Below are positions 1 to 64,000 of a stretch of 64,000 nucleotides of DNA, piece by piece. Positions within the stretch are counted from its first letter, which is position 1; each line of letters opens with the position of its first letter. This DNA is from an uncultured Chryseobacterium sp. (lineage in GTDB: Bacteria > Bacteroidota > Bacteroidia > Palsa-965), in NCBI GenBank assembly GCA_966211705.1, contig CBIHOC010000010.1, forward strand, positions 8,339-72,338. The letters are read 5' to 3'. The notes under the pieces were generated by a model. That model saw only the letters and a list, made by a program, of their open reading frames with translations, was not told the DNA's origin and did no database searches. The position numbers and the translations under genes are program-made.

Positions 1-40
1 CCAAAACAAATGGTTGAAACCGGCGTGTTGTTGTAAATAT
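1..40 (-). repeat. Partial copy, cut by the window edge, of the ~100-bp cassette-boundary repeat (core AACAGCAyGC-N-GTTTTGGTATGAAGTTACGAA).
   Basis: Reverse complement reads ...aacaacacgccggtttcaaccatttgttttgg, which matches the core of the copies at 548-630 and 6325-6400. Confidence 0.45.
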
Positions 41-513
41 TATAAACTCCACTTTATAGCAGTAAGTTGTTCGTCACTAAGATAGCTTAGTGGCTTATCT
101 AAATCGGATCCTATTATTAATTTCCCGTTTTTGGCACAAGCTGCATAAATATTTGAGTCGGCGAGTATAGGATCGAGTGATGTAACCGACGGCGACGAAG
201 AGTGATCACCAAACCATACCGCTAAAGCTCCATCTTTAAATAATTCCAGACAAATCGACTCAAGAACCAAGCGCCATTTATCCGCCGAAGGCCAATGAAT
301 GAAATGGATTGCAAATGATGAGACCTTGTGCGTATCGTATTCAAATATACTCCATGCTAATTCGTAATCACCTTTATTCAATAAGCCAGAATCTAATGTT
401 TTTCTGCACGAGTCTTCCGGACGATATACGGCATAACAATATAACCCCTGTACTTCTTCCTGCCCGCCACCAGGAGCACGAAACATAATTCCCAAACTAT
501 TTTGTGCTACCAT
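40..513 (-). CDS. Hypothetical protein, 157 aa. Orphan immunity-like gene in an AT-rich cassette.
   Basis: ORF bounded by two copies of the cassette repeat. AT-rich composition is typical of toxin/immunity modules. No recognisable motif. Confidence 0.4.
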   Translation of the reverse strand: MVAQNSLGIMFRAPGGGQEEVQGLYCYAVYRPEDSCRKTLDSGLLNKGDYELAWSIFEYDTHKVSSFAIHFIHWPSADKWRLVLESICLELFKDGALAVWFGDHSSSPSVTSLDPILADSNIYAACAKNGKLIIGSDLDKPLSYLSDEQLTAIKWSL

Positions 514-547
514 AAGTCGAAGTTAGTCATCTGCTAAGCAGCACTTG

Positions 548-630
548 TTTCATGGGTCTTGCTCTTGGCTTTTTGCTTTAGTGCTACGTAACTTCATACG
601 AAACACGTAATTGAAACCGGCATGCTGTTC
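548..630 (-). repeat. Cassette-boundary intergenic repeat, minus-orientation copy.
   Basis: Reverse complement contains aacagcatgccggtttcaattacgtgtttcgtatgaagttacgta, matching the conserved core of the other copies. Confidence 0.6.
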
Positions 631-640
631 AGAATACTTC

Positions 641-1129
641 CTATATATAAGGTTTAAACATCTCTATATCCTGATTCCTGAGCAATTGTTTGACTTCTAC
701 CTTTATCCCATGAATATCGAATTGTTGCTTTTGAATAGAATGATTGTCCATAACTAAAAATGAAAATGTCTCTGCTTCTACCCACCAATCCCAATATTGT
801 GAACCGTTCTGGTAATCCAAAAGCTCTAATAAATACTTCTGCGCATTAGTTGCATCAAAACCTGTGTTCAGGTAATCTGTTCGTACAAATGATTCTATAT
901 GTTCTCCATTTTTAGTTAAAAAAACTTTTCTCTGCGAAGAGAGCACATTTTTAAAAACCGCAATGCCAAAATCCAGGTAAACCACCTCTTGAGGCGTCTG
1001 GTTCAAGGGGTGCTCGGCTAATTGAATGTTATACATCGGCAGGATCAGGTGCTGATTATATATAAGCAATTCGCCGCAGTATGTTTCGAACATACCCAAC
1101 TCTTCAAAGTGTTCCTTTGTTTCTATCAT
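641..1129 (-). CDS. Hypothetical protein, 162 aa. Immunity-like or orphan module.
   Basis: ORF in the AT-rich islet downstream of the DUF4157 toxin gene, followed by the cassette repeat. Confidence 0.4.
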   Translation of the reverse strand: MIETKEHFEELGMFETYCGELLIYNQHLILPMYNIQLAEHPLNQTPQEVVYLDFGIAVFKNVLSSQRKVFLTKNGEHIESFVRTDYLNTGFDATNAQKYLLELLDYQNGSQYWDWWVEAETFSFLVMDNHSIQKQQFDIHGIKVEVKQLLRNQDIEMFKPYI

Positions 1130-1222
1130 TGTTTAATAAGAATTGTAGTTCTCATACTCTCACTTGGAATTTTAGTGACTGCATCGGTGTAAAAGAATTT
1201 CATTTCACCGAATGAGTTCCAA

Positions 1223-1762
1223 TCATTTCATGTGTATGAAAATGGCTGGAATTGCATCCGAAAGCCATATATTTTCATTTACCTTATAGAAACGAATACC
1301 GTGCGTTGAAGCTTGAACCGCTTCAATTATAAGAATGACCGGGCTCCGGGACTTTCTTTTTCCTACCAGTTCGGCATCTCCAGGCAGTCGGGATAAATGT
1401 ACATATTGACGTCCCATAGGGAGTAATCCTTTTTCTTTAATAGAATCCAGCAGCGTAGGTAACGTACCGTGGTAAAGGTTCTCCGATGGAACGGCAGCGT
1501 CAACGTGGAATTTTCCGGCTACGGAATGTCCATATATTGCCCGGATTCTATTACCTGAAATTTCATGTCGTTTTTTAGATAATGATCCGATCATTAATTC
1601 GATATCGGCCCGTGTGAGCATTGAATATTCTGAATATCCTCTCAAAGCCTGCAGCAATTGGTCAAGTAGAACCCATCCACTTTTATCCAATTCTAACTCA
1701 TACAGCCACGGTTCATGCCTTAACGCGTGTGAGATGACTTTACTCAACCTTTCAAAATCCAT
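1223..1762 (-). CDS. kptA: KptA/Tpt1-family RNA 2'-phosphotransferase homolog (ADP-ribosyltransferase fold).
   Basis: Protein shows the family motifs LSKxxSHALRHEPW...LD..GWV...L...IRA..GHS...LYHGT...I...GL....R.YVHLS. Confidence 0.7.
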   Translation of the reverse strand: MDFERLSKVISHALRHEPWLYELELDKSGWVLLDQLLQALRGYSEYSMLTRADIELMIGSLSKKRHEISGNRIRAIYGHSVAGKFHVDAAVPSENLYHGTLPTLLDSIKEKGLLPMGRQYVHLSRLPGDAELVGKRKSRSPVILIIEAVQASTHGIRFYKVNENIWLSDAIPAIFIHMK

Positions 1763-1766
1763 TCGC

Positions 1767-2228
1767 CTATGAGTATATTCGACTCACAAGTTCAGTAATA
1801 ACTTCCTGCGCTGATCTTAACTCCATTGTTGCTTCAAAATCCTTTGCAACACATTCAAACATGTTGTCATGAAAAGTGATGATATAGTGATTGAATCCAG
1901 TCCATTTTTTATCATCGAAGTAAGGGTGGATTTTATCAATAGTCTTCAGTTGTTCTATCCAATCCGACCCATTCAACCTAAATATTCCAGGGGACCGGAG
2001 GCCTATTTTATAGTATGGATGTCCTTGTATCGTTTCATTACCCGGCATTCCAAACTTATGCGCTATCGGAAGAATAAATTTCATCAACCGGATTGGTTCC
2101 TGGTCTGCGGTTTCTTCCAATTCTTTACCGAAGAACATTAAATAGAGCAACGTATCGTTTGCTACGACAAACGGTAATGGAGCTCCAGAATTAATGCCAG
2201 AGTCATCCAAAATTTCGTGAAGTTCCAT
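1767..2228 (-). CDS. Hypothetical protein, 153 aa. Likely immunity protein for the upstream toxin.
   Basis: Lies 75 bp downstream of the DUF4157 toxin gene on the same strand, in AT-rich sequence. Confidence 0.45.
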   Translation of the reverse strand: MELHEILDDSGINSGAPLPFVVANDTLLYLMFFGKELEETADQEPIRLMKFILPIAHKFGMPGNETIQGHPYYKIGLRSPGIFRLNGSDWIEQLKTIDKIHPYFDDKKWTGFNHYIITFHDNMFECVAKDFEATMELRSAQEVITELVSRIYS

Positions 2229-2302
2229 ATGATTTTTTAGAAACGGTACAACTTTCTTCGCACAAATATAGTACTCAGTTCTTTATATCTATATGCTTAT
2301 TC

Positions 2303-5300
2303 TTATTTAGTTATGACAGTTTGCGTACCAGATTGTTTAATTGAGTTAACGCCTTGTGAAAGGCCATTCCTCTTAAACTGATCGGTAAGTTGTTGTTCAA
2401 AAAACTCTTGCCCTGTTCTGTCAACAACATTCCATTGACTTCTAGGAATGTTTGCCTTTGTAAGAGCAGCAGAAGATCTGGTATTTAAAATTACAGTTTC
2501 ACCATTTCTGAAAACCACATCAATAGATACATCAGCGACCTTGATCTCTCCTGAGACTAATTGGGCCGCAACTTCGTCAGTTGTCATGCCTGAGAACTTT
2601 CCCGTTTTGCTGAAACTATTACCAAATGATTTTTGTGCCCATGTCGCATTTTCAATGTTAATTAACCCGCTTCGTTGTTCATTCCACACGGTTTTAGCCA
2701 TGTTTGCATCGTAATCCAAAAACTCATCGTTAAACTGTGATTTCGTACCCTTATAAACATTCGTCTCCACCTTCGCCGTATTCATCCACGCCTTCATACT
2801 CTGCAAATACGCTTTTGAATTCTTGAAGACTTGTAACACTTTCTGCCATTCAGCTAAAGCGCCAAGGAGCACATCAAACGATCCCTCCGCGATCATTGTT
2901 TTGCGCTGTTCGGGGGTCAGGTTTGACGTGAAAGTGCCTTCCAATATTTTTACAACACCTAAACTGGTAATCGCAAAAGAAATAAACCTGAAAAGCATGG
3001 ACCGCCCCAGGTTGCCCATTACCGTCCAGAATGCAGCCGTTATCAGTGGCAGTTCGGTCGTTATCCAGAAGAGCGCGCCTTCAACAACCCATGCGGCGGC
3101 GGCCATAATCATTTCCACCAGGGCGCCTACCAGGATCGCCACCAGGGCAACCAATGCCTCGATGAGCAGCACCAGCAGCACAATGAGCGCGATGATCGCA
3201 AGCACGAGAAGAATGATCGCGATAACAATACCTATGATCCATAAGATCGCCTCGCCTATCGCTAAAAGAATATCCCCGATGACCGAGAGGATCTGGCGGG
3301 TATAATAAGTGGCCTCCCATTCGCTGGCCAGTTGTTCCGCCTCGTCGCGGATGGCATCTTTGGTATCATTGAAGAGCTCTTCATTTTCCGCAAGCGCATC
3401 GTCAACTTTCTCTGTAATGTCTGTTTTCCCCTCGGCAAGGTCTGCTTCCCATTCAACAATGCTGTCGTTTGCTGTCTGGCGAAGCCCGGCAATGCTCTTG
3501 TTCACAATGTCCTTCATGCCGGCATTGGCCTGGTCGCCCGCCTTGGTATAGATATCAATGATCGACGCCTGGATATTTACAGACTGTGTCGAGAATTCGG
3601 TCTTTATCGTTTCCGTTCCCTTCTGAGCTTCGTCGCGCAGGCAGTCCAGCTGGTACAAAACTTCCTGCGAGGCTTCACAATACATCACCGATTTTGCGGC
3701 GACGCTCTGAACGATTTCCTCCTGCATTTCACCGGTAGACTTGACCAGCTGGTCTTCCGCCAGGTGAATGATCTGTATGCCGACATCATCCGGGCTATTG
3801 GCGACTTCGCTCTCCACGCCGGCAACCAGCTGCGCGGTTTCCTGCTTATAGTTTACAAGAGTCTGGCGGAGCTCGGCAGTACGTTTTTCTTCGTCGGTCG
3901 TGATTTCTGTAATGGCATTCGTCACCATCGCATCCAAATTCACCAGCGACTGTTGTTTCTGCATCTCCAGCTGCGCAATAACGCCTTCGCCTGATGCCAT
4001 ATAGGCAGCCAGGGGTTCTGCAGATGCATTTACCAGCGCATCGATCGACTGGTCCGCCAGGTCTCTGATGCTTTGTGCAACCTCCTCTTTATTTTCGGGT
4101 AAACTTTCTGCGGCTTCTTTCGATTCTTCCCTGAAACGTTCGGCGAGGTCGGCGGCATCCTCGTGAATTTGCTCGATCAGGGCATCATTATTTTCCTTGA
4201 TACCCTCGATGGCATCATCTCGCATTTCACCCAGGTTGTCTTCCATCCTGCCCCGGCGACCTTCAGCGTCATATTCCCGGATAAACCGGTCGATCTGTTC
4301 GGTCGTGTAACTGAACAGCTCCGAAACCTGTGTTTTCTCAATCGCCCGGACGCGTTTCTCTTCATCAACAGCGTGCTGTTCGGCCTCCTTCGCTAACCGC
4401 TCGCCTTCTTCTTCCAGCCGTTTCACTTCGCCGGCCGTCTCCAGGTCCAACCGTTCCAGCTCAGTTAACCGGAAGCCCTTGATCCTCATTTTCTCATACG
4501 CGTGCGCATCTTCCGTTTGCTTCTGGGCCGTTGCCATCTCGTTCCTGACGGCAGTTATCGCCAGATCGTATACAAGCTCCGTTTGGGCCCGTTTAATAAC
4601 GGATTCCGATTTTATTTTTTCCCGTTCAGCTGATGCAGTAATGCTAAGCTGCGCGATCTGTTCATTGATTGTCTGATCGACCTCGGTTTCCAGTTGCTGC
4701 GCTTCGGCTTTAAATGCGGCAAGCTCCTCGCGGGCGCTGGCTTTTCCTGCACGACGTTTCTTTCTTCCGCTCGTCTTCGACGCCGTTTTCAGATTTAAGG
4801 GTGCGGCCGTTTTTATCAACTCTCCTGTGCCCAGGTTTCCTTTCCCGGTCTTTTCCTTTTTCTCTCCTTTCCTTTCTGTCTTTTCTTCGTCTGTCTTTTC
4901 TTCTTCCTTTACTTTTTCTTTTTCTATGCCCTTTTTCTCCTCAGTAGTAATACCTGTCCCGGCCGGAATATTTTCAACCGTAACGTTCTCGCTTACATCC
5001 GGCGCAACCTGTTCCTCGGATAATTTAACGGATGAGGCCTGGATATACCCAAAAGCAGAAGTGGGCCCCAGCGTGCGCGCAAAGTACCATCCCGTTGCTT
5101 CGGATATATAAAGTAACGCCACGAGTTGATCAGGCTCCAGGGCTACTTCGACAACAGCATCGGCATTGTCGTTTGCTTTTAAGCCCGGACTTTCTCCTAT
5201 TACAATTCCTTTCTTCGGAGGCGTCAACATCACATAGCCCTCTTTCTCTGCCGGATCTTCCGCTTTCCGCATCACCTTCCTCCCCACTCCTCCCCCATTC

Positions 5301-5845
5301 TGCTGCGTATGCACCACCTCATGCGCCAGCAACTCCTTCCCACCCTTACTCCCCGGATCGTAATTCCCATCCTTGAAATAAATATCCTGCCCGTGCGTGA
5401 ACGCTTTCGCATTCACACTGTCCGCCATCTCGTGCGCGTTGCTGCCGGTGTGGATTTTCACATCGCTCAAATCCGCCCCCATCTTCCCGCCGATGTCCTG
5501 CTGCACGTTCTCCGGCAATGATTGTCCGCTGCCTTTGCTGCTGTTGAGCTGGCGCTGCAAACCTTCCGGCGCGTGCAACGTATCGCCTTCGGATTTCGAT
5601 TGCACGGAATTATTCGCAGATGAAAGCTGGCTGATGTTCGCGTCGCCGCCATCAACAACTTTGCGCGCGATCATATCCGCTTCCTGCTCCTGCGCGTCGC
5701 CGGGTTGTGAAACCTCAAGCTTCGCTTTGATCGACGCATTTTCCATCGCCATTTCCTCTTCTTCCTGGCGCATGACAAGCTCGCGCCGGCGACGGATCGT
5801 TTCGGCCTTCTCGTTCTTCGTATGGATCTTATTATAAAAACTCAT
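2303..5845 (-). CDS. DUF4157 (HExxH zincin-like) N-terminal domain eCIS-cargo or polymorphic-toxin protein, 1180 aa. Has a long coiled-coil/KE-rich region, a hydrophobic segment and a variable AT-rich C-terminal domain.
   Basis: N-terminus is near-identical to that of 6735-9500. Contains the motif LLAHEVVHTQQ. The C-terminal ~200 codons are AT-rich. Confidence 0.75.
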   Translation of the reverse strand: MSFYNKIHTKNEKAETIRRRRELVMRQEEEEMAMENASIKAKLEVSQPGDAQEQEADMIARKVVDGGDANISQLSSANNSVQSKSEGDTLHAPEGLQRQLNSSKGSGQSLPENVQQDIGGKMGADLSDVKIHTGSNAHEMADSVNAKAFTHGQDIYFKDGNYDPGSKGGKELLAHEVVHTQQNGGGVGRKVMRKAEDPAEKEGYVMLTPPKKGIVIGESPGLKANDNADAVVEVALEPDQLVALLYISEATGWYFARTLGPTSAFGYIQASSVKLSEEQVAPDVSENVTVENIPAGTGITTEEKKGIEKEKVKEEEKTDEEKTERKGEKKEKTGKGNLGTGELIKTAAPLNLKTASKTSGRKKRRAGKASAREELAAFKAEAQQLETEVDQTINEQIAQLSITASAEREKIKSESVIKRAQTELVYDLAITAVRNEMATAQKQTEDAHAYEKMRIKGFRLTELERLDLETAGEVKRLEEEGERLAKEAEQHAVDEEKRVRAIEKTQVSELFSYTTEQIDRFIREYDAEGRRGRMEDNLGEMRDDAIEGIKENNDALIEQIHEDAADLAERFREESKEAAESLPENKEEVAQSIRDLADQSIDALVNASAEPLAAYMASGEGVIAQLEMQKQQSLVNLDAMVTNAITEITTDEEKRTAELRQTLVNYKQETAQLVAGVESEVANSPDDVGIQIIHLAEDQLVKSTGEMQEEIVQSVAAKSVMYCEASQEVLYQLDCLRDEAQKGTETIKTEFSTQSVNIQASIIDIYTKAGDQANAGMKDIVNKSIAGLRQTANDSIVEWEADLAEGKTDITEKVDDALAENEELFNDTKDAIRDEAEQLASEWEATYYTRQILSVIGDILLAIGEAILWIIGIVIAIILLVLAIIALIVLLVLLIEALVALVAILVGALVEMIMAAAAWVVEGALFWITTELPLITAAFWTVMGNLGRSMLFRFISFAITSLGVVKILEGTFTSNLTPEQRKTMIAEGSFDVLLGALAEWQKVLQVFKNSKAYLQSMKAWMNTAKVETNVYKGTKSQFNDEFLDYDANMAKTVWNEQRSGLINIENATWAQKSFGNSFSKTGKFSGMTTDEVAAQLVSGEIKVADVSIDVVFRNGETVILNTRSSAALTKANIPRSQWNVVDRTGQEFFEQQLTDQFKRNGLSQGVNSIKQSGTQTVITK

Positions 5846-6290
5846 GATTCAAAAAGTCCAAAAAATTTAAAACCCAAACGCCGCCCCAACTCACAATCCC
5901 AGGGAGGTTTGATACCTCGTACATGATTACCCCTTTGGGATTTGGAATTTTTGGATTTATTTTTTCTATGGCGTTCTGTTCTCCTTCGCCAGCTCGCGGC
6001 GTATGCCTTTCACAAGATCGATGCCGCCGATCTCCGAAAGTCCTTTCACCGTGGCTTCCACGCAGCAGTATTTCAAAATGTTGCTTACGTTGGCGCCGGT
6101 CAATTCGTACTTCGATAATTTGTCGAACGAGATGTTTTCCGCATAGCTGAACCCTTCGGGCAACGCCTGTTTCCACAGCAGCATGCGCTCTTCTTTTGCC
6201 GGGCGCGGGAAATAGATCATGGCCTGGAAGCGGCGCGTCATGGCGGGATCGAGGTTGTGCTTCAGGTTGGTGGCGAGGATGGTGAGGCCG
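5300..6290. repeat. About 1-kb segmental duplication, copy A of the region at about 8955-9917: toxin 5' end plus intergenic region plus ATPase 3' end.
   Basis: Encoded N-terminal ~180 aa of both toxins and the ATPase C-terminal 91 aa are near-identical. Alignment is interrupted by an about 32-bp indel in the intergenic part and diverges at about 6287. Confidence 0.7.
5966..6287 (-). pseudogene. Truncated 3' fragment of an eCIS AAA ATPase gene, remnant of the segmental duplication.
   Basis: 91-aa ORF is identical to the C-terminus of the 9589-11151 product (MTRRFQAMIYFPRPAKEERMLLWKQ...KENRTP). Homology ends abruptly at about 6287. Confidence 0.6.
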
Positions 6291-6324
6291 GGGTAATTAA
6301 ATCGGGAGTTGGTTTTATGTTTGA

Positions 6325-6400
6325 CTTTATGCTAAAGCGCTTCGTAACTTCATACCAAAACACGTTGGTTAAAACCGGCGTGCTGTTCTGAAGTTCATTT
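6325..6400 (-). repeat. Cassette-boundary intergenic repeat, minus-orientation copy.
   Basis: Reverse complement contains aacagcacgccggttttaaccaacgtgttttggtatgaagttacgaagcgc. Confidence 0.6.
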
Positions 6401-6727
6401 CTTTTCATTCAGAAAGCTTCTCCAGTCTTCAAGCAATTGAATAAGCTCCACGGTTGAAATTTCTGTTTCGCTCTCTCCAAAATCATAGAATATTTTTGAT
6501 TTGTCCTTATAACTGTCGATGATGCAATAATCTGAACCTCCAAAAGAATACATCTCCATTTCGCCCTCTGCTACTTTCCGGACATTCTGGAGAACGTCCT
6601 CAACTCCTTCTATTGTTTGCAAAAAGCCGGAAGACAAGTCATAGAGCATTTCATAAGGGGGCTCAACATTTATCAATAGGATGCGTTCGTCAAGAACATT
6701 TTTTTCACTGAAATGGTATTTTATCAT
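6395..6727 (-). CDS. Hypothetical protein, 110 aa. Probable immunity protein for the adjacent EndoU-like toxin.
   Basis: Lies 8 bp downstream of the toxin stop on the same strand. Small, AT-rich. Confidence 0.5.
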   Translation of the reverse strand: MIKYHFSEKNVLDERILLINVEPPYEMLYDLSSGFLQTIEGVEDVLQNVRKVAEGEMEMYSFGGSDYCIIDSYKDKSKIFYDFGESETEISTVELIQLLEDWRSFLNEKK

Positions 6728-6734
6728 ATCGCGT

Positions 6735-9500
6735 TTAGAATTTAGGGAATGCAGAGATAATATTACCGCTTTTATCTAAATACATTTCAATCTTGGTACC
6801 ATCAGAAGCCGTCCCGAGCCAGGTATTGCCCTTTACAAAAATCTTATTGTTAAAGGCATGTGTTATTTCCTCCAGCACTTTTTGCTTATTCCAAGTGGGC
6901 CGAAAAAAGGACGAGTAGCCACCATTTGCAGTTTTACGGACCCAGTTGCCGGCTGCATCTTTCACTTCTACAATGGCCTTAAAAACCCCTTTGGGGCCAA
7001 TCTTTATTGTTCCGGGAACGATTCTCGCTGTACCACCTCTGATTGCATCAATATGATGTACTCCGGTCGCTTTTCCAGCTTTAATTTCACCTTCAAAAAT
7101 ATGCTTAATTGTTTTGGGCGTGATCTTACTCGTGATTTTTTTGACTTGGGTCACCACCTTCTTTGTCTTCGTCACCACTTTCTTCGCCGGTACAATCCCC
7201 TTCTTGAACGCCTTCTTCAACGGTCCGAGGCCTGGCATCTTTTTAGTCATTTTAGTGAACTTCGATACGATCTTCATCACCATCGTCATCACCTTGCTCA
7301 GCCACGTTACCGCTTTACCTCCCCATTTGATCGCAGTGATCGAGCCCCAGGAAACGACCGCCATTATTACCTCGGCAATGATGTAACCGATGAGCCAGCC
7401 CCAGTTGTAACCCGACACCCAAGGGTCGGGGGAGCTCAGCTTTTCGCCGAACGCGCTCATTTCTTTCCCGATCTCCTCGACAACCGCAGAAGCAATTTCC
7501 TTCATCTGTGCCCAGGTGAGGTTGCTCACAAATTCCCATATCTCTTTTGCCTTCTGGACGCCGTCACCGAAAAAGAGACTGTAGAGTACCTTAAAGGGCA
7601 TTGCCACCAGGTTGTAGATCGCAACGATCGTATCCCAGATGGACTCGAGGAACCCGACGACCAGTCCGCCGACGAAAGCAAGGCCGAACTGGATGCCCCA
7701 CCAGATAGATTCCAATATTTTCTTGACGGACTTCCAAATCTCGCCCGTGTAAGAACCCGAAGAAATGGTGCCTTTCTTTTCCAGCTCTATAATGTATTCT
7801 TTCGAAGGCATCCAGATCGTCATGCCTTTGATCAGGATCGGGTCGTGGTGGTACTGGTCGTTCTCTTCAAACCATCCGGGTGAGCTGGTATTTTTGATTT
7901 GCTTCAGGCGCCCTGAGATTCTATTGGCATAGACCACGCCGTTCACGTACATCCGTTTGTCCTCCTTGTCGCGCAGGCTGTAGTACTGCTTCACGAGCTG
8001 GGATAACGTCTGGCCCTTTTCGATGGTGTACAGGGTGGCATTAGGTTCCGGCGGGTTGAAAGCCAGCGCATGCTCTTCCACCCAGCCGCTTTTCGCGCCC
8101 GACTGGATAAAATACCAGCCGTTGTACTCCTTCGTCACGCTCACCCGCTCGTTCTGGTACACCATGAAACGATAGCCCAGCTCGCCGATGCCTTCCTGGC
8201 GCGGGATGGGTGTGAATTTCACCTTGAATTCGTTCTGGGCGACGATGCCGGTCTTCTTCACGTCATTACCGCGGCGGCCGAGCATGTACTGCACATCTTC
8301 GTCGTTGCGGATGATCGGCGTGAAGCCGCCCATGCGCTGCACAACTCCGGTGGCGGTTGCGATATATTCCTGGTTAAGCGCCACGAGGTGCAGCAGCTTC
8401 TGCGTGTCCGCTTCGCTGACCCCGGCGATGAGGTTGTTGATCGATGATGATGAGCTGGTGAACTGTCCTTTCGTATAGAACCACTTCTTCTCCGTATTGA
8501 TCCCTTTGATCTCGTATTCCAGCATGGCGCCGCTGCCCACGACGAGCAGGAGCTGGTGCTCCGACAGGTTGTCAAGCCCCGCAAGAGGCGCAGGAGCGGT
8601 GGTCGCATTGACGTTAATGTAGATCTCCCCACCGTCCTGCGGCTCGATCTTGATCTGCCGGCTGTAGCGGATATTCCGCATCGGGACAGGGTTGATCGGG
8701 CGGGTAGAGAACTCCGGGTCGAACGCTACGCTGGGGGCTTTTTGCCCGGCCGTATTCTTTTGTATACCGACGAAATTGTTCGACACCGAAATTTTCCCGA
8801 GCGGTGTAGCTGCCACGAGACGATAGCTGTCGGCAATCCCCCACACCATGGGCGAATCGAAAACATTCTTGAGCTCACTGAGCGGCTTGGGGTCTGTCTG
8901 GCGCTGAATTTTCCGCCCCACGCCATTTTGATTCTGCTGCGCCTGCCCGGCATTCTGCTGCGTATGCACAACCTCATGCGCCAGCAACTCCTTCCCACCC
9001 TTGCTCCCCGGATCATAATTCCCATCCTTGAAATAAATATCCTGTCCGTGCGTGAACGCCTTTGCATTCACACTGTCCGCCATCTCGTGCGCGTTGCTGC
9101 CGGTGTGGATTTTCACGTCGCTCAAATCCGCCCCCATCTTCCCGCCGATGTCCTGCTGCACATTCTCCGGCAACGATTGCCCGTTTCCTTTGCTGCTGTC
9201 GAGCTGGCGCTGCAAACCTTCCGGCGCACGCAACGTGTCGCCTTCAGATTTGGATTGCACGGAGCTGCTTGCAGGCGAAAGCTGGCTGATGTTCGCATCG
9301 CCGCCGTCGACCACTTTCCGCGCGATCATGTCTGCTTCCTGCTCCTGCGCGTCGCCGGGTTGCGAAACCTCAAGCTTCGCTTTGATCGACGCATTTTCCA
9401 TCGCCATTTCCTCTTCTTCCTGGCGCATGACAAGCTCGCGCCGGCGACGGATCGTTTCGGCCTTCTCGTTCTTCGTATGGATCTTATTATAAAAACTCAT
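6735..9500 (-). CDS. DUF4157 N-terminal domain toxin, 921 aa from MSFYNK. Has a central hydrophobic junction segment and a C-terminal domain resembling bacterial EndoU-type RNase toxins.
   Basis: Contains HExxH (LLAHEVVHTQQ). C-terminal HIFEGEIKAGKATGVHHIDAIRGG...GVFKAIVEVKD..GNWVRK...NGGYSSFFRPTWNKQKVLEEI matches the EndoU_bacteria signature as I recall it. Start chosen at the second ATG (9500) by homology to 2303-5845. Confidence 0.75.
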   Translation of the reverse strand: MSFYNKIHTKNEKAETIRRRRELVMRQEEEEMAMENASIKAKLEVSQPGDAQEQEADMIARKVVDGGDANISQLSPASSSVQSKSEGDTLRAPEGLQRQLDSSKGNGQSLPENVQQDIGGKMGADLSDVKIHTGSNAHEMADSVNAKAFTHGQDIYFKDGNYDPGSKGGKELLAHEVVHTQQNAGQAQQNQNGVGRKIQRQTDPKPLSELKNVFDSPMVWGIADSYRLVAATPLGKISVSNNFVGIQKNTAGQKAPSVAFDPEFSTRPINPVPMRNIRYSRQIKIEPQDGGEIYINVNATTAPAPLAGLDNLSEHQLLLVVGSGAMLEYEIKGINTEKKWFYTKGQFTSSSSSINNLIAGVSEADTQKLLHLVALNQEYIATATGVVQRMGGFTPIIRNDEDVQYMLGRRGNDVKKTGIVAQNEFKVKFTPIPRQEGIGELGYRFMVYQNERVSVTKEYNGWYFIQSGAKSGWVEEHALAFNPPEPNATLYTIEKGQTLSQLVKQYYSLRDKEDKRMYVNGVVYANRISGRLKQIKNTSSPGWFEENDQYHHDPILIKGMTIWMPSKEYIIELEKKGTISSGSYTGEIWKSVKKILESIWWGIQFGLAFVGGLVVGFLESIWDTIVAIYNLVAMPFKVLYSLFFGDGVQKAKEIWEFVSNLTWAQMKEIASAVVEEIGKEMSAFGEKLSSPDPWVSGYNWGWLIGYIIAEVIMAVVSWGSITAIKWGGKAVTWLSKVMTMVMKIVSKFTKMTKKMPGLGPLKKAFKKGIVPAKKVVTKTKKVVTQVKKITSKITPKTIKHIFEGEIKAGKATGVHHIDAIRGGTARIVPGTIKIGPKGVFKAIVEVKDAAGNWVRKTANGGYSSFFRPTWNKQKVLEEITHAFNNKIFVKGNTWLGTASDGTKIEMYLDKSGNIISAFPKF

Positions 9501-9588
9501 GCTTAAAAATTCCAAATATTACAAAACCCAAATCCCACCTCGTACATGATTTACCCTTTGGGAATTTGGAATTTCCGCTTTGTTTTTT

Positions 9589-11151
9589 CTATGGCGTCCT
9601 GTTCTCCTTCGCCAGCTCGCGGCGTATGCCTTTCACAAGGTCGATGCCGCCGATCTCCGAAAGTCCTTTCACCGTGGCTTCCACGCAACAGTATTTCAAA
9701 ATGTTGCTCACATTGGCGCCGGTCAATTCGTACTTCGATAATTTGTCGAACGAGATGTTTTCCGCATAGCTGAACCCTTCGGGCAACGCCTGTTTCCACA
9801 GCAGCATGCGCTCTTCTTTTGCCGGGCGCGGGAAATAGATCATGGCCTGGAAGCGGCGCGTCATGGCGGGATCGAGGTTGTGCTTCAGGTTGGTGGCGAG
9901 GATGGTGAGGCCGGGATAATCTTCCATCTTTTGCAGCAAATACGCCACCTCGAGGTTGGCCCATTTGTCGTTGGAGGAATTGACCTCGGTGCGCTTGGTG
10001 AACAGCGCGTCGGCTTCGTCGAAGAAGAGAATGCAGTCTTTGTTCTCGGAACGGTCGAACAGGAGCGCGAGGTTTTTTTCCGTTTCGCCGATGTATTTGG
10101 AGACAACCATGGACAGGTCGATGCGGAAGACGTCTTTCCCGAACGTTTTTCCCATCAGCGTCGCGGTCAACGTTTTTCCCGTTCCCGGAGGGCCGAAGAA
10201 GAGGCAGGGAAAACCACGTTTGATCTTTCTCCGCGTGTTGAGCGTTTTCGATGTGGCCACCCAGTTCATCACTTCCTGCACTTCCTGCCGTGTGTGCTTG
10301 TTCAGCACGAGGTCGTCCCACTCGAGATCGGTGCGGGCGAGCGTTGCGGGGAACGCGCGGCCGAAATCGGGACGGGGCTTTTCGCTGCACAATAAATACT
10401 GCACATATTCCGGGGCGAGCGCCACGACATGGTTTCGCTCGTTGGTTTCATCGTCGGTGTGGCTGACGGCGCGGAACCCGAGCACCTGCTCGCGCACGAG
10501 CACGCTCTGTTTCAGCGAAAGCTGGTAGAACACCATGTTCGTGATGTCTTCGCCGGCGAGCATGTACAGCGCGGTCTGCAGCGTGGGCACGAAGCTGGTG
10601 AACGTGGCGTCGAAATAGCCGCCCATTTCAGGATATTCCACTTTATACACCCGGCTATCGCTGCGCAGGCGTTTTGTAAAAACTTCGGGACTTACATGCG
10701 GCAGCAAACCGCAGAGCAGCAGCAAACGTTCGGCAGGCGAAAGCGCGAAGCGGTTGACAAGGTCGGCGTACGCGGATTTTTTTCCTTCGAGGTCCGGAAG
10801 CTGCAGCGTGGAAAAGAACGTCACCTCGCCGGCTTCACCTTTCAGCCGCTTCAGGCGGTTGTCAAGCAATGCCTGGAACCATTCCATCTCCTCGATAATG
10901 ATCTTCGAATTTTCAGAAACGACGCCGGCATCGAGAAGATGTTTCCGTTCGCGTTCATAACCGTTGAGCTTCACTTTTTCCTGTTCGTATTCCATAGTTC
11001 GTCGCGTTACACTTTTCAGCACGATAAAGATGGCGAACGAAAGAGGCAATCGCCCCGGACAGTTTGGTGCCAAAAAATTTGTTAAAACGGGGTATGTGCA
11101 ACTAGTCAACCTGCTGATTACCAATAGCAAAGTCCGGACAGTAAAATGCAA
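9589..11151 (-). CDS. eCIS-associated AAA+ ATPase (Afp15/Pvc15-like).
   Basis: Walker A GPPGTGKT, Walker B ILFFDEAD, and sensor/arginine finger segments. Paralog of 48574-49923. Sits at the edge of the eCIS structural operon. Confidence 0.8.
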   Translation of the reverse strand: MHFTVRTLLLVISRLTSCTYPVLTNFLAPNCPGRLPLSFAIFIVLKSVTRRTMEYEQEKVKLNGYERERKHLLDAGVVSENSKIIIEEMEWFQALLDNRLKRLKGEAGEVTFFSTLQLPDLEGKKSAYADLVNRFALSPAERLLLLCGLLPHVSPEVFTKRLRSDSRVYKVEYPEMGGYFDATFTSFVPTLQTALYMLAGEDITNMVFYQLSLKQSVLVREQVLGFRAVSHTDDETNERNHVVALAPEYVQYLLCSEKPRPDFGRAFPATLARTDLEWDDLVLNKHTRQEVQEVMNWVATSKTLNTRRKIKRGFPCLFFGPPGTGKTLTATLMGKTFGKDVFRIDLSMVVSKYIGETEKNLALLFDRSENKDCILFFDEADALFTKRTEVNSSNDKWANLEVAYLLQKMEDYPGLTILATNLKHNLDPAMTRRFQAMIYFPRPAKEERMLLWKQALPEGFSYAENISFDKLSKYELTGANVSNILKYCCVEATVKGLSEIGGIDLVKGIRRELAKENRTP

Positions 11152-11528
11152 AATCCGGGGAACGCGGTTATGCTATAGAACAACGAAAATGAGCTCGTTT
11201 TTTTTCACAGATTTTCACTTATTTCTCCCGGAATCCTTGTCAATAAAGGATTTCGTGAACGCGAGGTTTCATCGCAGGAAGAGAAAAACACAAAAAAAAG
11301 TGATCTGGAATTTTGACAAAAAAGTCGTTTTTCAGCGAAAAAAAGAAAGTGCCGTCCGGGATATTTATTTAATAATCAGCAGTTTGTGATTTTTCCGGGT
11401 GTGCATTCTGCACCGGTTTCGGAGGCAAAGTGTCCTTTTTCCCGGCTTTAAAATATCGTCTCTTTATCACCGAAGTTTCAGGATAAAGTTTTCCCGCAGT
11501 GCAATGAAAAATTAAGATCAGCTAACCC
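11152..11528. promoter_or_regulatory. Divergent AT-rich intergenic region between the ATPase/toxin operon and the eCIS structural operon. Probable bidirectional promoter region.
   Basis: 377-bp noncoding gap with poly-A/T tracts between divergent gene starts. No specific promoter motif confidently identified. Confidence 0.3.
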
Positions 11529-13355
11529 ATGGCCGTCCTACCCAGGAATATTCTCAAAACGTTTTTCCAGAAAAACGATATACCGACCGAATCGCAATTT
11601 GGTTCGTTGATCGATTCGGCGCTTAGCCTGACTGAAGATAGAAAACTTCTCGGGCTGAAAAAATACGATCCTTCTGTTACGTATGCTGTCGGCGACTCGG
11701 CCGTGAAAGACGGGCTTATTTACGAAGCCATCGCGGTGACCACAGGACCATTCGACAGCACAAAATGGCAGAAGCTCACGTTCGGCCCTGTCAACTACGT
11801 CGGTACATGGGACGCGACGGCAAACACCCCCACGCTGGTCAGCTCAACCGGCAACAAAGGCGATTATTATGTCGTGAGTACCGCCGGCACCACCAACCTT
11901 GACGGGATCAATGACTGGCAGGTGCGCGACTGGGTCGTGTTCAACGGATCGGTCTGGCAAAAGGTCGATAACTCGGAAGGCCAGGTACCGGCTTCGCTCG
12001 TTACGTACGACAATTCGGTAAGCGGCATGCTGGCGGTTGACGTACAGGATGCGATCGATGAGCTCGACGTGCGTCTCGATACCGTGGAAACGGACATCGG
12101 CACGCTGCAGTCCGGGAAGGAGCCCGCGAACGTGAATATCCAGGGGCACATTGCTACAGTCGGTAACCCGCACGGAACAACGAAGACCGATCTCGGCCTC
12201 GGCAATGTCGACAACACCTCCGATGCCGCAAAGCCTGTGAGCACAGCACAGCAGGCCGCGCTCGATCTCAAGACCGATCTTACTTCATTCAATGCGCACA
12301 CCGGCGATACCGCCAACCCGCACGCGGTTACAAAAGCGCAGGTCGGACTCGGCAACGCCGACAACACATCGGATGCGAACAAGCCGGTGAGCACTGCGCA
12401 GCAGGCTGCGCTCGACCTGAAGACAGACCTCACTGCGTTCAACGTGCATACCGGCGATACGGCCAACCCGCACGCCGTCACCAAAGCGCAGGTCGGGCTT
12501 GTAAACGCCGACAACACATCGGATGCCGATAAACCGGTGAGCACCGCGCAGCAGTCGGCGCTCAACCTGAAAACTGATCTTACCACTTTCAACGCGCATA
12601 CCGGCAATACTTCCAACCCGCACGCCGTCACCAAAGCACAGGTCGGGCTGGGCAACGCCGACAATACTTCGGACGCCGACAAACCGGTGAGCACCGCGCA
12701 GCAGTCGGCGCTCGACCTGAAAACAGATCTGACCTCGTTCACAGCGCACACGGGAAACACATCGAACCCGCACGCGGTCACGAAGGCGCAGGTCGGTCTC
12801 GGCAATGCGGACAACACATCCGATGCGAACAAGCCCGTGAGCACTGCGCAGCAGGCTGCGCTCGACCTGAAAACGGACCTCACGGCATTCACCGCGCACA
12901 CAGGGAATACGTCAAACCCTCACGCTGTTACCAAAACGCAGGTCGGCCTCGGCAACGTGACCGACGATCAGCAGCAGTCGCATAAATTTTATTTTTTCGA
13001 TTCTCCTTCCGAAGCGACGTTGTTCGTCAATACCACCACCGGGTTTATCCCCACGATCACGATGGGCTTTACGCCTGCGGTGGCCGGCGACTATCTCGTG
13101 GAGTGGTATTACGAGATCGGCTCCGATTCCGGGAATGGTAATGTTGAGGGCCAGGTAACGCTCGACAGCACAGAGATCGGCCTTCACTCCGAAAAAATCG
13201 ACATCGCGGACACGTTGATCTCCGTGTCCGGTTTTAAAAAAGAAACCCTGACAGCTGCCGCGCATACGCTTGACGTAAAGTTCAGGAAGATCTCAGGCGC
13301 AGCAGGCGTAGAGATCTGGCTCAAGCGGCCGCGTGTCAAAATCACTAAAGTATAA
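11529..13355 (+). CDS. eCIS tail fiber protein (Afp13-like) with 6-7 tandem 40-aa phage-tail-fibre repeats.
   Basis: Repeats of NTSDAxKPVSTAQQxALDLKTDLTxFxAHTGxTxNPHAVTKAQVGLGNAD, which resemble the Pfam Phage_fiber_2 repeat. First gene of the structural operon. Confidence 0.7.
   Translation: MAVLPRNILKTFFQKNDIPTESQFGSLIDSALSLTEDRKLLGLKKYDPSVTYAVGDSAVKDGLIYEAIAVTTGPFDSTKWQKLTFGPVNYVGTWDATANTPTLVSSTGNKGDYYVVSTAGTTNLDGINDWQVRDWVVFNGSVWQKVDNSEGQVPASLVTYDNSVSGMLAVDVQDAIDELDVRLDTVETDIGTLQSGKEPANVNIQGHIATVGNPHGTTKTDLGLGNVDNTSDAAKPVSTAQQAALDLKTDLTSFNAHTGDTANPHAVTKAQVGLGNADNTSDANKPVSTAQQAALDLKTDLTAFNVHTGDTANPHAVTKAQVGLVNADNTSDADKPVSTAQQSALNLKTDLTTFNAHTGNTSNPHAVTKAQVGLGNADNTSDADKPVSTAQQSALDLKTDLTSFTAHTGNTSNPHAVTKAQVGLGNADNTSDANKPVSTAQQAALDLKTDLTAFTAHTGNTSNPHAVTKTQVGLGNVTDDQQQSHKFYFFDSPSEATLFVNTTTGFIPTITMGFTPAVAGDYLVEWYYEIGSDSGNGNVEGQVTLDSTEIGLHSEKIDIADTLISVSGFKKETLTAAAHTLDVKFRKISGAAGVEIWLKRPRVKITKV
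12190..12960 (+). repeat. About 120-bp tandem repeats, about 6.4 copies, inside the tail-fiber CDS.
   Basis: Recurrent ...gcgcaggtcgg(a/t)ctcggcaa(c/t)gc(c/g)gacaacac(a/t)tc(g/c)ga(t/c)gc... units encoding the 40-aa fibre repeat. Confidence 0.7.
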
Positions 13356-13358
13356 GGT

Positions 13359-14073
13359 CATGAAACTCGGTCAATATAACAACTGGAACCCAGCCAACAA
13401 TTCGTTCACGGGCACGCCCAAGGACCCGCATATCGTTGCCGATCCGCTGCCTGCCGATTACACGGATATTTCCTCCATCGCGAACTGGGCATTGTACGGC
13501 CCGACCATCATCGGCTCTGTTGCCGGCTTCAAAGACTGGAAATGCCTCCAGCGCGAGATCCGCACGCTCGCCGATGCTGTCGTAAATAACGATTACGATA
13601 CGAACTGGAACAACCTGTCTGTCGCTGAAAAAGTAATCGTTTGCAGTTACCTGCTCAGCCGCGTGCCGCCTGCAAAGTTTGCAGAAACCATCCCGGACGC
13701 CAATCAGCGCATACAGATCTCCATTGATTTCGATCTCAATAATCGCCGTGCGCGCGGCAACTGGCAGACCGGCAGCGGCAGGATCCAGGTGATGCGGGTT
13801 TACCTCTTCGGCAAGATCGGCAAAACGAACGGGTTGACGGTATTGAGCGACGTTGTTCGTGATGGCTTGCTGGAATTGTATGAAGGAGGTATTGAAGGAA
13901 CCGCAGAAGACGGCATACCCGGTCTGAACGATTTTCTCCTCAGCCGGACCGGTACGCCCTATGAAACCACCGGCCTGTCGAGCAGGAACTATGATGTCAT
14001 TGACGGAAGCCCCGACACGTTGGGTGACGTCGCGAACGCATTGGTGGGCATCGCAAGCAACGGAACGTATTAA
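13359..14073 (+). CDS. Hypothetical eCIS-associated protein, 238 aa. Possibly a fiber-associated or assembly protein.
   Basis: ORF directly after the fiber stop. No motif recognised. Confidence 0.45.
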
Positions 14074-14103
14074 GCAGGATTGATTTTTTAAGAGAAGCAA
14101 GTT

Positions 14104-14703
14104 ATGATCGATAAGGCGCTTGACTTTTTAACGACGGAGATCGAAGATTATCTCACCCTGCAGTTCGGCCCCGCGAGCGGAAGCTGGACAGTGCTTTCGA
14201 ACGTGGCGACCGAAACCGGCAACTGGGCCATCCCCAATGACACCGTAGGCGTTTCGCTCATTAATATCGAGGAAGAACGCGTGCTGAAAGAACAGCAGAG
14301 CGCATTCCGGGATGAGTCGGGAAACATCCAGCATTACAATCCCGAGCTCAAGCTGAACCTCTACGTGTTGATCACCGCGCGCTTCGTGAGCAGCGACGGC
14401 ACCGGCGGAGGCCTGCAATACAAGGAAGGACTGAACCGCCTGTCGCACGTGATCTCCTTGTTCCAGGGAAAGAATGTTTTTACGGTGGATAACTCTCCAG
14501 GTCTTGACAAAAACATCAAGAGGCTGGTGATCGAGCTCTACTCCTACAGCTTCGAGCAGCAATATAATTTCTGGACCGTGATCGGCGCAAAATACCTGCC
14601 GTCGGTGCTGTACAGGGTGAGGCTGGTCACTTTCCAGGAGAAAAAAGCGCTCGACCAGCAGGTGCCGATCGTAACCGTTGAATCTGAAATCGTCGGAGGA
14701 TAA
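14104..14703 (+). CDS. Putative eCIS tail terminator/cap (Afp16/Pvc16-like, DUF4255-type), 199 aa.
   Basis: Size and position immediately upstream of the sheath/tube block. Assignment rests on position and size rather than a recognised motif. Confidence 0.4.
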   Translation: MIDKALDFLTTEIEDYLTLQFGPASGSWTVLSNVATETGNWAIPNDTVGVSLINIEEERVLKEQQSAFRDESGNIQHYNPELKLNLYVLITARFVSSDGTGGGLQYKEGLNRLSHVISLFQGKNVFTVDNSPGLDKNIKRLVIELYSYSFEQQYNFWTVIGAKYLPSVLYRVRLVTFQEKKALDQQVPIVTVESEIVGG

Positions 14704-14706
14704 GCA

Positions 14707-15801
14707 ATGGGAGTTGTAGCCTATAAAAAGTTTTTCAACGTCGACGTGAAGCATGACTTTAACAAAAGCGGCTTTACGAAAGACATTACGATCACGCCGA
14801 CGATGGAGACGGAGCTGAAGATGCGGAATTCAAAGATGATGCTCCGGCCCACACCCTCCGGAGTGCGGATGTTCTATCGTGCAGTGGGAAGCGGGATCGC
14901 CGACACCGATTCATTTGTGCCGATCGACAATACCGTTTTCACGTTCGCACTTCAGTTGAGCAACAAAGCAGAATTCCTCAATGTAACGGACCTCAATGAA
15001 ACTCTGGGAAAAGAATATCAGCAGGGAAACATTGTTCGCTTCTGGAATGACCCGGCTACCACGCTCGGCCTGGAGTACGAGATCATCGACTTGCTCCGCC
15101 CGGCGGCCTTTGTTTTCAATTTCACATTGGCAAATACTGCAGTGGGAAACGTGCAGGTTGAAGTACTGGATGCCGGCGGCGGCCCTGTGATCCCTATCAG
15201 CGATCCCCTCACAGCTGTGAATGGCGTATACAGCTACAAGATCGACCTTTCCGAAGAGCCCAAAGGCAAATACCAGCTCGTGGTAACCGATGACGGCGAC
15301 AGCAATAATGATAAAACCGTATTGGCATATATCGACGGCGACCTTTCCGATAAGGACATATTCGGCATCCTGGAGATCGATTATCCGTCCACCGTCACGC
15401 TTGCTGATTTTGTCGCGCTCGGGAATTTCAGGATGGAGCTCAAGCGGCGCCTGTCGAAATGGAAGTATTTCATCATCAATAAGACGGAAAGAATTACTCC
15501 TTTCGACGACACTACTGCATTTACGATAGAACAACTGACCCCGTATGAAAACCTGCCGGTGTATACCGGTTCTCCATACCTGTTTGGGCCTGCAGTGGTA
15601 GAGGAACAGCCCATAAACGGCATGGACGCTGTTTCAATCGTATCCGTGGCTGCTATTCCTTTTTTTGAAGAATCTATCGCAAGATTAAAACTGAGCGTCA
15701 ATGCCTCTACCCTTATCACGAACCTCCCGAACCCAACGCGCTATACGGTAAGCTCCGATCCAACGGATTATTCGATTACGCACATCTACGTTTACGTCTG
15801 A
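14707..15801 (+). CDS. Hypothetical eCIS structural protein, 364 aa.
   Basis: ORF packed tightly within the structural operon, with a 4-bp gap to the previous gene. Confidence 0.5.
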   Translation: MGVVAYKKFFNVDVKHDFNKSGFTKDITITPTMETELKMRNSKMMLRPTPSGVRMFYRAVGSGIADTDSFVPIDNTVFTFALQLSNKAEFLNVTDLNETLGKEYQQGNIVRFWNDPATTLGLEYEIIDLLRPAAFVFNFTLANTAVGNVQVEVLDAGGGPVIPISDPLTAVNGVYSYKIDLSEEPKGKYQLVVTDDGDSNNDKTVLAYIDGDLSDKDIFGILEIDYPSTVTLADFVALGNFRMELKRRLSKWKYFIINKTERITPFDDTTAFTIEQLTPYENLPVYTGSPYLFGPAVVEEQPINGMDAVSIVSVAAIPFFEESIARLKLSVNASTLITNLPNPTRYTVSSDPTDYSITHIYVYV

Positions 15802-15842
15802 ACTCAAAATAAAAATCAACAAACCATAAAAACAACTAACAA

Positions 15843-17591
15843 ATGGCAGTCAATCCACTTTCACCCGGTGTGTATATCGACGAGATCCCGGTACTCCCGG
15901 CTTCCGTCGCACCGGTAGCAACAGCGATACCGGCGTTTATCGGGTATACGGAAACTGGCCCTCCGCTGGTCGCAACACGAATTACGTCGATGCTTGAATA
16001 TGAGCAGATTTTTGGCTTTGCATTCGTTACAGATTATGAAGTAGACATCAGCGATGCAGATGTAACCATCGATAATACGGCGACTGTACTTTCAGAATAC
16101 ACGCTCTATTATAACTTGCGGATGTATTTTGCCAATGGTGGAGGTCCTTGCTACATTGTTTCAGTAGGAAATTACGCAACGAGCTCTCCTTTTGTTGATG
16201 CAAATGATTTGATCACCGGCATAGCAGCTACAGAAAAGGTCGATGAAATCACACTGCTGGTTACGCCTGAAGCGGTTTCGGTCGATGTAACCCAACCGCA
16301 GCGAAATCTGATCAACTCAACAATGCTTGACCTGTGCAACAAGCTCAAGGACCGGTTTTCGATCATCGACGTAATTACCGACACCAGCCAGACTATTTTC
16401 GCCGACGCTGCAGATTTCAGAAATTCTGAAACAGGGCTTAACAACCTGAAATATGGAGCAGCGTACTATCCTTCGCTCAGCACACTCCTGTCACGTCATT
16501 ATCTGGACTCAGCTGTTGTGATTGACGATGGCAGAAGTTCTCCTGTTTTTGTTTCTCCGAACGATAGTCTTTCTGACATCTTAAATGGTGTAGCGGCCGC
16601 AGGCACTATTACTATTACCGGTTCAGTTGCTGTAAATGATGAAGTTACGATCAATGGCGTAACACTTATCGGAAAAGATCCAGCAAACCCCTTGGATCCT
16701 GAAGAGTTTACGCTTCTTCCAACAAGTGGTCCTCCCTTTAACAGCGTTCAAACTGCAGAAAGTTTAAGGGACATTATCAATAATCATCCCGTTCTTAAGC
16801 TCATTGTTCAGGCTAGTGTTCTGACGCCTTCGGTCGTAACGGTAACAGCAAAAGTAGCTGGCATAAGCGGCAATTCATTCACATTTACGGCACCATTAGG
16901 CAACGCCGGCCTGACAATATCTACAACCAATACGGGATTCCTCGATGGAGGTATTGATCCTGACATGACATTATACAATAGTATTACAACTCTTCTCCAG
17001 GCAAATACGCTCACTCTTTACCCGTCATCAACAATGGCCGGTATTTACGCCAGCGTCGACCGCGACCGCGGTGTATGGAAAGCACCCGCAAACGTCAGCA
17101 TCAACGGTGTTGTTGCTCCCACACTTGCCATCAGCTCTGCCGACCAGGAAAACCTGAACATCGATGCGGGCTCGGGCAAATCCATCAACGCGATCCGCGC
17201 TTTCGCCGGAAAAGGGATTCTCGTATGGGGCGCCCGTACGCTTGCCGGCAATGACAATGAATGGCGCTACGTACCTGTACGCCGACTTTTCATCTTCGTC
17301 GAAGAGTCTATCCAGGAAGCCAGCGAATTCGTCGTATTCGAACCGAACGACAAGAACACCTGGACGCGGGTCAAATCACTCATCACCAATTTCCTCACCA
17401 ACCTTTGGAGAGACGGCGCTCTTGCCGGCGCAACGCCTGACGAAGCATTCTTTGTGAGAGTCGGTCTCGGGGAAACCATGACGGCGCAGGATATCCTCGA
17501 AGGCAAAATGATCATCCAGGTCGGTCTCGCTGCAGTCCGCCCCGCAGAATTCATCATCCTCCAATTCTCGCATAAGCTCCAGGAATCATAA
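15843..17591 (+). CDS. Contractile sheath protein, paralog 1 (Afp2-4/Pvc2-4-like).
   Basis: Conserved sheath C-terminal domain (KYGAAYYPSL...GILVWGARTLAGNDNEWRYVPVRRLFIFVEESI...AVRPAEFIILQF). N-terminus is near-identical to that of paralog 2. Confidence 0.85.
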   Translation: MAVNPLSPGVYIDEIPVLPASVAPVATAIPAFIGYTETGPPLVATRITSMLEYEQIFGFAFVTDYEVDISDADVTIDNTATVLSEYTLYYNLRMYFANGGGPCYIVSVGNYATSSPFVDANDLITGIAATEKVDEITLLVTPEAVSVDVTQPQRNLINSTMLDLCNKLKDRFSIIDVITDTSQTIFADAADFRNSETGLNNLKYGAAYYPSLSTLLSRHYLDSAVVIDDGRSSPVFVSPNDSLSDILNGVAAAGTITITGSVAVNDEVTINGVTLIGKDPANPLDPEEFTLLPTSGPPFNSVQTAESLRDIINNHPVLKLIVQASVLTPSVVTVTAKVAGISGNSFTFTAPLGNAGLTISTTNTGFLDGGIDPDMTLYNSITTLLQANTLTLYPSSTMAGIYASVDRDRGVWKAPANVSINGVVAPTLAISSADQENLNIDAGSGKSINAIRAFAGKGILVWGARTLAGNDNEWRYVPVRRLFIFVEESIQEASEFVVFEPNDKNTWTRVKSLITNFLTNLWRDGALAGATPDEAFFVRVGLGETMTAQDILEGKMIIQVGLAAVRPAEFIILQFSHKLQES

Positions 17592-17629
17592 TCCCTATCA
17601 ACTCAAACTAAACTTTTAAAAACCAAACT

Positions 17630-19015
17630 ATGGCTATCAACACATTTTCACCTGGCGTGTATGTCGAGGAAATCCCGACACTGCCGGCATCCGTTGCCCC
17701 GGTTGCTACCGCTATTCCGGCTTTCATCGGGTATACCGAGTTGGACCCGTTTGCTACAATTACCCCGACCCGAATCACTTCGCTTCCTGAATTCGTTTCG
17801 ATTTTTGGAGGTGCAATGGGTGAGGTTTTTACTGTAAACGTGACAGATAATACTATAAACAGTCAACTGGTCAGAACTATTGACGCATCACTTACCAACT
17901 CGACTCCTGCGTACAATCTTTATTATAGTCTTCAACTCTACTTTGCAAACGGCGGAGGTCCTTGCTGGATCGTATCGGTAGGAAACTTGACAACGCCAAC
18001 ACCTATCAGCAACACCACATTGAAAGATGGTCTTGATGCAATTGAAAAAATCGACGAACCCACATTGCTGTTGTTCCCTGATGCGGCTACGCTTGCGACA
18101 AACCTGTATGGCGACGTGGTCAAACATGCTCTTATCCAGTGCAACAAGCTCCAGGATCGATTCGTTATTTCTGATGTCCCCGGAAATACGCTCGGGTCTG
18201 TAGGATCATTCCGTACCGAGGTCGGGCTGAACTACCTGAAATATGCCGCTGCTTATATGCCCTTCTTGAACTCGATTCTCAATTTTACGATCGACGAAGT
18301 GGCAACGACACTCACAAGCAACAATGTCGGCCTGAATGGTCTTACACTGGCAACCCTTAACGACAGCACCCCGAGCCCTAATTATAATCCCAGTCTTTAC
18401 CGCCAGATCATTGCCAAAATCAACGAGATTACCGTCACACTTCCTCCTTCCGGAGCTATCGCCGGTATTTACGCCAGCGTAGACCGTGACCGCGGGGTGT
18501 GGAAGGCTCCTGCCAATGTGAGCGTCAACGCCATTTCCGGTCCGACCATCACGATCACTTCAGCCGAACAGGAAAATCTGAACGTCGATGCAAATACCGG
18601 CAAATCCATCAATGCTATCCGCCCGTTCACCGGAAAAGGAACGCTTGTATGGGGAGCCCGCACGCTTGCCGGTAACGACAACGAATGGCGTTATGTACCG
18701 GTACGCCGCCTCTTCATCATGGCAGAAGAATCCATCCGCAAAGCGACGGAGTTCGTGGTGTTTGAGCCGAACGACGCGAATACCTGGAAACTGGTGAAAG
18801 GACTGATCAACGGCTTCCTGAACAACCTGTACAGGGATGGCGCTCTTGCCGGTGCTACGCCTGACGAAGCATTCTTCGTGAAGGTCGGTCTCGGTGAAAC
18901 CATGACCGCACAGGATATCCTCGAAGGAAAAATGTACGTGCAGGTCGGCATGGCCGCTGTTCGTCCCGCTGAATTCATCATCCTCCAGTTCATGCATAAG
19001 CTCCAGGAATCCTGA
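17630..19015 (+). CDS. Contractile sheath protein, paralog 2.
   Basis: Same sheath signatures as 15843-17591 but 121 aa shorter (461 vs 582 aa). Confidence 0.85.
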   Translation: MAINTFSPGVYVEEIPTLPASVAPVATAIPAFIGYTELDPFATITPTRITSLPEFVSIFGGAMGEVFTVNVTDNTINSQLVRTIDASLTNSTPAYNLYYSLQLYFANGGGPCWIVSVGNLTTPTPISNTTLKDGLDAIEKIDEPTLLLFPDAATLATNLYGDVVKHALIQCNKLQDRFVISDVPGNTLGSVGSFRTEVGLNYLKYAAAYMPFLNSILNFTIDEVATTLTSNNVGLNGLTLATLNDSTPSPNYNPSLYRQIIAKINEITVTLPPSGAIAGIYASVDRDRGVWKAPANVSVNAISGPTITITSAEQENLNVDANTGKSINAIRPFTGKGTLVWGARTLAGNDNEWRYVPVRRLFIMAEESIRKATEFVVFEPNDANTWKLVKGLINGFLNNLYRDGALAGATPDEAFFVKVGLGETMTAQDILEGKMYVQVGMAAVRPAEFIILQFMHKLQES

Positions 19016-19078
19016 TCCGGGTCCAGCTCAAATTAATTAACCAACAACAAAACTCAATCATCTAAAACAACCCAAATT

Positions 19079-19510
19079 ATGGCAGCAAATTATCCTCAGA
19101 CCACTTTCCATTTTACTGTAGAATGGAACGGGGCACGTGTCGGTTTTACGGAAGTTACCGGCCTCAACATCGAAAACCAGGTCATCGAATACCGTGAGGG
19201 CGATGCAAAGAGCTACCAGGTCACAAAGATGCCGGGCATTCCCAAGTTCCCGAACATTACGCTGAAGCGCGGCGTGCTCAGCGGCGACAACGACTTCAAC
19301 ACCTGGATCACGACGGTGAAGATGAACAAGATCGAGCGCCGTACGCTCAAGATCAGCCTGCTCGACGAAGAGCACAACCCGGTGATGACCTGGCAGATCT
19401 TCGATTGCTGGCCGACCAAGATCACCTGGCCCGACATGAAATCGACCGGCAATGAAGTTGCCATCGAGACGCTGGAGCTTGTCAATGAAGGAATCCAGCT
19501 GCTGGTCTAA
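19079..19510 (+). CDS. Tail tube protein (Afp1/Pvc1-like, T4 gp19 fold).
   Basis: 143 aa. Has the tube signature YPxTTFHFTVEW...GFTEVTGL...EYREGD. Confidence 0.8.
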   Translation: MAANYPQTTFHFTVEWNGARVGFTEVTGLNIENQVIEYREGDAKSYQVTKMPGIPKFPNITLKRGVLSGDNDFNTWITTVKMNKIERRTLKISLLDEEHNPVMTWQIFDCWPTKITWPDMKSTGNEVAIETLELVNEGIQLLV

Positions 19511-19528
19511 TTGTAAACAAAGAGAGAA

Positions 19529-20032
19529 ATGGCAACGTATTATCCGCCGGTTGGGTTTCATTTCAGGGTAGAGTTCCAGGGATTCGCTTCCGGGAGCGAT
19601 CCCGATGTGCGCTTCCAGGAAGTTTCGGGGATCAATGTCAGCATTGAGACCGAAACTTTCCAGGAGGGTGGAGAAAACCGTTTCTCTCACCGTTTCCCCA
19701 AGCCGGTAACATTTCAGAACCTCACGTTAAAACGTGGAATGCTGGTGGGCTCGAAGCTCATCAAATGGTTCCAGGATGCGATCACGGGTTTTACATTCAA
19801 GCCGACGACAGTCAGGGTTTACCTGCTCAACGGCGATCATGAAACGCTTGAATCCTGGGATTTCATTAATGCTTACCCGGTAAAGTGGAGCATCGACCCG
19901 TTCAATGCACAGGATGGAAAAGTGCTTGTGGAAACGATCGAGCTCTGCTACCAGTACTATGAGCGGAAGGCGGAAGGCTCATTACCCTCGCCCGTTCCGG
20001 AACCGACTTTTAAGGACCCGAGTTTTGGCTAA
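19529..20032 (+). CDS. Tail tube protein paralog (Afp5/Pvc5-like).
   Basis: 167 aa. YPPVGFHFRVEF...FQEVSGI motif parallels the first tube gene. Confidence 0.8.
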   Translation: MATYYPPVGFHFRVEFQGFASGSDPDVRFQEVSGINVSIETETFQEGGENRFSHRFPKPVTFQNLTLKRGMLVGSKLIKWFQDAITGFTFKPTTVRVYLLNGDHETLESWDFINAYPVKWSIDPFNAQDGKVLVETIELCYQYYERKAEGSLPSPVPEPTFKDPSFG

Positions 20033-20044
20033 AAAATCTGAAAC

Positions 20045-20203
20045 ATGCCTATTGAAATCAGGGAATTGGTTATTAAAGCTGTCGTCAATAACGAAGCGAA
20101 GGGAGAAGGCGGAGCGCCGTCTGCTCCCGGGCCTGCAGAGGATGTCGTGCAGGTGAGCATGGAGCAAATAAGTGAAATGAAACGTAAGGAAAAAGAGAGG
20201 TAG
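20045..20203 (+). CDS. Small 52-aa protein (MPIEIRELVIKAVVNNEAKGEGG...). Candidate Afp6/Pvc6-like small eCIS component, absent from the supplied ORF track.
   Basis: ATG at 20045 is 13 bp after the tube stop. In-frame stop TAG at 20201-20203 lies just before the LysM gene start. Location matches that of the small Afp6/Pvc6 proteins in canonical eCIS operons. Confidence 0.4.
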   Translation: MPIEIRELVIKAVVNNEAKGEGGAPSAPGPAEDVVQVSMEQISEMKRKEKER

Positions 20204-20206
20204 CTT

Positions 20207-20965
20207 ATGAGCAGCGCAACAGGAATGTTGGAAAAAATGACAATCGTCGCGTTTTCGGATGCAGAGCTGCAAACCGAAACCGAATCGTTTGTCGTGATGT
20301 TCAATCCGACTACGTTTTCAGTAAATCACTCCAACTCGTACGACCAATTTGCAAAGCCGGTCAAAGGAGTGGCCGACCAGAAACAGCTGAAGCGAAACCC
20401 GCGTACGCTGAGCCTGGAACTGTTCTTTGATGGAACCGGGGTGACTGATTTCTCCGGAACAGGCAGGACCGGCGCCAGCCAGGTATCGGTATCATCGACT
20501 GCTCCTGCGAATTCAAGGGTTGTGGAGGAGTCGCTGGTTGACGCCAACGTAAACACATTTCTCAAAGTCACTTACGACATTGACAGCACCGAACACCGTA
20601 CACCTTTCCTTGTATTTGTATGGGGCAGTTTTTTGTTTGCAGGCGTCCTCGAATCAGCCAACGTTACCTATTCGCTTTTCGACAGTAACGGTAGAAGCCT
20701 GAGAGCGAAGGTCAGTCTCAGCGTTAAAGAGCACATTACGGACAAAAAGCTCACCAAAGTCCTCAAGCTCGAATCGCCGGACCTTACGCAGTCGCGTGTC
20801 GTAATTGCGGGGGATACGTTACCCAACCTCGCCAAAAAACTATACGGTGACGAAAGGCTGTACGTGGAACTGGCCAAGGCAAATAAACTTCGTAATTACC
20901 GGAAACTGGTCCCCGGGCAAAAATTGATCTTTCCACCCATTGAGAAAATTGCGAAGAAAGCATGA
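20207..20965 (+). CDS. Tube initiator/baseplate hub with N-terminal tube-like domain and C-terminal LysM domain (Afp7/Pvc7-like).
   Basis: C-terminus carries the LysM motif VIAGDTLPNLAKKLYGDERLYVELAKANKLRNYRKLVPGQKLIFP. N-terminus resembles a tube fold. Confidence 0.7.
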   Translation: MSSATGMLEKMTIVAFSDAELQTETESFVVMFNPTTFSVNHSNSYDQFAKPVKGVADQKQLKRNPRTLSLELFFDGTGVTDFSGTGRTGASQVSVSSTAPANSRVVEESLVDANVNTFLKVTYDIDSTEHRTPFLVFVWGSFLFAGVLESANVTYSLFDSNGRSLRAKVSLSVKEHITDKKLTKVLKLESPDLTQSRVVIAGDTLPNLAKKLYGDERLYVELAKANKLRNYRKLVPGQKLIFPPIEKIAKKA

Positions 20966-22710
20966 CAGCGAGCAGAGAAATACCGACACAGGATACTACG
21001 GATCTTTCGACATTTCGCATTCTTGTCGAAGGAGAAGAGCTTGATTCGAAATTCCAGGTATCCTCGATTGTTGTCCACAAACAAGTCAACAAAATTCCGA
21101 CCGCGCAATTAACGCTTGTTGACGGAGATGCTTCAAAGCAGGACTTCGAAGCCAGCAGCTCCGACGTGCTCGTCCCGGGAAAAGAAGTGACCATTAAATT
21201 AGGTTACCATTCCAAAGAGGATATTGTTTTTAAGGGCCTGATCATCCGGCATGGCATCAAGACCAGCGGCGCAAAACCTTCGATGCTCACATTAGAACTC
21301 AAGGACGCGGCTGTAAAAATGACAACGGCCCGGAAAAACAAGTATTTCTCGGAAATTAAAGACAGTGACGCCATCGAAGAGATCATTGAAGCGGCCGGGC
21401 TGGAAAGCGATGTAACTGCGACCAGCACGGAACACGCGGAAATGATCCAGTACTACACAAGCGATTGGGATTTTATCGTTTCCCGCGCCGATGTCAACGG
21501 CTTGCTTGTTTTCGCTGATGACGGAACAGTCACGGTCAAAGCGCCCGGGATCGGGGAACCGCTGGTTACGCTCGCTTACGGGGATAACATCTATGAATTC
21601 GAAGCGCAGATCGATGCACGTGATCAGTACACTTCCGTCAAATCATCCGCCTGGAGTTATACAGACCAGGCTATTGTGTCGGAAGACGGCAGCGCCACTC
21701 TTGACGAAGCAGGCGAGCTTACAACGAACAACCTGGCCGAAGTGTTAAGCACGAATTTCGAGCTGCAGCATACGGCCAAGCTCTCAAACGGCGAGCTGTC
21801 TCAATGGGCGAACGCAAAACTGCTCCGCAGCAAGCTCGCAAAGATCCAGGGAAGAGTGAAGATCGTGGGCTTCAGCGACATCAAACCGGGCGATACCATC
21901 CGCCTTGAACAATTCGGGAAGAATTTCAACGGGGATGTTTTTGTTTCAGAAGTCATGCACCAGATGAGCCCGGACAGCGCATGGTACACCGACATTCAAT
22001 TTGGCCTGTCGCAGGAATCCTATGCGCATAAGTACCCCGATATCGTCGAGCGCCCTGCCGCCGGTCTTCTTCCGGGCATAGGAGGATTGCACATCGCAAT
22101 CGTCACCCAAATCGAGGATGATCCCGATTCCGAATTTCGCGTCAAGATCCGCATTCCTATGATCAGCGCTGAAGATGAAGGCTCATGGGCGCGCATCGCT
22201 ACACTCGACGCCGGTAATGCGCGCGGGTCATTTTTCCGCCCGGAAGTGAACGACGAGGTTGTTGTAGGATTTCTTAACGACGACCCGCGCAGCCCCATTA
22301 TTCTCGGAATGTTACACAGCAGCGCGCTGGCCGCTCCACTTACACCAACAGCCGACAATTACCAGAAAGGTTTTTTTACCCGCGAAAACATCCAGCTCCT
22401 GTTCGACGACGAAAAGAAATCTGTTACCATCAAAACTCCCGGTGAAAACTCCATAGTGATCAGTGACGATGAAAAGTCAATCGTCATCATGGACCAAAAC
22501 AACAACAAATTTGAACTGAACAAAGACGGCATCAACATGGAAAGCGGAAAAGACATTACGATCAAGGCTGCTTCCGGGGATGTTACAATAGAAGCATTGA
22601 ATATTACGCTTAGCGCAGATTCGCAGTTTAAAGCAGAAGGCAATAGCGGGGTGGAGATGAGCAGCAGCGCAAACGCGGTGCTCAAAGGAGGAATTGTACA
22701 GATCAATTAA
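20962..22710 (+). CDS. VgrG/gp27-gp5-like central spike (Afp8/Pvc8-like).
   Basis: Typical gp5 OB-fold segment WARIATLDAGNARGSFFRPEVNDEVVVGFLNDDPRSPIILGMLHS. C-terminal beta-helical region with repeat-like segments. Confidence 0.8.
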   Translation: MTASREIPTQDTTDLSTFRILVEGEELDSKFQVSSIVVHKQVNKIPTAQLTLVDGDASKQDFEASSSDVLVPGKEVTIKLGYHSKEDIVFKGLIIRHGIKTSGAKPSMLTLELKDAAVKMTTARKNKYFSEIKDSDAIEEIIEAAGLESDVTATSTEHAEMIQYYTSDWDFIVSRADVNGLLVFADDGTVTVKAPGIGEPLVTLAYGDNIYEFEAQIDARDQYTSVKSSAWSYTDQAIVSEDGSATLDEAGELTTNNLAEVLSTNFELQHTAKLSNGELSQWANAKLLRSKLAKIQGRVKIVGFSDIKPGDTIRLEQFGKNFNGDVFVSEVMHQMSPDSAWYTDIQFGLSQESYAHKYPDIVERPAAGLLPGIGGLHIAIVTQIEDDPDSEFRVKIRIPMISAEDEGSWARIATLDAGNARGSFFRPEVNDEVVVGFLNDDPRSPIILGMLHSSALAAPLTPTADNYQKGFFTRENIQLLFDDEKKSVTIKTPGENSIVISDDEKSIVIMDQNNNKFELNKDGINMESGKDITIKAASGDVTIEALNITLSADSQFKAEGNSGVEMSSSANAVLKGGIVQIN

Positions 22711-22722
22711 CAACGACCTCAG

Positions 22723-22992
22723 ATGGCCGGCAAACCCGCAGCAAGACTTACAGATACAATGGCCGACGGAGGGATCATCACCGGTCCTGGTGACGCGACC
22801 GTTATGATCGGGGGAATGCCTGCGGCTGTGCTTGGCGATTCGCTAACATGGCCTGCAGGACAATCAACCGCAACATTCACGCTCGGGAGCACGACCGTCC
22901 TGATCGGCGGTAAACCCGCGATCCGCGTTGGCGACATGTCTTCCGGGGGAACATCAGCAGTAGTCGGCAAACCGACAGTTTTAATCGGATAA
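22723..22992 (+). CDS. PAAR-repeat spike tip protein (Afp10-like).
   Basis: 89 aa with triplicated PAAR-like motifs (GGIITGPGD, GMPAAVLGDS, GKPAIRVGDMSSGG). Confidence 0.8.
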   Translation: MAGKPAARLTDTMADGGIITGPGDATVMIGGMPAAVLGDSLTWPAGQSTATFTLGSTTVLIGGKPAIRVGDMSSGGTSAVVGKPTVLIG

Positions 22993-22997
22993 TTATT

Positions 22998-23429
22998 ATG
23001 GCAGAAAATAAGTTTATAAAAAGCAGCGCTGCGTTTCTCGGGAGAGGCTGGGGATTTCCTGTCACTTTTTCCCGCGGCATCAACGGTGTCAGCATGGTGG
23101 AAAGCGAAGAAGATATTCGGAGCAGCCTTGAGCTTCTTCTTGCAACAGCACTCGGTGAGCGCGTTATGCAACCGGGATATGGCTGCAATCTCGACAAGCT
23201 GATTTTTGAACCGCTCGACACGACATTCAGCACATTTATCACGGACCAGATACGAACAGCCGTTTTATATAATGAGCCCCGCGTGACACTGGAAACTGTG
23301 AATTATTTCCTGGATAACCTTGCAGGCCGCATTGATATCTCGATCGATTATACAATTGTGGCAACGAATAACAGGGCCAACCTGGTCTACCCATTCTATC
23401 TCAACGAAGGAACTGACATTTCACAATGA
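22998..23429 (+). CDS. gp25-like baseplate wedge protein (GPW_gp25 family, Afp9-like).
   Basis: GRGWGFPV...EEDIRSSLELLLATALGERVMQPGYGC signature of gp25/lysozyme-like baseplate proteins. Confidence 0.8.
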   Translation: MAENKFIKSSAAFLGRGWGFPVTFSRGINGVSMVESEEDIRSSLELLLATALGERVMQPGYGCNLDKLIFEPLDTTFSTFITDQIRTAVLYNEPRVTLETVNYFLDNLAGRIDISIDYTIVATNNRANLVYPFYLNEGTDISQ

Positions 23430-26400
23430 GCGAAGACTGCAACAATACCAGACACCCACTGCTTCGCGACGGTACAAGCCAGCAGCAACGGCTCCTCAAA
23501 GCCCTGCTCCCTTCTTATGTATCGGTGGACGAGCGAAGCATGGACGATCTCATCGCGTTTGCAAAGAAATACGCGGAGGAGATCCACTTTTACGACCAGG
23601 ACAATCTCACGAACGGCAACTGGGTTGAATTTTTTCAGCATGCCGTTGATGCGCAGAACCAGGAGACCGAACCGCACTACGCGCTTTTTATCGCGTTCCT
23701 CGACCTCTTCCGCGTCGCGCAGGACGACCTGAACACGATCACGCAGCGCCACCTCGATTTCTATTACCGCGAGGTGCTGCAGTTGAAAGAAAAGCCCGCT
23801 GTACCGGACCAGGTGTACGTGATCTTCAAGCTGGCCAAACAGGTCGCTTCCGGGCTGGCGGAAGAAGGCACGCTGCTCAACGCGGGAAAAGACGCGACCG
23901 GCGTGAACCTGAGCTACGACACCGATGAAAATATTGTCGTCAACAAAGGCGCGATCCAGGAACTGAAAGCGGTGTTCGCTGAAAAAACGCCGCAGCACAG
24001 GATCTATGGCTCGCCGGTTGCGAATTCTTCCGACGGCATCGGCGGCGAACTGACCGGCGACGAGCTGAAGTGGCGCACGTTCGGACGTAATCAACCCGTG
24101 GGCCCGGCAGACCGGCCGCAGGGGGAAGTTGGTTTTGCGTTCGCGTCGCCGATCCTTTTCATGGAAGAAGGAAAGCGCACGGTGACGATCAAGTTGACAT
24201 TTGCCCCGGCGCCATCCGGGCTTACGGCAGCGATGCTGGCAAATGCCTTCCGCATGCAGCTCAGCGGCGAAGAGGAATGGCTCACGCCGGAAGACCCGGC
24301 GAATGTTGTGCTTGTTTCGGGCAACCAGGTCACGATCGAGCGTACGCTGACGGAAGCGCAACCTCCTGTTGTAGCTTACGATGCGGAAAACCTGGGACAG
24401 TTGTTCCAGACTTCCTGGCCGGTAGTGAAAATTGTGCTGAACAATGATCCTGCTGTTTCATTCGCCTATAATAGCCTGAAAGGACTTGTGCTGTCCGGCG
24501 CGGAGATTAAGGTGAACGTCCGTGGCGTGAAGAACCTGACGTTATTCAACGACGACGCGAAACTGAAAGCGGATAAACCGTTCCTGCCGTTTACAAGCAG
24601 ACCGTTAATTGGTTCTACCCTTTACATTGGCAGTACAGAGGTTTTTTCAAAAAAAATAGATTCTCTCGGTATCGATCTTACCTGGCACGGGCTACCCTTT
24701 GCTCCGAATGGATTCTGGAACCATTATCACAATTACATTCCTGCCGTTGATAATCTTAACAGAACGAACGCCGGATTTAAAGCCAATATCAGTTTGCTCG
24801 ACGGAAAGAAATGGAACTATATTTCTACAGAGCGACTTTTTGCGGAACAAAACTCAGTTACGCTCGCCGTTGAAGATATTGAGATTCAAACCAGGGGACT
24901 TGAGCCTTATGTTGGCATTGTTGGGCCTAATTCACAAGCTCTGCCTCCCGCTCCTATCATTCTGATGGCTATTCCCACTTTCCGATTGAGTGAGTTGAAG
25001 CATATAAGCATTTCAGGGAATAGCACACTCTCATCGATCCCCCGCGATGCATCAATGGCTCCTGCAAAAGCGATCGATTCAACCACATTCAAAGGATTTG
25101 TCAAACTCGAGCTTACGGGTGCGGATTTCGGACATAAAGATTATCCGTTGTCCGTCACCCAGCAAGTCGTGCAGGCTGTTATCGATGAAACTGTACCCGC
25201 TATTGTAAACGAACCCTACACACCTACCATAAAAGAAATTTCGCTTAACTACACCTCCTCCGTCTCCATCTCTTTTCCGAACGACGAAACCGCATTCAAC
25301 GATCGCATCGAACAATTCTACCACGTTCAGCCGTTCGGCGTATGCGAAATGCACCCGTTCACGTTCGTCCCTTCCACGCCATCGCTCACGCTCCTGCCCC
25401 AGTTCAACGACGAAGGCAACCTCTACATCGGCGTCAGCGGGCTTAAGCCGGCACAGGTGCTCAACGTCCTCTTCAAAGTGGCGGACGGAAGCGCGAATCC
25501 CGACCTCAATACCCAAGAGGTGAAGTGGAGCTACATGGTGCGCAACCAGTGGGTGGAATTCCCGGCGCTGAAAGTATTGGCCGACGGTACGAAAGGTTTG
25601 CTGAATTCGGGCATCGTCATCTTCGATGTTCCGTCGGAAGCGACGAGCGACAATACCGTGCTTACTCCCGGCCTGCACTGGCTCCGCGCGAGCGTTGAAA
25701 ACGAGTCGGGCGCGGTATGCGACCTGATCAACCTTCATGCGCAGGCGGTAACGGCGACGTTCGCGGATAAAGGGAACGATCCTGAACATTTGCGCCAGGC
25801 CCTTCCCGCGGAAACGATCGCCAAGCTCCGCGAAAGCGACGCGCGGTTCTCCTCCGTAGCACAACCTTATGCTTCTTTCGGCGGTAAAGTAAAGGAGCAA
25901 AGCAACGACTTCTACCTGCGCGTGAGCGAACGCCTGCGTCACAAACATCGCGCGGTGACGATCTGGGATTACGAACACCTCGTGCTCGAAAAATTCCCTT
26001 CGGTTTACAAAGTGAAATGCATCAGCCACACGGAAGACAACCAACTGAATTATTCCGAGCTGGCCCCGGGGCACGTCACGCTGATCGCAGTCTCCAACCT
26101 GCGCAACAAAAACCTGGTCAACCCGCTCCAGCCGAAAACAAGCCTCGGCACGCTGCAGGACATCAAAGATTACATTTCAACGCTCACTTCCTGGTGGGTC
26201 GAGCTCGACGTGCGCAATCCATTGTTCGATGAGGTCCGCGTGACGTTCAATGTTCGCTTCCTCCCGGGATTCGACAACGGGTTCTACGGCAGCCAGCTCC
26301 AGGACGATATCAAAAAGTTCCTGTCGCCGTGGGCATACGAAGGCAGCAAAGACCTTTCGTTCGGCGGACGCGTTCACCGTTCCGTGATCCTGAATTTCGT

Positions 26401-26758
26401 GGAAGAGCTCGAATACGTCGACTTCGTCACCTGCTTCCGCATGGACATGATCACTTCCGGCAACGTAGTGCTGCCGAACATCGAAGAAGCAATACCTGTG
26501 AATGCCGCGTCGGTCCTTGTTTCAGCGACAACGCATTTCATCACGGTGCTCGAAACCGAAGATTGCGAATGCAACGAGAACACGGTGGTGGTCGACCAGC
26601 TCCGCCCTGCAGACGATGTCTCCTGCGACGTGCGCGGCGTACAGCCGCCGGAAGACGGCATCGGCTCGGAAACGATCGGCGACGACTTCATCGTAGGCGA
26701 TCCGCCGCAGTCGGGCATCAACTTCTTCCAGATCGAAAACGATTTTACCATTGATTAA
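23426..26758 (+). CDS. Baseplate J/gp6-like wedge protein (Afp11-like), 1110 aa.
   Basis: Position immediately after gp25 and large size. Assignment rests on position and size rather than a recognised motif. Confidence 0.65.
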   Translation: MSEDCNNTRHPLLRDGTSQQQRLLKALLPSYVSVDERSMDDLIAFAKKYAEEIHFYDQDNLTNGNWVEFFQHAVDAQNQETEPHYALFIAFLDLFRVAQDDLNTITQRHLDFYYREVLQLKEKPAVPDQVYVIFKLAKQVASGLAEEGTLLNAGKDATGVNLSYDTDENIVVNKGAIQELKAVFAEKTPQHRIYGSPVANSSDGIGGELTGDELKWRTFGRNQPVGPADRPQGEVGFAFASPILFMEEGKRTVTIKLTFAPAPSGLTAAMLANAFRMQLSGEEEWLTPEDPANVVLVSGNQVTIERTLTEAQPPVVAYDAENLGQLFQTSWPVVKIVLNNDPAVSFAYNSLKGLVLSGAEIKVNVRGVKNLTLFNDDAKLKADKPFLPFTSRPLIGSTLYIGSTEVFSKKIDSLGIDLTWHGLPFAPNGFWNHYHNYIPAVDNLNRTNAGFKANISLLDGKKWNYISTERLFAEQNSVTLAVEDIEIQTRGLEPYVGIVGPNSQALPPAPIILMAIPTFRLSELKHISISGNSTLSSIPRDASMAPAKAIDSTTFKGFVKLELTGADFGHKDYPLSVTQQVVQAVIDETVPAIVNEPYTPTIKEISLNYTSSVSISFPNDETAFNDRIEQFYHVQPFGVCEMHPFTFVPSTPSLTLLPQFNDEGNLYIGVSGLKPAQVLNVLFKVADGSANPDLNTQEVKWSYMVRNQWVEFPALKVLADGTKGLLNSGIVIFDVPSEATSDNTVLTPGLHWLRASVENESGAVCDLINLHAQAVTATFADKGNDPEHLRQALPAETIAKLRESDARFSSVAQPYASFGGKVKEQSNDFYLRVSERLRHKHRAVTIWDYEHLVLEKFPSVYKVKCISHTEDNQLNYSELAPGHVTLIAVSNLRNKNLVNPLQPKTSLGTLQDIKDYISTLTSWWVELDVRNPLFDEVRVTFNVRFLPGFDNGFYGSQLQDDIKKFLSPWAYEGSKDLSFGGRVHRSVILNFVEELEYVDFVTCFRMDMITSGNVVLPNIEEAIPVNAASVLVSATTHFITVLETEDCECNENTVVVDQLRPADDVSCDVRGVQPPEDGIGSETIGDDFIVGDPPQSGINFFQIENDFTID

Positions 26759-26778
26759 AAAATAAAAAACATCGCTCC

Positions 26779-28512
26779 ATGCCTATCGAACCAAGAGAAA
26801 AACTCAAGCTATACTTCGGAAACGGTGCTCAGCCCGTCCAGGAAAATTTCTGGAACTGGATCGATTCCTTTATTCACCAGACGGAGGACGGGATCACGAG
26901 CTGGACCGCACCCGACGGCAGCAAGTTGATCGGGATTGGAATCCCTCAGCCGGAGGGACCGCTCAGTATCAAAGCGATCGGCGCCGGCGAACGGCTCATG
27001 AGCTTTCACCGCGCCGATGGGCGTGCAATGTGGTTCCTGAACCTTCTTCCGGCAGGCGATGCGCCGGGTTTCAATATCCTGCGTTCAACGGCAGCGGGAA
27101 ACCTGTCAAGCCTCTTCATCGAGGAAAAGACAGGCTGGATCGGTCTCGGGAGCCTTGCGCCGTCGCGCCAGCTGCACCTGCGCGCGAACATGCCGTCGGA
27201 CCTTACCGCGCTGAGGCTGGAAAATATCTCGGCGCTGCATCCCGGCTGGATCGTTGGCCATAAGCACGACGGAAGCGTTGCCGCAAAAAACGGCGCATTC
27301 TCCATCTCTTCGGAACGTACCGCCGAACCCGGCGCTGTTCCCCTGGAACGTTTGACCATTTTGCCGCAGGGCTACGTCGGCATCAATGCGTTCACGCCTG
27401 AAACCTACTTCCACGTAGGCGGCGATGCGGCGCTTGCTTCTTCTTACGTAGCGCTCCTGCCGAACACCGGCCTCGCCCAGTTCGGGCCCGTCACCAAGAG
27501 CGTGGTCATCGACCCGGAAACCGTGCAGGCGCGTGTCGCCACGGATACAGGCGGAGGCGTGTACGATTTCGATCCTTCCACGCTGCATCTCCAGAAACTC
27601 GGCGGCGATCTCGAGATCCACGCCGGCACCGGTATTCCCGAAGACGAGCAGGTCGTGATCCGCAGCAACGGCCGCGTCGGCCTCGGTGAAACGACACCGC
27701 TCGCAAAGCTTCACATCAACGGAAGAGCGATTTTCGGCGACAGCGCTACGGATGAGCCCGTGGAAGGCGCCGTCCGCTGGACCGGGGGAGACCTCGAAGT
27801 ATTCGACGGCACAAATTGGGTGTCGCTCACCGGTGGCGCAGGCTACTGGATCGAGGCAGGCGTAGACAAGATCACTTACAACCCGGCGGATGCACAGGTC
27901 GGCATCGGCGTCGCTGTTCCCACCGCAGCGCTCGATGTGCAGAACAATACCGATTCGCTGACCGGCAGCGTCGGCGCCAACATCGTTAACCTGGGCCGCA
28001 CGACGGGCACCGGTCCCGATGACATGCGCCTGGGACTGCGCGTCTTCAACGACGGCTCCTGGAGCTCCATCCCGTCTGCGAAGAACATCGGCCTGTATGC
28101 CGGCGCGCTCGGGCAGGAAAACAGGAACGCGAACATCGCTGCAGTGCTCGACGGGAACGTCGTTATTGGCGGACTGGTCAGCGGCGCAGACATGGTAGGA
28201 ACGAACGGGGAAAAAGTCCTCGTCCTGCAGAATGCGACCGTTCCCTCGACCCAGGTCGGCGGGGCCGGCGCGCGCGACAGGGGCGTGCAGATCTACTCCG
28301 ACAGGAATGCCGCCGGTATTTCCGTATTCCACGTCATGAACGGCGACGGCACGTCGAACATCGTCAAGCTTTTCCGCTCACCCGCGTTGCCTGTCGCCGA
28401 CAACACAGTGATCGACGACGTGTACGATGCGACGGAAATGAATGTCATCAATAACCTCCGCGAGCGTGTGAACGCGATCGAAACGATACTGCGCAACCTC
28501 GGACTGCTTTAG
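26779..28512 (+). CDS. Putative baseplate/tail-fiber-like protein, 577 aa.
   Basis: Gly-rich beta-strand repeats typical of fibre or spike proteins (GDLEIHAGTG..., GDLEVFDGTNWVSLTG). Located within the baseplate block. Confidence 0.5.
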   Translation: MPIEPREKLKLYFGNGAQPVQENFWNWIDSFIHQTEDGITSWTAPDGSKLIGIGIPQPEGPLSIKAIGAGERLMSFHRADGRAMWFLNLLPAGDAPGFNILRSTAAGNLSSLFIEEKTGWIGLGSLAPSRQLHLRANMPSDLTALRLENISALHPGWIVGHKHDGSVAAKNGAFSISSERTAEPGAVPLERLTILPQGYVGINAFTPETYFHVGGDAALASSYVALLPNTGLAQFGPVTKSVVIDPETVQARVATDTGGGVYDFDPSTLHLQKLGGDLEIHAGTGIPEDEQVVIRSNGRVGLGETTPLAKLHINGRAIFGDSATDEPVEGAVRWTGGDLEVFDGTNWVSLTGGAGYWIEAGVDKITYNPADAQVGIGVAVPTAALDVQNNTDSLTGSVGANIVNLGRTTGTGPDDMRLGLRVFNDGSWSSIPSAKNIGLYAGALGQENRNANIAAVLDGNVVIGGLVSGADMVGTNGEKVLVLQNATVPSTQVGGAGARDRGVQIYSDRNAAGISVFHVMNGDGTSNIVKLFRSPALPVADNTVIDDVYDATEMNVINNLRERVNAIETILRNLGLL

Positions 28513-28536
28513 TATGAATTGTAACCGATATCGAAT

Positions 28537-28731
28537 ATGAAAGACCTTAAACTCCAACTCTCCGTCAGCGAAGTCAATCTTGTGCTGAAAGCGCTCGGCA
28601 ACCTGCCTTATTACCAGGTATGCACCCTGATCGATAAGATCCAGGGACAGGGCAATCTCCAGATCACGCCACCGAACGGCAACGGTCACGACGTCGAGCA
28701 CAAAGCAGAAAATACGATTCATCATTCTTAA
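28537..28731 (+). CDS. Small hypothetical protein, 64 aa.
   Basis: Fills the 233-bp gap between two large same-strand genes. Weak evidence. Confidence 0.3.
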   Translation: MKDLKLQLSVSEVNLVLKALGNLPYYQVCTLIDKIQGQGNLQITPPNGNGHDVEHKAENTIHHS

Positions 28732-28745
28732 TTCCCGACCGTATT

Positions 28746-31700
28746 ATGGCCGAATCACTAACCATATCGCGACAGCCCCAGGCCATTCCGAGCATGAACT
28801 ATCCGTTCCTGCGCGAAAAGGGGATCAACCGCCTGCAGGAACTGTCCGGGAATGTCTGGAACGATTTCAACATTCACGACCCCGGAGTCACGCTTCTCGA
28901 AGCGCTGGCCTATGCCATTACCGATCTCGGTTACCGCTCCAGCTACAAGATCCAGGACATTCTCGCCAACGATCCGAGCAGCAGCGCCGACATCCGGAAT
29001 TTTTTCAGCGCCTACCAGATCCTCACCAACCGCGCGCTGACGCCTGACGATTACCGGAAGCTGCTCATCGACGTACAGGTCACCGATCCCGTGACAGGGG
29101 CGAAAGCCGGCGTAAAAAACGCGTGGCTGATGAAAGCGCTTGAATCGGAGATCCCGTTCTACGTGCATGGAACAAAAAACACGCTCGACTACGTTCCCGA
29201 TCCGCTCGTTCCACCCGTGCAGGATCCCGTGAGGCTGAAAGGCCTGTACAACGTGCTGCTGGAATTCGACGAGAACGACCAGTACGGCGACATGAACGAG
29301 AATTATCTCGTCGGTGAGATGAAGATCGGCGCGCCGTCGGCATTCCCGGACTGCGCAGTTCCGCCCGATGCAGGGATGCTGTATAAAGACGTGGTGATCA
29401 CCGTGGGCTTCCCGCACTGGGACGACGCGCGCGTGGTGAACTGGGACGATCCGAACGACATCCGTCAATACATCGGCGAGCAGGTGAAGCTGGAATTTAT
29501 CGGGCTTCCCGACAGCTACATCATCGACTACGTTGTAAATCCCAATGACGGCAGCGTGATGCTGGCCGGCGGTATCGACACGGACTACGACGGCACTGTA
29601 GATGCGCCTTTCAACCCGGTCACGAGCCTTGCCTGCCTGCAGGACCAGGTCAACGATTTTATTTTCAACGCCACGACCGGCCTGATCGCGGAATACCAGG
29701 AAAAGGTCAAGCTCATTTTCCGCCTGCTTTGCGAAGTTCGCCGCACGCTGATGGCGAACCGCAACCTCTGTGAAGATTTCCTGAAGCTGAACGCGGTGAA
29801 AGTGGAAGAGATCGCGATGTGCGGCGATATCGAGCTGGAAAACGACGCCGACGTCGAAACCGTCATGGCGGATATCTATCACCGCATCGGCGAGTTCCTC
29901 TCCCCTACCGTATTCTTCCACACGATCGAAGAGATGATGGCGAAAGGAAGATCGGTGGAGGAAATTTTCGAAGGCCCGCGCCTGAAACACGGGTTCATCG
30001 ACAACGACGAGCTGAAGAAAGCCGGCTTCCGGGAATCCATCCACGTTTCCGATTTCTACCAGATCATTATGGACGTGCCGGGTGTGATCGCGGTGAAAAA
30101 TCTGCAGATCGCCAATTTCCCGGAGCAGACCACCGAGAATATCCCGACCGTCAGCGTAAAATGGTGCCTCGGACTGGCATTCGACAAAAATTTTGTTCCC
30201 CGTCTCAGCGTCGGGCGGTCCAGCATTACGTTCTTCAAAGGACTGCTGCCTTTCCAGGCGAAAGCAGACGAAGTGCTCGAACGCCTGAAAGCGTTGCGCG
30301 CGCTGGATCCGTTGCAGCGCCTGGAAAATCCCGTGCTCGATCTTCCTGTTCCGCAGGGAGAGTTCAGGGACATCGACGATTACGTCAGCGTGCAGGAAGA
30401 ATTCCCGCTCGTGTACGGCATCGGTTCCGAAGGCTTGCCCAACAGCGCGACCGATCTGCGGAAGGCACAGGCGCACCAGCTCAAAGGATTTCTCATGTTC
30501 TTCGACCAGCTGCTGGGCGATTATCTCTCGCAGCTCTCGCATATCAAAGACCTTTTCTCGCTGAACGACGCGCTGGACAACGACGGGAATTTCGTGATCG
30601 ACCGCACCTACTTCACGCGGAGCCTGCTCAACATCGTTCCGAACGCGGCGGACCTTTACATCAATTCGCCCGCGGTCCATGACGCCAACCTGCTGGCGAT
30701 TACCGAAAGCCCCGAACTGTTCGAAAACCGGAGAAACCGTTTCCTCGATCACATGCTCGCGCGTTTTGCGGAATCCTTCACCGATTACGCGCTGCTGGCA
30801 TACAAGCTCGACGGCCCCAAAGCCCCGGAAGAGCTGATCGAAGACAAGCTCGATTTCCTCAACGCTTACCCGGAGCTGAGCTACCACCGCGCGGGCGCTT
30901 TCGACTACAAAGACACCTGCGAGATCTGGAGCATCGACAACGTATCGGGCGTGGAGAAAAGAGTTTCGCTGCTCACGGGCATCGACCCGGTGAAACCGTC
31001 GGACCTCGCGCTTCCTGTTTACGTCGACATTATCGACACTGCCGGCGGCGCCCCGTTTTCCTATAAGCTGAAAGACTTGTCGCTCACGGTGATCATGGAT
31101 TCGGTCAACACGTACGCGACGATCGACGAAGTGTTCCTGGCGGTTGAGCAGTTGCTGCTTACCGGCTTGTTCACCGAAAATTATTTCATCTACGACGTCA
31201 GTAATTTAAACACGCCGATCGATCCGGCCAATCCGCCCGCGGGCCCGTTCATCGTCAAACTGCGCTGCCTCGAAACGGCTATCGCGATCACCACGCCCCC
31301 GGCGAATTTCCTGACGGTGGGCGCAGCGCAGACCGCCATCGCCGATGCGGCAGCCGCGTGCATGAACGAATACCAGCGTGTTCCGCCGACCAACCGGAAA
31401 GACCTCGATTGCGCGCTCGAAGACAACGTCGACATCGACGTGGTCATTATCGAGCCGACAGACGAGTGCCCGAGAAAAGCGGAGATCACGTACACGATCC
31501 TCAACGATCTCGACCAGCCGCTTTTCACTTACGTGGCGACGGTCGGTTCGAAAACCGGCGAATCTGCCGCGGATTTTGCGATCCGTGTTGACGAAGAGAA
31601 ACACGATATTTTCCTCGAGTTCCTCCTGAGGGCTGCGAACCGCAACGTCTACCGTTTCGAGGATGACGGCGGCAATTATATTTTCGCCGCCACGGACACC

Positions 31701-33296
31701 TGCCAGCAAACGATCGCGAAAAGCGAGGAAGTCGATTTCAACTTCCATCTCGCAGCAAGGATCGGCACAGGCCCTGTCGACGTGTATGATGCGAACGGCA
31801 GCTTCGCGGGGAATTTCCCGGTGGCGTCGTCCGCAAGCAACGAAGACAAGATCGAGATCACGTTAACAGGCGCGACACTGACTCCTGCCATTGCCGGAGG
31901 AAAGATCACGAAAGACTTCACCGCGTCGATCCTTGCCGGCGACTTCGATCCTGTCCGCAAGCGTTTCATCGTCAACGAAGATCTTCGCGGATGTGTAAAA
32001 ACCGGCGACGTGCTCCCGGTGATCATCGACCTGGCGCTGCCTCCTGTCCTGCTCACCGTAACGGGCACACGGATCATCGACTTTACGCCTTCAGCGTACA
32101 GGACAGAAATTACGGTCAAAGAAAACTTCACCGTAACGCTTACGTCGACGGCAACGTTCACGTACACGGTGAGCCTGCCGATCATTGCCCTCGACAATCC
32201 GCCGCTCTCGCCCCCTCCTCCATCTGACCTTGTGCTGAAAGGCGGCGTGGAAGAGATCGCGCTGGACGAATTCCTCGCGTACATCACGCTGAAGTTCCTG
32301 GGCCGCGAAGGTTTCCACCTCGTGGAGCACATCCTGCTCCGGCCGACGACAAAGCTGAAGCGATGGGAGCCGGCCACGAACACGACGCTGACCGAAGGCC
32401 TCACGCAGCAGGGCGACATCTACTTCCTGAAAACCGTCAACATCGTCGCGGTGGATATTCCGAACCGCATTTTCACGGTCACAGGGGATGTTACGACGGA
32501 GCTCCTGCCTTTCCAGAATATCGTGCTGAACGGCTCGAACCTCGGGCTCAACGACAGGTCGTATGTCGTGCAATCGGTAACGCCGAACGGGACGGACACG
32601 GACATAAAAGTCACCACAGCCATCACCGACAACACGATGCCCTTCGGTGATATTACGTTCACGAAAAAATCGGCGGTCGGCGCCGTTGTCGCGGCGACCA
32701 TCACGATCAGCATTCCCGGCGACGACCTGTCCGGCGAGCTGGATCCCGGCGACGTGATCATCCTCAAAGGTTCGCAGAACGGGGCCAACGATACGCGCTA
32801 TACCGTGCTTTCCGTAACGTACGACCCGATCACCGACATCACCGACATCACGATCGACGAGGTGGAGGTCGAATACAAAGACGACTTCCTGCCGGTCAAC
32901 GTGGATGACAACTGTGAAGATTGCCGTTACCATGATCCGTATTCGTTCATCGTCACGGTTATTCTCCCGCACTGGCGCGGGCGCTTTTCCAACTTCGCGT
33001 TCCGCAAATTCTTCGAGCGTACGCTGCGTCTCGAAACACCGGCCCACGTGGTGGTGAACATTTGCTGGATCAATTGCGAGCAGATGAAAGCGTTCGAATC
33101 GCGTTACAAGCTCTGGCTGTACCTGCGTGCCAAAAAGGAAAAAGATCCCATCGCTATTTCAAACGCGCTCAACGACGTTATCGATATCCTCGGCAAGCTT
33201 CGCACGGTTTACAACAAAGGCACGCTGCACGACTGCGAATTCGAAGATGTGCGCAACTCGATCATTCTCAACCAGACTCAATTAGGAACCAGCTAG
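28746..33296 (+). CDS. Large eCIS baseplate-associated protein (Afp12-like candidate), 1516 aa.
   Basis: Long ORF with protein-like composition in the structural operon. The antisense 709-aa ORF is Arg-rich and judged spurious. Confidence 0.6.
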   Translation: MAESLTISRQPQAIPSMNYPFLREKGINRLQELSGNVWNDFNIHDPGVTLLEALAYAITDLGYRSSYKIQDILANDPSSSADIRNFFSAYQILTNRALTPDDYRKLLIDVQVTDPVTGAKAGVKNAWLMKALESEIPFYVHGTKNTLDYVPDPLVPPVQDPVRLKGLYNVLLEFDENDQYGDMNENYLVGEMKIGAPSAFPDCAVPPDAGMLYKDVVITVGFPHWDDARVVNWDDPNDIRQYIGEQVKLEFIGLPDSYIIDYVVNPNDGSVMLAGGIDTDYDGTVDAPFNPVTSLACLQDQVNDFIFNATTGLIAEYQEKVKLIFRLLCEVRRTLMANRNLCEDFLKLNAVKVEEIAMCGDIELENDADVETVMADIYHRIGEFLSPTVFFHTIEEMMAKGRSVEEIFEGPRLKHGFIDNDELKKAGFRESIHVSDFYQIIMDVPGVIAVKNLQIANFPEQTTENIPTVSVKWCLGLAFDKNFVPRLSVGRSSITFFKGLLPFQAKADEVLERLKALRALDPLQRLENPVLDLPVPQGEFRDIDDYVSVQEEFPLVYGIGSEGLPNSATDLRKAQAHQLKGFLMFFDQLLGDYLSQLSHIKDLFSLNDALDNDGNFVIDRTYFTRSLLNIVPNAADLYINSPAVHDANLLAITESPELFENRRNRFLDHMLARFAESFTDYALLAYKLDGPKAPEELIEDKLDFLNAYPELSYHRAGAFDYKDTCEIWSIDNVSGVEKRVSLLTGIDPVKPSDLALPVYVDIIDTAGGAPFSYKLKDLSLTVIMDSVNTYATIDEVFLAVEQLLLTGLFTENYFIYDVSNLNTPIDPANPPAGPFIVKLRCLETAIAITTPPANFLTVGAAQTAIADAAAACMNEYQRVPPTNRKDLDCALEDNVDIDVVIIEPTDECPRKAEITYTILNDLDQPLFTYVATVGSKTGESAADFAIRVDEEKHDIFLEFLLRAANRNVYRFEDDGGNYIFAATDTCQQTIAKSEEVDFNFHLAARIGTGPVDVYDANGSFAGNFPVASSASNEDKIEITLTGATLTPAIAGGKITKDFTASILAGDFDPVRKRFIVNEDLRGCVKTGDVLPVIIDLALPPVLLTVTGTRIIDFTPSAYRTEITVKENFTVTLTSTATFTYTVSLPIIALDNPPLSPPPPSDLVLKGGVEEIALDEFLAYITLKFLGREGFHLVEHILLRPTTKLKRWEPATNTTLTEGLTQQGDIYFLKTVNIVAVDIPNRIFTVTGDVTTELLPFQNIVLNGSNLGLNDRSYVVQSVTPNGTDTDIKVTTAITDNTMPFGDITFTKKSAVGAVVAATITISIPGDDLSGELDPGDVIILKGSQNGANDTRYTVLSVTYDPITDITDITIDEVEVEYKDDFLPVNVDDNCEDCRYHDPYSFIVTVILPHWRGRFSNFAFRKFFERTLRLETPAHVVVNICWINCEQMKAFESRYKLWLYLRAKKEKDPIAISNALNDVIDILGKLRTVYNKGTLHDCEFEDVRNSIILNQTQLGTS

Positions 33297-33320
33297 AACA
33301 TTATAAAAAAGAACCATATC

Positions 33321-36300
33321 ATGAGTACTTCTCACCCGATATTCCAGGACAACCAGGTTCTGACCAGCCAGCAACTTAACTTTTTGCGGGATTATCTTGA
33401 CGAGCAGGTTCGTCTTACCCGCGCCAAGCTGATCGGCATCGGCGTAACCAACGGGCTCCACGTGAGCTCCAACTACGACGCCGTAGCCGATACGCTCAGC
33501 GAAATATATATTTCCTGCGGCGCCGCCGTATCGTCGGAAGGTTACCTGATGACGCTCGGGCAATGCACGATCAACCGGTACAGGGATTATACGCTTCCGC
33601 TGGGCCAGGTGTACGAACCGTTCACCGGGAACGACGCGACCCTCGACATTACGCTGTACGAACTGCTGACCCCGACCGCCGCCACGTTGCCGTCGGATAC
33701 GGTTACATTGCTCAGCGACAACCCGGGGAGCTTCTACAACGACATGGTCGTACTGCTCTTTGTTGAGTTCTTCGACATGGAAAAGGATTCCTGCCTCGGC
33801 GGAAAATGCGAAGAGTTCGGCATCTCGCGCACGTACACGCTGCGCAAGCTGATGCTCAGCAAGGCCCACGCCAACATCGTCCTCAGCAGGGCGCCCGGGG
33901 TCCTGTTCGACCCGCTCTATCCCACGAAATACGGCCTTGACGACATCATCATGCGCCGCACGCTGTTCGACCCGGCCCTGCCGCACAGCAATAACTATAC
34001 GGACTTTTCGCTGAACTACGCGACGACGTTCAGGAGCGACATTTTCGTCGACATGATCCAGCTGCTCAAGGATACATACACGGTTTACAAACCACTGCTT
34101 GAGGAACATTACAACAGCAATAACCCGTTCAACGATCCCGACATTACTACGCTCGTAGGCACGTGGACCAACTTCCTGAACGGCTCCTCGACCGGCCCGG
34201 CTTATCTCGGCATCCAGTATTTCTACGACTTCGTCAAGGACCTGATCCTCGCGTACAATGAATTCTGCGGCGTGGCTTTCGAGCTGGCCTCGGAATGCTG
34301 CGTGAACATGACGCGTTTCCCGCGCCACGTGTTCATCGGTGAAGTGATCCCGACCGGCATCTGCGGACCGACGCCGTATCGCCAGGAATTCATTTACTCC
34401 GAGCTGCACGACAGCCAGAAGCTGCTCCTGGACGAAGCGGTCATGCTTCACAAGCGTATGGTGCTCCAGCTTCGCAGCTTCGACTTCGACCTCATCAACA
34501 ACCCGGTGGTGGCGAACCCGCTCATCCACATCACGCCCAGCTTCGAGAAGAAAGGCCGTCTCAGCGAACGCTCCGTTCCTTATTATTACGACCTCAACAA
34601 CAACTTCCCGTTCGTTTCCACCGCGCCGGTAACTACCGGGCAACTTTCGGCACACTGGCGCTATGAGCTGGCCCGCAAATGCAAAACGATCGGCGGGGTT
34701 ACGCAGATCCTTGCTTACGGCAACCAGGAGGTCAACCAGTTGGTCGACCAGGGACCGATCAAAACGCCGCTGCGCTACGACCTCGACCAGACCAATTTTT
34801 TCCGGATCGAAGGTCATCTCGGGAAGAGCTACGTGACTGTCAAACAAACCATCGAGGATAAAAAGCACCAGTTCGATCTCCCGTTCAATATCGTGGCGCT
34901 CCGCCTCCAGGGAGAAGCGTTCGACCAGATCGAAGAGCGCTGCAGCTTTGAAGACCTGCGGCTGGAGTATTCGACGACGCGGGCGAGCTTCATCTGCAGG
35001 ATTGACAATTATTGCCAGCGGATCGCGCAGCAGGCTTCGCCGGGACAATTCTGGTCGACACTCATCACGGACGCCAATGCCGTCACCGGCAGTTCGTCGG
35101 TTGCGTTCAATCCTCCCGCTTCCTTCAGCGGCGACCTGGGCGACGTGGGTATCGGCGGGGCCGGCAGCACGCAACGGCAGGCGGGCACCGGCAATCCTGC
35201 AGTGGTCATCGTCAACCGCGGTAAGCCGCTGGAGCTCCTTGCGCAGGATTTCTACGATACCGCCGACGACCTTTGCACGAAGCTCAACCTCGTGAAGGGC
35301 CTCCTGCCTTTCGATTTCAAAGCATTCAACTACGGCGCAGATATCGCGGCCATCGACGACAGCTTCATCAAATCGTGGATCGAAGCCGTCAACCTGGCGA
35401 TCGACGCGAAAGTCGCTTTTGCACGCGTGCTCGACTTTATCGCGCGCTCCCCGAAATCGCGTCCTTCGGCAGAAGTTTATTTTGCGCTTTCCCAGTACGC
35501 GGCGGAAGTGATCGATATGTATAACGAGATCATCCAGGACTGCACCTACAAGGAGTTCGAGATGCTTTATTATACCTATCGTTACCGGCTGAACTACCTG
35601 CAGCAGAACGATCCGCTGCTGTTCTCCAACTTCATCCGCAAGCACCCCGGCGTCGATCACAAAGCCGGCGTGGCGCCCGGCGGAACGTTCATCATCGTGT
35701 ACAACGGCGACAACGTTTCGATCAACATCCAGAACATCGAGCAGGCCATACTTTTCGCCGAGAACATCAACGATCTCGAATGCCAGCGCAACGTGCTGAT
35801 GGCAAAACCGATGCGTTCGAAGGAAGATAATCTCGTGCTGGCCAACATCAATTTCCAGCTCAACCAGTGTTTCGAGCTCGAGGCCAGCCTGACCTCCGAA
35901 GCCGTATTCCTCAATCCTTCGCCCACCATCCAGCAGATCCTCATCCAGGAAGATTGGGTTATCGCCGATTTCGCGCTGCCTTATCTCTGCTGCTGCGACT
36001 GCGATTGCGGCGATATCCCCGCTCCTGCCCTGGCCGACCTCGCGCTGCCCGAGCTCAACCCGGTGCTGGCGCCCGGCGTTACGGTGCCGCTGTTCGTACA
36101 GTACAACATGGGCGATTACGCATTCGCCAACCCGATCGATACTTCGATGGAAGGCTGCACGCTCAACGTGGTCCCGCTCAACATCGACGTCGAGAACCAC
36201 ATGCGTTACGATTCGACCGCCGGCGACAACTTCGTGCTGAAGTTCATCGTCAACGGCGAGCTCCGTACGCCGAAACCCTCCACCACTTCGCTCATCGATA

Positions 36301-36554
36301 CCATCTTCACCACGCAGGGCGGCAAGGCGGAGATCGTTTCGATCTCTTCGAACATCATGCGTTTCCGCTACACGCCGTACGTCGGCTTCGTCGGCGTCGA
36401 CCGCTGGCAGTTCATGTTCGAAGTCTACAGCGGTGAGACCAGGATGCTCGTCTCCACACCGGGCGAAGTTGCAGTACACGTAATGAACCAGTGTACCGTC
36501 GTTCCGCCGCTCGAATCAGGAGAGACCCTGCCGCCTGCGGAGCCGACGTTGTAA
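33321..36554 (+). CDS. Large eCIS-associated protein, 1077 aa. Last structural gene before the cargo array.
   Basis: Long ORF. The antisense 1065-aa ORF is Arg/His-rich and spurious. Contains a Cys-rich CCCDCDCGD segment. Confidence 0.6.
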   Translation: MSTSHPIFQDNQVLTSQQLNFLRDYLDEQVRLTRAKLIGIGVTNGLHVSSNYDAVADTLSEIYISCGAAVSSEGYLMTLGQCTINRYRDYTLPLGQVYEPFTGNDATLDITLYELLTPTAATLPSDTVTLLSDNPGSFYNDMVVLLFVEFFDMEKDSCLGGKCEEFGISRTYTLRKLMLSKAHANIVLSRAPGVLFDPLYPTKYGLDDIIMRRTLFDPALPHSNNYTDFSLNYATTFRSDIFVDMIQLLKDTYTVYKPLLEEHYNSNNPFNDPDITTLVGTWTNFLNGSSTGPAYLGIQYFYDFVKDLILAYNEFCGVAFELASECCVNMTRFPRHVFIGEVIPTGICGPTPYRQEFIYSELHDSQKLLLDEAVMLHKRMVLQLRSFDFDLINNPVVANPLIHITPSFEKKGRLSERSVPYYYDLNNNFPFVSTAPVTTGQLSAHWRYELARKCKTIGGVTQILAYGNQEVNQLVDQGPIKTPLRYDLDQTNFFRIEGHLGKSYVTVKQTIEDKKHQFDLPFNIVALRLQGEAFDQIEERCSFEDLRLEYSTTRASFICRIDNYCQRIAQQASPGQFWSTLITDANAVTGSSSVAFNPPASFSGDLGDVGIGGAGSTQRQAGTGNPAVVIVNRGKPLELLAQDFYDTADDLCTKLNLVKGLLPFDFKAFNYGADIAAIDDSFIKSWIEAVNLAIDAKVAFARVLDFIARSPKSRPSAEVYFALSQYAAEVIDMYNEIIQDCTYKEFEMLYYTYRYRLNYLQQNDPLLFSNFIRKHPGVDHKAGVAPGGTFIIVYNGDNVSINIQNIEQAILFAENINDLECQRNVLMAKPMRSKEDNLVLANINFQLNQCFELEASLTSEAVFLNPSPTIQQILIQEDWVIADFALPYLCCCDCDCGDIPAPALADLALPELNPVLAPGVTVPLFVQYNMGDYAFANPIDTSMEGCTLNVVPLNIDVENHMRYDSTAGDNFVLKFIVNGELRTPKPSTTSLIDTIFTTQGGKAEIVSISSNIMRFRYTPYVGFVGVDRWQFMFEVYSGETRMLVSTPGEVAVHVMNQCTVVPPLESGETLPPAEPTL

Positions 36555-36624
36555 AGAGTAACGACCGGGCGCAGTTTTGAGTTGACGATCGTGAACAGAT
36601 GAGTTTTGTTTAAACGGGATAGCC

Positions 36625-37445
36625 ATGTTCGCTGAACCGCAGCAGAAGAACGTATCGCAATTGCAATCCCCGCAGTCGCAATCGCCCCACATCCAGGCAA
36701 AGCTGGAAGTAGGCGCCAAAGACGACCCGCAGGAGAAAGAAGCAGATGCCGTCGCCGACTCGGTGATGCGCATGAGCGAAAGTTCCGGCGCTGCAGGCGA
36801 TGCAACCGGCGTAAAGGCGCAGCAGGAAAGCCCCATGGCCCGCCTGCTGCGCCGTCATCCCGACGCGCCACGCCCGCAAATCATCCACCGTTTGGCCGAC
36901 GCGCCGAAAGCCCAGCCTGTTCAACGCGCGCCCGCAGCAATACAAGGCCCCGCATCACCCGCCCTCCGCAAAAAAGAAGGCGAAGAAAACGCCATTGCGA
37001 AAGCGCCGGAGCATGGGGCAGTGCTGCGAATGCACGATGCAGACGAAGAAACGGTGCAGAAGAAAGAGGATGAGGAAAGTGTGATGAAGATGGACGATGA
37101 GGAAGGTCTGCAGAAGAAAGACGAAGAAGAGAGCGTGATGAAAATGGACGACGGCGGAAAAGGCGGCACCGCTCCGGCTGCTGTCGAGCAAGGCATTCAG
37201 TCCGGCAAAGGCCAGGGAAACCCGCTCCCTGAAAATGTACAGCAGGACATCGGCGGAAAGATGGGCGCGGATTTGAGTGATGTGCGTGTGCATACGGGAA
37301 GCAACGCGCATGAGATGTCCACCGCGATCAACGCGAAAGCGTTCACGCACGGGCAGGATGTGTATTTCAAGAACGGAAATTATGATACCTCGAGCAGTTC
37401 GGGGAAGAAGTTATTGACGCACGAGCTGACGCATACGCAGCAGCA
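36625..37445 (+). repeat. About 820-bp segment duplicated at about 97% identity at 42313-43133. Covers the shared N-terminal part of toxin genes 3 and 4.
   Basis: Direct comparison of the two nucleotide stretches shows only scattered substitutions from the ATG through the HExxH motif. Confidence 0.8.
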
Positions 37446-39261
37446 GAAGGCGCCCGGCGTGCAAAGGAAGGTGCAGCGGGGGTTCTGGGGGGATGTCTGG
37501 GAAGGTGTTAAATCGGTCGGAAACTTTGTATACGAAAATACCGGCCTCAAGACGATCGTCGAAACCGGCAAAGACATTTATCACTGGGCCGTTGATTCCC
37601 CCGAAGAGTTCCAGGCCTACATGCAGGGGAAGCTCAAAGATAAGATCGACGAGATCAGGGCCCAGAAAGAGCCGACCGTGATGTTTACCGCCAAATACTG
37701 GGCAATGAAAACCATTGCCATCGCGATGAATCCGCTGTCGATCTTCGCGATGCCTTCCACGCAGGCCATCTGGGATATTTTCCGGCAGGCCAAGCTGGGT
37801 TATTATGAGCACCTCTACAACCTGGGCAACGAATACGTCCTTAAGAAGAATGAAGACACCGGTAAAATGGAGCGCGTGAAAAACGAAAGCTTCAAAAAGG
37901 GTGGATATGCCGAGGTGTTCTCGAACCAGATGCGCAACATGCTCGATCCCCGCTTTATGCTGGGCGAAGTGGTCGGCATCTTTAAAGGCATCGGCGGCTG
38001 GTTCGTCGACCTGTGGGAGATGATCAAATGGTTCGGTGAAATGATCTGGGGCGGCATCAAAGGCACCTGGAACCTGCTTGTCAATTTTGAGCCGCCTGCA
38101 TTTATGACACAAGCTGCCGATCTCGCAACATCAGCCGGTGCCTGGTTCAAAGAGAACGGGAAAGCAATCATGGAAGAGCTCGGCATGCTGCTCCAGAATC
38201 CCACCAAGCTCAAGGAGGTCCTCGCTGACCTGAGAGCTGCGATCAAAACCGGCGCAGAGGGCCTCGCGTACGGAGCCGGCCAGGGCATGGCCGCGCTGCA
38301 GGTGAAGATCATGAGCATGAGCGCTTACGACCAGGGCGAGATGGTGGGCAAAGCCATCGGCTACCTCATCCCCGAGATCATCATCGCCGTGTTTAGCGGC
38401 ACCATCGTGAACTGGATCAAAGGCGGCGTGAAAGCGCTGCAGGTTTTCGGCTCGGCGCTCAAAGGCCTCAAAGCCATCAAGGCGCTCATGAACGGCGCGC
38501 GCGGCGTGATGAATGCTTTTGAGAAAATGGGCCGCCTGTTCAAGGCCCTTGGCAGCAAGATCGGCGGCGCACTCGGCAAGGCGTTCGACAATGTGATGGA
38601 TTTCTTCAAAGGGATTTTGAAATGGGGAGATGAGGCGCCGGCAGGTGCGGTGGATGATGTGCATGCGCCGCATGACCGGACGCCGGACGGGCCGGATGGG
38701 CCGAGGAATGATGGGCCGGATGGGCCGAAGAATAAGCCCGACGCCGACAACGCTATGCGGAATTTAGCGTACGGAGAGATGGTAGCGGAAGTGATACAGA
38801 GTAATGCAGCGGATGAACCGATCGCGAAGTTCAAGAGCGATATTTATAAAATAAAACGTCATTTCCCGATCGTTAAGGCATTCAAGTTTGTTCCGGATGG
38901 AGCTGGAGGATTATACGTTTATATGAAAGCTAGCCCATGGCGACTTGGAGGGCATAAGAAGGCACCCAAATATTCTCCCACTTCAAAACACCAAAAAGGA
39001 GGATGGGGAACTGAAATGGATCTAGACGACATAACAGCTCAACATGTGTTAGACAACTCAACGGTACTCGGAAAACAGAGCTATGGCTATCATAATGGAA
39101 AAATATATGAATTCCAATATGATAATGTCGGCGGATGGCATGGGTATCCTATACCGTCAATTCAACTTATTTCAAAATCAGGAGGCACGAAAATTTTGAG
39201 GCAGTGGTTAAAAGATGGTATCTTGTCAAAACCTGATTATAATAAGTTAATTGGTGGGTGA
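36625..39261 (+). CDS. DUF4157 N-terminal domain eCIS cargo toxin, 878 aa, with the conserved hydrophobic junction segment and an AT-rich variable C-terminal toxin domain.
   Basis: Contains HExxH (LLTHELTHTQQQ). N-terminal ~270 aa are near-identical to those of 42313-45096. Has the junction motif GYLIPEIIIAVFSGTIVNWIKGG. GC content drops sharply at about 38760. Confidence 0.75.
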   Translation: MFAEPQQKNVSQLQSPQSQSPHIQAKLEVGAKDDPQEKEADAVADSVMRMSESSGAAGDATGVKAQQESPMARLLRRHPDAPRPQIIHRLADAPKAQPVQRAPAAIQGPASPALRKKEGEENAIAKAPEHGAVLRMHDADEETVQKKEDEESVMKMDDEEGLQKKDEEESVMKMDDGGKGGTAPAAVEQGIQSGKGQGNPLPENVQQDIGGKMGADLSDVRVHTGSNAHEMSTAINAKAFTHGQDVYFKNGNYDTSSSSGKKLLTHELTHTQQQKAPGVQRKVQRGFWGDVWEGVKSVGNFVYENTGLKTIVETGKDIYHWAVDSPEEFQAYMQGKLKDKIDEIRAQKEPTVMFTAKYWAMKTIAIAMNPLSIFAMPSTQAIWDIFRQAKLGYYEHLYNLGNEYVLKKNEDTGKMERVKNESFKKGGYAEVFSNQMRNMLDPRFMLGEVVGIFKGIGGWFVDLWEMIKWFGEMIWGGIKGTWNLLVNFEPPAFMTQAADLATSAGAWFKENGKAIMEELGMLLQNPTKLKEVLADLRAAIKTGAEGLAYGAGQGMAALQVKIMSMSAYDQGEMVGKAIGYLIPEIIIAVFSGTIVNWIKGGVKALQVFGSALKGLKAIKALMNGARGVMNAFEKMGRLFKALGSKIGGALGKAFDNVMDFFKGILKWGDEAPAGAVDDVHAPHDRTPDGPDGPRNDGPDGPKNKPDADNAMRNLAYGEMVAEVIQSNAADEPIAKFKSDIYKIKRHFPIVKAFKFVPDGAGGLYVYMKASPWRLGGHKKAPKYSPTSKHQKGGWGTEMDLDDITAQHVLDNSTVLGKQSYGYHNGKIYEFQYDNVGGWHGYPIPSIQLISKSGGTKILRQWLKDGILSKPDYNKLIGG

Positions 39262-39823
39262 CATGGAAAAGTTATACTTCGAACTCACACCTTGTGAGCA
39301 TCCATATGCAAATGAACCCAGCTCAAAAGCTGATGCCTGGAGTATAATTGCAATGAAGCACCTTTCTCTAGGTAAAGCTCATGCTATTTTTGAATGGCAA
39401 TGGGATGCCTTTCCGGTACTTGAGTGGTTTTTTACAACTAAGGAAGCTATGCTAACAGAAAACTTTCCATTTAATACGATTGAAGGAAGGTGTATTGCGG
39501 AGTGCAGGACGAAGCTGTATGCCTATGATTCATTTTTAAACGAGAAGGAAGAAGACGATTACCTCCTCAGCTTAGAAAACTATTTTTCAAAACACAGCTT
39601 TACGCTTCCGGGCACTCCTTTGCCGTTATTTTATATCGGCTTATTCAAGGGCAAAGGCGACATCTCTTTTTACAATTCAACAAATGAGCTTGAATACTAT
39701 TCCTTTAATATGCCATCGTTTATTAACGACACGGAAGAAACTATTAATATTTTTCTTATGGAATGGAAAAAGGAGTACGCACGGGATCTGGGATTAGAGA
39801 GATTAGCAACCATACTTAAATAA
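39251..39823 (+). CDS. Hypothetical protein, 190 aa. Probable cognate immunity protein.
   Basis: Overlaps the toxin stop. AT-rich. Followed by the cassette repeat. Confidence 0.5.
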   Translation: MVGDMEKLYFELTPCEHPYANEPSSKADAWSIIAMKHLSLGKAHAIFEWQWDAFPVLEWFFTTKEAMLTENFPFNTIEGRCIAECRTKLYAYDSFLNEKEEDDYLLSLENYFSKHSFTLPGTPLPLFYIGLFKGKGDISFYNSTNELEYYSFNMPSFINDTEETINIFLMEWKKEYARDLGLERLATILK

Positions 39824-39870
39824 CAGGGCTGAATACAGCGAAGTAAGCGGGAAGGGATGCAGACTCGATT

Positions 39871-39995
39871 TTCACTCAGGCAGGCGCCGCGGGAAAACAG
39901 CATGCGATTAGAATCGCATGTTTTGGTATGAAGTTACGAACGGCTTTCCCGAAAATCAATTTTAATTTTCAGCACACGAGCAGAGTGAAAAGGTC
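39871..39995 (+). repeat. Cassette-boundary intergenic repeat, plus-orientation copy 1.
   Basis: ttcactcaggcaggcgccgcgggaaaacagcatgcgattagaatcgcatgttttggtatgaagttacgaacggctttcccgaaaatcaattttaattttcagcacacg, with an internal near-palindrome. Confidence 0.75.
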
Positions 39996-40001
39996 GGTTA
40001 C

Positions 40002-40976
40002 GTGATCGGCTACCTCATCCCCGAGATCATCATCGCCGTGTTTAGCGGCACCATCGTGAACTGGATCAAAGGCGGCGTGAAAGCGCTGCAGGTTTTCGGC
40101 TCGGCGCTCAAAGGCCTCAAAGCCATCAAGGCGCTCATGAACGGCGCGCGCGGCGTGATGAATGCTTTTGAGAAAATGGGCCGCCTGTTCAAGGCCCTTG
40201 GCAGCAAGATCGGCGGCGCACTCGGCAAGGCGTTCGACAATGTGATGGATTTCTTCAAAGGGATTTTGAAATGGGGCGATGAGGCGCCGGCGGTTGCGGT
40301 GGATGATGTGCATGCGCCGCATGACCGGACGCCGGATGGGCCGGATGGGAAGAAGAATAAGAATGATCGTGATGATAATGAGTCAAAAGCAGCGGAACTG
40401 CTAAAGGCAAAAGCAATCTTAGAGTTTAATAATAAAAGTGGAAATTTAGGATTATTAAAGACGCAGCTTTCAGTCTTAGATTTTCGTTCTGATTTAATTA
40501 AACGATTTGAATATCGGCCTGATGGAGACGATGTGAATGTTTACATGATTGCCAGTGAAAATTATGTAGGAAAATATTCTGTCAGAGCACGTAGGAGCAA
40601 TCCGAATTCTCCAAAAAGGACAATTAAACACAAAGGAATAGATCATACGGGAGGAAGGATAGTAAAAAAGACTAAAACAAAAGTAGATTATATAATGAAG
40701 GACAGCTCAGAAGCAATGAATTGGGCAAGAAAACAACTTGGACATAATACAAAAAAAATATATGAAAATGGGAAACTAGTAGGCTGGGAAAATGTAACAA
40801 ATGGCAATAAGGTAAAATGGGGGCATTATGATTGGTACCAAGGAGGTGGTTCGTCAAACTTTCCACATCTAAACTATGAGTTCAATGGGAGTAAACTGAA
40901 AGGGCATTTATTTCTTGAAGATAAAATTCATAATACAGGCCTAATGGATGATTTTATTGCGTATTTTGATCTTTAA
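40002..40976 (+). CDS. Orphan toxin C-terminal cassette, 324 aa. Begins with the conserved junction segment, then a distinct AT-rich C-terminal toxin domain.
   Basis: First about 115 aa (GYLIPEIIIAVFSG...WGDEAPA) are near-identical to residues about 574-690 of the 36625-39261 product, then diverge. Confidence 0.55.
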   Translation: MIGYLIPEIIIAVFSGTIVNWIKGGVKALQVFGSALKGLKAIKALMNGARGVMNAFEKMGRLFKALGSKIGGALGKAFDNVMDFFKGILKWGDEAPAVAVDDVHAPHDRTPDGPDGKKNKNDRDDNESKAAELLKAKAILEFNNKSGNLGLLKTQLSVLDFRSDLIKRFEYRPDGDDVNVYMIASENYVGKYSVRARRSNPNSPKRTIKHKGIDHTGGRIVKKTKTKVDYIMKDSSEAMNWARKQLGHNTKKIYENGKLVGWENVTNGNKVKWGHYDWYQGGGSSNFPHLNYEFNGSKLKGHLFLEDKIHNTGLMDDFIAYFDL

Positions 40977-40979
40977 ATA

Positions 40980-41396
40980 TTGTCCATGGATATCTCATCA
41001 ATAATTCCGAAGAGCGGAGACTCCATTCTTATGGCAACTTCGTGGAATATGGGTATTCTCCATATTGAATTAACACTGGGAGAAACAGATGAGCGTATAC
41101 ATTTATCTATAGCAACAGATCGGGTCTTTTTTTCGCCAAAAGTGTATGATAGCGGATCTGATAAGACATGCTTTATTGAATTTAAGCTCCTTGAAGAAAT
41201 AATCCCGCCACAAAACACACTATATCTTCCACCTTCGGATTTTCATTTACTCATGGAGCAAATCAATAATCAGTTTCATATTGCATATGGGCTTAAAAAG
41301 AGCGAATATGGTTATTTTTTTTCCCTCAGAGGTTATCAAAGACTGGTGGCTTGTGTTATTAAAAACCACAATGATATAAAGGTGTCTGGGATTTAA
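40980..41396 (+). CDS. Hypothetical protein, 138 aa. Probable immunity protein for the orphan cassette.
   Basis: Starts 4 bp after the cassette stop. AT-rich. Confidence 0.5.
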   Translation: MSMDISSIIPKSGDSILMATSWNMGILHIELTLGETDERIHLSIATDRVFFSPKVYDSGSDKTCFIEFKLLEEIIPPQNTLYLPPSDFHLLMEQINNQFHIAYGLKKSEYGYFFSLRGYQRLVACVIKNHNDIKVSGI

Positions 41397-41405
41397 AAAT
41401 AGTGC

Positions 41406-41520
41406 TTTTCACTCAGGAATGCGCCGCGGGAAAACAGATTATAATCGCATGTTTTGGTATGAAGTTACGAACGATTTTCCCGAAAATCAATTTTAATTTT
41501 TCGCACACGACTAGGGCGAA
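41406..41520 (+). repeat. Cassette-boundary intergenic repeat, plus-orientation copy 2.
   Basis: ttttcactcaggaatgcgccgcgggaaaacagattataatcgcatgttttggtatgaagttacgaacgattttcccgaaaatcaattttaatttttcgcacacg. Confidence 0.75.
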
Positions 41521-41691
41521 ATGCTCGGCAAAGCCATCGGCTACCTCATCCCGGAGATCATCATCGCCGTGTTCACCGGCACCATCGTGAATCGCCTTTT
41601 ACCCACAAAAGGCTACCGGAAACCAAATGAAAAATGTGTTTGGACGCGGAGAAATGCTCGAAACTATAAATGTCTTAAAAGCATACGCTAA
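41521..41691 (+). pseudogene. Truncated orphan cassette remnant: a 56-aa ORF retaining only the junction motif (MLGKAIGYLIPEIIIAVFTGTIVN) before diverging and stopping.
   Basis: Homology to the junction segment for about 25 codons, then unrelated sequence and a stop. The downstream small ORF at 41627-41791 is in a different frame. Confidence 0.45.
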
Positions 41692-41787
41692 ATCCCAAGG
41701 GTTTGCTAAATTGCGAATACAATGGATAAGGGCACAAAAGAGTTCTTCTGCTAACCCGGGGCATTCTTTTGACAAAACATTTGATTT

Positions 41788-42045
41788 ATGACAAGTCCGA
41801 ATTTCATAACCTTTGTAAAACAACATTATTCGCCTGAGGCGAATAATATTGAAGAAGTTATCCTTGGTTTGAAAACCATTGGAGCCTCACAAATGCTGAG
41901 CGTAAAAGCGCTTATGACTGCATTGGGTTTGTCCTTGAAAGAAGCGGATCATTTAGTTATCAACTCAGAAGCATGGAAAGAGCGCAAGGAAGACGTCGAG
42001 CGTTTCAGGAATGACCTTGGAGAGTTTCTTGAAAATTTAGAATAA
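41788..42045 (+). CDS. Hypothetical protein, 85 aa. Possible orphan immunity gene.
   Basis: Small ORF between the truncated cassette and the next repeat copy. Confidence 0.35.
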   Translation: MTSPNFITFVKQHYSPEANNIEEVILGLKTIGASQMLSVKALMTALGLSLKEADHLVINSEAWKERKEDVERFRNDLGEFLENLE

Positions 42046-42153
42046 TAATGGGCGTTGTCAGGAACAGGGGGCGTTGTTAAGAATTACTTCCTGACGACTC
42101 CATTTTTTTGTCGGAAAATACGATTGCAAATCAACCCTATAATCCTCTGTCCC

Positions 42154-42272
42154 TTTTCACTCAGGAATGTGCCGCGGGAAAACAGATTATAATCGCATGT
42201 TTTGGTATGAAGTTACGAACGATTTTCCCTGGAAGTCAATTCTGATTTCCACCTGCGAGCAGGGCGAAATAG
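42154..42272 (+). repeat. Cassette-boundary intergenic repeat, plus-orientation copy 3, here preceding a full-length toxin gene.
   Basis: ttttcactcaggaatgtgccgcgggaaaacagattataatcgcatgttttggtatgaagttacgaacgattttccctggaagtcaattctgatttccacctgcgagcagggcgaaatag. Confidence 0.75.
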
Positions 42273-42312
42273 TTTTTATATTAATTCAATTAACCCCTAA
42301 CCCCTGATCCCT

Positions 42313-45096
42313 ATGTTCGCTGAACCGCAGCAGAAGAACGTATCACAATTGCAATCGCCGCAGTCGCAATCGCCCCACATCCAGCCGAAGCTGGAAGTGG
42401 GCGCCAAAGACGACCCGCAGGAGAAAGAAGCAGATGCCGTCGCCGACTCGGTGATGCGCATGAGCGAAAGTTCCGGCGCTGCAGGCGATGCAACCGGCGT
42501 AAAGGCGCAGCAGGAAAGCCCCATGGCCCGCCTGCTGCGCCGCCATCCCGACGCGCCCCGCCCGCAAATCATCCACCGTTTGGCCGACGCGCCGAAAGCC
42601 CTGCCTGTTCAACGCGCGCCCGCAGCGATACAAGGCCCCGCATCGCCTGCCCTCCGCAAAAAAGAAGACGAAGAAAACGCCATTGCGAAAGCGCCGGAGC
42701 ATGGCGCGATCCTGCGAATGCACGATGCAGACGAAGAAACGGTGCAGAAGAAAGAGGACGAGGAAAGCGTGATGAAGATGGACGACGAGGAAGGTCTGCA
42801 GAAGAAAGAGGATGAAGAGAGCGTGATGAAAATGGACGACGGCGGAAAAGGCGGCACCGCTCCGGCTGCTGTCGAGCAAGGCATTCAGTCCGGCAAAGGC
42901 CAGGGAAACCCGCTCCCTGAAAATGTACAGCAGGACATCGGCGGAAAGATGGGCGCGGATTTGAGTGATGTGCGTGTGCATACGGGAAGCAACGCGCATG
43001 AGATGTCCACCGCGATCAACGCGAAAGCGTTCACGCACGGGCAGGATGTGTATTTCAAGAACGGAAATTATGATACCTCGAGCAGTTCGGGGAAGAAGTT
43101 ATTGACGCACGAGCTGACGCATACGCAGCAGCAGTCCGCCCGCGGCGGAGGCGGGATGAACAGGAAGATCCAGCGGTTCGAATCTAACGAGCACCGGAAA
43201 ATGGGCGATGAAGGCTCGGGAGGAAAACAGATCGTTTTATCACCTTATTTCACGATTTCATATGGCGATATGACGGCTCTTGCCGGAGATTGGTTCGGCT
43301 CTGTAGAAGAAATCACCGAGTTGGCTAAAAAGCGGGGTAAAGTTACATTCGGCAAAACAGTTGAGGATATACTCTCTTATGGAAATAAGTATCAGTATTT
43401 CAACCAACCCGGTACAGTTGATGAGATCAAATATGCTGTTGTTGTCGGCATACACGGGAAAACGAATTATAAAAATATTTTTGGTGCCGAGGTTCCTAAG
43501 AAAGTGGATGCCCGGGCTAAACTTTTATTGCAACGGAACTGGGACCATTTTACAAATCCCAGGGCCGGGGATGCTCAGCTGGCCCATAAGGATAAGCTTA
43601 ACCTGAGAGAAAATGATTTTCCTCTGAATAATGCGACGGCATATAGAGATAATCATGAAAGAGCAATACAGGAAGCGGTCAAGGCCGGGAAAAATAACAG
43701 CGGCTTGAATACAGCAATGTTATATGAATCGTTCGCCAGCCATTTTTTAACAGATGCTTATGCCTCGGGGCACATACGGGCAGAACGATTCGATATTGCA
43801 AAATATTGGAATGAGAAATACCCCATGTTTTATTTTAATATGCTGCGCTGGATAGCTGAAAAAATGGCGCAACATATTCAAAAAAACAAATACTACGGAC
43901 TCACTAAGCATTTTGTTTTCGGGCAGGTTGTTGATACGCTCAACGAGATGCTGGGTAGTGATCCTGAAACTTTATTGGGAGATATTATCGGGGGGGCAAT
44001 TCATGATCTCGACAATAAACGTGGTGTTGCTTCAAAAGTAGATAAAGCACAAAAAGCGGTTCGGTTGTTTGGAGATGGCCAGGTGCTGGACGACCAGGAC
44101 AGGCTGCTGGCCCAGGGCATGGAAACGTTTAATCTGGTTACTGCGGCAGTAAAAGTCAGTCTTAAAGATATTACTGCAGCTTACGAAAAAGGGAAAAACG
44201 GGCAGGATGTCAACAGCGTCTTAAAATCGCTTCAAACAAAAGATCTGTACAAAGCCGAACAACTATGGCCAGCAGCGGTAAGCGACACCGACCCGTTGCA
44301 GAAGGAATCTCCAGCCGTCAAATGGAAAGCTGACACTTACGAAAAACTGATTGAGCTGGCGGATGTCAAGGACGCTATCAAATTGCTCCTGGACGAAAAG
44401 ACAAAGACGATCAAGGACTCCGTCACTTTCGACGAGGATTATAAAAAAACGGCTTTCGAAGAAAGTGTAGTAACCAATCTCCAGGGAGATGCAGGTATTG
44501 AATCATTGAAACAAATCATCCATTATTACCCTGGGATTATATTAGACCTCAGCGGATTCTTCGGTTCAGATGACGACGATGAAGCATATGACTATTATAA
44601 AGAAACGAAAGACAGAAGTGCATTAGGCTCGCTGACAAGCAAACAACGCGAAGGCCTTATTAAAAAAGCATTGAGCGGTCCAACTGTCGGTGATGACGAC
44701 GTCATGATTGCCGATATCCTGAGCAATACACCAGAGGCTGATGTATATGATATAATTACCGGGCTCGATGAGGATGGCTATACCGGATGGGCCTGGATAT
44801 ATGACGATTTGTCGGGGCAAGAATTAGAAGATGTAATCCGTAAAGCCGGACCTGCCTATTGGAAACAAGCCACGTTCGATGAAAAATGGAATGAATGCTA
44901 CAGGATGATCGGGATAACCAATGTTTATTTTCCGGGCATCGCTTCTCTTTCTGACTTCGAAAACAAGGTTGTTATGGTTATTTTACGATCGGATAAGACC
45001 AAGATTGAGAACCAGCTTCTGAATGTCGATTTCCAGTTTGAGAAAGTGCTTAAGAGTGCATATAAATACGAAATAAGAGAGCTTGTTACTCCCTGA
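42313..45096 (+). CDS. DUF4157 N-terminal domain toxin, 927 aa, with a large distinct C-terminal domain. Paralog of 36625-39261.
   Basis: N-terminal ~270 aa are near-identical to those of 36625-39261, including HExxH. Sequence downstream of about 43133 is unrelated and AT-richer. Confidence 0.75.
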   Translation: MFAEPQQKNVSQLQSPQSQSPHIQPKLEVGAKDDPQEKEADAVADSVMRMSESSGAAGDATGVKAQQESPMARLLRRHPDAPRPQIIHRLADAPKALPVQRAPAAIQGPASPALRKKEDEENAIAKAPEHGAILRMHDADEETVQKKEDEESVMKMDDEEGLQKKEDEESVMKMDDGGKGGTAPAAVEQGIQSGKGQGNPLPENVQQDIGGKMGADLSDVRVHTGSNAHEMSTAINAKAFTHGQDVYFKNGNYDTSSSSGKKLLTHELTHTQQQSARGGGGMNRKIQRFESNEHRKMGDEGSGGKQIVLSPYFTISYGDMTALAGDWFGSVEEITELAKKRGKVTFGKTVEDILSYGNKYQYFNQPGTVDEIKYAVVVGIHGKTNYKNIFGAEVPKKVDARAKLLLQRNWDHFTNPRAGDAQLAHKDKLNLRENDFPLNNATAYRDNHERAIQEAVKAGKNNSGLNTAMLYESFASHFLTDAYASGHIRAERFDIAKYWNEKYPMFYFNMLRWIAEKMAQHIQKNKYYGLTKHFVFGQVVDTLNEMLGSDPETLLGDIIGGAIHDLDNKRGVASKVDKAQKAVRLFGDGQVLDDQDRLLAQGMETFNLVTAAVKVSLKDITAAYEKGKNGQDVNSVLKSLQTKDLYKAEQLWPAAVSDTDPLQKESPAVKWKADTYEKLIELADVKDAIKLLLDEKTKTIKDSVTFDEDYKKTAFEESVVTNLQGDAGIESLKQIIHYYPGIILDLSGFFGSDDDDEAYDYYKETKDRSALGSLTSKQREGLIKKALSGPTVGDDDVMIADILSNTPEADVYDIITGLDEDGYTGWAWIYDDLSGQELEDVIRKAGPAYWKQATFDEKWNECYRMIGITNVYFPGIASLSDFENKVVMVILRSDKTKIENQLLNVDFQFEKVLKSAYKYEIRELVTP

Positions 45097-45150
45097 AAAA
45101 CGCGAAAGAATATCTCAAAATAGCTACATTGAAAAACAAATCCGGTTAAA

Positions 45151-45621
45151 ATGAAATGGCTGATTTCTTTGTTTGTTGTTTTAATAGGCGTTGGCCTGTT
45201 ATATGCACCGGTTGCTTCCGTTAAACGGGACACTATTGATATTTCTTTCAAGGGGATAACTCAAAAAACCTATCCCGGTACAGTAACTGTATCCGGTAAA
45301 AAAATACTTAACGATTGGCCCTCTGCAGCACTTGTGATTTTCTCCCTGTTTTTGCCCTTGCTCCTCCAGGTCCAGGGATTATTCTTTTCCGAACAATCAT
45401 GGAATATCCTCCGTTTTCTTTTACTTTTTGAGCTGCTGATTGCCCTGGCCGGTATTTTTTCCACCTGGCTCTCCATCGAAACGATACTGATGGTCTCATC
45501 CGGCACATGGCGCTGGGGACGTTACGCGCTGTTGTTCATCGAAACGTTTTATGCTGTCGTTTTACTTTTACTGGTGACCCCTGCAGGTAGAAATCTGCGT
45601 ACACTGTTGCTTTATCGTTAG
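45151..45621 (+). CDS. Hypothetical polytopic membrane protein, 156 aa. Probable immunity protein.
   Basis: Four or five hydrophobic helices (LISLFVVLIGVGLLY...). Immediately downstream of the toxin. Confidence 0.5.
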   Translation: MKWLISLFVVLIGVGLLYAPVASVKRDTIDISFKGITQKTYPGTVTVSGKKILNDWPSAALVIFSLFLPLLLQVQGLFFSEQSWNILRFLLLFELLIALAGIFSTWLSIETILMVSSGTWRWGRYALLFIETFYAVVLLLLVTPAGRNLRTLLLYR

Positions 45622-45622
45622 T

Positions 45623-45706
45623 CTTTTCACTCAGGAATGCGCCGCGGGAAAACAGCATGCGATTATAATCGCATGTTTTGATATGAAGTTACGAACGGCT
45701 TTCCCC
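45623..45706 (+). repeat. Cassette-boundary repeat, plus-orientation copy 4. Its 3' part is deleted so the repeat is fused directly to junction-motif coding sequence.
   Basis: cttttcactcaggaatgcgccgcgggaaaacagcatgcgattataatcgcatgttttgatatgaagttacgaacggctttccc runs straight into ccgagatcatcatcgccgtg. Confidence 0.7.
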
Positions 45707-45953
45707 CGAGATCATCATCGCCGTGTTTAGCGGCACCATCGTGAACTGGATCAAAGGCGGCGTGAAAGCGCTGCAGGTTTTCGGCTCGGCGCTCAAAGGC
45801 CTCAAAGCCATCAAGGCGCTCATGAACGGCGCGCGCGGCGTGATGAATGCTTTTGAGAAAATGGGCCGCCTGTTCAAGGTCCTGGGCAGCAGGATGAGCA
45901 AACTGTATGGAATGTACAGACCGAATGCCCGTTATTTATCAACAAATCCTTGA
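45706..45953 (+). pseudogene. Start-codon-less orphan toxin cassette fragment (PEIIIAVFSGTIVNWIKGG...KMGRLFKVLGSRMSKLYGMYRPNARYLSTNP).
   Basis: In-frame homology to the junction segment begins inside the repeat with no upstream ATG. About 60 aa identical to 36625-39261, then a short divergent tail. Confidence 0.5.
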
Positions 45954-46004
45954 CTTTGCTGAAATTATTCATAACTTATGTATCATTTTTAACCCTTACG
46001 CAAT

Positions 46005-47540
46005 ATGTTCCAGCACAAAACAATGAACAGGCCCGGCGATAGTCCGGTTTCCCTGAATTATGCCCGGCTGACGCAAGACGATAACCGGCTTACGCCCGGA
46101 ACCACGACCAACGCCGCTGCCGATAAAATGGACGAGGAGAAAAGCATGAATGCTTCGTACAACATGGCCGACGACGAGAAAACAATGAACGCGGCCGGAA
46201 GCATGGATGAAGAGAAAACAATGAACGCGGCCGGAAGCATGGATGAAGAGAAAACAATGAATGCCGCAACCGGAAGCATGGAGGAAGAAAAATCCATGAA
46301 TGCCGCAACCGGAAGCATGGAGGAAGAAAAATCCATGAACGCCGCCGGGGAGAAAGACGAAGAAAAAAGCATGAACGCTTCGTATTCCGCAAACATGGCC
46401 GACGACGAAAAGACCATGAACGCGGCGGGAAGCTCGATGGACGAAGAGAAATCGATGAACGCCGGCGGAGATAAAATGGATGAAGAGAAAAGCATGAATG
46501 CGGCGGGAAAAATGGATGAAGAGAAAAGCATGAATGCCGCCAGCGATAAAGTGGAAGACCTGAACCAGTCAAAGGGTAAGCCGGCCGGCAAAGCGTTTGG
46601 CAGTTCCGGATCGGCGATCAAAAGTGCGGGCAGGGCAATCGGGCTTATCGGGGCAAATTATCTTGCCGCTTCCAGGATAAAAGCATCCATCGCGCCTGTC
46701 GACGGGAAGTTCGGCAAGGCAGGCGTGAAGCGCATTCCCCCGCGCGTGGATACGGACGTGGCCGTTAAAGTTACGGGCATACCGGAAGGATCAAAGGGAT
46801 TGTTCTTTAAGGTCAACCAGGTGGATGGAAACAATGACGGTACGGTAACGGTCAACGGGCAGACTTCCGTTTATATCAAAAACGATCAAACGCTGAAGCT
46901 GCGCGGGAACAAACAGACGGAGCCGGGACACGCCTCGCACCTTTGCCTGGCAGGTGCTTATAACGGGATAAACGTCGCCTACAGCAATCATTTTTCCGTA
47001 GCCGCTTTCCCGGAAAGCATCGAATCGACGACCGTTTCCCCGCACTATGCATCCGGGCCGAACTATGTACACATGGGTGGAATTTACAACCTGCCGTCGA
47101 AATCGGATTCAGGCGTAGACACCGACCTCGGCAAGACCTGGATTTCTGAAAGTGTGAGCGTTGCTTCGAAATCGGGGGTGTTTGCGACCTCAACGGAATC
47201 GAATACGGGCTTTATGAGACCTTCTCCTCACTTCGATCATAACATCTCCAAATTCGGCGACAGCGCGCAGGGTTTGAAAGCGGGCTTAAACACCGGCAAC
47301 CTGATCGCTTCCGAAAAAACCAATCACCAGTGTTTTTATTTCGCCTGCGACCGTACCGGTATCACAACGAACCTTGCTACTGCGCCGCTCATCCCTAAGT
47401 CGGGATTCAAACTGAAACGCACTTTTTCCAAAGTAGGTAACCGCACGTATTTCCATATTTCCCGTTCCTCACTGGCCGTCGGAAATGCAACAGGCGCTTC
47501 GGTGGCGACCGCATCACCCGGAAGCATTGAACTTATTTAA
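46005..47540 (+). CDS. Hypothetical protein, 511 aa. N-terminal about 150 aa consist of about 12 tandem acidic repeats (M/A)DEEK(S/T)MNAAG, followed by a globular C-terminal domain.
   Basis: Obvious about 33-39-bp tandem nucleotide repeats at about 46130-46545. The C-terminal domain is not recognised. Confidence 0.55.
   Translation: MFQHKTMNRPGDSPVSLNYARLTQDDNRLTPGTTTNAAADKMDEEKSMNASYNMADDEKTMNAAGSMDEEKTMNAAGSMDEEKTMNAATGSMEEEKSMNAATGSMEEEKSMNAAGEKDEEKSMNASYSANMADDEKTMNAAGSSMDEEKSMNAGGDKMDEEKSMNAAGKMDEEKSMNAASDKVEDLNQSKGKPAGKAFGSSGSAIKSAGRAIGLIGANYLAASRIKASIAPVDGKFGKAGVKRIPPRVDTDVAVKVTGIPEGSKGLFFKVNQVDGNNDGTVTVNGQTSVYIKNDQTLKLRGNKQTEPGHASHLCLAGAYNGINVAYSNHFSVAAFPESIESTTVSPHYASGPNYVHMGGIYNLPSKSDSGVDTDLGKTWISESVSVASKSGVFATSTESNTGFMRPSPHFDHNISKFGDSAQGLKAGLNTGNLIASEKTNHQCFYFACDRTGITTNLATAPLIPKSGFKLKRTFSKVGNRTYFHISRSSLAVGNATGASVATASPGSIELI
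46130..46545 (+). repeat. About 36-bp tandem repeat array inside the CDS, encoding the MDEEKSMNAAG units.
   Basis: Repeating atggatgaagagaaaa(c/g)(a/c)atgaa(c/t)gc(g/c)gc(c/g)gg... units. Confidence 0.7.
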
Positions 47541-47545
47541 ACAAT

Positions 47546-48055
47546 ATGCCGCTCTTTTCGCCTGGAATGTTTCGCATAAGCTTCAATACCTTTTTCTCTT
47601 TGAGGAATTTGTCATTAGGCATGCTGTTCCTTTTTTATTCATGCACGAATGAAAACCAGGCGGCCGAACCAGGAATGAATGAACCGAAGATGGAGTTAAA
47701 TGTCAAAATGGAGAACCAGGGCCTTTTTGACAGCGATACTGTTAACATGAGCGCCCATGTCATCAATAGGTCGTCTGAGCCGATTACGATCCTGGGAAGC
47801 CAAGTGGTGCCTTCATTTGAATCTACAAGCTGGAAAAGGAACGATATGAACGTAACTAATTATAACGGTCCCGCAACCTCCCTCGTCGCTCCCGGGGATT
47901 CTGCTTATTTCGGCTATCAGTTGAATGAGTTCTTTGATAACATTCCCCCCGGCCAAAGCACACTTACTGTTAAACTTAACGTCTTTCATGAAGGCAGGAC
48001 TAATCCGGTAATGCTTTCAGACCAAATAACCGTATTGGTGAAGAATTCAGAATAA
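47546..48055 (+). CDS. Putative lipoprotein, 169 aa. Paralog of the next gene.
   Basis: Signal/lipobox-like LFLFYSC. Shared motif Y.GP...L.PGDS.Y..Y.L..FF...PG...L...L.......P..LSD...V..K with 48087-48545. Confidence 0.5.
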   Translation: MPLFSPGMFRISFNTFFSLRNLSLGMLFLFYSCTNENQAAEPGMNEPKMELNVKMENQGLFDSDTVNMSAHVINRSSEPITILGSQVVPSFESTSWKRNDMNVTNYNGPATSLVAPGDSAYFGYQLNEFFDNIPPGQSTLTVKLNVFHEGRTNPVMLSDQITVLVKNSE

Positions 48056-48086
48056 CCTTTCCTTTCCCCATCGAATCCGTTTAAAC

Positions 48087-48545
48087 ATGGCGCTTCTTTT
48101 TCGCCTTTCCTGTATCGGAGCACTCACGTTGTTCTCCTGCACGTCTCCCGGCGACAGGAATCCTGTTATCCCTCCCACAGGCGCATTCACCGTTCACGCC
48201 TGCCCGGTGCGCGATTCCGTACCCGGCGACAGCATGATCATCCACATCGGCGTGCGAAACAGTTCGGCAGATACGATAGGCATTCGCGAAGACCTCACCA
48301 CCGTATCTTTTCTGCCGGTGAACGAGTGGACCAAACAAGGTCTGCGCGTCTTTTCCTACGACGGTCCCGGCAAGACCACGCTCATTCCCGGCGATTCTAT
48401 CGTTTACAATTATCACCTCGTCGATTTTTTCGCCGGTTTTACACCCGGGAAAAACAATCTCGTATTCCAGCTGAGTCTTTGGCCGCGCGCCGCGAAATCA
48501 CCGCTCGTGCTGAGCGATTCGCTGTCGGTGTTCATCAAAGAATAA
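48087..48545 (+). CDS. Putative lipoprotein, 152 aa. Paralog of the previous gene.
   Basis: Lipobox LTLFSC. Paralogy motif as above. Confidence 0.55.
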   Translation: MALLFRLSCIGALTLFSCTSPGDRNPVIPPTGAFTVHACPVRDSVPGDSMIIHIGVRNSSADTIGIREDLTTVSFLPVNEWTKQGLRVFSYDGPGKTTLIPGDSIVYNYHLVDFFAGFTPGKNNLVFQLSLWPRAAKSPLVLSDSLSVFIKE

Positions 48546-48573
48546 AATACTTTCCACTTTAATCCCTACTCCA

Positions 48574-49923
48574 TTGCCTACCCCTGCTTCACCCTCCACG
48601 ACCTTCAGCAACGCCGCCGCCATGCAGGCCAACGCACGTTTCATCAACGAAGAAATGAATTGGTTCAGCCGCGCCATCAGCTCCAATGATTTGTCCAGCC
48701 TCATTCCCCCCATGCTCCCGGAATCCGGCGGTTCGACCTACGCGGCTTTTATCGCGAAGCACAACCTCTCCATCGAAGAACGTTTTATTCTTATCCTCGC
48801 GCTGGCGCCGCACCTTCGGCCTGAATTCCTTGACGGTTTTTTTGCACGCAACGATTCCGGCCGGCATCCGTCGGAGATCGGCGGGCGCATAGGGAAACAT
48901 CACTCCGGCTTTTTGCCCACGGGCGAAACAGCGGTTTTCCTGCTCGGCGGGAGGACCCTCGAAGGACGGCTGCCGCTGATCGGCCTGTTTGACCAGGACA
49001 GCACGCTTGTGCGCGAAGGGGTTATTTTCCTTTCCGACGTGGAAAACGGCGAACCGAAACTCAGCGGAGTCCTGTGTGTTCCCGACGAAATGATCGCCCA
49101 TCTCCTGCTCTGCAAAAAGATGGCGCCGAAATTTTCAAAAGATTTTCCCGCGCAGCTGTTGACGACGACAAAAACCTGGGACGATCTCGTGCTGAACGAA
49201 CAGACCGTGCGCCAGCTCCGGGAGATCGAAGTGTGGCTCGAATTCAACCATGTGCTGATGAACGGCTGGGGACTTTCCAGGCTCATCCGCCCGGGGTTCA
49301 AAGCCCTGTTTCACGGCGCGCCCGGCACCGGCAAATCGCTCACTGCCTCGCTGCTCGGACAGCGCACCGGCCGCGAAGTGTACCGCATCGATCTTTCCAT
49401 GATCGTTTCGAAATACATCGGTGAAACGGAGAAGAACCTGGCCCGTGTGTTCGACCGGGCGGAAAATAAAGAATGGATACTTTTTTTCGATGAAGCCGAT
49501 GCCCTCTTCGGGAAACGTACCGCCGTCAGCAGCTCCCACGACCGTTACGCCAACCAGGAAGTTTCCTACCTCCTCCAGCGCATCGAGGAGTTCAATGGCC
49601 TCGTGATCCTGGCCAGCAACCTGAAAAGCAACATGGACGACGCTTTCCTGCGACGCTTTAACTCGATCATCTTTTATCCGTCACCGCGCCAGGAAGAACG
49701 CTACCTCATCTGGAAAAAAGGATTTTCCTCCTCCACGCAGCTGGAGGAACAGATCCGACTCGAGCATATCGCCCAGAAATACGACCTTTCCGGGGGACAC
49801 ATCGTCAACGTGATCCACTATTGCTCGCTCATGGCAGCAAGCCGCGGCGACAGCACCATACGCCTGGCAGACCTGACCGAAGGATTGCGAAAAGAATATG
49901 CAAAGCTCGGCAGAACGATTTGA
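48574..49923 (+). CDS. Second eCIS-type AAA+ ATPase (Afp15-like paralog), 449 aa.
   Basis: Walker A GAPGTGKS and Walker B ILFFDEADALFGKR. Same architecture as 9589-11151, including the N-terminal LSIEERFILILALAPHL segment. Confidence 0.8.
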   Translation: MPTPASPSTTFSNAAAMQANARFINEEMNWFSRAISSNDLSSLIPPMLPESGGSTYAAFIAKHNLSIEERFILILALAPHLRPEFLDGFFARNDSGRHPSEIGGRIGKHHSGFLPTGETAVFLLGGRTLEGRLPLIGLFDQDSTLVREGVIFLSDVENGEPKLSGVLCVPDEMIAHLLLCKKMAPKFSKDFPAQLLTTTKTWDDLVLNEQTVRQLREIEVWLEFNHVLMNGWGLSRLIRPGFKALFHGAPGTGKSLTASLLGQRTGREVYRIDLSMIVSKYIGETEKNLARVFDRAENKEWILFFDEADALFGKRTAVSSSHDRYANQEVSYLLQRIEEFNGLVILASNLKSNMDDAFLRRFNSIIFYPSPRQEERYLIWKKGFSSSTQLEEQIRLEHIAQKYDLSGGHIVNVIHYCSLMAASRGDSTIRLADLTEGLRKEYAKLGRTI

Positions 49924-51799
49924 AACCACCGTGGAAAAAGACGACAACCATATCATCCGGCGCCAGGTTATCGAAGTGGAAGTTCCTTCGGTGGAGAGCG
50001 CATGGCGCATCCAGGACCGCCTCAGCCAGCTCTACAGGTACGAACTCACGCGCATACTCGAAGAAGTGTTTACAGGAATTGCGAATCCCGGCGAAGTGCT
50101 TCGTATCGACCGGCTGGAGGTAGACCTCGGCAATATTAAACCAGGCACGCTCGAAGAGGATTTTGCCGGCAAGCTGCGTGAGAAGCTGCACGAACAGTTA
50201 TCACTGGCGGCGGCTACTGCCGCATCCGGCACTACGGCTCCCACACCTCCCGGGGAAACAGAACTGAAAGCAAAAGCGGTGAAGTATTCACAGACCGACC
50301 TGCTTTACCATTTCCTGTTGTCCGGAACGGTTCCCTGGTGGTACAGGAAAAGCACGTTCGGTACGATCGCTTCCGTAGCGGCGAAAGTGATCCTCGACAA
50401 GCCCGCCTGGTGCAGGCTGCAGCTCGCCCCCCTGCTTTCTTCCCCGGAGATCCGCCGCCGTTTTGTGCAGCACCTGTCCGACGGGGAACTTGCCGCATTC
50501 ATTCACCACACGGATGATGCGGTCGCAACCACAGCGGCCCGGGCCTTTGCACCGCTGGCGGAAGCCATGCAGGCCGGGAGCCACCGCCCCGCCCCGGCTG
50601 TCTTCCGGCTGGAATACTGGGATGCCGTGCTTTCCTCCGCGTTGCTGAAAAAACAGGAAGCGCTCCGCACCCTGCTCGCGCGCGAGGACGTGATCACACC
50701 CGCAGCACGCCTCAGCAGCAAAGTTCCGGAGATCAACCACCTTGCGGAGATTGCCGGGATCACGAAAGAATTCGAAGCGAAAAAAATCGCCGTTGGAAAC
50801 CTGCTTCCGGGCGAAAAAAAGAAAGACGAAAAAACATCGTCGCGAAAGACACGCCCGCCCGGTGAACAACCTGACGAACAACTCCGCGCGGAAGATGGAT
50901 TTTTACCGGCGGAAGAACAGGACGATCAGACAGGAGAGGAAACGGGAAGCAGGAAAAAAGGAAAGAAAAAGCTCGTCTTCCGCAAAAAACGCGTGAAACA
51001 ATCGCCTGGCGGCAAGCTACACGGAACGGCCGGCGAAGAAAGCACGGACCTCGACGCGCAGCAAACCGGCGGCGACATTACCGAAACCGCGACCACCGAT
51101 ACATCGCTCGCCAGCGAGACGGGGAACGAAACTTTACGTACATCGAATGATGTCCCCGGTAACAACGACGTTGCGGCAACACCCCGCAAGCAGCAAGCGG
51201 AAGAGAGCGTGACGTCGAAACCCGCGCAACACCAGGAAAAAACCGCGACCCGTAACGGCGATAAAAAAGATTTCGTCTACGAAATCAGCCCGGAGGATCT
51301 TTGCGATTTTACAGTCGATAACGCCGGGCTTGTGCTGCTCTGGCCGTACCTGAAACCTTATTTCACCGAGCTGGGATTAGTGACCGGCCGCGCGTTCACG
51401 GATACGGCGGCACAGCACCGCGCCATTCACCTGTTGCAATACCTGGCGGCGGGCGACAACGCTTATGAAGAGCACGATCTCGTTTTCAATAAGATCCTGT
51501 GCGGGGCCGATCTTACCGAACCGATCGACATGCATTTTGAGATCACAGCGCAGGAAATAGAAGAATCCGAAGGCCTTCTGCGGGCCGTAATTGACAACTG
51601 GAAAGCGATCGGCAAAACCTCCGTCAACAGCCTGCGAGGATCCTTCCTGAATAAAGAAGGCACGTTGAAAAAAACCGGCCAGGGCTGGCAGCTCAACATC
51701 GAACGCACCACGATCGACATGCTGATCGACCGGTTGCCGTGGGGATTGTCGATGATACGGCTCCCGTGGTGCGAGGAAATGATCTACGTAGAATGGTAA
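49898..51799 (+). CDS. Hypothetical protein, 633 aa. Candidate eCIS tape-measure-like protein: conserved N- and C-terminal regions flanking a low-complexity K/E/T-rich middle.
   Basis: Overlaps the ATPase stop, so likely co-transcribed. Central region is low complexity. The assignment is inferred from architecture only. Confidence 0.35.
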   Translation: MQSSAERFETTVEKDDNHIIRRQVIEVEVPSVESAWRIQDRLSQLYRYELTRILEEVFTGIANPGEVLRIDRLEVDLGNIKPGTLEEDFAGKLREKLHEQLSLAAATAASGTTAPTPPGETELKAKAVKYSQTDLLYHFLLSGTVPWWYRKSTFGTIASVAAKVILDKPAWCRLQLAPLLSSPEIRRRFVQHLSDGELAAFIHHTDDAVATTAARAFAPLAEAMQAGSHRPAPAVFRLEYWDAVLSSALLKKQEALRTLLAREDVITPAARLSSKVPEINHLAEIAGITKEFEAKKIAVGNLLPGEKKKDEKTSSRKTRPPGEQPDEQLRAEDGFLPAEEQDDQTGEETGSRKKGKKKLVFRKKRVKQSPGGKLHGTAGEESTDLDAQQTGGDITETATTDTSLASETGNETLRTSNDVPGNNDVAATPRKQQAEESVTSKPAQHQEKTATRNGDKKDFVYEISPEDLCDFTVDNAGLVLLWPYLKPYFTELGLVTGRAFTDTAAQHRAIHLLQYLAAGDNAYEEHDLVFNKILCGADLTEPIDMHFEITAQEIEESEGLLRAVIDNWKAIGKTSVNSLRGSFLNKEGTLKKTGQGWQLNIERTTIDMLIDRLPWGLSMIRLPWCEEMIYVEW

Positions 51800-51931
51800 A
51801 ATGCCGACGCGCCGATACACGCATGGCCGCCTGGCACTATATCAGGAACCAGGACTGATGCGTGGAGCGTGCGCCGTGGAATACAGTTAAAGTACCCGGT
51901 ACCCCATCGGCATTTCAGCACATTTCCCGTG

Positions 51932-52594
51932 TTACCCGATCGCTTCCTCTTCTTCCTCCTCTTCTTTTCTCCGCACCAGCTTCACCTTCGATTCCTGCCT
52001 GCGCAGCAAACGTTCGATGTTCTTCTGGTGCGTGATCAGGATAAGGATCGCGACCATGATCGAGAAGATCACGTGGGAAGGAACGATCTCGCTGCCGAAC
52101 GCAAGGATGACGATCACCGGGTAAGAAATGCCGGCGCTGATCGAGCCGAGGGAAACATAGCCGCTGGCCAGGAAAACAACGAGGAACACGCCCGCCGCCA
52201 TGAGGCACGACCAGGGATGCACCGCGAGGATCACGCCGAACAGGGTGGCGATGCCTTTGCCCCCGCGGAAACCTGCAAAGACCGGGAAAATGTGCCCGAC
52301 CACGGCCGCCACGCCGAGCGCGAGCTGGATGTTGGTAAAATCCTGGGAATGAACAGGCGCTTCGGTGACCAGCCCGGCCATCATCACGGCCACCCAGCCT
52401 TTGAACACGTCGATAAGAAGAACAGGAATGCCGGCTTTTTTGCCCAGCACGCGGAAGGTGTTGGTGGCTCCCGAATTGCCGCTGCCGTGCTCCCGCACGT
52501 CGACATTATAAAACGCTTTTCCGATCCAGACCGCGGCAGGGAACGATCCCAGGAGATACGCGATCAACAATGCAAGAATGGCGGTTGTTGTCAT
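51932..52594 (-). CDS. plsY: Glycerol-3-phosphate acyltransferase PlsY.
   Basis: GSGNSGATNTFRVLGKKAG...GGKGIAT motifs. Polytopic membrane protein of about 200 aa. Confidence 0.85.
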   Translation of the reverse strand: MTTTAILALLIAYLLGSFPAAVWIGKAFYNVDVREHGSGNSGATNTFRVLGKKAGIPVLLIDVFKGWVAVMMAGLVTEAPVHSQDFTNIQLALGVAAVVGHIFPVFAGFRGGKGIATLFGVILAVHPWSCLMAAGVFLVVFLASGYVSLGSISAGISYPVIVILAFGSEIVPSHVIFSIMVAILILITHQKNIERLLRRQESKVKLVRRKEEEEEEEAIG

Positions 52595-55500
52595 TTAGTT
52601 GCCCGGATTTTCTGGGTTGCCACCTTCGCCTCCTCCGTCATCGCTTTCGCCTTCCCCGGCACGCTTCAGCTTCTTCAGCAGAAGGTTTCGCTCGTTGGGA
52701 CTGCCTGCGGTGAACTTGAACTTGGCTTTGGTCTCCCCTAAACACGCTTTGTTATAATCATCCGGCGCCTGCTTGTCCTCGTCCTTCATTTCCTTGAGCA
52801 TCGTCGTGTACTTTTCGTTCGACGAGTAACAGAGCATGATGCCGTTTGAGTAGCTAAAGGTATACCATTTCTGGTTATCCAGCTCCAGGTAAATGCTCAA
52901 TACGTCCCCGCTCTTCTTCCGCTCGAGCATCATCGTGCCCGGTATATACTTGTTAATCTGCGTTTTGCCGATGCTGCCCAGGCCCAGCTTACCCTCGGAG
53001 ATGTACGACTTCACCTTCTGGTTCCAGTTCATTTTTACGTCGGAGAAGAAGAACGTGTACTTCAGCTCGTCGGGGAATTTTTTGTACGTACCGTACAGTG
53101 TGAGCTGGGAAATGAGCTTGTCGGCCTGCTCCTTGCCCACCATCTCGTTCAGCGCCCGCTGGAAGGTCTGGCGCGAGGGGTCGGTGCCCGCAAAGCTCGT
53201 CGAGGCGTTGATGTCGTCGATCAGGATGTCGAGCGCTTTGTCGCTCATGTAGAAATCGATGCCGATGACGAGATCGAACGAGGTGCTGTGGTTGATCGTG
53301 TTGTGCGTGGCGTTGCCGATGGACTGGATGCAGACCTTGCCGAGGTTGGCGCCGAGCGACATGCGTCCTTCGCCGTACACCATGCAGGTTTTCGTGTTAA
53401 AGCTCACGTAGTTGCCCGGCAGCGAACGTTCCACCAGCTTTTCCTTGTTGGAAATGCGGTATTCGCGGGATCCTTTGTCGAAGAACAGGTACCCGCTCGC
53501 CACCACCACGCTCACATCCGTCTTCGCTTTCTTCGTGGAAAGGAACGCCCCGTAAATGCCCGACGAGTCAGGCGACAGCGTGCTCAGCAGTCCCGAAGCG
53601 ATCGGCTCGCCTTTGTCATTGACCTGTTCTTCGGCCACGGGAATGTAGATCTCCGCCGGGTTGATCTCGCCTTTGAAGAACAGGCGGTTCTTGTTGATGG
53701 CGCAATCGTGGTTGAGCGAGGTGGAACCTTCGAACACGAGGAACTGGTTGTTTGCGGCAAGCACCACTTTCCCCCGGTAGTCGAATGCCGGGCTGAGCTG
53801 GAATTTCGCGGAATCGGAGATCATGCCTTCCGCGTAGGTCTGCCCGGTCGTATCCGGGGCGATTTTGGCGAAGTGGATGATCTGTTCTTTCTTCAGCTCA
53901 TCGATGTAGGCGTAATCGCCTGAAGCGGTGTAGCTGCGCCGGGAATAAATGTCGACCACGCAGCCGAACAGGTGGTGGTAATTCGTCACCGTGTTGGCGT
54001 TGATCATGGCGCTGGTGAGCGTTTCCATGTACGCGTTCTTCTGGATCACCACTTTTCCGCTGTCGGGAATGATCTCGGCGTCGGCCACGAGGATCCTTTT
54101 CACTTCTTCCGCGCGGATGATGTAATTCTTCAGGTCGTATTTGGCGCGCGGCGCGCGGAAACGGAGGGAATCCTGCTTCGGGTGAACGGAAATGAATTCC
54201 GGCCCTTCGAGTGTCACGTCGCTGCCGCCGCCCTTCGGCTTGCCCGCGCCGCCCAGCTCGATCTCGCCCTGGTCCATGTACCATTTGAAATTCTCCATGT
54301 AGCAGATGTACTGGTTCACCGGGAATTTCACGATCGATCCTGTTCCGTTCGCTTTAAAATCGCCCTGCCGTTTTTCAAAATCCACGTGCGCATTGACGTT
54401 GTTCGTGGAGAACGCAAGTCCCGCCATTTCCAGCGCTTTCAGGTTGAAATCTGCCGTGTCCGCATCGGCGATGTGATGCTTCAGGATCATTTTTTTCGAC
54501 AGCAGCTCGGCGTTGGTGAAGTCGAGCTTCCCGTTGGCGGAAAGGTTCTTCGGTGAAAGCGTGAGCGTTCCTTCGCATTTCGCCTTGCCGCCGTAAACCG
54601 TGAACGCCGAATCGCGGTTGGTCGCGTTCATGTAGTCCTTCTTCGGCATCCAGTGGATGTACACTTTATTCCCGGTGACATCAGGATATTCCGTCTTCCC
54701 GCTGATCTTCTGCTCGCGGATCACGTACGAATCCGCCATTCCGTTGGTGGAGTCGGGATACAGCAGGAAATCCTTCGAGCGGCTCGTCGACGTGATGTAG
54801 TCGATCGTTCCGTCCCCGCGCAGTCCCTGGTTGCTGAGCGTGACCTGGTTGTTGAATTTCGCTTTTCCCCCGTACATCACGTAACCGCCCGGCGGCGCAA
54901 CCCGCGAAAAGCCCAGCGACTTGTCGGGCATCAGGCGCAGCGTATCGCGTATCTCGGGAAGGATGCCGGCCGACTGGAACACGCCGCCGAAACGCAACGC
55001 TTCATTCTGGAAGTTGTCGAGGCTGTCGATCGTGAACGGGTCGAGCTTGAAGTAAAATTTATCGCGGTTGTACACGCCGCGCTGGATGCCGGGCTTGTCG
55101 TAATACACGAACGCAGGCTTGGCGCTGGTGAAGATGGGATACTGCGCGAACTTTTTATTCAGCACGCCCGATTTATTCGAAGGATCATCGATCTTCAGTT
55201 CCCCGTTCATGTTCTCGATCACGCTTTTCACTTTCGTCTGCACGAAACCGCCTTTCGGATCGCGCGGGTCGCGCACGTCCGTATCGATCCAGATCCGCAC
55301 CGAGTCCACGTTGTTCAGGTTCAATTTGAAAGTGCTGTAGTCGAAGGAGAACAGCTTTCCGTAATAATCGAAACGCCCGGCCATGATCGAACCTTCGAAG
55401 GTGAAATTCCGGTCCTTCTTCAGGATCAGCATGTCGTTCTGCGGGAAGACGGTTACGTTCTGCGAATCGCTCAGCGCGACTTCCTTCACACCGAACAAGG

Positions 55501-57196
55501 TCATGTCGTAGTTCAGCAGGTTCAGCTTCGCGTTGGGCGTTCCCGGCGAAACTTTCGACTGGAACAGGATGTTGTCGTAATCTTTTTTCCCGGCGCGTGC
55601 TGCGATGTACGTATCGCTCTTGTCGAGGTACGTGATCATGTCCGTGCGCGGGTCGTACAGCAGGAATCCCTGGTTGGAAAGGTCCATGATCATCGGCCGC
55701 AGCTGCTCGGCGCCCAGCTTCCAGTATTTCGCCAGGTCGGTCATCGTGAACGTTCGCACGCCTCCATTCGCATCCCTGACGAAATTCCGGATCTTGATCA
55801 GCGGGTGCACCGTTTCCATGCCCTGCAGGCGGTCGTAAAGGTACTGGCGGTAATAGTTCGAGGACGGGAATGAAGCTTCACCGAACGTTGAACCCGGCTG
55901 CGTTTTCATGATGATCTGCGGCTCATTCGTTTTCCAGGAGATCAGCTGCACGTACATGTCCACCTTGTGGAACGAATCGTAGAACGGGGCCTGTGACGCG
56001 CCTTCGTCGGAACGGAAAATTTCCACGCGGGAGCTGTCCGCCATGATGAAGTACTTGAAGTCGACCGACGGGTGAACGATGGAATCGGCGTCGAGCGAGA
56101 ATTTCACGTACGTGTTCTGGCTCGTCACTTTGTCTTTGGTGATCGAGAAGCCGGTGGATGTGACCTGCAGGAAATTTTTCCCGTTGCGCTTGAACACGAA
56201 GAACGCCGGGTTCTGTTTCGTTCCCGAACCGATGAAACGCGCGCCCACCTGCGAAAATCCGCCTTCGTAATCTACGTTCGGGAACATGGCTTTGATCTGG
56301 TAGCGGCTGCTGTAGGACTCAAAACGCGGGTAACCGGCATTCTTTTCCTGCGCGTCGGCCACCAGCTTTTCCGTGAGCCGTCCCTGCAGGGGTTTTTCCT
56401 TGAAGTAAATTTTATTGTAGAACGTCACCGAATCGGCCACGATCGTAAATCCTTTTACGGGGAACGTGTACACTTTCAGGTCGGCGTACACGTCGTCCTT
56501 CTTCAGCCCGGCGCGGTCCCAGTCGATGCGGCCGCCGTAGCCCACCCACAGGCCGCGCGAGGGATAATACGTGCCCGTGGTGTTGTAGATGATCGTGGTG
56601 TCGTGCTTCGCGATGCCGGTAAGCGTTATGCCGGTGAACCTGATGCCCGGCACACTGTCGCAATCGAATTTCCACGTTCCGCCTTCGGTGGACCATTCGC
56701 CGGTAGCGGTTTTGTAAAATTTATTTTCCGCGAACAGGTGCTCGCTCATGAGGATGAAATCGGTGAACGGCTTGTTGAGCTTGCCATTGCCCACCGTGGT
56801 GAAGCAGCCCTGCCAGTCGAGGAATGTCGGGAGCGGCACGTTCTTGTCGACGATGGCTTTGATGGTGTTGATGTATGCGTAATATTCCGGCGCGGGACGG
56901 AATTTCTTTTTCACCATCAGGTTGGCGTTTTTGTACATCGCCTGCTTGATGTCGTCGTTGACCTTGTTCGTCAGCCAGTATTTTTCGTTGAACTCGTCGA
57001 TAAAATCGCGCCCTTCCTTCTTCTCGTAACTTTCGAAGAAGTCGCGCATTTCGGAGATGAACTTCACGGGGTCTTCCGTGAAGGATTTCGGCATCACCTG
57101 CGCGCCGATGGGGCCGGCAGCAAGCAGGAGAAGAAAAAGAATGTTCCGGCAGCTATTTTTCATAGTTATGATCGGGTAAAATGAAGAAGGGCCCAC
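52595..57196 (-). CDS. Large secreted hypothetical protein, 1533 aa, with an N-terminal signal peptide. Possibly a TamB/AsmA-like envelope assembly protein.
   Basis: 4.6-kb ORF. Signal peptide MKNSCRNILFLLLLAAGPIGAQV. Family not recognised from sequence alone. Confidence 0.7.
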   Translation of the reverse strand: MGPSSFYPIITMKNSCRNILFLLLLAAGPIGAQVMPKSFTEDPVKFISEMRDFFESYEKKEGRDFIDEFNEKYWLTNKVNDDIKQAMYKNANLMVKKKFRPAPEYYAYINTIKAIVDKNVPLPTFLDWQGCFTTVGNGKLNKPFTDFILMSEHLFAENKFYKTATGEWSTEGGTWKFDCDSVPGIRFTGITLTGIAKHDTTIIYNTTGTYYPSRGLWVGYGGRIDWDRAGLKKDDVYADLKVYTFPVKGFTIVADSVTFYNKIYFKEKPLQGRLTEKLVADAQEKNAGYPRFESYSSRYQIKAMFPNVDYEGGFSQVGARFIGSGTKQNPAFFVFKRNGKNFLQVTSTGFSITKDKVTSQNTYVKFSLDADSIVHPSVDFKYFIMADSSRVEIFRSDEGASQAPFYDSFHKVDMYVQLISWKTNEPQIIMKTQPGSTFGEASFPSSNYYRQYLYDRLQGMETVHPLIKIRNFVRDANGGVRTFTMTDLAKYWKLGAEQLRPMIMDLSNQGFLLYDPRTDMITYLDKSDTYIAARAGKKDYDNILFQSKVSPGTPNAKLNLLNYDMTLFGVKEVALSDSQNVTVFPQNDMLILKKDRNFTFEGSIMAGRFDYYGKLFSFDYSTFKLNLNNVDSVRIWIDTDVRDPRDPKGGFVQTKVKSVIENMNGELKIDDPSNKSGVLNKKFAQYPIFTSAKPAFVYYDKPGIQRGVYNRDKFYFKLDPFTIDSLDNFQNEALRFGGVFQSAGILPEIRDTLRLMPDKSLGFSRVAPPGGYVMYGGKAKFNNQVTLSNQGLRGDGTIDYITSTSRSKDFLLYPDSTNGMADSYVIREQKISGKTEYPDVTGNKVYIHWMPKKDYMNATNRDSAFTVYGGKAKCEGTLTLSPKNLSANGKLDFTNAELLSKKMILKHHIADADTADFNLKALEMAGLAFSTNNVNAHVDFEKRQGDFKANGTGSIVKFPVNQYICYMENFKWYMDQGEIELGGAGKPKGGGSDVTLEGPEFISVHPKQDSLRFRAPRAKYDLKNYIIRAEEVKRILVADAEIIPDSGKVVIQKNAYMETLTSAMINANTVTNYHHLFGCVVDIYSRRSYTASGDYAYIDELKKEQIIHFAKIAPDTTGQTYAEGMISDSAKFQLSPAFDYRGKVVLAANNQFLVFEGSTSLNHDCAINKNRLFFKGEINPAEIYIPVAEEQVNDKGEPIASGLLSTLSPDSSGIYGAFLSTKKAKTDVSVVVASGYLFFDKGSREYRISNKEKLVERSLPGNYVSFNTKTCMVYGEGRMSLGANLGKVCIQSIGNATHNTINHSTSFDLVIGIDFYMSDKALDILIDDINASTSFAGTDPSRQTFQRALNEMVGKEQADKLISQLTLYGTYKKFPDELKYTFFFSDVKMNWNQKVKSYISEGKLGLGSIGKTQINKYIPGTMMLERKKSGDVLSIYLELDNQKWYTFSYSNGIMLCYSSNEKYTTMLKEMKDEDKQAPDDYNKACLGETKAKFKFTAGSPNERNLLLKKLKRAGEGESDDGGGEGGNPENPGN

Positions 57197-57999
57197 TCCC
57201 CGTCCGTTTCCGTGGCAAGGAGCTGCAATCCGTTTTGCATCGCGGGCTGGCGGAAAGCCTCGACGTCGGTGTGAAAAAAACCGCTGAGCAGGAGTTCCCC
57301 GCCCGGTTTCAGCGCATCGACGTATGCGTCCAGCGCATTCAGCAGCACATTCTTATTGATATTGGCAAGCACCACGTCAAATTTACGGCCTGCGATCGCA
57401 TTTTCCCTCCCAAGGTTAACGCTTACACCCCGCGCTTCATTGCGTAAAACATTCTCACGCGCGTTCTCCACCGAATTTTCTTCAATGTCGATCGCCGCAA
57501 CGCCCGCCGCGCCCAGCTTCGAGGCAAGAATAGCCAGCAAGCCCGTTCCGCATCCCATGTCGAGGACATAACGCCCATCGAGGCGCATTGTTAATAACTT
57601 TTCAGCCATGAGGCGGGTCGTGGGGTGGTGACCGGTGCCGAACGACTGCTGGGGTTGAATGATAAGCTCCAGCTCCACGCCCGGCACAGGCGGATGGAAA
57701 GGTGCACGCACAAGGCAACGCCCGGAAACGAGCACCGGCTGAAAACCTTTCTCCCATTCCGCATTCCAGTTTTGCCCGGGGATCAGCTTCCGGGATACGT
57801 TTACCCGGCCCAGGTCCCCCGCAAATCCTTGTACCGGAGCGAGTAAAGCTTCCGAAAATTGCTCCGAAGGAATATAAGCCAGGAAACCGTCTTCCGTTTC
57901 CGCGAAGCTTTCAAACCCCATTTCCGCCAGCTCTGTGATCAGCAGATCCGTTCCGGGCTGGCGGGGAGTCACTTTAACGTCGAGCTCGAGATAATCCAT
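57166..57999 (-). CDS. prmA: Ribosomal protein L11 methyltransferase PrmA.
   Basis: SFGTGHHPTTRL...VLDMGCGTGLLAILASKLGA...AIDIEE SAM-methyltransferase motifs typical of PrmA. Confidence 0.85.
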   Translation of the reverse strand: MDYLELDVKVTPRQPGTDLLITELAEMGFESFAETEDGFLAYIPSEQFSEALLAPVQGFAGDLGRVNVSRKLIPGQNWNAEWEKGFQPVLVSGRCLVRAPFHPPVPGVELELIIQPQQSFGTGHHPTTRLMAEKLLTMRLDGRYVLDMGCGTGLLAILASKLGAAGVAAIDIEENSVENARENVLRNEARGVSVNLGRENAIAGRKFDVVLANINKNVLLNALDAYVDALKPGGELLLSGFFHTDVEAFRQPAMQNGLQLLATETDGEWALLHFTRS

Positions 58000-58071
58000 T
58001 TTTCTACGGAATGTAAGTTTAAGGGCAAATGGCGTTCCAGCGTTGGGAAAATGCAGGTTCTTTTTAACAAT

Positions 58072-58210
58072 AAGAATGGGGATTGGGGGAATAGGGGATT
58101 GGGGATTAGAGGGTGCAACTGTTCTTAATAGTAAGACAGACTCCCGGTCGCTTTGTTACATTTTGCCCAAATCCCTAATCCCCTATTTCCCCAATCCCTT
58201 ATTCCCTTTT
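58072..58210. repeat. Imperfect long inverted repeat (about 44-bp arms, about 50-bp spacer) built from GGGGATT/GGGGAATA units. The G-rich arm is a canonical G-quadruplex motif.
   Basis: Arm 1 is aagaatggggattgggggaataggggattggggattagagggtg. Arm 2 is gcccaaatccctaatcccctatttccccaatcccttattccctttt, roughly the reverse complement. Lies in the divergent prmA/TPMT intergenic region. Confidence 0.6.
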
Positions 58211-58226
58211 CACTAACTTTGAAAAG

Positions 58227-58814
58227 ATGTCCTCCGCACAATCATACTGGAATGAACGCTGGGAAAACCAGGAAACCGGCTGGGACATCGGCTACCCGTC
58301 GACCCCGCTCAGGGAATTCATCGATACGTTGACGGATAAAAGCCTTCGCATCCTTATCCCCGGCTGCGGCAATGCGTACGAAGCGGAATACCTCTTCGAC
58401 CAGGGATTTGACAAGGTTTACGTGGTTGATTTTGCTGCGAAAGCCTTGCAGGATTTCCGGCGGCGCGTGCCCGGTTTCCCCGATGAGCAGCTGATCTGCG
58501 GGGATTTCTTCACGCTCGACGCGGCGCCTTTCGACCTCATCCTGGAACAAACGTTTTTCTGCGCCATCGAGCCGACCCTGCGGGCGCAATATGCCGCGAA
58601 GATGCACCAGCTGCTGGCGCCGGGCGGAAAGCTGGCCGGCGTGCTGTTCAACGATCCGGCGCTTGGGATGGACAAGCCTCCGTTTGGCGGAAATGCAGAA
58701 GAGTACAAAGCCATCTTCAGCCCCTATTTCGACTTCCTGGAATTCCGCACCGCCACGAACTCCATCCCGCCGCGGGCCGGGCGCGAATTGTTCATCCACC
58801 TCCAGCGAAAATAG
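58227..58814 (+). CDS. Thiopurine S-methyltransferase (TPMT)-family SAM-dependent methyltransferase.
   Basis: YWNERWENQETGWD...LIPGCGNAYEAEYLFDQGF.V..VDF...A motif pattern of the TPMT family. Confidence 0.65.
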   Translation: MSSAQSYWNERWENQETGWDIGYPSTPLREFIDTLTDKSLRILIPGCGNAYEAEYLFDQGFDKVYVVDFAAKALQDFRRRVPGFPDEQLICGDFFTLDAAPFDLILEQTFFCAIEPTLRAQYAAKMHQLLAPGGKLAGVLFNDPALGMDKPPFGGNAEEYKAIFSPYFDFLEFRTATNSIPPRAGRELFIHLQRK

Positions 58815-58816
58815 CC

Positions 58817-59368
58817 ATGGGAAAGCTGCTGACGGGACTGCTGATCTTCTTCTCCCTTCTGCCCCGGGCGCTCGGGGCACAGGAGCCCGGCACGCAACGC
58901 CCCGACACCATCCGCACTGCTTTCGACACCGCACGCGCACTGAATAAAGTGGACGCCTTCTATGCCCGCTACGGACTCGATCCGGATTCCGCGGAAACGC
59001 CTTACCTCTACTACGAAGTGTTCGACTGGCTCGGAACACGCTACCAGTATGCCGGCCACAGCAAAACGGGCGTCGACTGCTCCGGCTTTGTCGGCGCGAT
59101 GTACCAGTCGGTGTATTGCATCACGCTCTGCGGCGGCGCGAAAGACCTGTGCACGCAGGTGGATACGGTTTCGAAAAAGGAGTTGCAGGAAGGCGATCTC
59201 GTTTTTTTCAAGATCAAAAAAGGCCAGGTTTCGCACGTGGGAATTTATCTCGGTAACAACAAGTTTGCGCACGCTTCCGTGCACGGCGGCGTAATGGTGA
59301 ATGACCTTGATGAGCCGTATTACAGGAGATATTATTACACGGGAGGAAGGTTGAAAGCTGCGATTTAG
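58817..59368 (+). CDS. NlpC/P60 (C40) family cell-wall peptidase with signal peptide.
   Basis: GTRYQYAGHSKTGVDCSGFV (catalytic Cys) and DLVFFKIKKGQVSHVGIYLGNNKFAHAS (His). Confidence 0.8.
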   Translation: MGKLLTGLLIFFSLLPRALGAQEPGTQRPDTIRTAFDTARALNKVDAFYARYGLDPDSAETPYLYYEVFDWLGTRYQYAGHSKTGVDCSGFVGAMYQSVYCITLCGGAKDLCTQVDTVSKKELQEGDLVFFKIKKGQVSHVGIYLGNNKFAHASVHGGVMVNDLDEPYYRRYYYTGGRLKAAI

Positions 59369-59440
59369 AGAAGATCAAACGATCCTCAGCATTCGTAGTT
59401 TGTAAATTCGTAAGATTGGTAATTCGCACCCGCGCCGGCG

Positions 59441-60046
59441 TTAGATCACCCCCAGCTCGATCAGCTCTACGATCTCTTCGATCTTCTTGTCATCACCCGT
59501 GGGGTCGTAATCCGCTTTCAGGTTATTCCCGAAAACCACCGCGACGCCTTGCCACATGAAGGCCGAGAACGAGCCGCGGCGCTCCCTGATGATCTGGTAG
59601 GTGGTGGAACCTGTTTCCCGGTCGAGCAGCTTGAACAGGATGCGGCCCTGCGTCATCGTCAGGTTGCGCATGTCCTGGGAGAACTGGGAAGTAAGCTCCT
59701 TCTCGCATTTTTCGGTGAAGGCTTTGCGCTCCTTTTCTCCTTTCACGTACACAAGCTGGGAATCCATTTCGGCCAGCTTCATACGGGCGAGCACGGCATA
59801 CGGGTAAGCCGCTTTCACGTCGCGCTTCAGGCGGTCCCACTTCGCTTTTTCCTTCGCGCTCTTAAACGTTTTTTCCGCCGTGATCACACAGGTGTAATAC
59901 ATGGCGTTGGCCATCGTATCGCCGTTTTCATCGAGGGAAAGCGTGACCATTCCCCTGGGATACGCGGAAACATCGCCCACCTTCAGGTCCTGCGCCTGCA
60001 GGCTGAGAGAGAAGACGATTGCGAGTATGACGAGAGCGTTTTTCAT
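59441..60046 (-). CDS. Secreted hypothetical protein, about 201 aa (DUF4294-like?).
   Basis: Start set at MKNALVILAIVFSLSLQAQD (signal peptide). The longer ORF extension upstream lacks coding character. Confidence 0.5.
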   Translation of the reverse strand: MKNALVILAIVFSLSLQAQDLKVGDVSAYPRGMVTLSLDENGDTMANAMYYTCVITAEKTFKSAKEKAKWDRLKRDVKAAYPYAVLARMKLAEMDSQLVYVKGEKERKAFTEKCEKELTSQFSQDMRNLTMTQGRILFKLLDRETGSTTYQIIRERRGSFSAFMWQGVAVVFGNNLKADYDPTGDDKKIEEIVELIELGVI

Positions 60047-60170
60047 GGCACTGTATATTATTAAGTCAAAAGATGTGCCAAATCCTTCTTCCATAACGCT
60101 GATATCCCGGTATTTGTTACGAATGCAACGAAGAATAATTGTTAACAATTCAACAACCCGGATTTCAGCG

Positions 60171-61658
60171 TCAATCGAGGGTGCGATTCCTTTTCCAGGA
60201 CGACACAGTCGACTGGGAATTAGCCAACTGGCCCGATTTCGATTTCTGCCCGCCCAGCCAGGATGAGCCGATGATGGCGGCAATCCCGGCTTCCACGGTG
60301 GAATGCGTGTGCAGCATATCGGGAGTGAAATAGTTCCTGATGAAGTGGGTATCAAAATTACCCGACTTAAATGCCTCATGGTCAAGCACAAAACGACAGA
60401 ACGGAAGGGTCGTTTCCACCCCGCTCACCTGGTATTCCGAGATGGCCCTCAGCATGCGTTCGATGGCCTCTTCCCGGTCTTTCCCCCACGTCACCAGCTT
60501 GGCGATCATCGGGTCATAATAGATGGGAATGTCCATGCCTTCCTCGAAACCGTCATCGACGCGGATGCCGGTACCCTGGGGACGGCGGTACGTGACAAGA
60601 CGACCGATATCGGGCAGGAAGTTGTTGGCAGGATCTTCGGCATACACGCGCACTTCCACGGAATGGCCGTTGATCCGGAGGTCTTCCTGGCGGAACGACA
60701 GCTTTTCCCCGCGCGCCGCCCGGATCTGCTCCTTGACAAGGTCGATGCCCGTGATCATCTCCGTCACCGGGTGCTCCACCTGCAGGCGGGTGTTCATTTC
60801 CAGGAAATAGAAGTTCTTGTTCTCGTCGAGCAGGAATTCCACCGTTCCCGCACCGATGTAATTACACGCCCGGGCCACGTCCACCGCGCATTTGCCCATG
60901 CGTTCGCGGATCTCCGGCGTGAGCACGCTCGACGGGGCTTCCTCGATGACTTTCTGGTGGCGGCGCTGCACGGAACATTCGCGTTCGAAAAGGTAAACGA
61001 TGTTGCCATGCTTGTCGGCCAGCACCTGGATCTCGATGTGGCGCGGACCGGCGACATATTTTTCGATAAAAACAGAGCCGTCGCCGAATGCGGATGTCGC
61101 TTCGCTCACGGCCATCTTCATCTGCTCGGGGAAATCTTCGATCTTTTCCACGATGCGCATCCCCTTCCCGCCCCCGCCGGCGCTCGCTTTGATGAGCAGC
61201 GGGAACCCGGTGGCCATTGCGATCTTCTTGCCCTCTTCCACGTCGGAAATGGCGCCTTCCGAGCCGGGAACCATGGGAATGTTGTACCGCTTCGCCGCCG
61301 CTTTGGCCGAGAGCTTGTCGCCCATCATGTCCATCGCTTCGGGTGAAGGCCCGATGAATTCGATCCCCGCCGCATTCACCTTCGCCGCGAAATCGGCGTT
61401 CTCGGAAAGAAAGCCATATCCCGGGTGAATGCCCTGGACACCGAGCTTCAGCGCCACTTCGATGATCTTGTCGCCGTTGAGGTACGACTGGGAGGAAGGC
61501 GGCGGACCGATACACACCGCTTCATCCGCATAACGAACGAACGGCGCATTGCGGTCGGCTTCGGAATAAACAGCGACGGTGGAAATGCCCATTTCTTTGC
61601 AGGAACGCATTACGCGCAGGGCGATCTCACCACGGTTGGCAACGAGGATTTTATTCAT
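60171..61658 (-). CDS. accC: Acetyl-CoA carboxylase biotin carboxylase subunit AccC.
   Basis: MNKILVANRGEIALRV...ATP-grasp motifs...EMNTRLQVEHPVTE. Start set at MNKILV. The ORF-track extension upstream runs through a microsatellite and is non-coding. Confidence 0.9.
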   Translation of the reverse strand: MNKILVANRGEIALRVMRSCKEMGISTVAVYSEADRNAPFVRYADEAVCIGPPPSSQSYLNGDKIIEVALKLGVQGIHPGYGFLSENADFAAKVNAAGIEFIGPSPEAMDMMGDKLSAKAAAKRYNIPMVPGSEGAISDVEEGKKIAMATGFPLLIKASAGGGGKGMRIVEKIEDFPEQMKMAVSEATSAFGDGSVFIEKYVAGPRHIEIQVLADKHGNIVYLFERECSVQRRHQKVIEEAPSSVLTPEIRERMGKCAVDVARACNYIGAGTVEFLLDENKNFYFLEMNTRLQVEHPVTEMITGIDLVKEQIRAARGEKLSFRQEDLRINGHSVEVRVYAEDPANNFLPDIGRLVTYRRPQGTGIRVDDGFEEGMDIPIYYDPMIAKLVTWGKDREEAIERMLRAISEYQVSGVETTLPFCRFVLDHEAFKSGNFDTHFIRNYFTPDMLHTHSTVEAGIAAIIGSSWLGGQKSKSGQLANSQSTVSSWKRNRTLD

Positions 61659-61689
61659 AAGTAGTGAGCAAATGTACTGCGAACGAGGG

Positions 61690-61855
61690 AAAGTTCTGCT
61701 TCGATCTGAAAGGCGGCGGTTGGCGGCGGCGGTTGGCGGTGGCGGTGGCGGTTGGCGGTGGCGGTTGGCGGTGGCGGTTGGCGGTGGCGGTTGGCGGTGA
61801 CGGTTGGCGGTGGCGGTTGGCGGTTGGCGGTGGCGGTGGCGGTGGCGGTATTCGA
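61690..61855. repeat. Microsatellite (GGCGGT/GGCGGTT)n, about 25 units, in the accC 5' region.
   Basis: ggcggcggttggcggcggcggttggcggtggcggtggcggttggcgg... Reads (ACCGCC)n on the accC sense strand. Lies between the accC start (61658) and the upstream gene stop (61908). Confidence 0.8.
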
Positions 61856-61907
61856 ATAATTCCTGCAATCCATAACCATTACCGCCAACCGCTGCTGCCA
61901 ACCGCTG

Positions 61908-63599
61908 CTACTTCTCCACGTCCATCCGTATGAGGTGGCTATTGATGTAGGCGGGCAGGTTTCCTGTTTTGATCCCGAAACGCAGGTAGTATGGACCTTC
62001 CACGTCCGGTGTGCGGATCTTTACCACTCTTTTCCACGGAAAAAAATCGATCCAGTCCGGATCGAGCGCGCTGAGGTCAAGCAGTTGGATCTCCTGGTCG
62101 AACTTTTCATAATAATAGCGCTCACAGACCAACGATGCCGGGTAAGCCGTATGCTGATCGAACCAGAACGATCCTCCGTTGGGGCCGTGAAATATCAATA
62201 AAATAGCGACATCGGTTCCGGGCTTGAAATGATACCAATCCTTTTCCGTTTCGATCCGCACCTTCGTATAAGAATGAAAATTATCGATGAACAGCACCTG
62301 CATTTTTCCACGCGGGGTCTCAAACGTTTCCAGGGAATCGCGCCCGTCCGCGTAGGTCATGAACAGCGCGACACGCTTGCCCTGCAGGCTGTCCACGATA
62401 TTCCAGATGTCGAACTGGTTGCGGCGATAGGCGACGTTGTTGAGCGAAAGTGCGTCCTCCCCGGTGTAAAATGAATATTTCGACGCTTTCTGGTACGAAT
62501 TCATAATGACCACCGGCTCGCCTTTCGCATGCTTCTTTACTTCCTCTGCCCATTCATTCCACCCGTAAAATTCCGGCATCGCTTTGCTGCCCAGCGCAGG
62601 AACAAGATCCGTCATGAGATTCACCCGGAAAAACGCGAACACCACCAGCGACACCATCGCCAGCCGCACCGTCCACCGCCGCAGGTTTTGCCGTTCACGG
62701 ATATAGCCATGTGCAACAACAACCAGCGGAACGATCGAAGCCGCCATCCAGTTTGCTTCCACCGGCGCGTTGAACGTCGACACGAGAAAGAACAGGAAAA
62801 ATCCGAAGAAGGTGAACCGCATCGCACGCAGCATCGGTTCTTTCGTACGGTATTTTACCGCGGCGTAAATGAGCAGCCCGCCCGCAAACGGTCCCGCCAC
62901 CAGCAGCACACCGGCCATGAAGCTCAGCGAGTCGAGCGGGTTGTAATAGGATTGCGACTTGTTCAGCACATGGTATTGATACGAAGGCAGATCGTTCCAC
63001 AGTTGCCAGAGGATGTGCGGGAGATACAGCGCCACGGCACCGGCGATCACGGCATAAAATGTTTTCCGGCGAAAAAGTGAACGATTGGAGAGCAGCGTAA
63101 AAAACAAAATGAGAAAACCGTGATACTTGCTGTACAAGAGGAGCGCGATCACGATGGTCAGGAAAATGGTTTCTTTGAAGCCGTCGTGTGCGAGGAAATC
63201 CCGGTACGTAAGAAAAAACAGCGCGGTGAAGAACATCAGCGGCGCGTCGGGAACGGCGATGAAGCCATACACCTGGAACACCGTGGCCGAACAGGTGAGC
63301 AAGACGAGCAAGGGAAAATCTTTTTTGTCCGTCAGCCGGTACAGCACGGGGATGATCAGCGTGCCGAGCAGAACGGTGAACAGCCGCAATCCCAGCTCGC
63401 TGTGGAAAAGCCAATAGCCGGCACGGATCATCAGCGCGATCATCGGCGGGTGATCGAAATAACCCACGTCGAGGTTTTTGGCGTACATCCAGTAATACGC
63501 CTCGTCGTTGGCGAGACCTGTGAATGCGGCCTGCAGCACATTCAGCAAAAGCCATGCGATGCAAAACCACAGGAGCGCGCGGTTAGAAGATGCGGTCAT
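61908..63599 (-). CDS. ArnT/PMT-like (GT83/GT39) membrane glycosyltransferase.
   Basis: N-terminal DEAYYW motif in the first periplasmic loop, polytopic membrane topology, size about 560 aa. Start set at MTASSNRALLWF. Confidence 0.7.
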   Translation of the reverse strand: MTASSNRALLWFCIAWLLLNVLQAAFTGLANDEAYYWMYAKNLDVGYFDHPPMIALMIRAGYWLFHSELGLRLFTVLLGTLIIPVLYRLTDKKDFPLLVLLTCSATVFQVYGFIAVPDAPLMFFTALFFLTYRDFLAHDGFKETIFLTIVIALLLYSKYHGFLILFFTLLSNRSLFRRKTFYAVIAGAVALYLPHILWQLWNDLPSYQYHVLNKSQSYYNPLDSLSFMAGVLLVAGPFAGGLLIYAAVKYRTKEPMLRAMRFTFFGFFLFFLVSTFNAPVEANWMAASIVPLVVVAHGYIRERQNLRRWTVRLAMVSLVVFAFFRVNLMTDLVPALGSKAMPEFYGWNEWAEEVKKHAKGEPVVIMNSYQKASKYSFYTGEDALSLNNVAYRRNQFDIWNIVDSLQGKRVALFMTYADGRDSLETFETPRGKMQVLFIDNFHSYTKVRIETEKDWYHFKPGTDVAILLIFHGPNGGSFWFDQHTAYPASLVCERYYYEKFDQEIQLLDLSALDPDWIDFFPWKRVVKIRTPDVEGPYYLRFGIKTGNLPAYINSHLIRMDVEK

Positions 63600-63640
63600 A
63601 CGGTTGAAGACGGAACAAATGCGGATCAGCTGCTTTTGCG

Positions 63641-64000
63641 TTAACCGGCGGTTTCGGTGGATTCCGGCGCGGCAGGGCTTGCAGGCTCTTCGCGCTTTTC
63701 CGTGACTTTCGCGCCGAGGTAAGTTCCCGAGCTGATTCCCATGAGCAGCAACAGCGTCGTATCGAATTCCGGCATTTTCATGTAGATCATGACGGAACGG
63801 ATGAACACGACGACGAGCACGATCGTCCACGCCAAATTCTGGAAACGGAAAAGCGAAACGTTGGCATGATCGGAAACGAGATCCCTGAAAAAACCTGCCG
63901 AGCGCGCCGGTGGCCCTTGCGCCTTGTTCGTGTCGAGCGCCAGCCCGCCAACGCCCGTGCCCGCCGTGATGCCCATGAGCACCAGCAGCGATTCGGTGAC
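63641..64000 (-). CDS. Partial (5'-truncated by the window edge) small membrane protein with an internal duplicated LLxLMGIxxGT motif.
   Basis: Open frame continues past position 64000. Contains two hydrophobic repeats. Confidence 0.3.
   Translation of the reverse strand, partial: VTESLLVLMGITAGTGVGGLALDTNKAQGPPARSAGFFRDLVSDHANVSLFRFQNLAWTIVLVVVFIRSVMIYMKMPEFDTTLLLLMGISSGTYLGAKVTEKREEPASPAAPESTETAG

Follow-up and report, generated by a model that had tools for sequence, protein, structure and literature searches.

RNA 2'-phosphotransferases of the Tpt1/KptA family are a long-standing conundrum in bacteria: they are widespread and active, and no bacterial pathway making their substrate is known (PMC6333775, PMC10622864). 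The roles of their catalytic tetrad and of the HGT residues contacting NAD+ have been described (PMC6333775); a substrate or a context for the bacterial enzymes has not (PMC6333775, PMC8120803). One suggested origin of the bacterial substrate is a kinase phosphorylating an internal 2'-OH (PMC6333775), and archaea offer a precedent for such a writer and eraser, the kinase Ark1 adding a 2'-phosphate to tRNA and Tpt1 taking it off (PMC10622864). Enzymes that sit beside toxins and reverse their modification are also known, as in the case of NADAR for guanine ADP-ribosylation (PMC8120803, PMC11833690).

On the toxin side, the Tox-ParBL1 family was defined through its motifs by Zhang et al. in 2012, and the ParB superfamily to which it relates includes the ATP-dependent phosphotransferase sulfiredoxin (PMC3482391). 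ToxB, a CdiA-carried toxin with a ParB-CTPase fold, needs to bind ATP in order to kill; it shows only a slow ATPase activity in vitro and its mechanism is unresolved (Kaljevic et al., bioRxiv 10.64898/2026.05.05.722872). Finally, the eCIS_core domain is a marker of eCIS that is linked to toxins (PMC8213781).

Here we describe a bacterial Tpt1 gene that belongs to a toxin cassette. It lies in a window of 64,000 nucleotides, by which we mean the whole stretch of DNA that was analysed, together with eCIS genes for sheath, tube, spike, baseplate J, Pvc16, tape measure and AAA ATPases. The cassette and the genes that follow it are:

2303..5845, minus strand: polymorphic eCIS cargo toxin, 1180 aa, with an eCIS_core N-terminus and a C-terminal toxin domain
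5288..5518, minus strand: eCIS_core (DUF4157) domain of the 1180-aa toxin, PF13699, residues 110-186, E 1e-27
2306..2671, minus strand: C-terminal toxin domain of the same protein, 'Tox-ParBL1'-type, subfamily A1, residues 1059-1180 (~120), predicted to be ParB/Srx-like
1767..2228, minus strand: immunity-type gene W_153, 153 aa, cassette gene 2, presumed cognate inhibitor of the toxin domain
1223..1762, minus strand: Tpt1/KptA RNA 2'-phosphotransferase, 179 aa, ATG start, cassette gene 3, PF01885
641..1129, minus strand: 162-aa gene following Tpt1, perhaps an orphan immunity gene
40..513, minus strand: 157-aa gene ending the islet

Tpt1 is the last gene of a three-gene unit formed by toxin, immunity-type gene and Tpt1, which is not a housekeeping context; its ATG stands 4 nt past the stop codon of the preceding gene 1767..2228. 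An earlier sequence-only reading had placed a Tpt1/KptA-family gene at 1223-1762, in a string of small AT-rich genes downstream of a DUF4157 toxin. The gene is indeed an exact ATG-started ORF with PF01885 and an intact tetrad, and the surroundings agree with that description as well: G+C content is 0.37-0.43 in the small-gene run holding Tpt1, the core of the locus having 0.50-0.59, and the toxin is the 1180-aa eCIS_core protein. As for the two genes that follow Tpt1, the 162-aa one has no Pfam or NCBIfam match and no homologue among 160 related loci, and the 157-aa one no significant family match and no homologue in the related loci.

The Pfam profile PF01885 (PTS_2-RNA) matches Tpt1 with an E-value of 8.7e-33 and 114.3 bits (cut-off 26); residues 5-169 cover profile positions 5-176 of 177, that is, both lobes at full length. 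The best solved structure is Tpt1 of Clostridium thermocellum, CthTpt1 (6E3A/6EDE, E 2.5e-50 over residues 1-177), with 84 of 177 residues identical (47%). In the alignment, all residues of the Arg-His-Arg-Arg tetrad are kept: R15, H16, R65 and R118 correspond to R18, H19, R68 and R121 of CthTpt1. The HGT motif at residues 98-100 aligns with CthTpt1 101-HGT-103, and K63 and the NAD-binding R136 are likewise preserved. Against the four NCBIfam equivalog models for RNA 2'-phosphotransferase (NF002012-NF002015) Tpt1 reaches 90-152 bits, under the curated cut-offs of 231-279, and therefore counts as a family member by Pfam and active site that falls outside NCBI's named equivalog groups. The shortfall touches the curated sub-grouping only, not membership of the Tpt1/KptA family. 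A 99%-identical Tpt1 (P0001) is recorded without genomic surroundings; the nearest relatives are Bacteroidota MAGs.

Catalytic and NAD-binding residues are invariant in all 121 Tpt1 homologues surveyed; combined with the Pfam match and the 47% identity to CthTpt1, this makes a purely structural role unlikely. Tpt1 directly follows the toxin gene in six loci, an order that would suit a protein protecting by toxin binding, like an ordinary immunity protein, with its enzyme activity irrelevant. We find this scarcely credible: besides the invariant residues, Tpt1 is far more conserved between phyla (48-57% identity) than usual toxin-binding immunity proteins, two toxin subfamilies whose immunity proteins are unrelated both retain it, and in those same six loci a gene of the W_153 type is still there, on the opposite strand.

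W_153 itself matches no Pfam or NCBIfam family. Direct BLAST against the first 80 loci returned nothing, and its matches came via profiles and metagenomic loci. By BLASTP it reaches E-values down to 7e-34 against genes beside the closest relatives of the toxin domain (L084, L085, L089, L106), and it is a distant member (HMM E 1.4e-5; hhalign probability 80%) of a family, 'U1 cluster 1', found behind A1-type toxins in 17 genome loci. Its single-sequence AF2 model (pLDDT 37) is unusable. A small gene follows the toxin in all genome loci with the domain and in 47 of the 59 metagenomic loci that have enough downstream sequence. With a conventional immunity-type gene between toxin and Tpt1, the latter is an added component and not the sole immunity gene.

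The 1180-aa toxin is laid out as eCIS_core, a long charged linker, a hydrophobic segment and the C-terminal toxin domain; in other phyla, proteins encoded upstream of Tpt1 have C-termini homologous to this last domain. In the window, this domain carries the motif W-A-Q-K-S-F, with a conserved Gln and Ser/Thr, and the motif I-L-N-T-R-S, which stands where ParB has its GxxR phosphate-binding motif. The family motifs read F-(A/S)-Q-x-(S/T) as well as (L/D)-N-(T/R)-R, and across 119 sequences Q41, N91, T92 and R93 are nearly invariant; in the A2/A3 alignments, the nearly invariant positions are Q, N-T-R, A, A-G, T, R and Q. The published Tox-ParBL1 motifs, an N-terminal Ser/Thr and [NT][RT][RT] ending in Arg, are present.

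Neither Pfam nor NCBIfam nor the PDB (queried with the single sequence and with a profile) yielded a significant match to the toxin C-terminus, and the profile match to ParB was non-significant (E 1.1). In a large-database search a single toxin domain as query found 5 matches, and an alignment query reached the wider family. In all 150 representatives listed, the match ends at the C-terminus of the carrier, which can be up to 4195 aa long; the carriers are Rhs, CdiA, filamentous haemagglutinin, PT-HINT (PF07591) and eCIS proteins of unrelated phyla. The AF2 model of the domain has a pLDDT above 90 from residue 30 on. In a Foldseek search of the PDB with this model, 12 of the 14 top matches were ParB, KorB, Noc or sulfiredoxin, with weak scores (E 0.08-0.3, probability at most 0.80), and a family member, P0195, bears the NCBI name 'ParB/Srx family N-terminal domain-containing protein'. 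We thus predict a ParB/Srx fold from these weak Foldseek scores and from the annotation of others.

The cassette adjoins a second one, and the features of the array that lie around their boundary are:

9589..11151, minus strand: AAA ATPase, eCIS accessory, heading the minus-strand cargo operon, PF00004 E 5.9e-28
6735..9515, minus strand: EndoU cargo toxin, first of the array, 926 aa, PF13699 E 2.5e-27, PF14436 E 1.4e-22
6395..6727, minus strand: presumed EndoU immunity gene (by position only), 110 aa, directly after the EndoU toxin
5296..6241, minus strand: duplicated junction, made of the 3' end of the AAA ATPase gene (ORF 5966..6241) and the 5' part of the toxin gene

The 110-aa gene has no family match in Pfam or NCBIfam. 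The order of AAA ATPase and eCIS_core toxin is found again at locus L001. The N-terminal ~200 aa of the two toxins are nearly identical; direct repeats relate 5914-6213 to 9537-9836 (95%) and 5296-5595 to 8951-9250 (94%), and ORF 5966..6241 reproduces residues 430-520 of the AAA ATPase with 100% identity. Judging by these repeats, the junction is the recombination scar that added the Tpt1 cassette behind the EndoU cassette.

The association recurs well outside the window. Our forward survey covered the 80 relatives nearest this Tpt1, out of at least 565, and yielded 78 non-redundant genome loci. The toxin-domain family stands two genes upstream of Tpt1 in 30 of the 78; one immunity family, the one W_153 joins distantly, is present in 17 of these 30, and a second, which includes a match to the classical immunity superfamily SUKH/SMI1_KNR4, in another 17 Tpt1 loci. 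In the reverse survey of 80 metagenomic loci with the toxin domain, Tpt1 is adjacent in 45 of the 50 decidable loci, a figure that holds for toxin subfamily A1 only because the metagenome scan used the A1 alignment alone. After de-replication the proportions are 32 of 36 clusters at 90% identity and 13 of 14 at 70%. Tpt1 is also syntenic with the toxin domain in three of the four isolate genomes checked.

The genes are arranged in three ways (tox>imm>Tpt1>, tox>imm><Tpt1 and tox>Tpt1><imm), and the junctions are often 4-nt or overlapping. In Vibrio ruber, Enterococcus rotai and Clostridium tetanomorphum, the triad is found within arrays of otherwise two-gene toxin/immunity cassettes. The gene linkage is therefore strong, phylum-spanning and order-independent, and it ties Tpt1 to a specific ParBL1-type C-terminal toxin domain, not to DUF4157. 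The non-housekeeping setting that the sequence-only reading had suspected is borne out by the counts of the two surveys and the isolate genomes (30/78, 45/50 and 3/4); synteny independent of toxin loci, which it had named as the result that would speak against it, gave way to the opposite, Tpt1 being syntenic with the toxin-domain family elsewhere. In the literature, we found no published report of an association between Tpt1 and toxin cassettes. The neighbour-joining tree of Tpt1 is star-like and roughly tracks taxonomy, with toxin classes interleaved, which rules out a Tpt1 phylogeny sorting by toxin class.

The linkage has its exceptions. Tpt1 is missing at 5 of the 50 toxin loci and in Agrobacterium vitis, and miscellaneous neighbours surround it at one third of the surveyed Tpt1 loci. 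It also follows Imm48 genes in Paenibacillus and, in six loci including that of its closest relative (L001), a toxin domain unrelated to the present family A. This 'family B' domain matches nothing in Pfam, NCBIfam or the PDB, and by profile comparison it resembles neither family A nor Tpt1. Such heterogeneity, with a tree ordered roughly by taxonomy rather than by toxin class, is what one would expect of a stand-alone enzyme (active, for example, in NADP(H) metabolism) that is prone to insert in variable islands and is functionally unrelated to the toxin. We hold this to be very improbable, as an adjacency of 45/50 that crosses phyla, in three orders and with tight junctions, is far above chance for a gene found about once per genome, and as other cassettes of the same arrays come without Tpt1.

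Immunity gene and Tpt1 occur together without a toxin (L008, L023, L031, L042) or beside toxin remnants (L029, L034, L044, L072). Tpt1 thus fits the pattern of an immunity gene: it lies beside the toxin, is co-inherited with it and is kept as an orphan after toxin loss. The earlier suggestion of an immunity or repair factor, or else a secondary effector, can be narrowed accordingly: the first part is favoured, Tpt1 being kept with the immunity gene, and the second is disfavoured because of this retention, the lack of a cargo extension and the carriers without an export route. As an effector or helper, Tpt1 would itself be harmful, for example through NAD+ use or NAD+-dependent ADP-ribose capping of 5'-phosphorylated RNA or DNA ends, and would be co-delivered with the toxin or activate it. 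Tpt1 does share the fold of ADP-ribosyltransferase toxins (PMC6333775), capping of 5'-phosphate ends is known for some Tpt1 enzymes, and there has been speculation about 'KptA/Tpt1-like toxins' (PMC11833690). However, the present protein has no N-terminal extension, leader, eCIS_core or other trafficking module and aligns with CthTpt1 from residue 1, while Rhs, CdiA and PT-HINT carriers offer no obvious export route for a separate small protein. In decaying cassettes Tpt1 stays with the immunity gene and not with the toxin, and no dedicated immunity gene for Tpt1 is present. We consider the effector role improbable.

We propose instead that Tpt1 is the third part of a mobile toxin/immunity/Tpt1 cassette, in which it would act beside a binding immunity protein as the eraser of a toxin-made 2'-phosphate; to our judgement, this has an even chance of being correct. 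In the window, the three-gene cassette has been recombined onto an eCIS cargo protein. The ParB/sulfiredoxin-like toxin domain would bind ATP and move phosphate onto a ribose 2'-OH, most likely that of an essential RNA (tRNA or rRNA), alternatively that of an adenine nucleotide or cofactor, and so block the function of its target. In the producer cell, the 153-aa protein would bind the toxin and cover its active site. Tpt1 would strip the toxin-made 2'-phosphate, spending NAD+: a catalytic 'repair immunity' that could cover damage slipping past the stoichiometric immunity protein or coming from non-cognate toxin variants of neighbours.

The kinase chemistry of the toxin, its substrate and the protective effect of Tpt1 are what we infer. 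Recurrence of the three-gene unit in many phyla suggests that Tpt1 may undo toxin damage; the predicted ParB/Srx-type fold of the toxin domain and the arginine of its P-motif are in favour of reading ParBL1-type domains as putative kinases. Tpt1 would not be strictly required, given the dedicated immunity-type gene and the toxin loci without Tpt1, and its presence beside family B and Imm48 needs either convergent lesions or a more generic role. A wider claim, namely that ParBL1-type toxins, perhaps ToxB-like ones too, are ATP-dependent RNA 2'-kinases and that bacterial Tpt1 is largely the eraser of their mark, is possible but doubtful.

A nuclease activity of ParB-type toxins, as guessed by Zhang et al. 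(2012; PMC3482391), is a counterpoint to the kinase and the starting point of another explanation. An RNase toxin, ParBL1-type or EndoU, would leave 2',3'-cyclic phosphates that are opened to 2'-phosphates, and Tpt1 would clear these for resealing by host ligases. A role of KptA in RNA repair against metal-independent RNases has been proposed (PMC9503650), and the window, E. rotai and C. tetanomorphum all have EndoU cassettes next to that of Tpt1. In these same arrays, though, EndoU cassettes are two-gene units and Tpt1 is always placed with the ParBL1 unit. Rejoining RNA takes more than Tpt1 alone. A recurrent fourth gene downstream of Tpt1 (ligase, 2H, macro or Nudix) was sought in the cassettes and none was found; neither an RNA ligase nor a 2H phosphoesterase nor any further healing enzyme is a recurrent member. 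The predicted fold of the toxin is moreover of the NTP-binding/phosphotransferase type, unlike known metal-independent RNases. End clean-up is thus quite unlikely.

It is also unlikely that the protective reaction does without an RNA target, the toxin 2'-phosphorylating an adenine nucleotide or cofactor into an NADP-like or 2',5'-ADP-like product that Tpt1 removes. Archaeal Tpt1 can take the 2'-phosphate off NADP+, NADPH and 2',5'-ADP (PMC10622864), and ToxB co-purifies with ATP/ADP, its authors deeming a nucleotide-derived toxic product possible; the only product of ToxB from ATP in vitro is, however, ADP (bioRxiv 10.64898/2026.05.05.722872). One NAD+ spent per turnover makes for an inefficient restoration of the pool. 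The enzymes nearest to this Tpt1 are ones with proven activity on internal RNA 2'-phosphates, and in the literature found, no NADP(H) activity is reported for a bacterial Tpt1.

A phylum-spanning tie to toxins with a predicted phosphotransferase-type fold suggests that the substrate of Tpt1 is made by the toxin, and this can be tested cheaply. If true, repair immunity would provide the first physiological substrate source for bacterial Tpt1 and would make RNA 2'-phosphorylation a new toxin chemistry. It would add to the few catalytic immunity proteins so far a new class, paying NAD+ for RNA repair, and would give a mechanism for Tox-ParBL1, an uncharacterised family with about 2,500 cluster representatives in public data, as well as a lead for ToxB. 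As for eCIS, the cargo toxin cassette would have come with a two-layer self-protection.

Compared with CthTpt1 (6E3A/6EDE) and E. coli KptA, the present enzyme is alike in family, length and two-lobe architecture from end to end; with CthTpt1, 47% identical overall, it shares an identical tetrad, HGT motif and NAD-binding arginine. It differs in its genomic role, being here a fixed member of a toxin cassette.

The toxin domain resembles Tox-ParBL1 (N. gonorrhoeae NGK_2271 type) in closing off the C-terminal end of Rhs, filamentous-haemagglutinin and HINT carriers, in its predicted ParB fold, N-terminal Ser/Thr and [NT][RT][RT] arginine motif, and in its SUKH partners, the presumed family identity following from the published motif description. 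For Tox-ParBL1 as published, PVC/eCIS delivery is not listed, nor is Tpt1 as a partner or the immunity family of W_153 and 'U1 cluster 1', and Pfam has no model covering this ParBL1-type domain. ToxB, too, is the ParB-fold warhead of a polymorphic toxin with a small immunity protein encoded downstream. Its GxxR-type phosphate motif is GNHR, as compared to xNTR here, and it was found via PF02195, which gives no match to this toxin domain; ToxB is therefore probably another branch of the ParB superfamily. As its mechanism is unresolved, ToxB offers no proof of kinase activity, and the ToxB paper makes no mention of Tpt1.

The 1180-aa protein has the N-terminal eCIS_core, long linker and variable C-terminal toxin of the eCIS-associated toxins of Geller et al. 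(2021), which also lie at the edge of the eCIS structural cluster, some with immunity genes alongside. We found no mention of Tpt1/KptA or of a ParB-like cargo domain in the eCIS literature. The chemistry proposed here is that of the archaeal Ark1/Tpt1 pair, where an RNA 2'-OH kinase makes 2'-phospho-U47 in tRNA and Tpt1 erases it; Ark1 is, however, a physiological tRNA-stabilising modification enzyme and not a toxin (PMC10622864).

In repair immunity proteins and antitoxins (Tri1/Tre1, DarG/DarT and NADAR), as in our proposal, an enzyme beside the toxin removes the toxin's mark. Tri1 is an ADP-ribosylhydrolase countering Tre1, and the macrodomain of DarG reverses the modification made by DarT. 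Those enzymes are hydrolases removing ADP-ribose, whereas Tpt1, a candidate phosphate eraser spending NAD+, has an ADP-ribosyltransferase fold itself and sits beside a separate immunity protein of the binding type.

The window is an extracellular contractile injection system (eCIS) locus, with genes for Pvc16, two sheath proteins, the tube, a VgrG-like spike, baseplate J, a tape measure and two AAA ATPases. Four of its proteins carry an eCIS_core domain (formerly DUF4157), two of them in a minus-strand array given here in strand order, from the AAA ATPase to two small genes:

9589..11151, minus strand: AAA ATPase, first gene of the array
6735..9515, minus strand: eCIS_core-EndoU toxin, N-terminus as in the 1180-aa toxin, bacterial EndoU RNase domain
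6395..6727, minus strand: 110-aa gene after the EndoU toxin, without family match, presumably its immunity gene
5966..6241, minus strand: AAA remnant ORF, 91 codons, identical to the AAA C-terminus
2303..5845, minus strand: eCIS_core toxin, 1180 aa, upstream of the 153-aa gene
1767..2228, minus strand: 153-aa gene (W_153), between the 1180-aa toxin and Tpt1
1223..1762, minus strand: Tpt1, 179 aa, ATG start, beginning 4 nt past the stop of the 153-aa gene
641..1129, minus strand: small gene downstream of Tpt1, without family match
40..513, minus strand: second small gene downstream of Tpt1, without family match

The last two have no homologue among about 160 related loci and are possible orphan immunity genes. 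The 3′ end of the AAA gene and about 550 nt at the 5′ end of the toxin gene are duplicated (5296-6241 versus 8951-9870, 94-100% identity), so recombination within the conserved region added a second toxin unit, the usual pattern in polymorphic toxin arrays; the duplication is the recombination scar and shows the stacking of cargo cassettes. G+C drops from 0.50-0.59 to 0.37-0.43 starting at the toxin C-terminal region, which fits a horizontally swapped module of C-terminal domain and downstream genes. No terminator-like site is present on the minus strand between toxin and Tpt1.

On the plus strand, eCIS_core proteins of 878 aa (36625-39261) and 927 aa (42313-45096) lack a recognisable C-terminal domain and are followed by small genes without family match (39251..39823 and 45151..45621); these are probably further cargo/immunity pairs. 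Three ORFs without Pfam match in or beside the eCIS cluster, 28746-33296 (+, 1516 aa), 33321-36554 (+, 1077 aa) and 52595-57196 (-, 1533 aa), may encode tail-fibre or receptor-binding proteins, or more cargo. The second AAA ATPase (48574-49923, +) and the CIS tape-measure (49898-51799, +) lie distant from the sheath/tube block, past the plus-strand cargo genes, and ordinary chromosomal genes resume at PrmA (57166..57999, -).

The sequence-only reading had named a Tpt1/KptA homologue at 1223..1762, and we confirm it: the ORF is exact and matches Pfam PF01885 (Tpt1/KptA RNA 2′-phosphotransferase) end to end (E 8.7e-33, 114 bits, where the cut-off is 26). Among solved structures its best match is CthTpt1 of Clostridium thermocellum (6E3A/6EDE; E 2.5e-50 over residues 1-177), with 84/177 = 47% identity. 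The catalytic tetrad R15, H16, R65 and R118 aligns with CthTpt1 R18, H19, R68 and R121, and K63, the HGT motif (98-100) and the NAD-binding R136 are likewise present (residue roles: PMC6333775). In the four NCBIfam equivalog models it scores 90-152 bits, under their cut-offs of 231-279. Judged by its residues, this is an intact enzyme and an ordinary member of its family. The catalytic residues are invariant in 121/121 sequences, which contradicts a role in which Tpt1 would protect purely by binding.

Setting aside one 99%-identical sequence that lacks recorded context, the nearest Tpt1 relatives share 48-58% identity and come from many phyla. The closest with context, L001 from a Bacteroidota MAG (57% identity), has the same layout of AAA, eCIS_core protein, small gene and Tpt1, its toxin C-terminus and small gene being unrelated to the window's. 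We called ORFs in 78 non-redundant reference-genome loci, from the nearest 80 of at least 565 relatives. The recurrent order on one strand is a large protein (at most 2,500 aa), then a 112-163-aa gene and, tightly after it, Tpt1. BLASTP shows the last ~120 residues of the 1180-aa window toxin to be homologous to the C-termini of these large proteins (E down to 7e-28). By single-linkage clustering, 30 loci and the window share one toxin C-terminal family (family A). Subfamily A1, which includes the window, is partnered by a small-protein family, ‘U1 cluster 1’ (17 loci), and subfamily A2 by a second one (17 loci), one member of which matches SUKH/SMI1_KNR4 (E 9e-9). W_153 is a divergent ‘U1 cluster 1’ member (HMM E 1.4e-5; hhalign probability 80%), and its homologues adjoin the closest toxin relatives (E down to 7e-34).

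Conversely, scanning metagenome contigs with an A1 toxin-domain alignment yielded 80 loci, 50 of them decidable (intact domain and sufficient flanks). Tpt1 adjoins the toxin unit in 45/50, or, after de-replication, in 32/36 clusters at 90% identity and 13/14 at 70%; this linkage contradicts the idea that Tpt1 is a passenger gene. The order is toxin, immunity gene, Tpt1 in 31 of the 45, toxin and immunity gene facing a convergent Tpt1 from a divergent clade in 8, and toxin directly followed by Tpt1, with a convergent W_153-type gene downstream, in 6. The divergent-clade Tpt1 lies on the opposite strand right after the A1 immunity gene (L086-L088, L090, L092, L093, L113, L152), a case of linkage without co-transcription. 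Among isolates, the triad occurs in Vibrio ruber, Enterococcus rotai and Clostridium tetanomorphum, embedded in arrays whose other cassettes have two genes (LHH with SUKH, EndoU with a small gene, Endonuclease_NS_2 with a YezG-like gene); Agrobacterium vitis has toxin and small gene, and Tpt1 is absent. No recurrent fourth gene was seen beside the triad in the surveyed loci. The genetic coupling of Tpt1 to a single toxin-domain family spans phyla, types of carrier and gene orders.

Tpt1 goes with the immunity gene rather than with the toxin. Four loci keep immunity gene and Tpt1 with no toxin domain within 5.7-8 kb upstream, and four more have toxin remnants only or a frameshifted toxin. The sequence-only reading had also offered Tpt1 as a secondary effector; this is disfavoured, since Tpt1 has no trafficking module, also accompanies Rhs and CdiA carriers, and stays with the immunity gene.

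Other classes of neighbour occur as well. A second toxin C-terminal family, B, unrelated to the first and with the invariant motif PHP.L.GG...SGH.KP, lies upstream of Tpt1 in six loci (L001 1789-5556, L012, L018, L022, L026, L043; alignment A5); Pfam, NCBIfam and PDB gave no match for it, and it shows no detectable profile similarity to family A. Ten Paenibacillus loci (L024, L030, L048, L062, L065-L067, L071, L080, L083) have an Imm48 gene (E 7e-28) directly upstream of Tpt1, with no toxin recognisable before it; Zhang et al. 2012 (PMC3482391) gave the partner toxin of Imm48 as unknown. The other 26 loci of the genome survey have no recurrent neighbour. L003 (Bacillus sp. XF8) holds its Tpt1 homologue within a toxin-free, polyimmunity-type island of SUKH, Imm47 and DUF2625 genes. 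In the Tpt1 tree, which is star-like, the toxin classes are interleaved and the branching is roughly taxonomic; this suggests that toxin/immunity cassettes are exchanged ahead of a Tpt1 that stays in place. In that case, either several toxin folds share one lesion or Tpt1 protects more broadly.

The toxin domain has no Pfam or NCBIfam match and no PDB sequence match. Its family comprises 2,525 cluster representatives (E <= 1e-3); in every protein listed, up to 4,195 aa long, it is the extreme C-terminus, with annotations including filamentous haemagglutinin, Rhs and PT-HINT, and one homologue is named ‘ParB/Srx family N-terminal domain-containing protein’ by NCBI. An AlphaFold2 model (119 sequences) has pLDDT >90 from residue 30 on, and 12/14 top Foldseek matches in the PDB are ParB-CTP, KorB, Noc or sulfiredoxin, all weak (E 0.08-0.3, probability <=0.80). 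Two motifs are conserved in the domain, F-(A/S)-Q-x-(S/T) and (L/D)-N-(T/R)-R, and they fit the published definition of Tox-ParBL1, a predicted ParB fold with motifs [ST] and [NT][RT][RT] and Imm-SUKH immunity (PMC3482391).

We now propose a mechanism. In archaea, the kinase Ark1 writes a tRNA 2′-phosphate that is erased by Tpt1, for which NADP(H) and 2′,5′-ADP can serve as substrates too (PMC10622864). For bacterial Tpt1 no substrate source is known, an unidentified 2′-OH kinase being one suggestion (PMC6333775); sulfiredoxin, an ATP-dependent phosphotransferase, belongs to the ParB superfamily (PMC3482391). The toxin would be an ATP-dependent 2′-OH kinase whose target is RNA, a nucleotide being the less likely alternative; W_153 would be a stoichiometric inhibitor, and Tpt1 a second, catalytic layer repairing the lesion, of use against escaped self-toxin and non-cognate variants. 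A protective, toxin-linked role for Tpt1 is likely, and we give the specific chemistry, a 2′-OH kinase toxin whose lesion Tpt1 repairs, about an even chance. Tpt1 could instead clean up RNA ends following RNase attack, in agreement with prior ideas on KptA (PMC9503650) and with the EndoU cassettes close by; in E. rotai (L165) and C. tetanomorphum (L166), too, the Tpt1 cassette is flanked by EndoU cassettes. However, ligase or 2H partners are absent and Tpt1 is placed with the ParBL1 unit rather than with EndoU; the proximity of EndoU may be coincidence.

The toxin domain family was already catalogued in 2012. That catalogue guessed a nuclease activity for Tox-ParBL1, did not list PVC/eCIS delivery for it and makes no mention of KptA (PMC3482391); we found no later relevant literature under that name. 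In openly searchable eCIS papers, ADP-ribosylation/Tpt1 reviews, the polymorphic toxin catalogue and the ToxB preprint (subscription-only papers lay outside the search), we came across no account of the toxin-immunity-Tpt1 triad, of its near-obligate linkage or of an eCIS cargo protein bearing it. This linkage reduces a long-standing question, the purpose of bacterial Tpt1, to a simple experiment. ToxB is a CdiA toxin with a ParB-CTPase fold, described in a May 2026 preprint that does not mention Tpt1 and calls the mechanism unresolved (bioRxiv 10.64898/2026.05.05.722872). ToxB binds ATP via a GNHR motif and hydrolyses it slowly and substrate-free, killing requires ATP binding, the nucleoid is compacted and plant cells are also poisoned (same preprint). 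Slow ATPase, nucleoid compaction and plant toxicity would fit a kinase whose target is a conserved RNA.

Follow-up and report, generated by a model that had tools for sequence, protein, structure and literature searches.

What does it mean that the end of an ATPase gene, an intergenic spacer, and the beginning of a toxin gene occur twice at one locus of a phage-tail-like extracellular contractile injection system (eCIS), and how did the two copies come to lie together? The window, i.e., the whole 64,000-nucleotide stretch of DNA analyzed here, holds a complete eCIS locus with two polymorphic-toxin arrays. The original prediction, which proposed a segmental duplication of about 1 kb to be checked by comparing the window with itself, was confirmed. 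Self-BLAST aligned 5296-6297 with 8951-9920 as a direct repeat with 51 mismatches and 5 gap openings in 1003 columns (91.5% identity; 1434 bits, E=0), and the same pair was recovered by repeat finding (families D2 and D3) and by MAFFT. The genes carried by both copies lie on the minus strand. The relevant features are as follows.

8951..9920, minus strand: repeat copy A, consisting of the ATPase 3′ end, spacer A, and codons 1 to 183 of toxin A (self-BLAST, MAFFT)
5296..6297, minus strand: repeat copy B, consisting of a truncated ATPase 3′ end, spacer B, and codons 1 to 183 of toxin B
9589..11151, minus strand: AAA+ ATPase 1, a putative eCIS cargo loader (Pvc15/Afp15/Alg15-like; PF00004 AAA, E=5.9e-28; NCBIfam classic-clade AAA)
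5966..6297, minus strand: ATPase C-terminal fragment, 110 codons of the lid region, with a 91-codon ORF from ATG 6241
6735..9500, minus strand: toxin A, 921 aa, start ATG 9500 (PF13699, E=2.5e-27; PF14436 EndoU, E=1.4e-22)
2303..5845, minus strand: toxin B, 1180 aa, start ATG 5845 (PF13699, E=1e-27)
6395..6727, minus strand: candidate immunity gene for the EndoU toxin, 110 aa, following toxin A and with homologues beside EndoU in the distant syntenic locus L021
9364..9501, minus strand: identical tract over the first codons of both toxin genes (9501..9364 = 5846..5709), the 139-nt tract
6321..6392, minus strand: cassette-end repeat r1, matching r2, with the invariant core TATGAAGTTACG at 6354..6343
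565..634, minus strand: cassette-end repeat r2, after the toxin B cassette (self-BLAST)
36625..48000, plus strand: second polymorphic-toxin array, with toxins C and D, orphan C-terminal modules, and four cassette-end repeats

The ATPase part of each copy comprises the last 110 codons and the stop (9920..9589 and 6297..5966), forming the upstream part of copy A; the 91 duplicated codons first reported correspond to the ORF from the internal ATG. An intergenic indel put at about 32 bp resolved into 31 extra nt in spacer B (5883-5913) plus a separate 1-nt indel, with 19 substitutions over the 88 aligned positions of spacer A (88 nt, 9588..9501) and spacer B (120 nt, 5965..5846). The toxin part, expected to cover the first ~180 codons of a DUF4157 gene, spans 183 codons of two PF13699 genes, and both copies end right after the HExxH motif (LAHEVVHTQQN), where the Pfam eCIS_core match ends. 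Selection-driven conservation as the sole cause of the repeat was ruled out because synonymous sites and noncoding DNA are also shared. A promoter search of both spacers revealed no Bacteroidota-type TAnnTTTG element in either, and its sigma-70-like matches put the -10 hexamer within the toxin ORF; the copied spacer may nonetheless serve expression of the gene behind it.

Beyond the repeat, the two toxins part. Toxin A consists of a charged N-terminal region, the PF13699 eCIS_core/DUF4157 domain, a linker, hydrophobic segments, and a C-terminal EndoU nuclease domain, and has a full-length orthologue (P0122) with 47% identity. In toxin B, the shared N-terminal module is followed by a long coiled-coil-like region, a hydrophobic block (~residues 850-960), and a C-terminal domain with no family match in Pfam, NCBIfam, or PDB sequences. 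The two proteins are 90.7% identical over residues 1-204/198 and unrelated beyond, EndoU being present in toxin A only. PF13699 scores 95 to 98 bits against a cut-off of 22, with the HEVVH motif present and an N-terminal region ahead of the domain, as in eCIS cargos. Also in keeping with cargo identity, the toxins lie within or next to the eCIS structural operon, which runs on the plus strand from 11529 to ~52000 and encodes Pvc16_N, two sheaths, gp19 tubes, CIS_tube, a VgrG-like protein, gp25, baseplate J, a tape measure, and a second AAA ATPase. The candidate immunity ORF had no Pfam or NCBIfam match; its GC content is 0.375 versus ~0.55 in core genes, and toxin C-terminal domains and immunity genes together range from 0.37 to 0.43 versus 0.54 to 0.59 in core genes.

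Four PF13699 proteins in the window make up two N-terminal families, A/B and C/D, the members of each pair being unrelated past the domain. Over the first 835 nt, toxins C and D share 96.9% identity (95% over 288 residues); an orphan module at 40002-40976 shares 383 nt with toxin C at 95% identity, and 45704-45895 matches toxin C at 98%. A constant N terminus with a variable C terminus, orphan modules, and a repertoire that differs between close strains (on a short-read contig, see below) were all found, as in polymorphic toxin systems, whose framework was reportedly set out by Zhang/Aravind in 2012. When the 183-aa N-terminal module was used as a protein query, only short relatives with at most 55% identity came back, toxin B itself not among them, so the repertoire of close strains was not visible from that search.

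Each cassette is closed by a short repeat. The cassette repeat predicted ahead of copy B (6325-6400) proved real: 6321-6392 matches 565-634 at 80.6% identity over 72 nt (self-BLAST, E=2e-9), and the core recurs four more times. All six copies in the window, including the four of the second array, have the toxin-gene orientation, and the invariant 12-mer belongs to the short repeat that terminates the cassettes of both arrays. r1 sits upstream of the ATPase-fragment junction, 23 nt away from it. Ahead of r2, the toxin B cassette carries a 153-aa ORF, KptA/Tpt1, and a 162-aa ORF; downstream of r2 there is a probable orphan module, and in another assembly of this locus (contig L014, below) a 148-aa ORF and then an 89-aa Barstar gene follow r2. 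Rfam yielded no family for the repeat in a scan of the entire window with gathering thresholds or of 39.7-46.1 kb with E<=1, RNAalifold and single-sequence folding of the repeat copies gave no conserved structure, with a hairpin plus U-run in some copies only, and scans of viral contigs for the repeat core and the ATPase found nothing. An integron- or shufflon-type mechanism was rejected, because Pfam matched no integrase or invertase in 40 ORFs of the window, which include nearly every long one, and all repeats in the window are direct.

We consider it likely that the repeat is the shared 5′ module of two tandem cargo-toxin genes downstream of the eCIS loader ATPase, within a polymorphic-toxin array. 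The constant part would run from the ATPase 3′ end across the spacer into the N-terminal loading region, DUF4157 included, and the variable part would consist of the low-GC C-terminal toxin plus its immunity gene, up to the short conserved repeat that closes the cassette. Homologous recombination would have brought the two copies together, most plausibly by single-crossover gain or loss of a ~3.65-kb cassette (the toxin A variable part, immunity gene, r1, ATPase fragment, and spacer B), perhaps through a circular intermediate, and patches would later have been exchanged between the copies by gene conversion. In the MAFFT alignment, the identity of the copies is a mosaic, with 100% tracts of 204 and 139 nt beside regions diverged by 16 to 22%: the spacer is ~22% diverged, toxin codons 46 to 113 are ~84% identical, and the toxin N-terminal regions differ by 24 synonymous and 6 nonsynonymous changes. 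Of the "tandem duplication or recombination" in the original prediction, recombination holds as a footprint in the toxin locus, whereas simple in-place duplication followed by decay does not fit, because identity is a mosaic and the differences in the ATPase fragment are synonymous. Likewise, the idea of a new C-terminal toxin behind a copied upstream region stands insofar as two different C-terminal domains (EndoU in toxin A) share the N-terminal module and its upstream sequence, but not as a duplication in place. Judging from work on AlgoCIS, toxins A and B could both be packed by one AAA+ loader, since their N-terminal signal is the same.

The truncated ATPase copy invites a different reading. 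The full ATPase gene, called publicly from 10995 (468 aa, a product found identically on other contigs), has a complete AAA+ module with Walker A/B and sensor 1. The fragment begins ~9 codons upstream of the ILATN sensor-1 motif and thus contains neither Walker motif; its alignment to AAA models is confined to their C-terminal lid, and its 91-codon ORF, called as a gene (P0241) on a 140,562-bp contig, begins downstream of ILATN. This ORF has the amino acid sequence of the full ATPase copy (dN=0, dS=0.089; 5 synonymous differences), and the 110 codons hold 6 synonymous and 0 internal nonsynonymous differences, with one D/N change at the boundary codon. The piece might accordingly be a functional AAA+ lid-domain gene of ~91 to 101 aa serving the toxin behind it, e.g., as an adaptor or chaperone, and the "duplication" a conserved mini-ORF plus toxin module. 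The distant locus L021 has a parallel architecture: ATPase, toxin, ATPase C-terminal ORF, EndoU toxin, immunity homologues, and an orphan EndoU module (95.6% identity over 389 nt), with homologues of the candidate immunity gene (58% and 38% identical) adjoining both EndoU modules. There, an intact 101-codon ATPase C-terminal ORF precedes the second toxin; it starts at the same Met as the 91-codon ORF and has an insertion of 8 codons that keeps the frame. Ahead of this Met, the sequence is decayed, with stop codons. Its closest full-length relative among 1.84 billion representatives is the ATPase of its own genome, with 54% identity. Consistently with function, its divergence by codon position (0.38, 0.24, 0.57) agrees with the values for pairs of functional ATPases, and a neutral simulation gave a probability of 0.03 to 0.09 for the absence of stops.

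However, these are two examples only: a screen of 80 metagenomic loci and a protein search added no further internal ATPase fragments, nearly all short ATPase matches in the screen, P0244 likewise, being cut by contig ends. The same signals would also arise if recombination had repeatedly replaced the fragments with sequence of functional ATPase genes or brought them in along with such genes, and the piece has no Walker A or Walker B. We therefore regard a functional lid gene as unlikely, and hold in similarly low expectation the extended version in which a lid mini-gene, joined to the spacer and the loading signal in one module, moves with its cargo toxin, could adjust or permit the loading of that toxin by the full-length ATPase, and together with the TATGAAGTTACG repeat forms a cargo-swapping platform for homologous recombination. 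The claim that an ATPase pseudogene fragment was left behind holds for the truncated copy ahead of toxin B; its pseudogene status is uncertain given the intact ORF in L021.

Somewhat less probable again is a recent in-place tandem duplication in which one copy had its C-terminal toxin replaced and the ATPase fragment became a decaying pseudogene. The copies are indeed direct, adjacent, and co-oriented, the second begins inside the ATPase gene, and r1 and r2 stand at both cassette ends, as expected if the duplicated unit began at the ATPase 3′ end and finished with the repeat. Yet neutral-site divergence is uneven (two tracts have 0%, the spacer and codons 46 to 113 ~20%), samples from the same population diverge by no more than 0.05%, and the variable parts are foreign in GC content. 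In the unconverted 3′ part of the fragment, 5 of 5 differences are synonymous, and dN is 0 for the whole fragment; this argues against decay since duplication, because several nonsynonymous changes would be expected from neutral decay over a time corresponding to dS.

Strain variation bears on the shared-module reading and on whether the window was assembled correctly. On contig L014 (ERZ27336834), which is otherwise at least 99.9% identical to the window and carries 5 private SNPs, the ATPase and spacer A are joined directly to toxin B, without toxin A. All diagnostic sites of L014 up to 9502 are A-type and those from 9363/5708 on are B-type, the switch falling inside the 139-nt identical tract; it comes from a 4.8x short-read assembly, and could be a mis-join across that tract. 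Because of this direct junction on its own SNP haplotype, the toxin A cassette appears to be a strain-variable indel, subject to the short-read caveat. The repeat would render the cassette unstable, with one haplotype of the same population lacking it. The exact toxin B protein also occurs on L014, P0246 is toxin B called from M192 on a Logan contig, and exact-protein look-ups placed toxin A, the immunity ORF, and the 91-aa ORF on one contig only (140,562 bp, presumably the source of the window). Contig L020 (ERZ27336836) ends exactly at 9364, the A/B branch point, and L019 at 1601, beside a haplotype SNP. A scan of the GTDB representative set with ATPase 1 gave a best identity of 61%, leaving no close genome for a comparison with and without the cassette. 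An assembly artefact, in which the window contig chains two strain variants or L014 is itself spurious, draws on an apparently metagenome-assembled window, a toxin A protein recorded on a single contig, another assembly with toxin B directly after the ATPase, and sister-assembly coverage of 4-5x, but is very unlikely: the copies differ by 8.5% and indels and so are not one identical repeat collapsed or expanded, unrelated sequences meet where r1 adjoins ATPase codon 411 (6297/6298) with only ~4 nt of microhomology, a junction that a k-mer graph cannot invent, the stop of L020 is expected of a sample holding both continuations, L014 has a SNP haplotype of its own, one position of which ends an independent Logan contig, and L021 has the same architecture.

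Taken as a shared 5′ module, the repeat bears on how eCIS particles, now under engineering for protein delivery, naturally acquire and load cargo. Besides DUF4157 and the loading signal, the natural exchange unit would take in the spacer and the last part of the loader gene. The locus makes cassette presence or absence between near-identical strains visible and offers two concrete boundaries for cargo swapping, one where the PF13699 domain ends and one at the cassette-end repeat; the ATPase lid ORF is a testable candidate accessory gene.

Among known systems, the payload regions of PVC and Afp (Pvc15/Afp15; PMC11495950) resemble this locus in clustering payload genes with common N-terminal signals beside an AAA ATPase. 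In contrast to the toxins described here, PVC payloads are without DUF4157, and we found no ATPase-fragment duplication described in the PVC/Afp literature searched. DUF4157 sits N-terminally in eCIS toxins (PMC8213781). In AlgoCIS, of the marine bacterium Algoriphagus machipongonensis, cargos begin with a disordered loading sequence, followed by DUF4157 and a C-terminal domain that varies, and they need the AAA+ protein Alg15 for loading (bioRxiv 10.64898/2026.05.27.728243). As here, a Bacteroidota eCIS with an AAA+ ATPase has two cargos, Cgo1 and Cgo2, with similar N-terminal sequences, then DUF4157, and different C-terminal domains (PMC8894135; bioRxiv 10.64898/2026.05.27.728243). Unlike in AlgoCIS, the N-terminal modules here are 91% identical in DNA, noncoding sequence included, a truncated copy of the loader gene stands between the two putative cargo genes, and the locus has two ATPases and two N-terminal families.

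The Rhs, CdiA, and MafB systems, for which orphan modules and recombination have been reviewed (PMC4436062), share with this locus a constant N-terminal trafficking region, variable C-terminal toxins with an immunity gene (here a candidate) downstream, orphan C-terminal modules with short homology to the main gene, and strain-variable content. In Rhs, recombination between repeats deletes the intervening cassettes, as Koskiniemi 2014 is cited in PMC4436062. The present array differs from these systems in that the repeated unit reaches upstream into the loader ATPase gene and spacer, two complete, separately startable genes stand in tandem instead of one full gene plus orphans, an eCIS, not a type V or type VI secretion system, would deliver the toxins, and a conserved short repeat also closes each cassette. 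Diversifying toxins by recombining a front end is nevertheless an ordinary bacterial route, and this locus extends polymorphic-toxin logic to eCIS without a new principle.

Comparison of the window with itself returned one strong direct repeat, which pairs 5296-6297 (copy B) with 8951-9920 (copy A; 91.5% identical across 1003 aligned columns, 5 gap openings, E = 0) and thereby bears out the ~1-kb duplication of the original prediction at its predicted place. All genes concerned lie on the minus strand, and each copy comprises three consecutive parts:

Part 1, minus strand: last 110 codons and stop codon of the AAA+ ATPase gene
Part 2, minus strand: intergenic spacer
Part 3, minus strand: first 183 codons of a PF13699 (eCIS_core, formerly DUF4157) gene

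The repeat boundary lies directly past the HExxH motif and coincides with the end of the Pfam domain hit. The genes headed by copies A and B, toxin A (ATG at 9500, minus strand) and toxin B (ATG at 5845, minus strand), are both intact and have the loading module and the upstream DNA in common. The 91 ATPase codons initially ascribed to the repeat hold as an ORF that starts from an ATG within the fragment, but the homology spans 110 codons; likewise, the spacer indel is present but measures 31 nt instead of ~32 bp. The short cassette repeat was also recovered by the self-comparison (6321-6392 versus 565-634, 80.6%, E = 2e-9).

The repeat belongs to a complete extracellular contractile injection system (eCIS) with two toxin arrays, the components of which are as follows:

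11.5 to 52 kb, plus strand: eCIS structural genes (Pvc16_N, two sheath paralogues, gp19-type tube proteins, CIS_tube-LysM, VgrG-like spike, gp25, baseplate J), plus the genes for a further AAA ATPase and for the CIS tape measure protein
Minus strand, adjoining ATPase 1: toxin A, 921 aa, EndoU nuclease at the C terminus
Minus strand, adjoining ATPase 1: toxin B, 1180 aa, C-terminal domain without assigned family
Plus strand, flanked by the structural genes and ATPase 2: toxins C and D
36625-48000, plus strand: second polymorphic-toxin array (toxins C, D and orphan modules)

The window thus encodes four PF13699 proteins (A, B, C, and D). One N-terminal module is common to A and B and another to C and D, the latter pair being 96.9% identical over the first 835 nt; past the PF13699 domain, neither A and B nor C and D are related. 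The toxin C-terminal domains and the small ORFs downstream have a GC content of 0.37-0.43 versus 0.54-0.59 in core and housekeeping genes. The plus-strand array also contains orphan C-terminal modules, at least three in number (40002-40976, from ~41507, and from ~45704), and these have stretches of 85-383 nt in common with the toxin C interior at 92-98% identity. This anatomy is that of a polymorphic toxin locus (PMC4436062). DUF4157 is N-terminal in many eCIS toxins (Geller et al., PMC8213781). The AlgoCIS cargos Cgo1 and Cgo2 consist of a disordered N-terminal loading sequence, DUF4157 and a variable C-terminal domain, and their loading needs the AAA+ protein Alg15 (bioRxiv 10.64898/2026.05.27.728243). 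The window toxins match this N-terminal architecture, and the eCIS cargo literature suggests that the neighboring AAA+ loader would pack toxins A and B via the same signal. The two AAA+ ATPases, at 9589-11151 (minus strand) and 48574-49923 (plus strand), are 41.5% identical; the first adjoins the A/B array and the second the C/D array, and the N-terminal family differs between these arrays. Two ATPases and two N-terminal families may represent cognate loader-cargo pairs inside one eCIS locus. The ORF at 11529-13355 (plus strand), which heads the eCIS operon, encodes a 608-aa protein with five to six tandem 150-nt (50-aa) repeats (12165-12958), which are 76-84% identical to one another and recur in the homologous gene of L021, a contig described below.

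Identity along the ~1-kb repeat is strongly mosaic:

9916..9713, start of the ATPase piece: 100% over 204 nt
Remainder of the ATPase piece: five scattered differences
Spacer: 19 substitutions in 88 aligned positions, plus indels of 31 nt and 1 nt
9501..9364, across the toxin start: 100% over 139 nt
Toxin codons 46-113: ~84%
After codon 113 to the domain end: 92-98%

All six internal differences between the ATPase fragment and the full copy are synonymous, with one D/N change at the boundary codon (for the 91-codon ORF, dN = 0 and dS = 0.089), and across the N-terminal region of the toxins, 24 of 30 codon differences are synonymous as well. Possible explanations for the synonymous-only pattern are that the copies diverged in functional genes of different lineages and were recently joined, that recombination repeatedly overwrites the fragment from the functional ATPase gene, or that selection acts on the fragment itself. 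Duplication in place followed by decay of an ATPase pseudogene, as originally envisaged, is the least likely history, since decay over ~20% neutral divergence predicts several nonsynonymous changes and the fragment has no internal one.

An exact look-up of the toxin B protein retrieved a 17.6-kb contig with a coverage of 4.8 (L014; ENA ERZ27336834) in which the full ATPase gene is followed directly by toxin B. At all sites that distinguish the copies, L014 follows copy A as far as 9502 and copy B from 9363/5708 on; this switch falls within the 139-nt identical tract, as expected for the product of one crossover there. The contig lacks 3,654 nt, i.e., the toxin A variable part, the candidate immunity gene immA, the cassette-end repeat copy r1, the ATPase fragment and spacer B; elsewhere, just five SNPs separate it from the window, of which one falls in the ATPase gene and four cluster in the KptA gene. 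L014 may be an assembly mis-join. A further contig, L020 (ERZ27336836), stops at 9364, the last base ahead of the first site discriminating A from B; this is the graph branch expected if the sample holds both continuations and supports a real polymorphism. Another one, L019 (Logan SRR18156183), stops at 1601 beside a KptA SNP, which argues that the KptA SNPs are population variants and not errors and likewise supports a real polymorphism. On a 12-kb Logan contig, toxin B was called from Met192, just beyond the repeat end. We conclude that the population probably includes at least two haplotypes, with and without the toxin A cassette, which would be interconvertible via one homologous crossover. 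This pair is most simply read as a loop-out deletion from the tandem form; a circular cassette integrating into the single form would yield identical sequences and fits equally well. Mosaic identity and the two haplotypes substantiate the predicted recombination footprint, and point to recombination between copies A and B. The KptA/Tpt1 RNA 2'-phosphotransferase gene (1223-1762, minus strand; L014 7326-7865) lies two genes downstream of toxin B and is split in the haplotype without toxin A by a cluster of four G>T/C>A variants (1600-1647).

The sole full-length relative of toxin A found (P0122, 47% identical) is encoded on the JGI contig L021, from a distant genome. This contig is syntenic with the window, with a divergent repeat-protein gene facing an ATPase 47% identical to ATPase 1. 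Behind the ATPase follow a PF13699 toxin of 1734 aa and a small ORF, then an ATPase C-terminal fragment that a spacer separates from the EndoU toxin, and after these two small ORFs, an orphan module of EndoU type and a 110-aa immA homologue (58% identical). The L021 fragment is an intact 101-codon ORF with an in-frame 8-codon insertion, and its start Met is homologous to that of the window 91-codon ORF; the ~15 codons upstream of this Met are decayed and preceded by stop codons. It is 54% identical to the ATPase of its own genome, and 1.84 billion cluster representatives include no closer full-length relative. Its divergence by codon position (0.38, 0.24, and 0.57) resembles that of functional ATPase pairs, and the frame stayed open in only 3-9% of random-mutation simulations at comparable divergence. 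Together, the intact ORF, the codon-position pattern and the simulations raise the possibility, which we regard as rather improbable, that a small gene is being maintained in the ATPase piece. Searches of 80 metagenome loci and of proteins yielded no further internal ATPase fragments, leaving two cases in all. The closest metagenomic relative of ATPase 1 (L022, FTIX01017589.1, 1-1190; 72% identical over the C-terminal 153 aa) has a GIY-YIG-like ORF after the ATPase stop, ahead of a toxin gene whose N-terminus is of the same type.

A 70- to 120-nt repeat closes toxin/immunity cassettes of both arrays and contains the invariant 12-mer TATGAAGTTACG, which occurs six times in the 64 kb, exclusively within the two toxin arrays and always oriented like the toxin genes (~0.008 expected by chance):

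6343-6354, minus strand: in r1, after immA
587-598, minus strand: in r2, after the toxin B cassette
39927, 41458, 42206, and 45682, plus strand: after four plus-array cassettes

Upstream of this core, a hairpin followed by TTTT is found in r1 and in the plus-array copies c1 and c4; copies c2 and c3 have lost the 5' arm of this hairpin through deletion. The repeat matched no Rfam family; it may serve as a terminator and downstream homology arm. After r2 come an ORF of 148-157 aa (40-513, minus strand; L014 8602-9465) and, beyond the window start, a Barstar-family gene, which probably constitute an orphan barnase-like toxin/immunity module. Transcription of toxin B may be driven by spacer B or r1. 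Neither spacer A nor spacer B showed a recognizable Bacteroidota-type promoter element, and the -10 hexamer of sigma-70-like matches falls inside an ORF. A 26-nt block, CCCAAAGGG(G)TAATCATGTACGAGGT, is kept in the otherwise diverged spacers of both toxins (5914-5965 and 9537-9588, minus strand) and may be a regulatory element.

Collectively, these features identify a predicted polymorphic toxin locus with eCIS delivery, a clean natural example with strain-level dynamics. It reveals no new principle, and the ATPase lid ORF, i.e., the 91-codon ORF of the fragment, is its one testable oddity. Textbook Rhs/CdiA loci consist of one full gene plus orphans, whereas here the repeated unit extends upstream into the loader gene, resulting in tandem full-length genes, and, also unlike Rhs/CdiA, a conserved short repeat closes each cassette.

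Follow-up and report, generated by a model that had tools for sequence, protein, structure and literature searches.

Organization and affiliation of the locus

The window, meaning the whole 64,000-nucleotide stretch of DNA analyzed here, appears to encode a contractile injection system of the Bacteroidota AlgoCIS/MAC/Anabaena-tCIS branch of eCIS, an extracellular, fibre-targeted machine that would inject DUF4157 cargo. We give this reading a probability of roughly 0.8. Judging from its genes, the locus covers at least positions 2303-51799, roughly 50 kb, with 11529-36554 as its structural core. It is about twice as long as the interval flagged by the original prediction, which had called 11529-36554 complete; the tape measure gene, two AAA+ ATPase genes and four DUF4157 cargo genes fall outside, at 2303-10995 and 36625-51799. 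Besides the tape measure, it encodes two AAA+ ATPases predicted to act as loaders, three fibres and four toxin cargo proteins, and all reading frames are intact. The AlgoCIS/tCIS type itself has already been described. The locus is known here from its genes, whose identities, order and conservation in relatives are observed directly; beyond these, we infer that the particle acts after release, where its fibres dock, how cargo is loaded and which genes give immunity. Particle architecture is modeled by homology to the solved AlgoCIS and tCIS structures.

The core contains 18 co-directional, tightly packed plus-strand ORFs; 21 genes had been claimed, and the intergenic gaps are too short for more. 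Junctions are overlapping or very close, as predicted: genes overlap by 4 nt at 20962 and at 23426, and the other junctions leave 3-65 nt. The gene classes named in the original prediction all match Pfam profiles at their positions, far beyond chance, the sheath, tube, gp25 and VgrG profiles among them.

The proposed affinity to Afp and PVC holds for the general class. The locus is a phage-tail-derived eCIS with the Afp1-16 core functions; its parts list corresponds to Afp1-12 and 14-16 of the Serratia Afp and Photorhabdus PVC systems (PDB 6RAO, 6J0N), and the general order of sheath, tube, baseplate, fibre, tape measure and ATPase is the same. The nearest solved systems, however, are AlgoCIS of Algoriphagus machipongonensis (PDB 7ADZ/7AEB/9WT0; Xu et al. 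2022, PMC8894135; PMC13314943) and the tCIS of Anabaena PCC 7120 (PDB 7B5H; Weiss et al. 2022, PMC8894136). Each large component matches 7adz/7aeb and 7b5h chains 40-130 orders of magnitude better, the sheath for example at 1e-122 vs 1e-62 to 1e-68 for Afp/PVC. Afp and PVC also lack the cap adaptor, the cage and the Cis19 fibre, have a cap about 100 aa longer, and carry cargo without DUF4157. Among solved structures, AlgoCIS is the best or nearly the best match to the sheath, Cis11, Cis12 and the Alg19-type fibre. It also shares the short cap with its adaptor, the Alg6/DUF5908 plug, the cage domain of Cis11, an AAA+ ATPase of the Alg15 kind, and DUF4157 cargo whose N-terminal domain is disordered. 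The tCIS has the same Cis11 with cage, fibre-like gene in the cis13 slot, extended Cis12 and Cis19 crown, and supplies the best solved matches for Cis12 (All3315), the 1077-aa protein (All3314) and the cap adaptor (All3326). Algoriphagus-type loci (L050-L054) have the same core gene order; identity of the core proteins to those of the Algoriphagus resistens locus is low, at 26-53%.

More than 571 relatives of Cis12 were found in genomes. Among the 80 examined, mostly from Bacteroidota, synteny is kept in the order sheath, sheath, tube, tube, plug, Cis7, VgrG, PAAR, gp25, Cis11, Cis12, Cis19, tape measure, AAA and DUF4157. It is scarcely credible that we see here the degenerate remnant of a prophage tail or of an R-type tailocin, killing via depolarisation, with the DUF4157 genes as unrelated neighbours. 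Its tail-like gene content is indeed phage-derived, but the eCIS-specific families Pvc16_N, CIS_tube, CIS_TMP, DUF5908 and eCIS_core are present together with AAA+ loader genes, phage head, lysis and integrase genes are absent, and intact frames are accompanied by synteny kept in hundreds of genomes. Among the ORFs scanned, none encodes a capsid, portal or terminase protein or a component of the T6SS membrane complex.

Cap, sheath and tube

The end of the eCIS particle would be closed by a short cap and a cap adaptor. The cap, or tail terminator (14104-14703, 199 aa, Pvc16_N 7e-29), is of the Alg16A type, which measures 197 aa vs 293-295 aa for Pvc16/Afp16. The adaptor, an Alg16B/All3326 homologue (14707-15801, 364 aa), yields no match as a single sequence. 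A profile of five homologues matches All3326 at 1.1e-5 (7b5i) and, at 1.8e-4, the chain named "cap adaptor protein" in AlgoCIS (7adz_1A).

Two sheath proteins follow. The first (15843-17591, 582 aa, Phage_sheath_1C 9e-14) matches AlgoCIS 7adz at 4e-122, Anabaena All3325 at 3e-119 and Afp3 at 9e-68 in the PDB; the second (17630-19015, 461 aa, Phage_sheath_1C 4e-13) is its paralogue, 72% identical across the C-terminal 230 aa. Next come two gp19-type tube proteins (19079-19510 and 19529-20032, Phage_T4_gp19 1e-45 and 2e-40) and a 52-aa protein of the Afp6/Alg6 type (20045-20203, DUF5908 2.4e-13), for which the AlgoCIS work (PMC8894135) provides the role of plug. The tape measure would determine how long the tube and the two-protein sheath grow.

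Spike, baseplate and enlarged Cis12

A LysM-containing tube initiator of the Afp7 type (20207-20965, CIS_tube 2e-40, LysM 3e-5) would carry the Alg6-type plug and the spike, which consists of a VgrG-like protein (20962-22710, Phage_base_V 6e-23, Phage_GPD 7e-6) and a PAAR tip (22723-22992, PAAR_motif 7e-16). The baseplate predicted to form around this spike comprises a gp25-like wedge protein or sheath initiator (22998-23429, GPW_gp25 1.3e-22), Cis11 with its spike cage, and an enlarged Cis12. Cis11 (23426-26758) is of the gp6/Baseplate_J type with a spike-cage insertion. The original Baseplate_J call is weak in Pfam (2e-4), but the PDB matches to Alg11 (3e-167) and All3317 (1.5e-164) are strong; Afp11 is more distant (7e-33). 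Its alignment includes Alg11 residues 1-76, 85-489 and 548-1038, so that most of cage domain IV (278-643) is covered.

Cis12, an Afp12 or gp6-gp7-like wedge protein (28746-33296), is 1516 aa long, compared with 933 aa in AlgoCIS. It matches All3315 at 7e-158 and Alg12 at 7e-113, and resembles Afp12/Pvc12 at its N-terminus only, over about the first 100 residues (about 20-120). Against homologues of ~1000 aa, only residues 1-746/815 and 1379-1516 are covered, which maps an expansion of ~500 aa to about residues 815-1379, in the peripheral part.

The three distal proteins of 577, 1516 and 1077 aa are bigger and more numerous than Afp11-13, as originally noted. They do not all belong to the baseplate, as had been suggested: the 1516-aa protein is a baseplate wedge protein, the 577-aa one is fibre-like and the 1077-aa one is a fibre. 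Their size and number reflect features known in the clade, namely the cage domain of Cis11, the gp7-like region of Cis12, which varies, a fibre in the Cis13 slot, as tCIS has, and the Alg19/Cis19 fibre.

Three fibre types

The particle would bind its target through three fibre types. The Cis19/Alg19-type fibre or "crown" (33321-36554, 1077 aa) matches All3314 at 5e-47 and the 1443-aa AlgoCIS fibre 9wt0_a at 1.8e-39. Its N-terminal ~550 aa, corresponding to the shoulder and neck (domain roles assigned after PMC13314943), are conserved, in contrast to a unique C-terminal half. As a trimer, it may dock on the C-terminal loop of Cis12.

P577 (26779-28512, 577 aa, PHROG tail fiber 4e-8) is encoded between cis11 and cis12, in the cis13 slot. 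It has N-terminal helices, a beta-rich shaft with the recurring motif xGIGxxxPxxxLHV, and a C-terminal helix. By phmmer it matches no solved chain, including all chains of 7B5H. Structure prediction had been proposed for all three distal proteins; for P577 it gave an AF2 model of moderate quality (pLDDT 66, pTM 0.28). The best Foldseek matches are, in the PDB, beta-helices of Bdellovibrio fibres (8.5e-5) and, in BFVD, 159 proteins that are phage fibres or S74 chaperones (best 7e-11); TM-scores to fibres are low. P577 is directly followed by p64 (28537-28731, 64 aa), a co-conserved protein located by tblastn immediately 3' of P577 homologues in 10 loci; gene calling also places it in L001, L003 and the P0003 contig. 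It may serve the fibre as chaperone or as connector. The gap between Cis11 and Cis12 is occupied by P577, with or without p64, in 12 related loci and is shorter than 250 nt in about 55.

F608 (11529-13355, 608 aa) opens the operon and matches PHROG tail fibre families at E-values of 1e-66 to 1e-20. Its 45-aa N-terminal anchor-like domain is followed by five to six copies of a 50-aa phage tail-fibre repeat, visible in the DNA as tandem repeats of 150 nt (12165-12914), and the protein ends in a distinct C-terminal domain. P577 has this N-terminal domain too: hhalign aligns the F608 N-terminus with the profile of the P577 family at a probability of 97.6% (E=3e-12). The adjacent 237-aa protein (13360-14073, listed as 13333-14073) matches nothing in Pfam, NCBIfam, PHROG or the PDB; a homologue, also of 237 aa, occupies the same position 3' of the fibre gene in the close relative L084, and a role as fibre assembly factor is possible. 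Neither the P577-p64 pair nor F608 with its partner is found in AlgoCIS.

From gene position and the example of tCIS Cis13, the two Cis13-slot fibres P577 and F608, which share the anchor domain, probably dock on the Cis11/Cis12 periphery. In the fibre catalogue of Nachmias et al. 2026 (PMC12923769), the 1077-aa protein would fall into eBAP4, whose defining trait is a match to the tCIS crown N-terminus. P577 and F608 would belong to eBAP2, in view of their helical N-terminal domain of ~45-50 aa, their occurrence in Bacteroidota 3' of a Baseplate_J gene, and family members with C1q or Peptidase_S74 domains.

Among the closest relatives, AlgoCIS is released, MACs form arrays, and T6SSiv and tCIS are membrane-anchored. 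We consider it unlikely that the present machine stays attached to the producer cell in the T6SSiv/tCIS manner, anchored via the enlarged Cis12 and the Cis13-slot protein. In tCIS, which is anchored through Cis12 and Cis13, the genes likewise run Cis11, Cis13-slot protein, extended Cis12, Cis19, and for Cis12 and the Cis19-like protein the match to the thylakoid-anchored proteins of Anabaena is slightly better than that to AlgoCIS. But tCIS Cis13 is a short protein whose TM helix (residues 122-154) is the defining anchor, whereas P577 is long and beta-rich. A hydrophobic-segment scan detects no TM helix in P577, F608 or any other structural protein of the locus. Moreover, P577 and F608 are long phage-type fibres, Bacteroidota have no thylakoids, and tCIS-like eBAP2/eBAP4 systems need not be thylakoid-anchored (PMC12923769).

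An ordered multi-tail array like MACs, in which P577, F608 and the enlarged Cis12 serve as inter-particle connectors rather than receptor binders, is very unlikely. Here Cis12 is expanded and there are extra fibres, at sites that the AlgoCIS paper (PMC8894135) names evolutionary hotspots, yet no MAC-specific component was identified in it and F608 contains typical phage receptor-binding fibre repeats. Multiple fibres occur in 23% of eCIS loci (PMC12923769) without implying arrays.

Tape measure and probable loading ATPases

The AAA+ ATPase(s) may thread cargo into the tube lumen, and sheath contraction would expel it. In AlgoCIS, DUF4157 proteins are luminal cargo, loaded by the AAA+ protein Alg15 through a disordered N-terminal domain. 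Here, two Afp15/Alg15-like ATPases are encoded, as opposed to AlgoCIS, and are 41.5% identical. AAA1 (9589-10995, minus strand, AAA 5e-28), of 468 aa when started at Met53 of the listed ORF, diverges from the structural operon; it is closest to the ATPase 3' of the tape measure in L004 and is 97% conserved at the same place in L084. AAA2 (48574-49923, plus strand, 449 aa, AAA 1.3e-26) has intact Walker A and B motifs and best matches the ATPases 3' of the tape measure in L012, L060 and L076.

The original prediction found no tape measure, which is true of the flagged interval. The 633-aa protein is encoded by the last gene of the locus (49898-51799, plus strand, CIS_TMP 1.6e-118). Related Bacteroidota loci usually read Cis11-Cis12-Cis19-TMP-AAA-cargo, and in 50+ of them the tape measure gene follows the Cis19-type fibre gene. 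Here, it lies 13 kb on, behind cargo and immunity cassettes inserted 5' of AAA2 and the tape measure gene. Both this cargo island and the placement of AAA before TMP are departures from AlgoCIS. The gene 3' of the tape measure is plsY, on the opposite strand.

Cargo genes and toxin cassettes

The four cargo proteins, vs two in AlgoCIS, are predicted to combine disordered N-terminal loading sequences with differing C-terminal toxins, one of them an EndoU nuclease. Cargo a (2303-5845, minus strand, 1180 aa, eCIS_core 1e-27) has the HExxH motif HEVVH, a long coiled-coil-like middle and a hydrophobic helix cluster at residues 851-968. Cargo b (6735-9515, minus strand, eCIS_core 2.5e-27), with its C-terminal EndoU domain (EndoU_bacteria 1.4e-22), likely starts at the ATG at 9500; it is 90% identical to cargo a in the first ~200 aa. 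A ~1-kb duplication (5296-6297 vs 8951-9920, 91.5% across 1003 nt by blastn of the window against itself) holds a pseudo-copy of the AAA1 3' end (5966-6241, minus strand), whose translation matches the AAA1 C-terminus. The 110-aa ORF directly 3' of the EndoU cargo gene (6395-6727, minus strand), without a Pfam match, is by position a candidate immunity gene.

The remaining cargo lies on the plus strand. Cargo c (36625-39261, 878 aa, eCIS_core 3.6e-28) and cargo d (42313-45096, 927 aa, eCIS_core 6.6e-28) are 95% identical in the first 288 aa. A 190-aa ORF (39251-39823) follows cargo c, and a protein with four hydrophobic segments (45151-45621) follows cargo d. These small genes 3' of the cargo genes probably confer immunity, and match no protein family.

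Polymorphic toxin loci of the Rhs, CDI and Maf type contain orphan C-terminal cassettes. The present locus resembles them in its conserved N-terminal delivery parts (90-97% between paralogues), variable C-terminal toxin domains, a small gene after each toxin, and displaced C-terminal cassettes that keep a conserved junction sequence. An orphan cassette (39869-41591) consists of repeat R1, an orphan ORF, a 138-aa ORF (40980-41396), repeat R2 and a junction fragment. The orphan ORF (40002-40976) encodes the junction and a C-terminal domain and is 64% identical to cargo c residues 578-787; by blastn, 38327-38709 matches 39976-40358 at 95%. A second block (42153-45895) holds R3, cargo d, the four-hydrophobic-segment protein, R4 and a junction fragment. 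Toxins may be exchanged through recombination with such cassettes. Unlike in Rhs, CDI and Maf loci, delivery here would use an eCIS loading sequence with DUF4157, and a 120-nt local repeat stands 5' of each cassette.

Between this block and AAA2 lie genes for a 511-aa protein with an acidic N-terminus of 13-aa repeats (46005-47540) and two predicted lipoproteins with lipobox-like N-termini (47546-48055 and 48087-48545), paralogues of 28% identity. No family matches were obtained for these proteins, PHROG included; their position suggests that they belong to the system. Side features of note are the two ATPases and, with their local repeat, the orphan toxin cassettes.

Composition and boundaries of the locus

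Sequence comparisons very strongly support the locus as real, and the original prediction needs three corrections, to its boundaries, its gene count, and its family. Plus-strand ORFs run without interruption from 11529 to 36554, and every gene class that had been named matches its Pfam profile, including the sheath, tube, gp25, and VgrG profiles, against which a failure of the core genes had been set down as speaking against the locus. The Pvc16_N cap (14104-14703, 199 aa, 7e-29) is followed by two sheaths (15843-17591 and 17630-19015), two gp19 tubes (19079-19510 and 19529-20032), and a 52-aa DUF5908 plug (20045-20203, 2.4e-13) that lies between the second tube and the CIS_tube+LysM tube initiator (Afp7, 20207-20965). 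VgrG (Afp8, 20962-22710), PAAR (22723-22992), gp25 (Afp9, 22998-23429), and Baseplate_J (Afp11, 1110 aa, 23426-26758) come next, the last with a weak Pfam match; all of these genes are on the plus strand. Six proteins of the operon, of 608, 246, 364, 577, 1516, and 1077 aa, have no Pfam family. The tight gene junctions reported earlier are borne out by the ORF listing, with 4-nt overlaps at 20962 and 23426 and gaps of 3-65 nt otherwise. The figure of 21 plus-strand genes has to be lowered, as the listing contains 18 ORFs between 11529 and 36554, the 64-aa ORF at 28537-28731 included, and the intergenic gaps are too small for further ones. No Shine-Dalgarno sequence precedes the operon ORFs, and their upstream regions are A-rich; taken with the related loci described below, these features assign the window to Bacteroidota.

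Pfam and PDB matches together place the core set used in dbeCIS/eCIStem (sheath, tube, Afp7, Afp8, Afp9, Afp11, and Afp12) in one cluster, and equivalents of Afp14, Afp15 (AAA, twice), and Afp16 are also found by Pfam. The description of the operon as complete within 11529-36554 does not hold, since a Pfam scan of the flanks puts the tape measure, two AAA+ ATPases, and four DUF4157 genes outside this interval. The CIS_TMP tape measure (Afp14, 49898-51799, +, 1.6e-118) had been reported as missing from its usual position; it is indeed displaced, by 13 kb through an inserted island, but it is present.

The usual position was taken from related loci. A genome scan with the 577-aa protein alone gave no matches, and one genome per species was scanned instead with a two-sequence alignment of the 1516-aa protein (Cis12). 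This found more than 571 relatives, and the best 80 loci were annotated with the proteins of the window; Bacteroidota account for most of the 80, Ignavibacteria and Chlorobi for some, and other groups for a few. Their canonical order is sheath-sheath-tube-tube-plug-Cis7-VgrG-PAAR-gp25-Cis11-Cis12-Cis19-TMP-AAA-DUF4157, and the usual position of the tape measure gene (TMP) in the clade is therefore directly after the Cis19-type fiber gene. An ATPase gene precedes the tape measure here, whereas it follows it in the canonical order of the relatives.

The right boundary is sharp: past the tape measure, the opposite strand carries housekeeping genes, among them plsY and prmA, together with the gene for a 1533-aa secreted protein. 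The left boundary of the locus lies beyond the window edge. An ORF at 51869-52741 (+) was rejected as spurious; it is of low complexity, rich in His, Arg, and Asp, and overlaps the real plsY (51932-52594, -, Pfam 1.5e-56). The 1533-aa protein (52595-57196, -), which adjoins plsY just outside the CIS locus, has a signal-peptide-like N-terminus and no Pfam match. Farther out, GGCGGTGGCGGTT-like units repeat in tandem every 13 nt at 61699-61862, in the N-terminal extension of a biotin carboxylase ORF (60171-61901, -). Rfam and tRNA scans returned no matches. Between 35500 and 52500, terminator-like sites occur at chance level in a consensus scan against shuffles, and 25 sigma-70-type promoter-like sites are counted against a shuffled mean of 15.5 (sd 4.1), for a consensus that is not applicable to Bacteroidota.

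Relationship to known contractile injection systems

The system had been called Afp/PVC-like, which is correct only in the broad eCIS (extracellular contractile injection system) sense. The PDB ranking, together with the presence of the hallmarks introduced by the AlgoCIS paper, namely a short cap, a cap adaptor, a plug, and a Cis11 cage (PMC8894135), points to closer kinship with AlgoCIS of Algoriphagus machipongonensis and the thylakoid-anchored CIS (tCIS) of Anabaena PCC 7120. The sheath matches AlgoCIS at 4e-122 and tCIS at 3e-119, far above Afp/PVC at 1e-62 to 1e-68; this best-hit ranking, with the feature matches, is the basis for placing the locus on the AlgoCIS-like branch, which is clade Ib in the scheme of Chen et al. 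that PMC8894135 cites. The 1110-aa Cis11 behaves in the same way (AlgoCIS 3e-167, tCIS 1.5e-164, Afp11 7e-33), and Cis12 matches All3315 of tCIS at 7e-158 and Alg12 at 7e-113, while its similarity to Afp12/Pvc12 is limited to approximately residues 20-120. Identities to the Algoriphagus resistens locus range from 26 to 53%.

The hallmarks can be followed one by one. At 199 aa the cap is as short as Alg16A (197 aa), and the long Afp16 cap is not found here. The 364-aa protein after the cap, for which a single-sequence PDB search returned no match, is recognized by a five-sequence profile as the cap adaptor (Alg16B), matching All3326 at 1.1e-5 and AlgoCIS 7adz_1A at 1.8e-4. The DUF5908 protein is of the Alg6/Afp6 plug type. 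Most of the cage domain of Alg11 (278-643) is spanned by its alignment with Cis11, which takes in Alg11 residues 85-489 and 548-1038 and leaves 489-548 unaligned.

A prophage and a canonical type VI secretion system were also considered. Pfam searches of the ORFs scanned across the window found no head, portal, terminase, or integrase family, and no TssB/C sheath, ClpV, or TssJLM membrane complex; because these families are not matched, the locus is neither of the two. We assign the system, by its sequence, to the known AlgoCIS/tCIS-type branch, elaborated with multiple fibers, multiple cargo proteins, and a dual ATPase.

The mode of action is most likely that of a released particle. This would distinguish it from systems used in arrays or anchored to the cell, as in tCIS, where Cis13 carries a C-terminal transmembrane anchor helix. 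A Kyte-Doolittle scan finds no transmembrane helix in the 577-aa protein (P577) and no hydrophobic segment in it, in the 608-aa fiber (F608), or in any structural protein, and the Cis13 anchor has no counterpart among them. The released mode is favored by the lack of such helices in the structural proteins, by the presence of three phage-type fibers, and by AlgoCIS being the nearest Bacteroidota precedent. The locus does not overturn current understanding; it adds a well-resolved case from Bacteroidota that links the two architectures. Cage, cap adaptor, and plug are common to AlgoCIS, tCIS, and this locus, the periphery follows the tCIS style of Cis11, Cis13-slot, extended Cis12, and Cis19, and long soluble fibers are found where tCIS has its membrane anchor.

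Baseplate periphery and fibers

The original prediction of an elaborated baseplate or fiber network was right in spirit, though known modules account for it: a fiber slot occupied by P577, an expansion of Cis12, and a Cis19 fiber. F608 (11529-13355) is a clear tail fiber, with PHROG E-values down to 1e-66 and five to six copies of a 50-aa repeat; it is kept in a close relative along with its 237-aa neighbor.

P577 (26779-28512) lies between cis11 and cis12. The gap between these genes is below 250 nt in about 55 loci, and in 12 loci a 1.9-2.1-kb insertion fills it, encoding a homologue of P577 and, in most cases, a protein of 56-65 aa after it. P577-bearing loci include those of Wandonia haliotis, a Crocinitomicaceae MAG, and several Bacteroidia MAGs. 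The slot is variable. One relative (L021, 2193-7044) has two fiber-like genes there, for an F608-like protein of 358 aa and one of 1210 aa, another (L011, 6934-9447) has an 837-aa version, and in a third (L034, 2642-4201) a version of 281 aa is paired with a 182-aa protein. A precedent is tCIS, where the gene order is cis11, cis13, cis12, cis19 (Weiss et al. 2022, PMC8894136) and Cis13 is a fiber-like trimer, attached by its N-terminal domain to the baseplate at a C-terminal extension of Cis11 (PMC8894136).

A word-indexed search had suggested that P577 is extremely rare (4-6 matches in 5.8 billion proteins), a view overturned by tblastn on the fetched loci and an exhaustive HMMER search. About 30 full-length representatives were found, and HMMER gives 335 representative clusters at E ≤ 1e-30 and 31,584 at 1e-3, the larger number arising because the shaft motif recurs in giant repeat proteins. 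A metagenome scan for the family returned almost entirely short shaft-motif matches on unrelated contigs, and one full-length match. P577 matches a PHROG tail-fiber family at 4e-8, and members of its family carry C1q or Peptidase_S74 domains. The AF2 model reached a pLDDT of 32 with a 4-sequence alignment and of 66 with 25 sequences, the latter usable only for local Foldseek matches. With low TM-scores, it matches Bdellovibrio fiber β-helices in the PDB and 159 phage tail-fiber-type proteins in BFVD, and it predicts two N-terminal helices. The first ~45 residues of P577 match the N-terminus of F608 (hhalign probability 97.6%).

These features recall eBAP2, a class of ~50-aa helical anchors found in Bacteroidota and Cyanobacteriota that co-occurs with the crown-type eBAP4 (PMC12923769). 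F608 and P577 are candidate members: C1q or S74 domains like those in their family are described for the class, and the N-terminal domain that they have in common, with its two predicted helices, may be an anchor of this kind. In general, eCIS fibers sit downstream of Baseplate_J genes, and multi-fiber loci make up 23% of systems (PMC12923769). The fibers of this locus have no match to Afp13/Pvc13, which are of the adenovirus-shaft type, in PDB searches.

Cis12 residues 1-746/815 and 1379-1516 are common to homologues of ~1000 aa, and the middle ~500 aa are an expansion of the peripheral gp7-like part, which the AlgoCIS authors regard as an evolutionary hotspot for fiber and superstructure attachment (PMC8894135). 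Cis12 of tCIS is also extended, by an insertion at residues 610-1100 of All3315, the likeness being in the presence of an extension. P577 is found essentially only beside a Cis12 of at least 1489 aa, but in five loci a large Cis12 occurs and P577 does not.

The 1077-aa protein (33321-36554) is assigned on sequence similarity as a Cis19/Alg19 fiber with a lineage-specific C-terminal half. Residues 3-558 align to residues 9-572 of All3314, the Cis19 crown of tCIS, at 5e-47, and the N-terminal ~550 residues match the 1443-aa AlgoCIS fiber (9WT0) at 1.8e-39. The latter is an Alg19 homotrimer, which docks through its shoulder and neck on the C-terminal loop of Alg12 (PMC13314943). By the homology of its N-terminus to the tCIS crown protein, over the first ~200 aa of the crown, the 1077-aa protein fits the definition of eBAP4. 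With two fibers that have one anchor domain in common and a third of the Alg19 type, the locus is a possible comparative template for engineering fiber docking on AlgoCIS-type particles.

Cargo islands

Four DUF4157 (eCIS_core) proteins flank the structural genes: cargo a (2303-5845, -) and cargo b (6735-9515, -) on the left, the latter with a C-terminal EndoU nuclease according to Pfam, and cargo c (36625-39261, +) and cargo d (42313-45096, +) on the right. The N-termini are 90% identical between a and b and 95% between c and d. All four contain HExxH inside DUF4157, beyond which the sequences diverge completely. As in AlgoCIS, DUF4157 cargo occurs together with an Alg15-type ATPase, and the N-terminal domains of the cargo are of low complexity. 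The AlgoCIS tube lumen is filled by DUF4157 proteins (PMC8894135); a disordered N-terminal domain is the loading signal there, and the AAA+ protein Alg15 is needed for loading (PROCIS preprint).

Comparison of the window with itself reveals several duplications. A 1-kb segment (5296-6297 vs 8951-9920, 91.5% identical) comprises the 5' part of a cargo gene and the 3' end of the left ATPase gene, and has left a dead copy of the latter, a 91-codon pseudo-fragment at 5966-6241 (-). An 835-nt duplication covers the 5' ends of the cargo c and d genes. An orphan ORF (40002-40976) opens with a copy of the internal junction of cargo c (38327-38709) and has 64% aa identity to cargo c residues 578-787. 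Junction fragments ('YDQGEMVGKAIGYLIPEIIIAVFSG') are also found at 41507-41591 and 45704-45895, the copies having 92-98% nt identity. The orphan C-terminal toxin cassette, along with three further junction copies or fragments, suggests that toxin domains may be swapped by recombination.

A ~120-nt repeat with the core ATGTTTTGGTATGAAGTTACGAACG is present at 39869-39990, 41400-41522, 42153-42270, and 45619-45705 (all +), and its 22-nt core at 6341-6362 (-) in the left arm. It is confined to the cargo islands, always just after a small ORF, a putative immunity gene, behind a toxin gene. In the right arm, the element after it is an orphan cassette, a fragment of the junction, or cargo d. The repeat was not found in the related loci that were fetched (L001-L084), and folding z-scores of -0.7 to -3.6 indicate no convincing conserved structure. 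GC content is 0.40-0.50 in the islands and 0.51-0.585 in the structural core. Polymorphic toxin loci that carry immunity genes and orphan cassettes have this layout, and we infer the immunity roles and the recombination; the locus may show how eCIS cargo repertoires diversify.

Two ATPases and loading specificity

Both ATPases match Pfam AAA. AAA1 (9589-10995, -, start moved to Met53) adjoins cargo a and b, whose N-terminal domain is ~90 aa long, and AAA2 (48574-49923, +) adjoins c and d, where it is ~183 aa. The two are 41.5% identical overall, with 65% in the ATPase core and 31% in the N-terminal domain. AAA1 groups with the ATPase of a locus from the P577-bearing subclade (L004), and AAA2 with ATPases of other subclades.

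Cognate AAA+ recognition of eCIS loading sequences is a general hypothesis of the PROCIS preprint. The idea of cognate pairs arises here because each ATPase has as its neighbor a cargo pair with a distinct length of N-terminal domain; a single eCIS chassis might then use two AAA+ loaders, each dedicated to the pair next to it. The notion of two unrelated classes of loading signal is weakened, as AKLEVxxPxDxxExEAD, a motif common in loci with a single ATPase as well, is present in both types of N-terminal domain. We put the probability of dedicated loaders at only about 20%. Should such loaders exist, the locus would provide a natural test of AAA+ specificity for particular loading sequences, and its toxin repertoire would be further shuffled via orphan cassettes flanked by the local 120-nt repeat.

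Pfam, NCBIfam, and PHROG offer nothing usable for the C-terminal domains of cargo a, c, and d, for the putative immunity genes, or for the 237-aa, 64-aa, and 511-aa proteins and two lipoproteins. In the 511-aa protein (46005-47540, +), an acidic 13-aa unit (MDEEKxMNAAGS) is repeated ~12 times at the N-terminus; the protein might be cargo without DUF4157. The next two genes, which end at 48545, encode predicted lipoproteins (169 and 152 aa) that are paralogues of each other. The left cargo island has at its outer edge, among small ORFs, a gene for a Tpt1/KptA RNA 2'-phosphotransferase (1223-1762, -, Pfam 9e-33).
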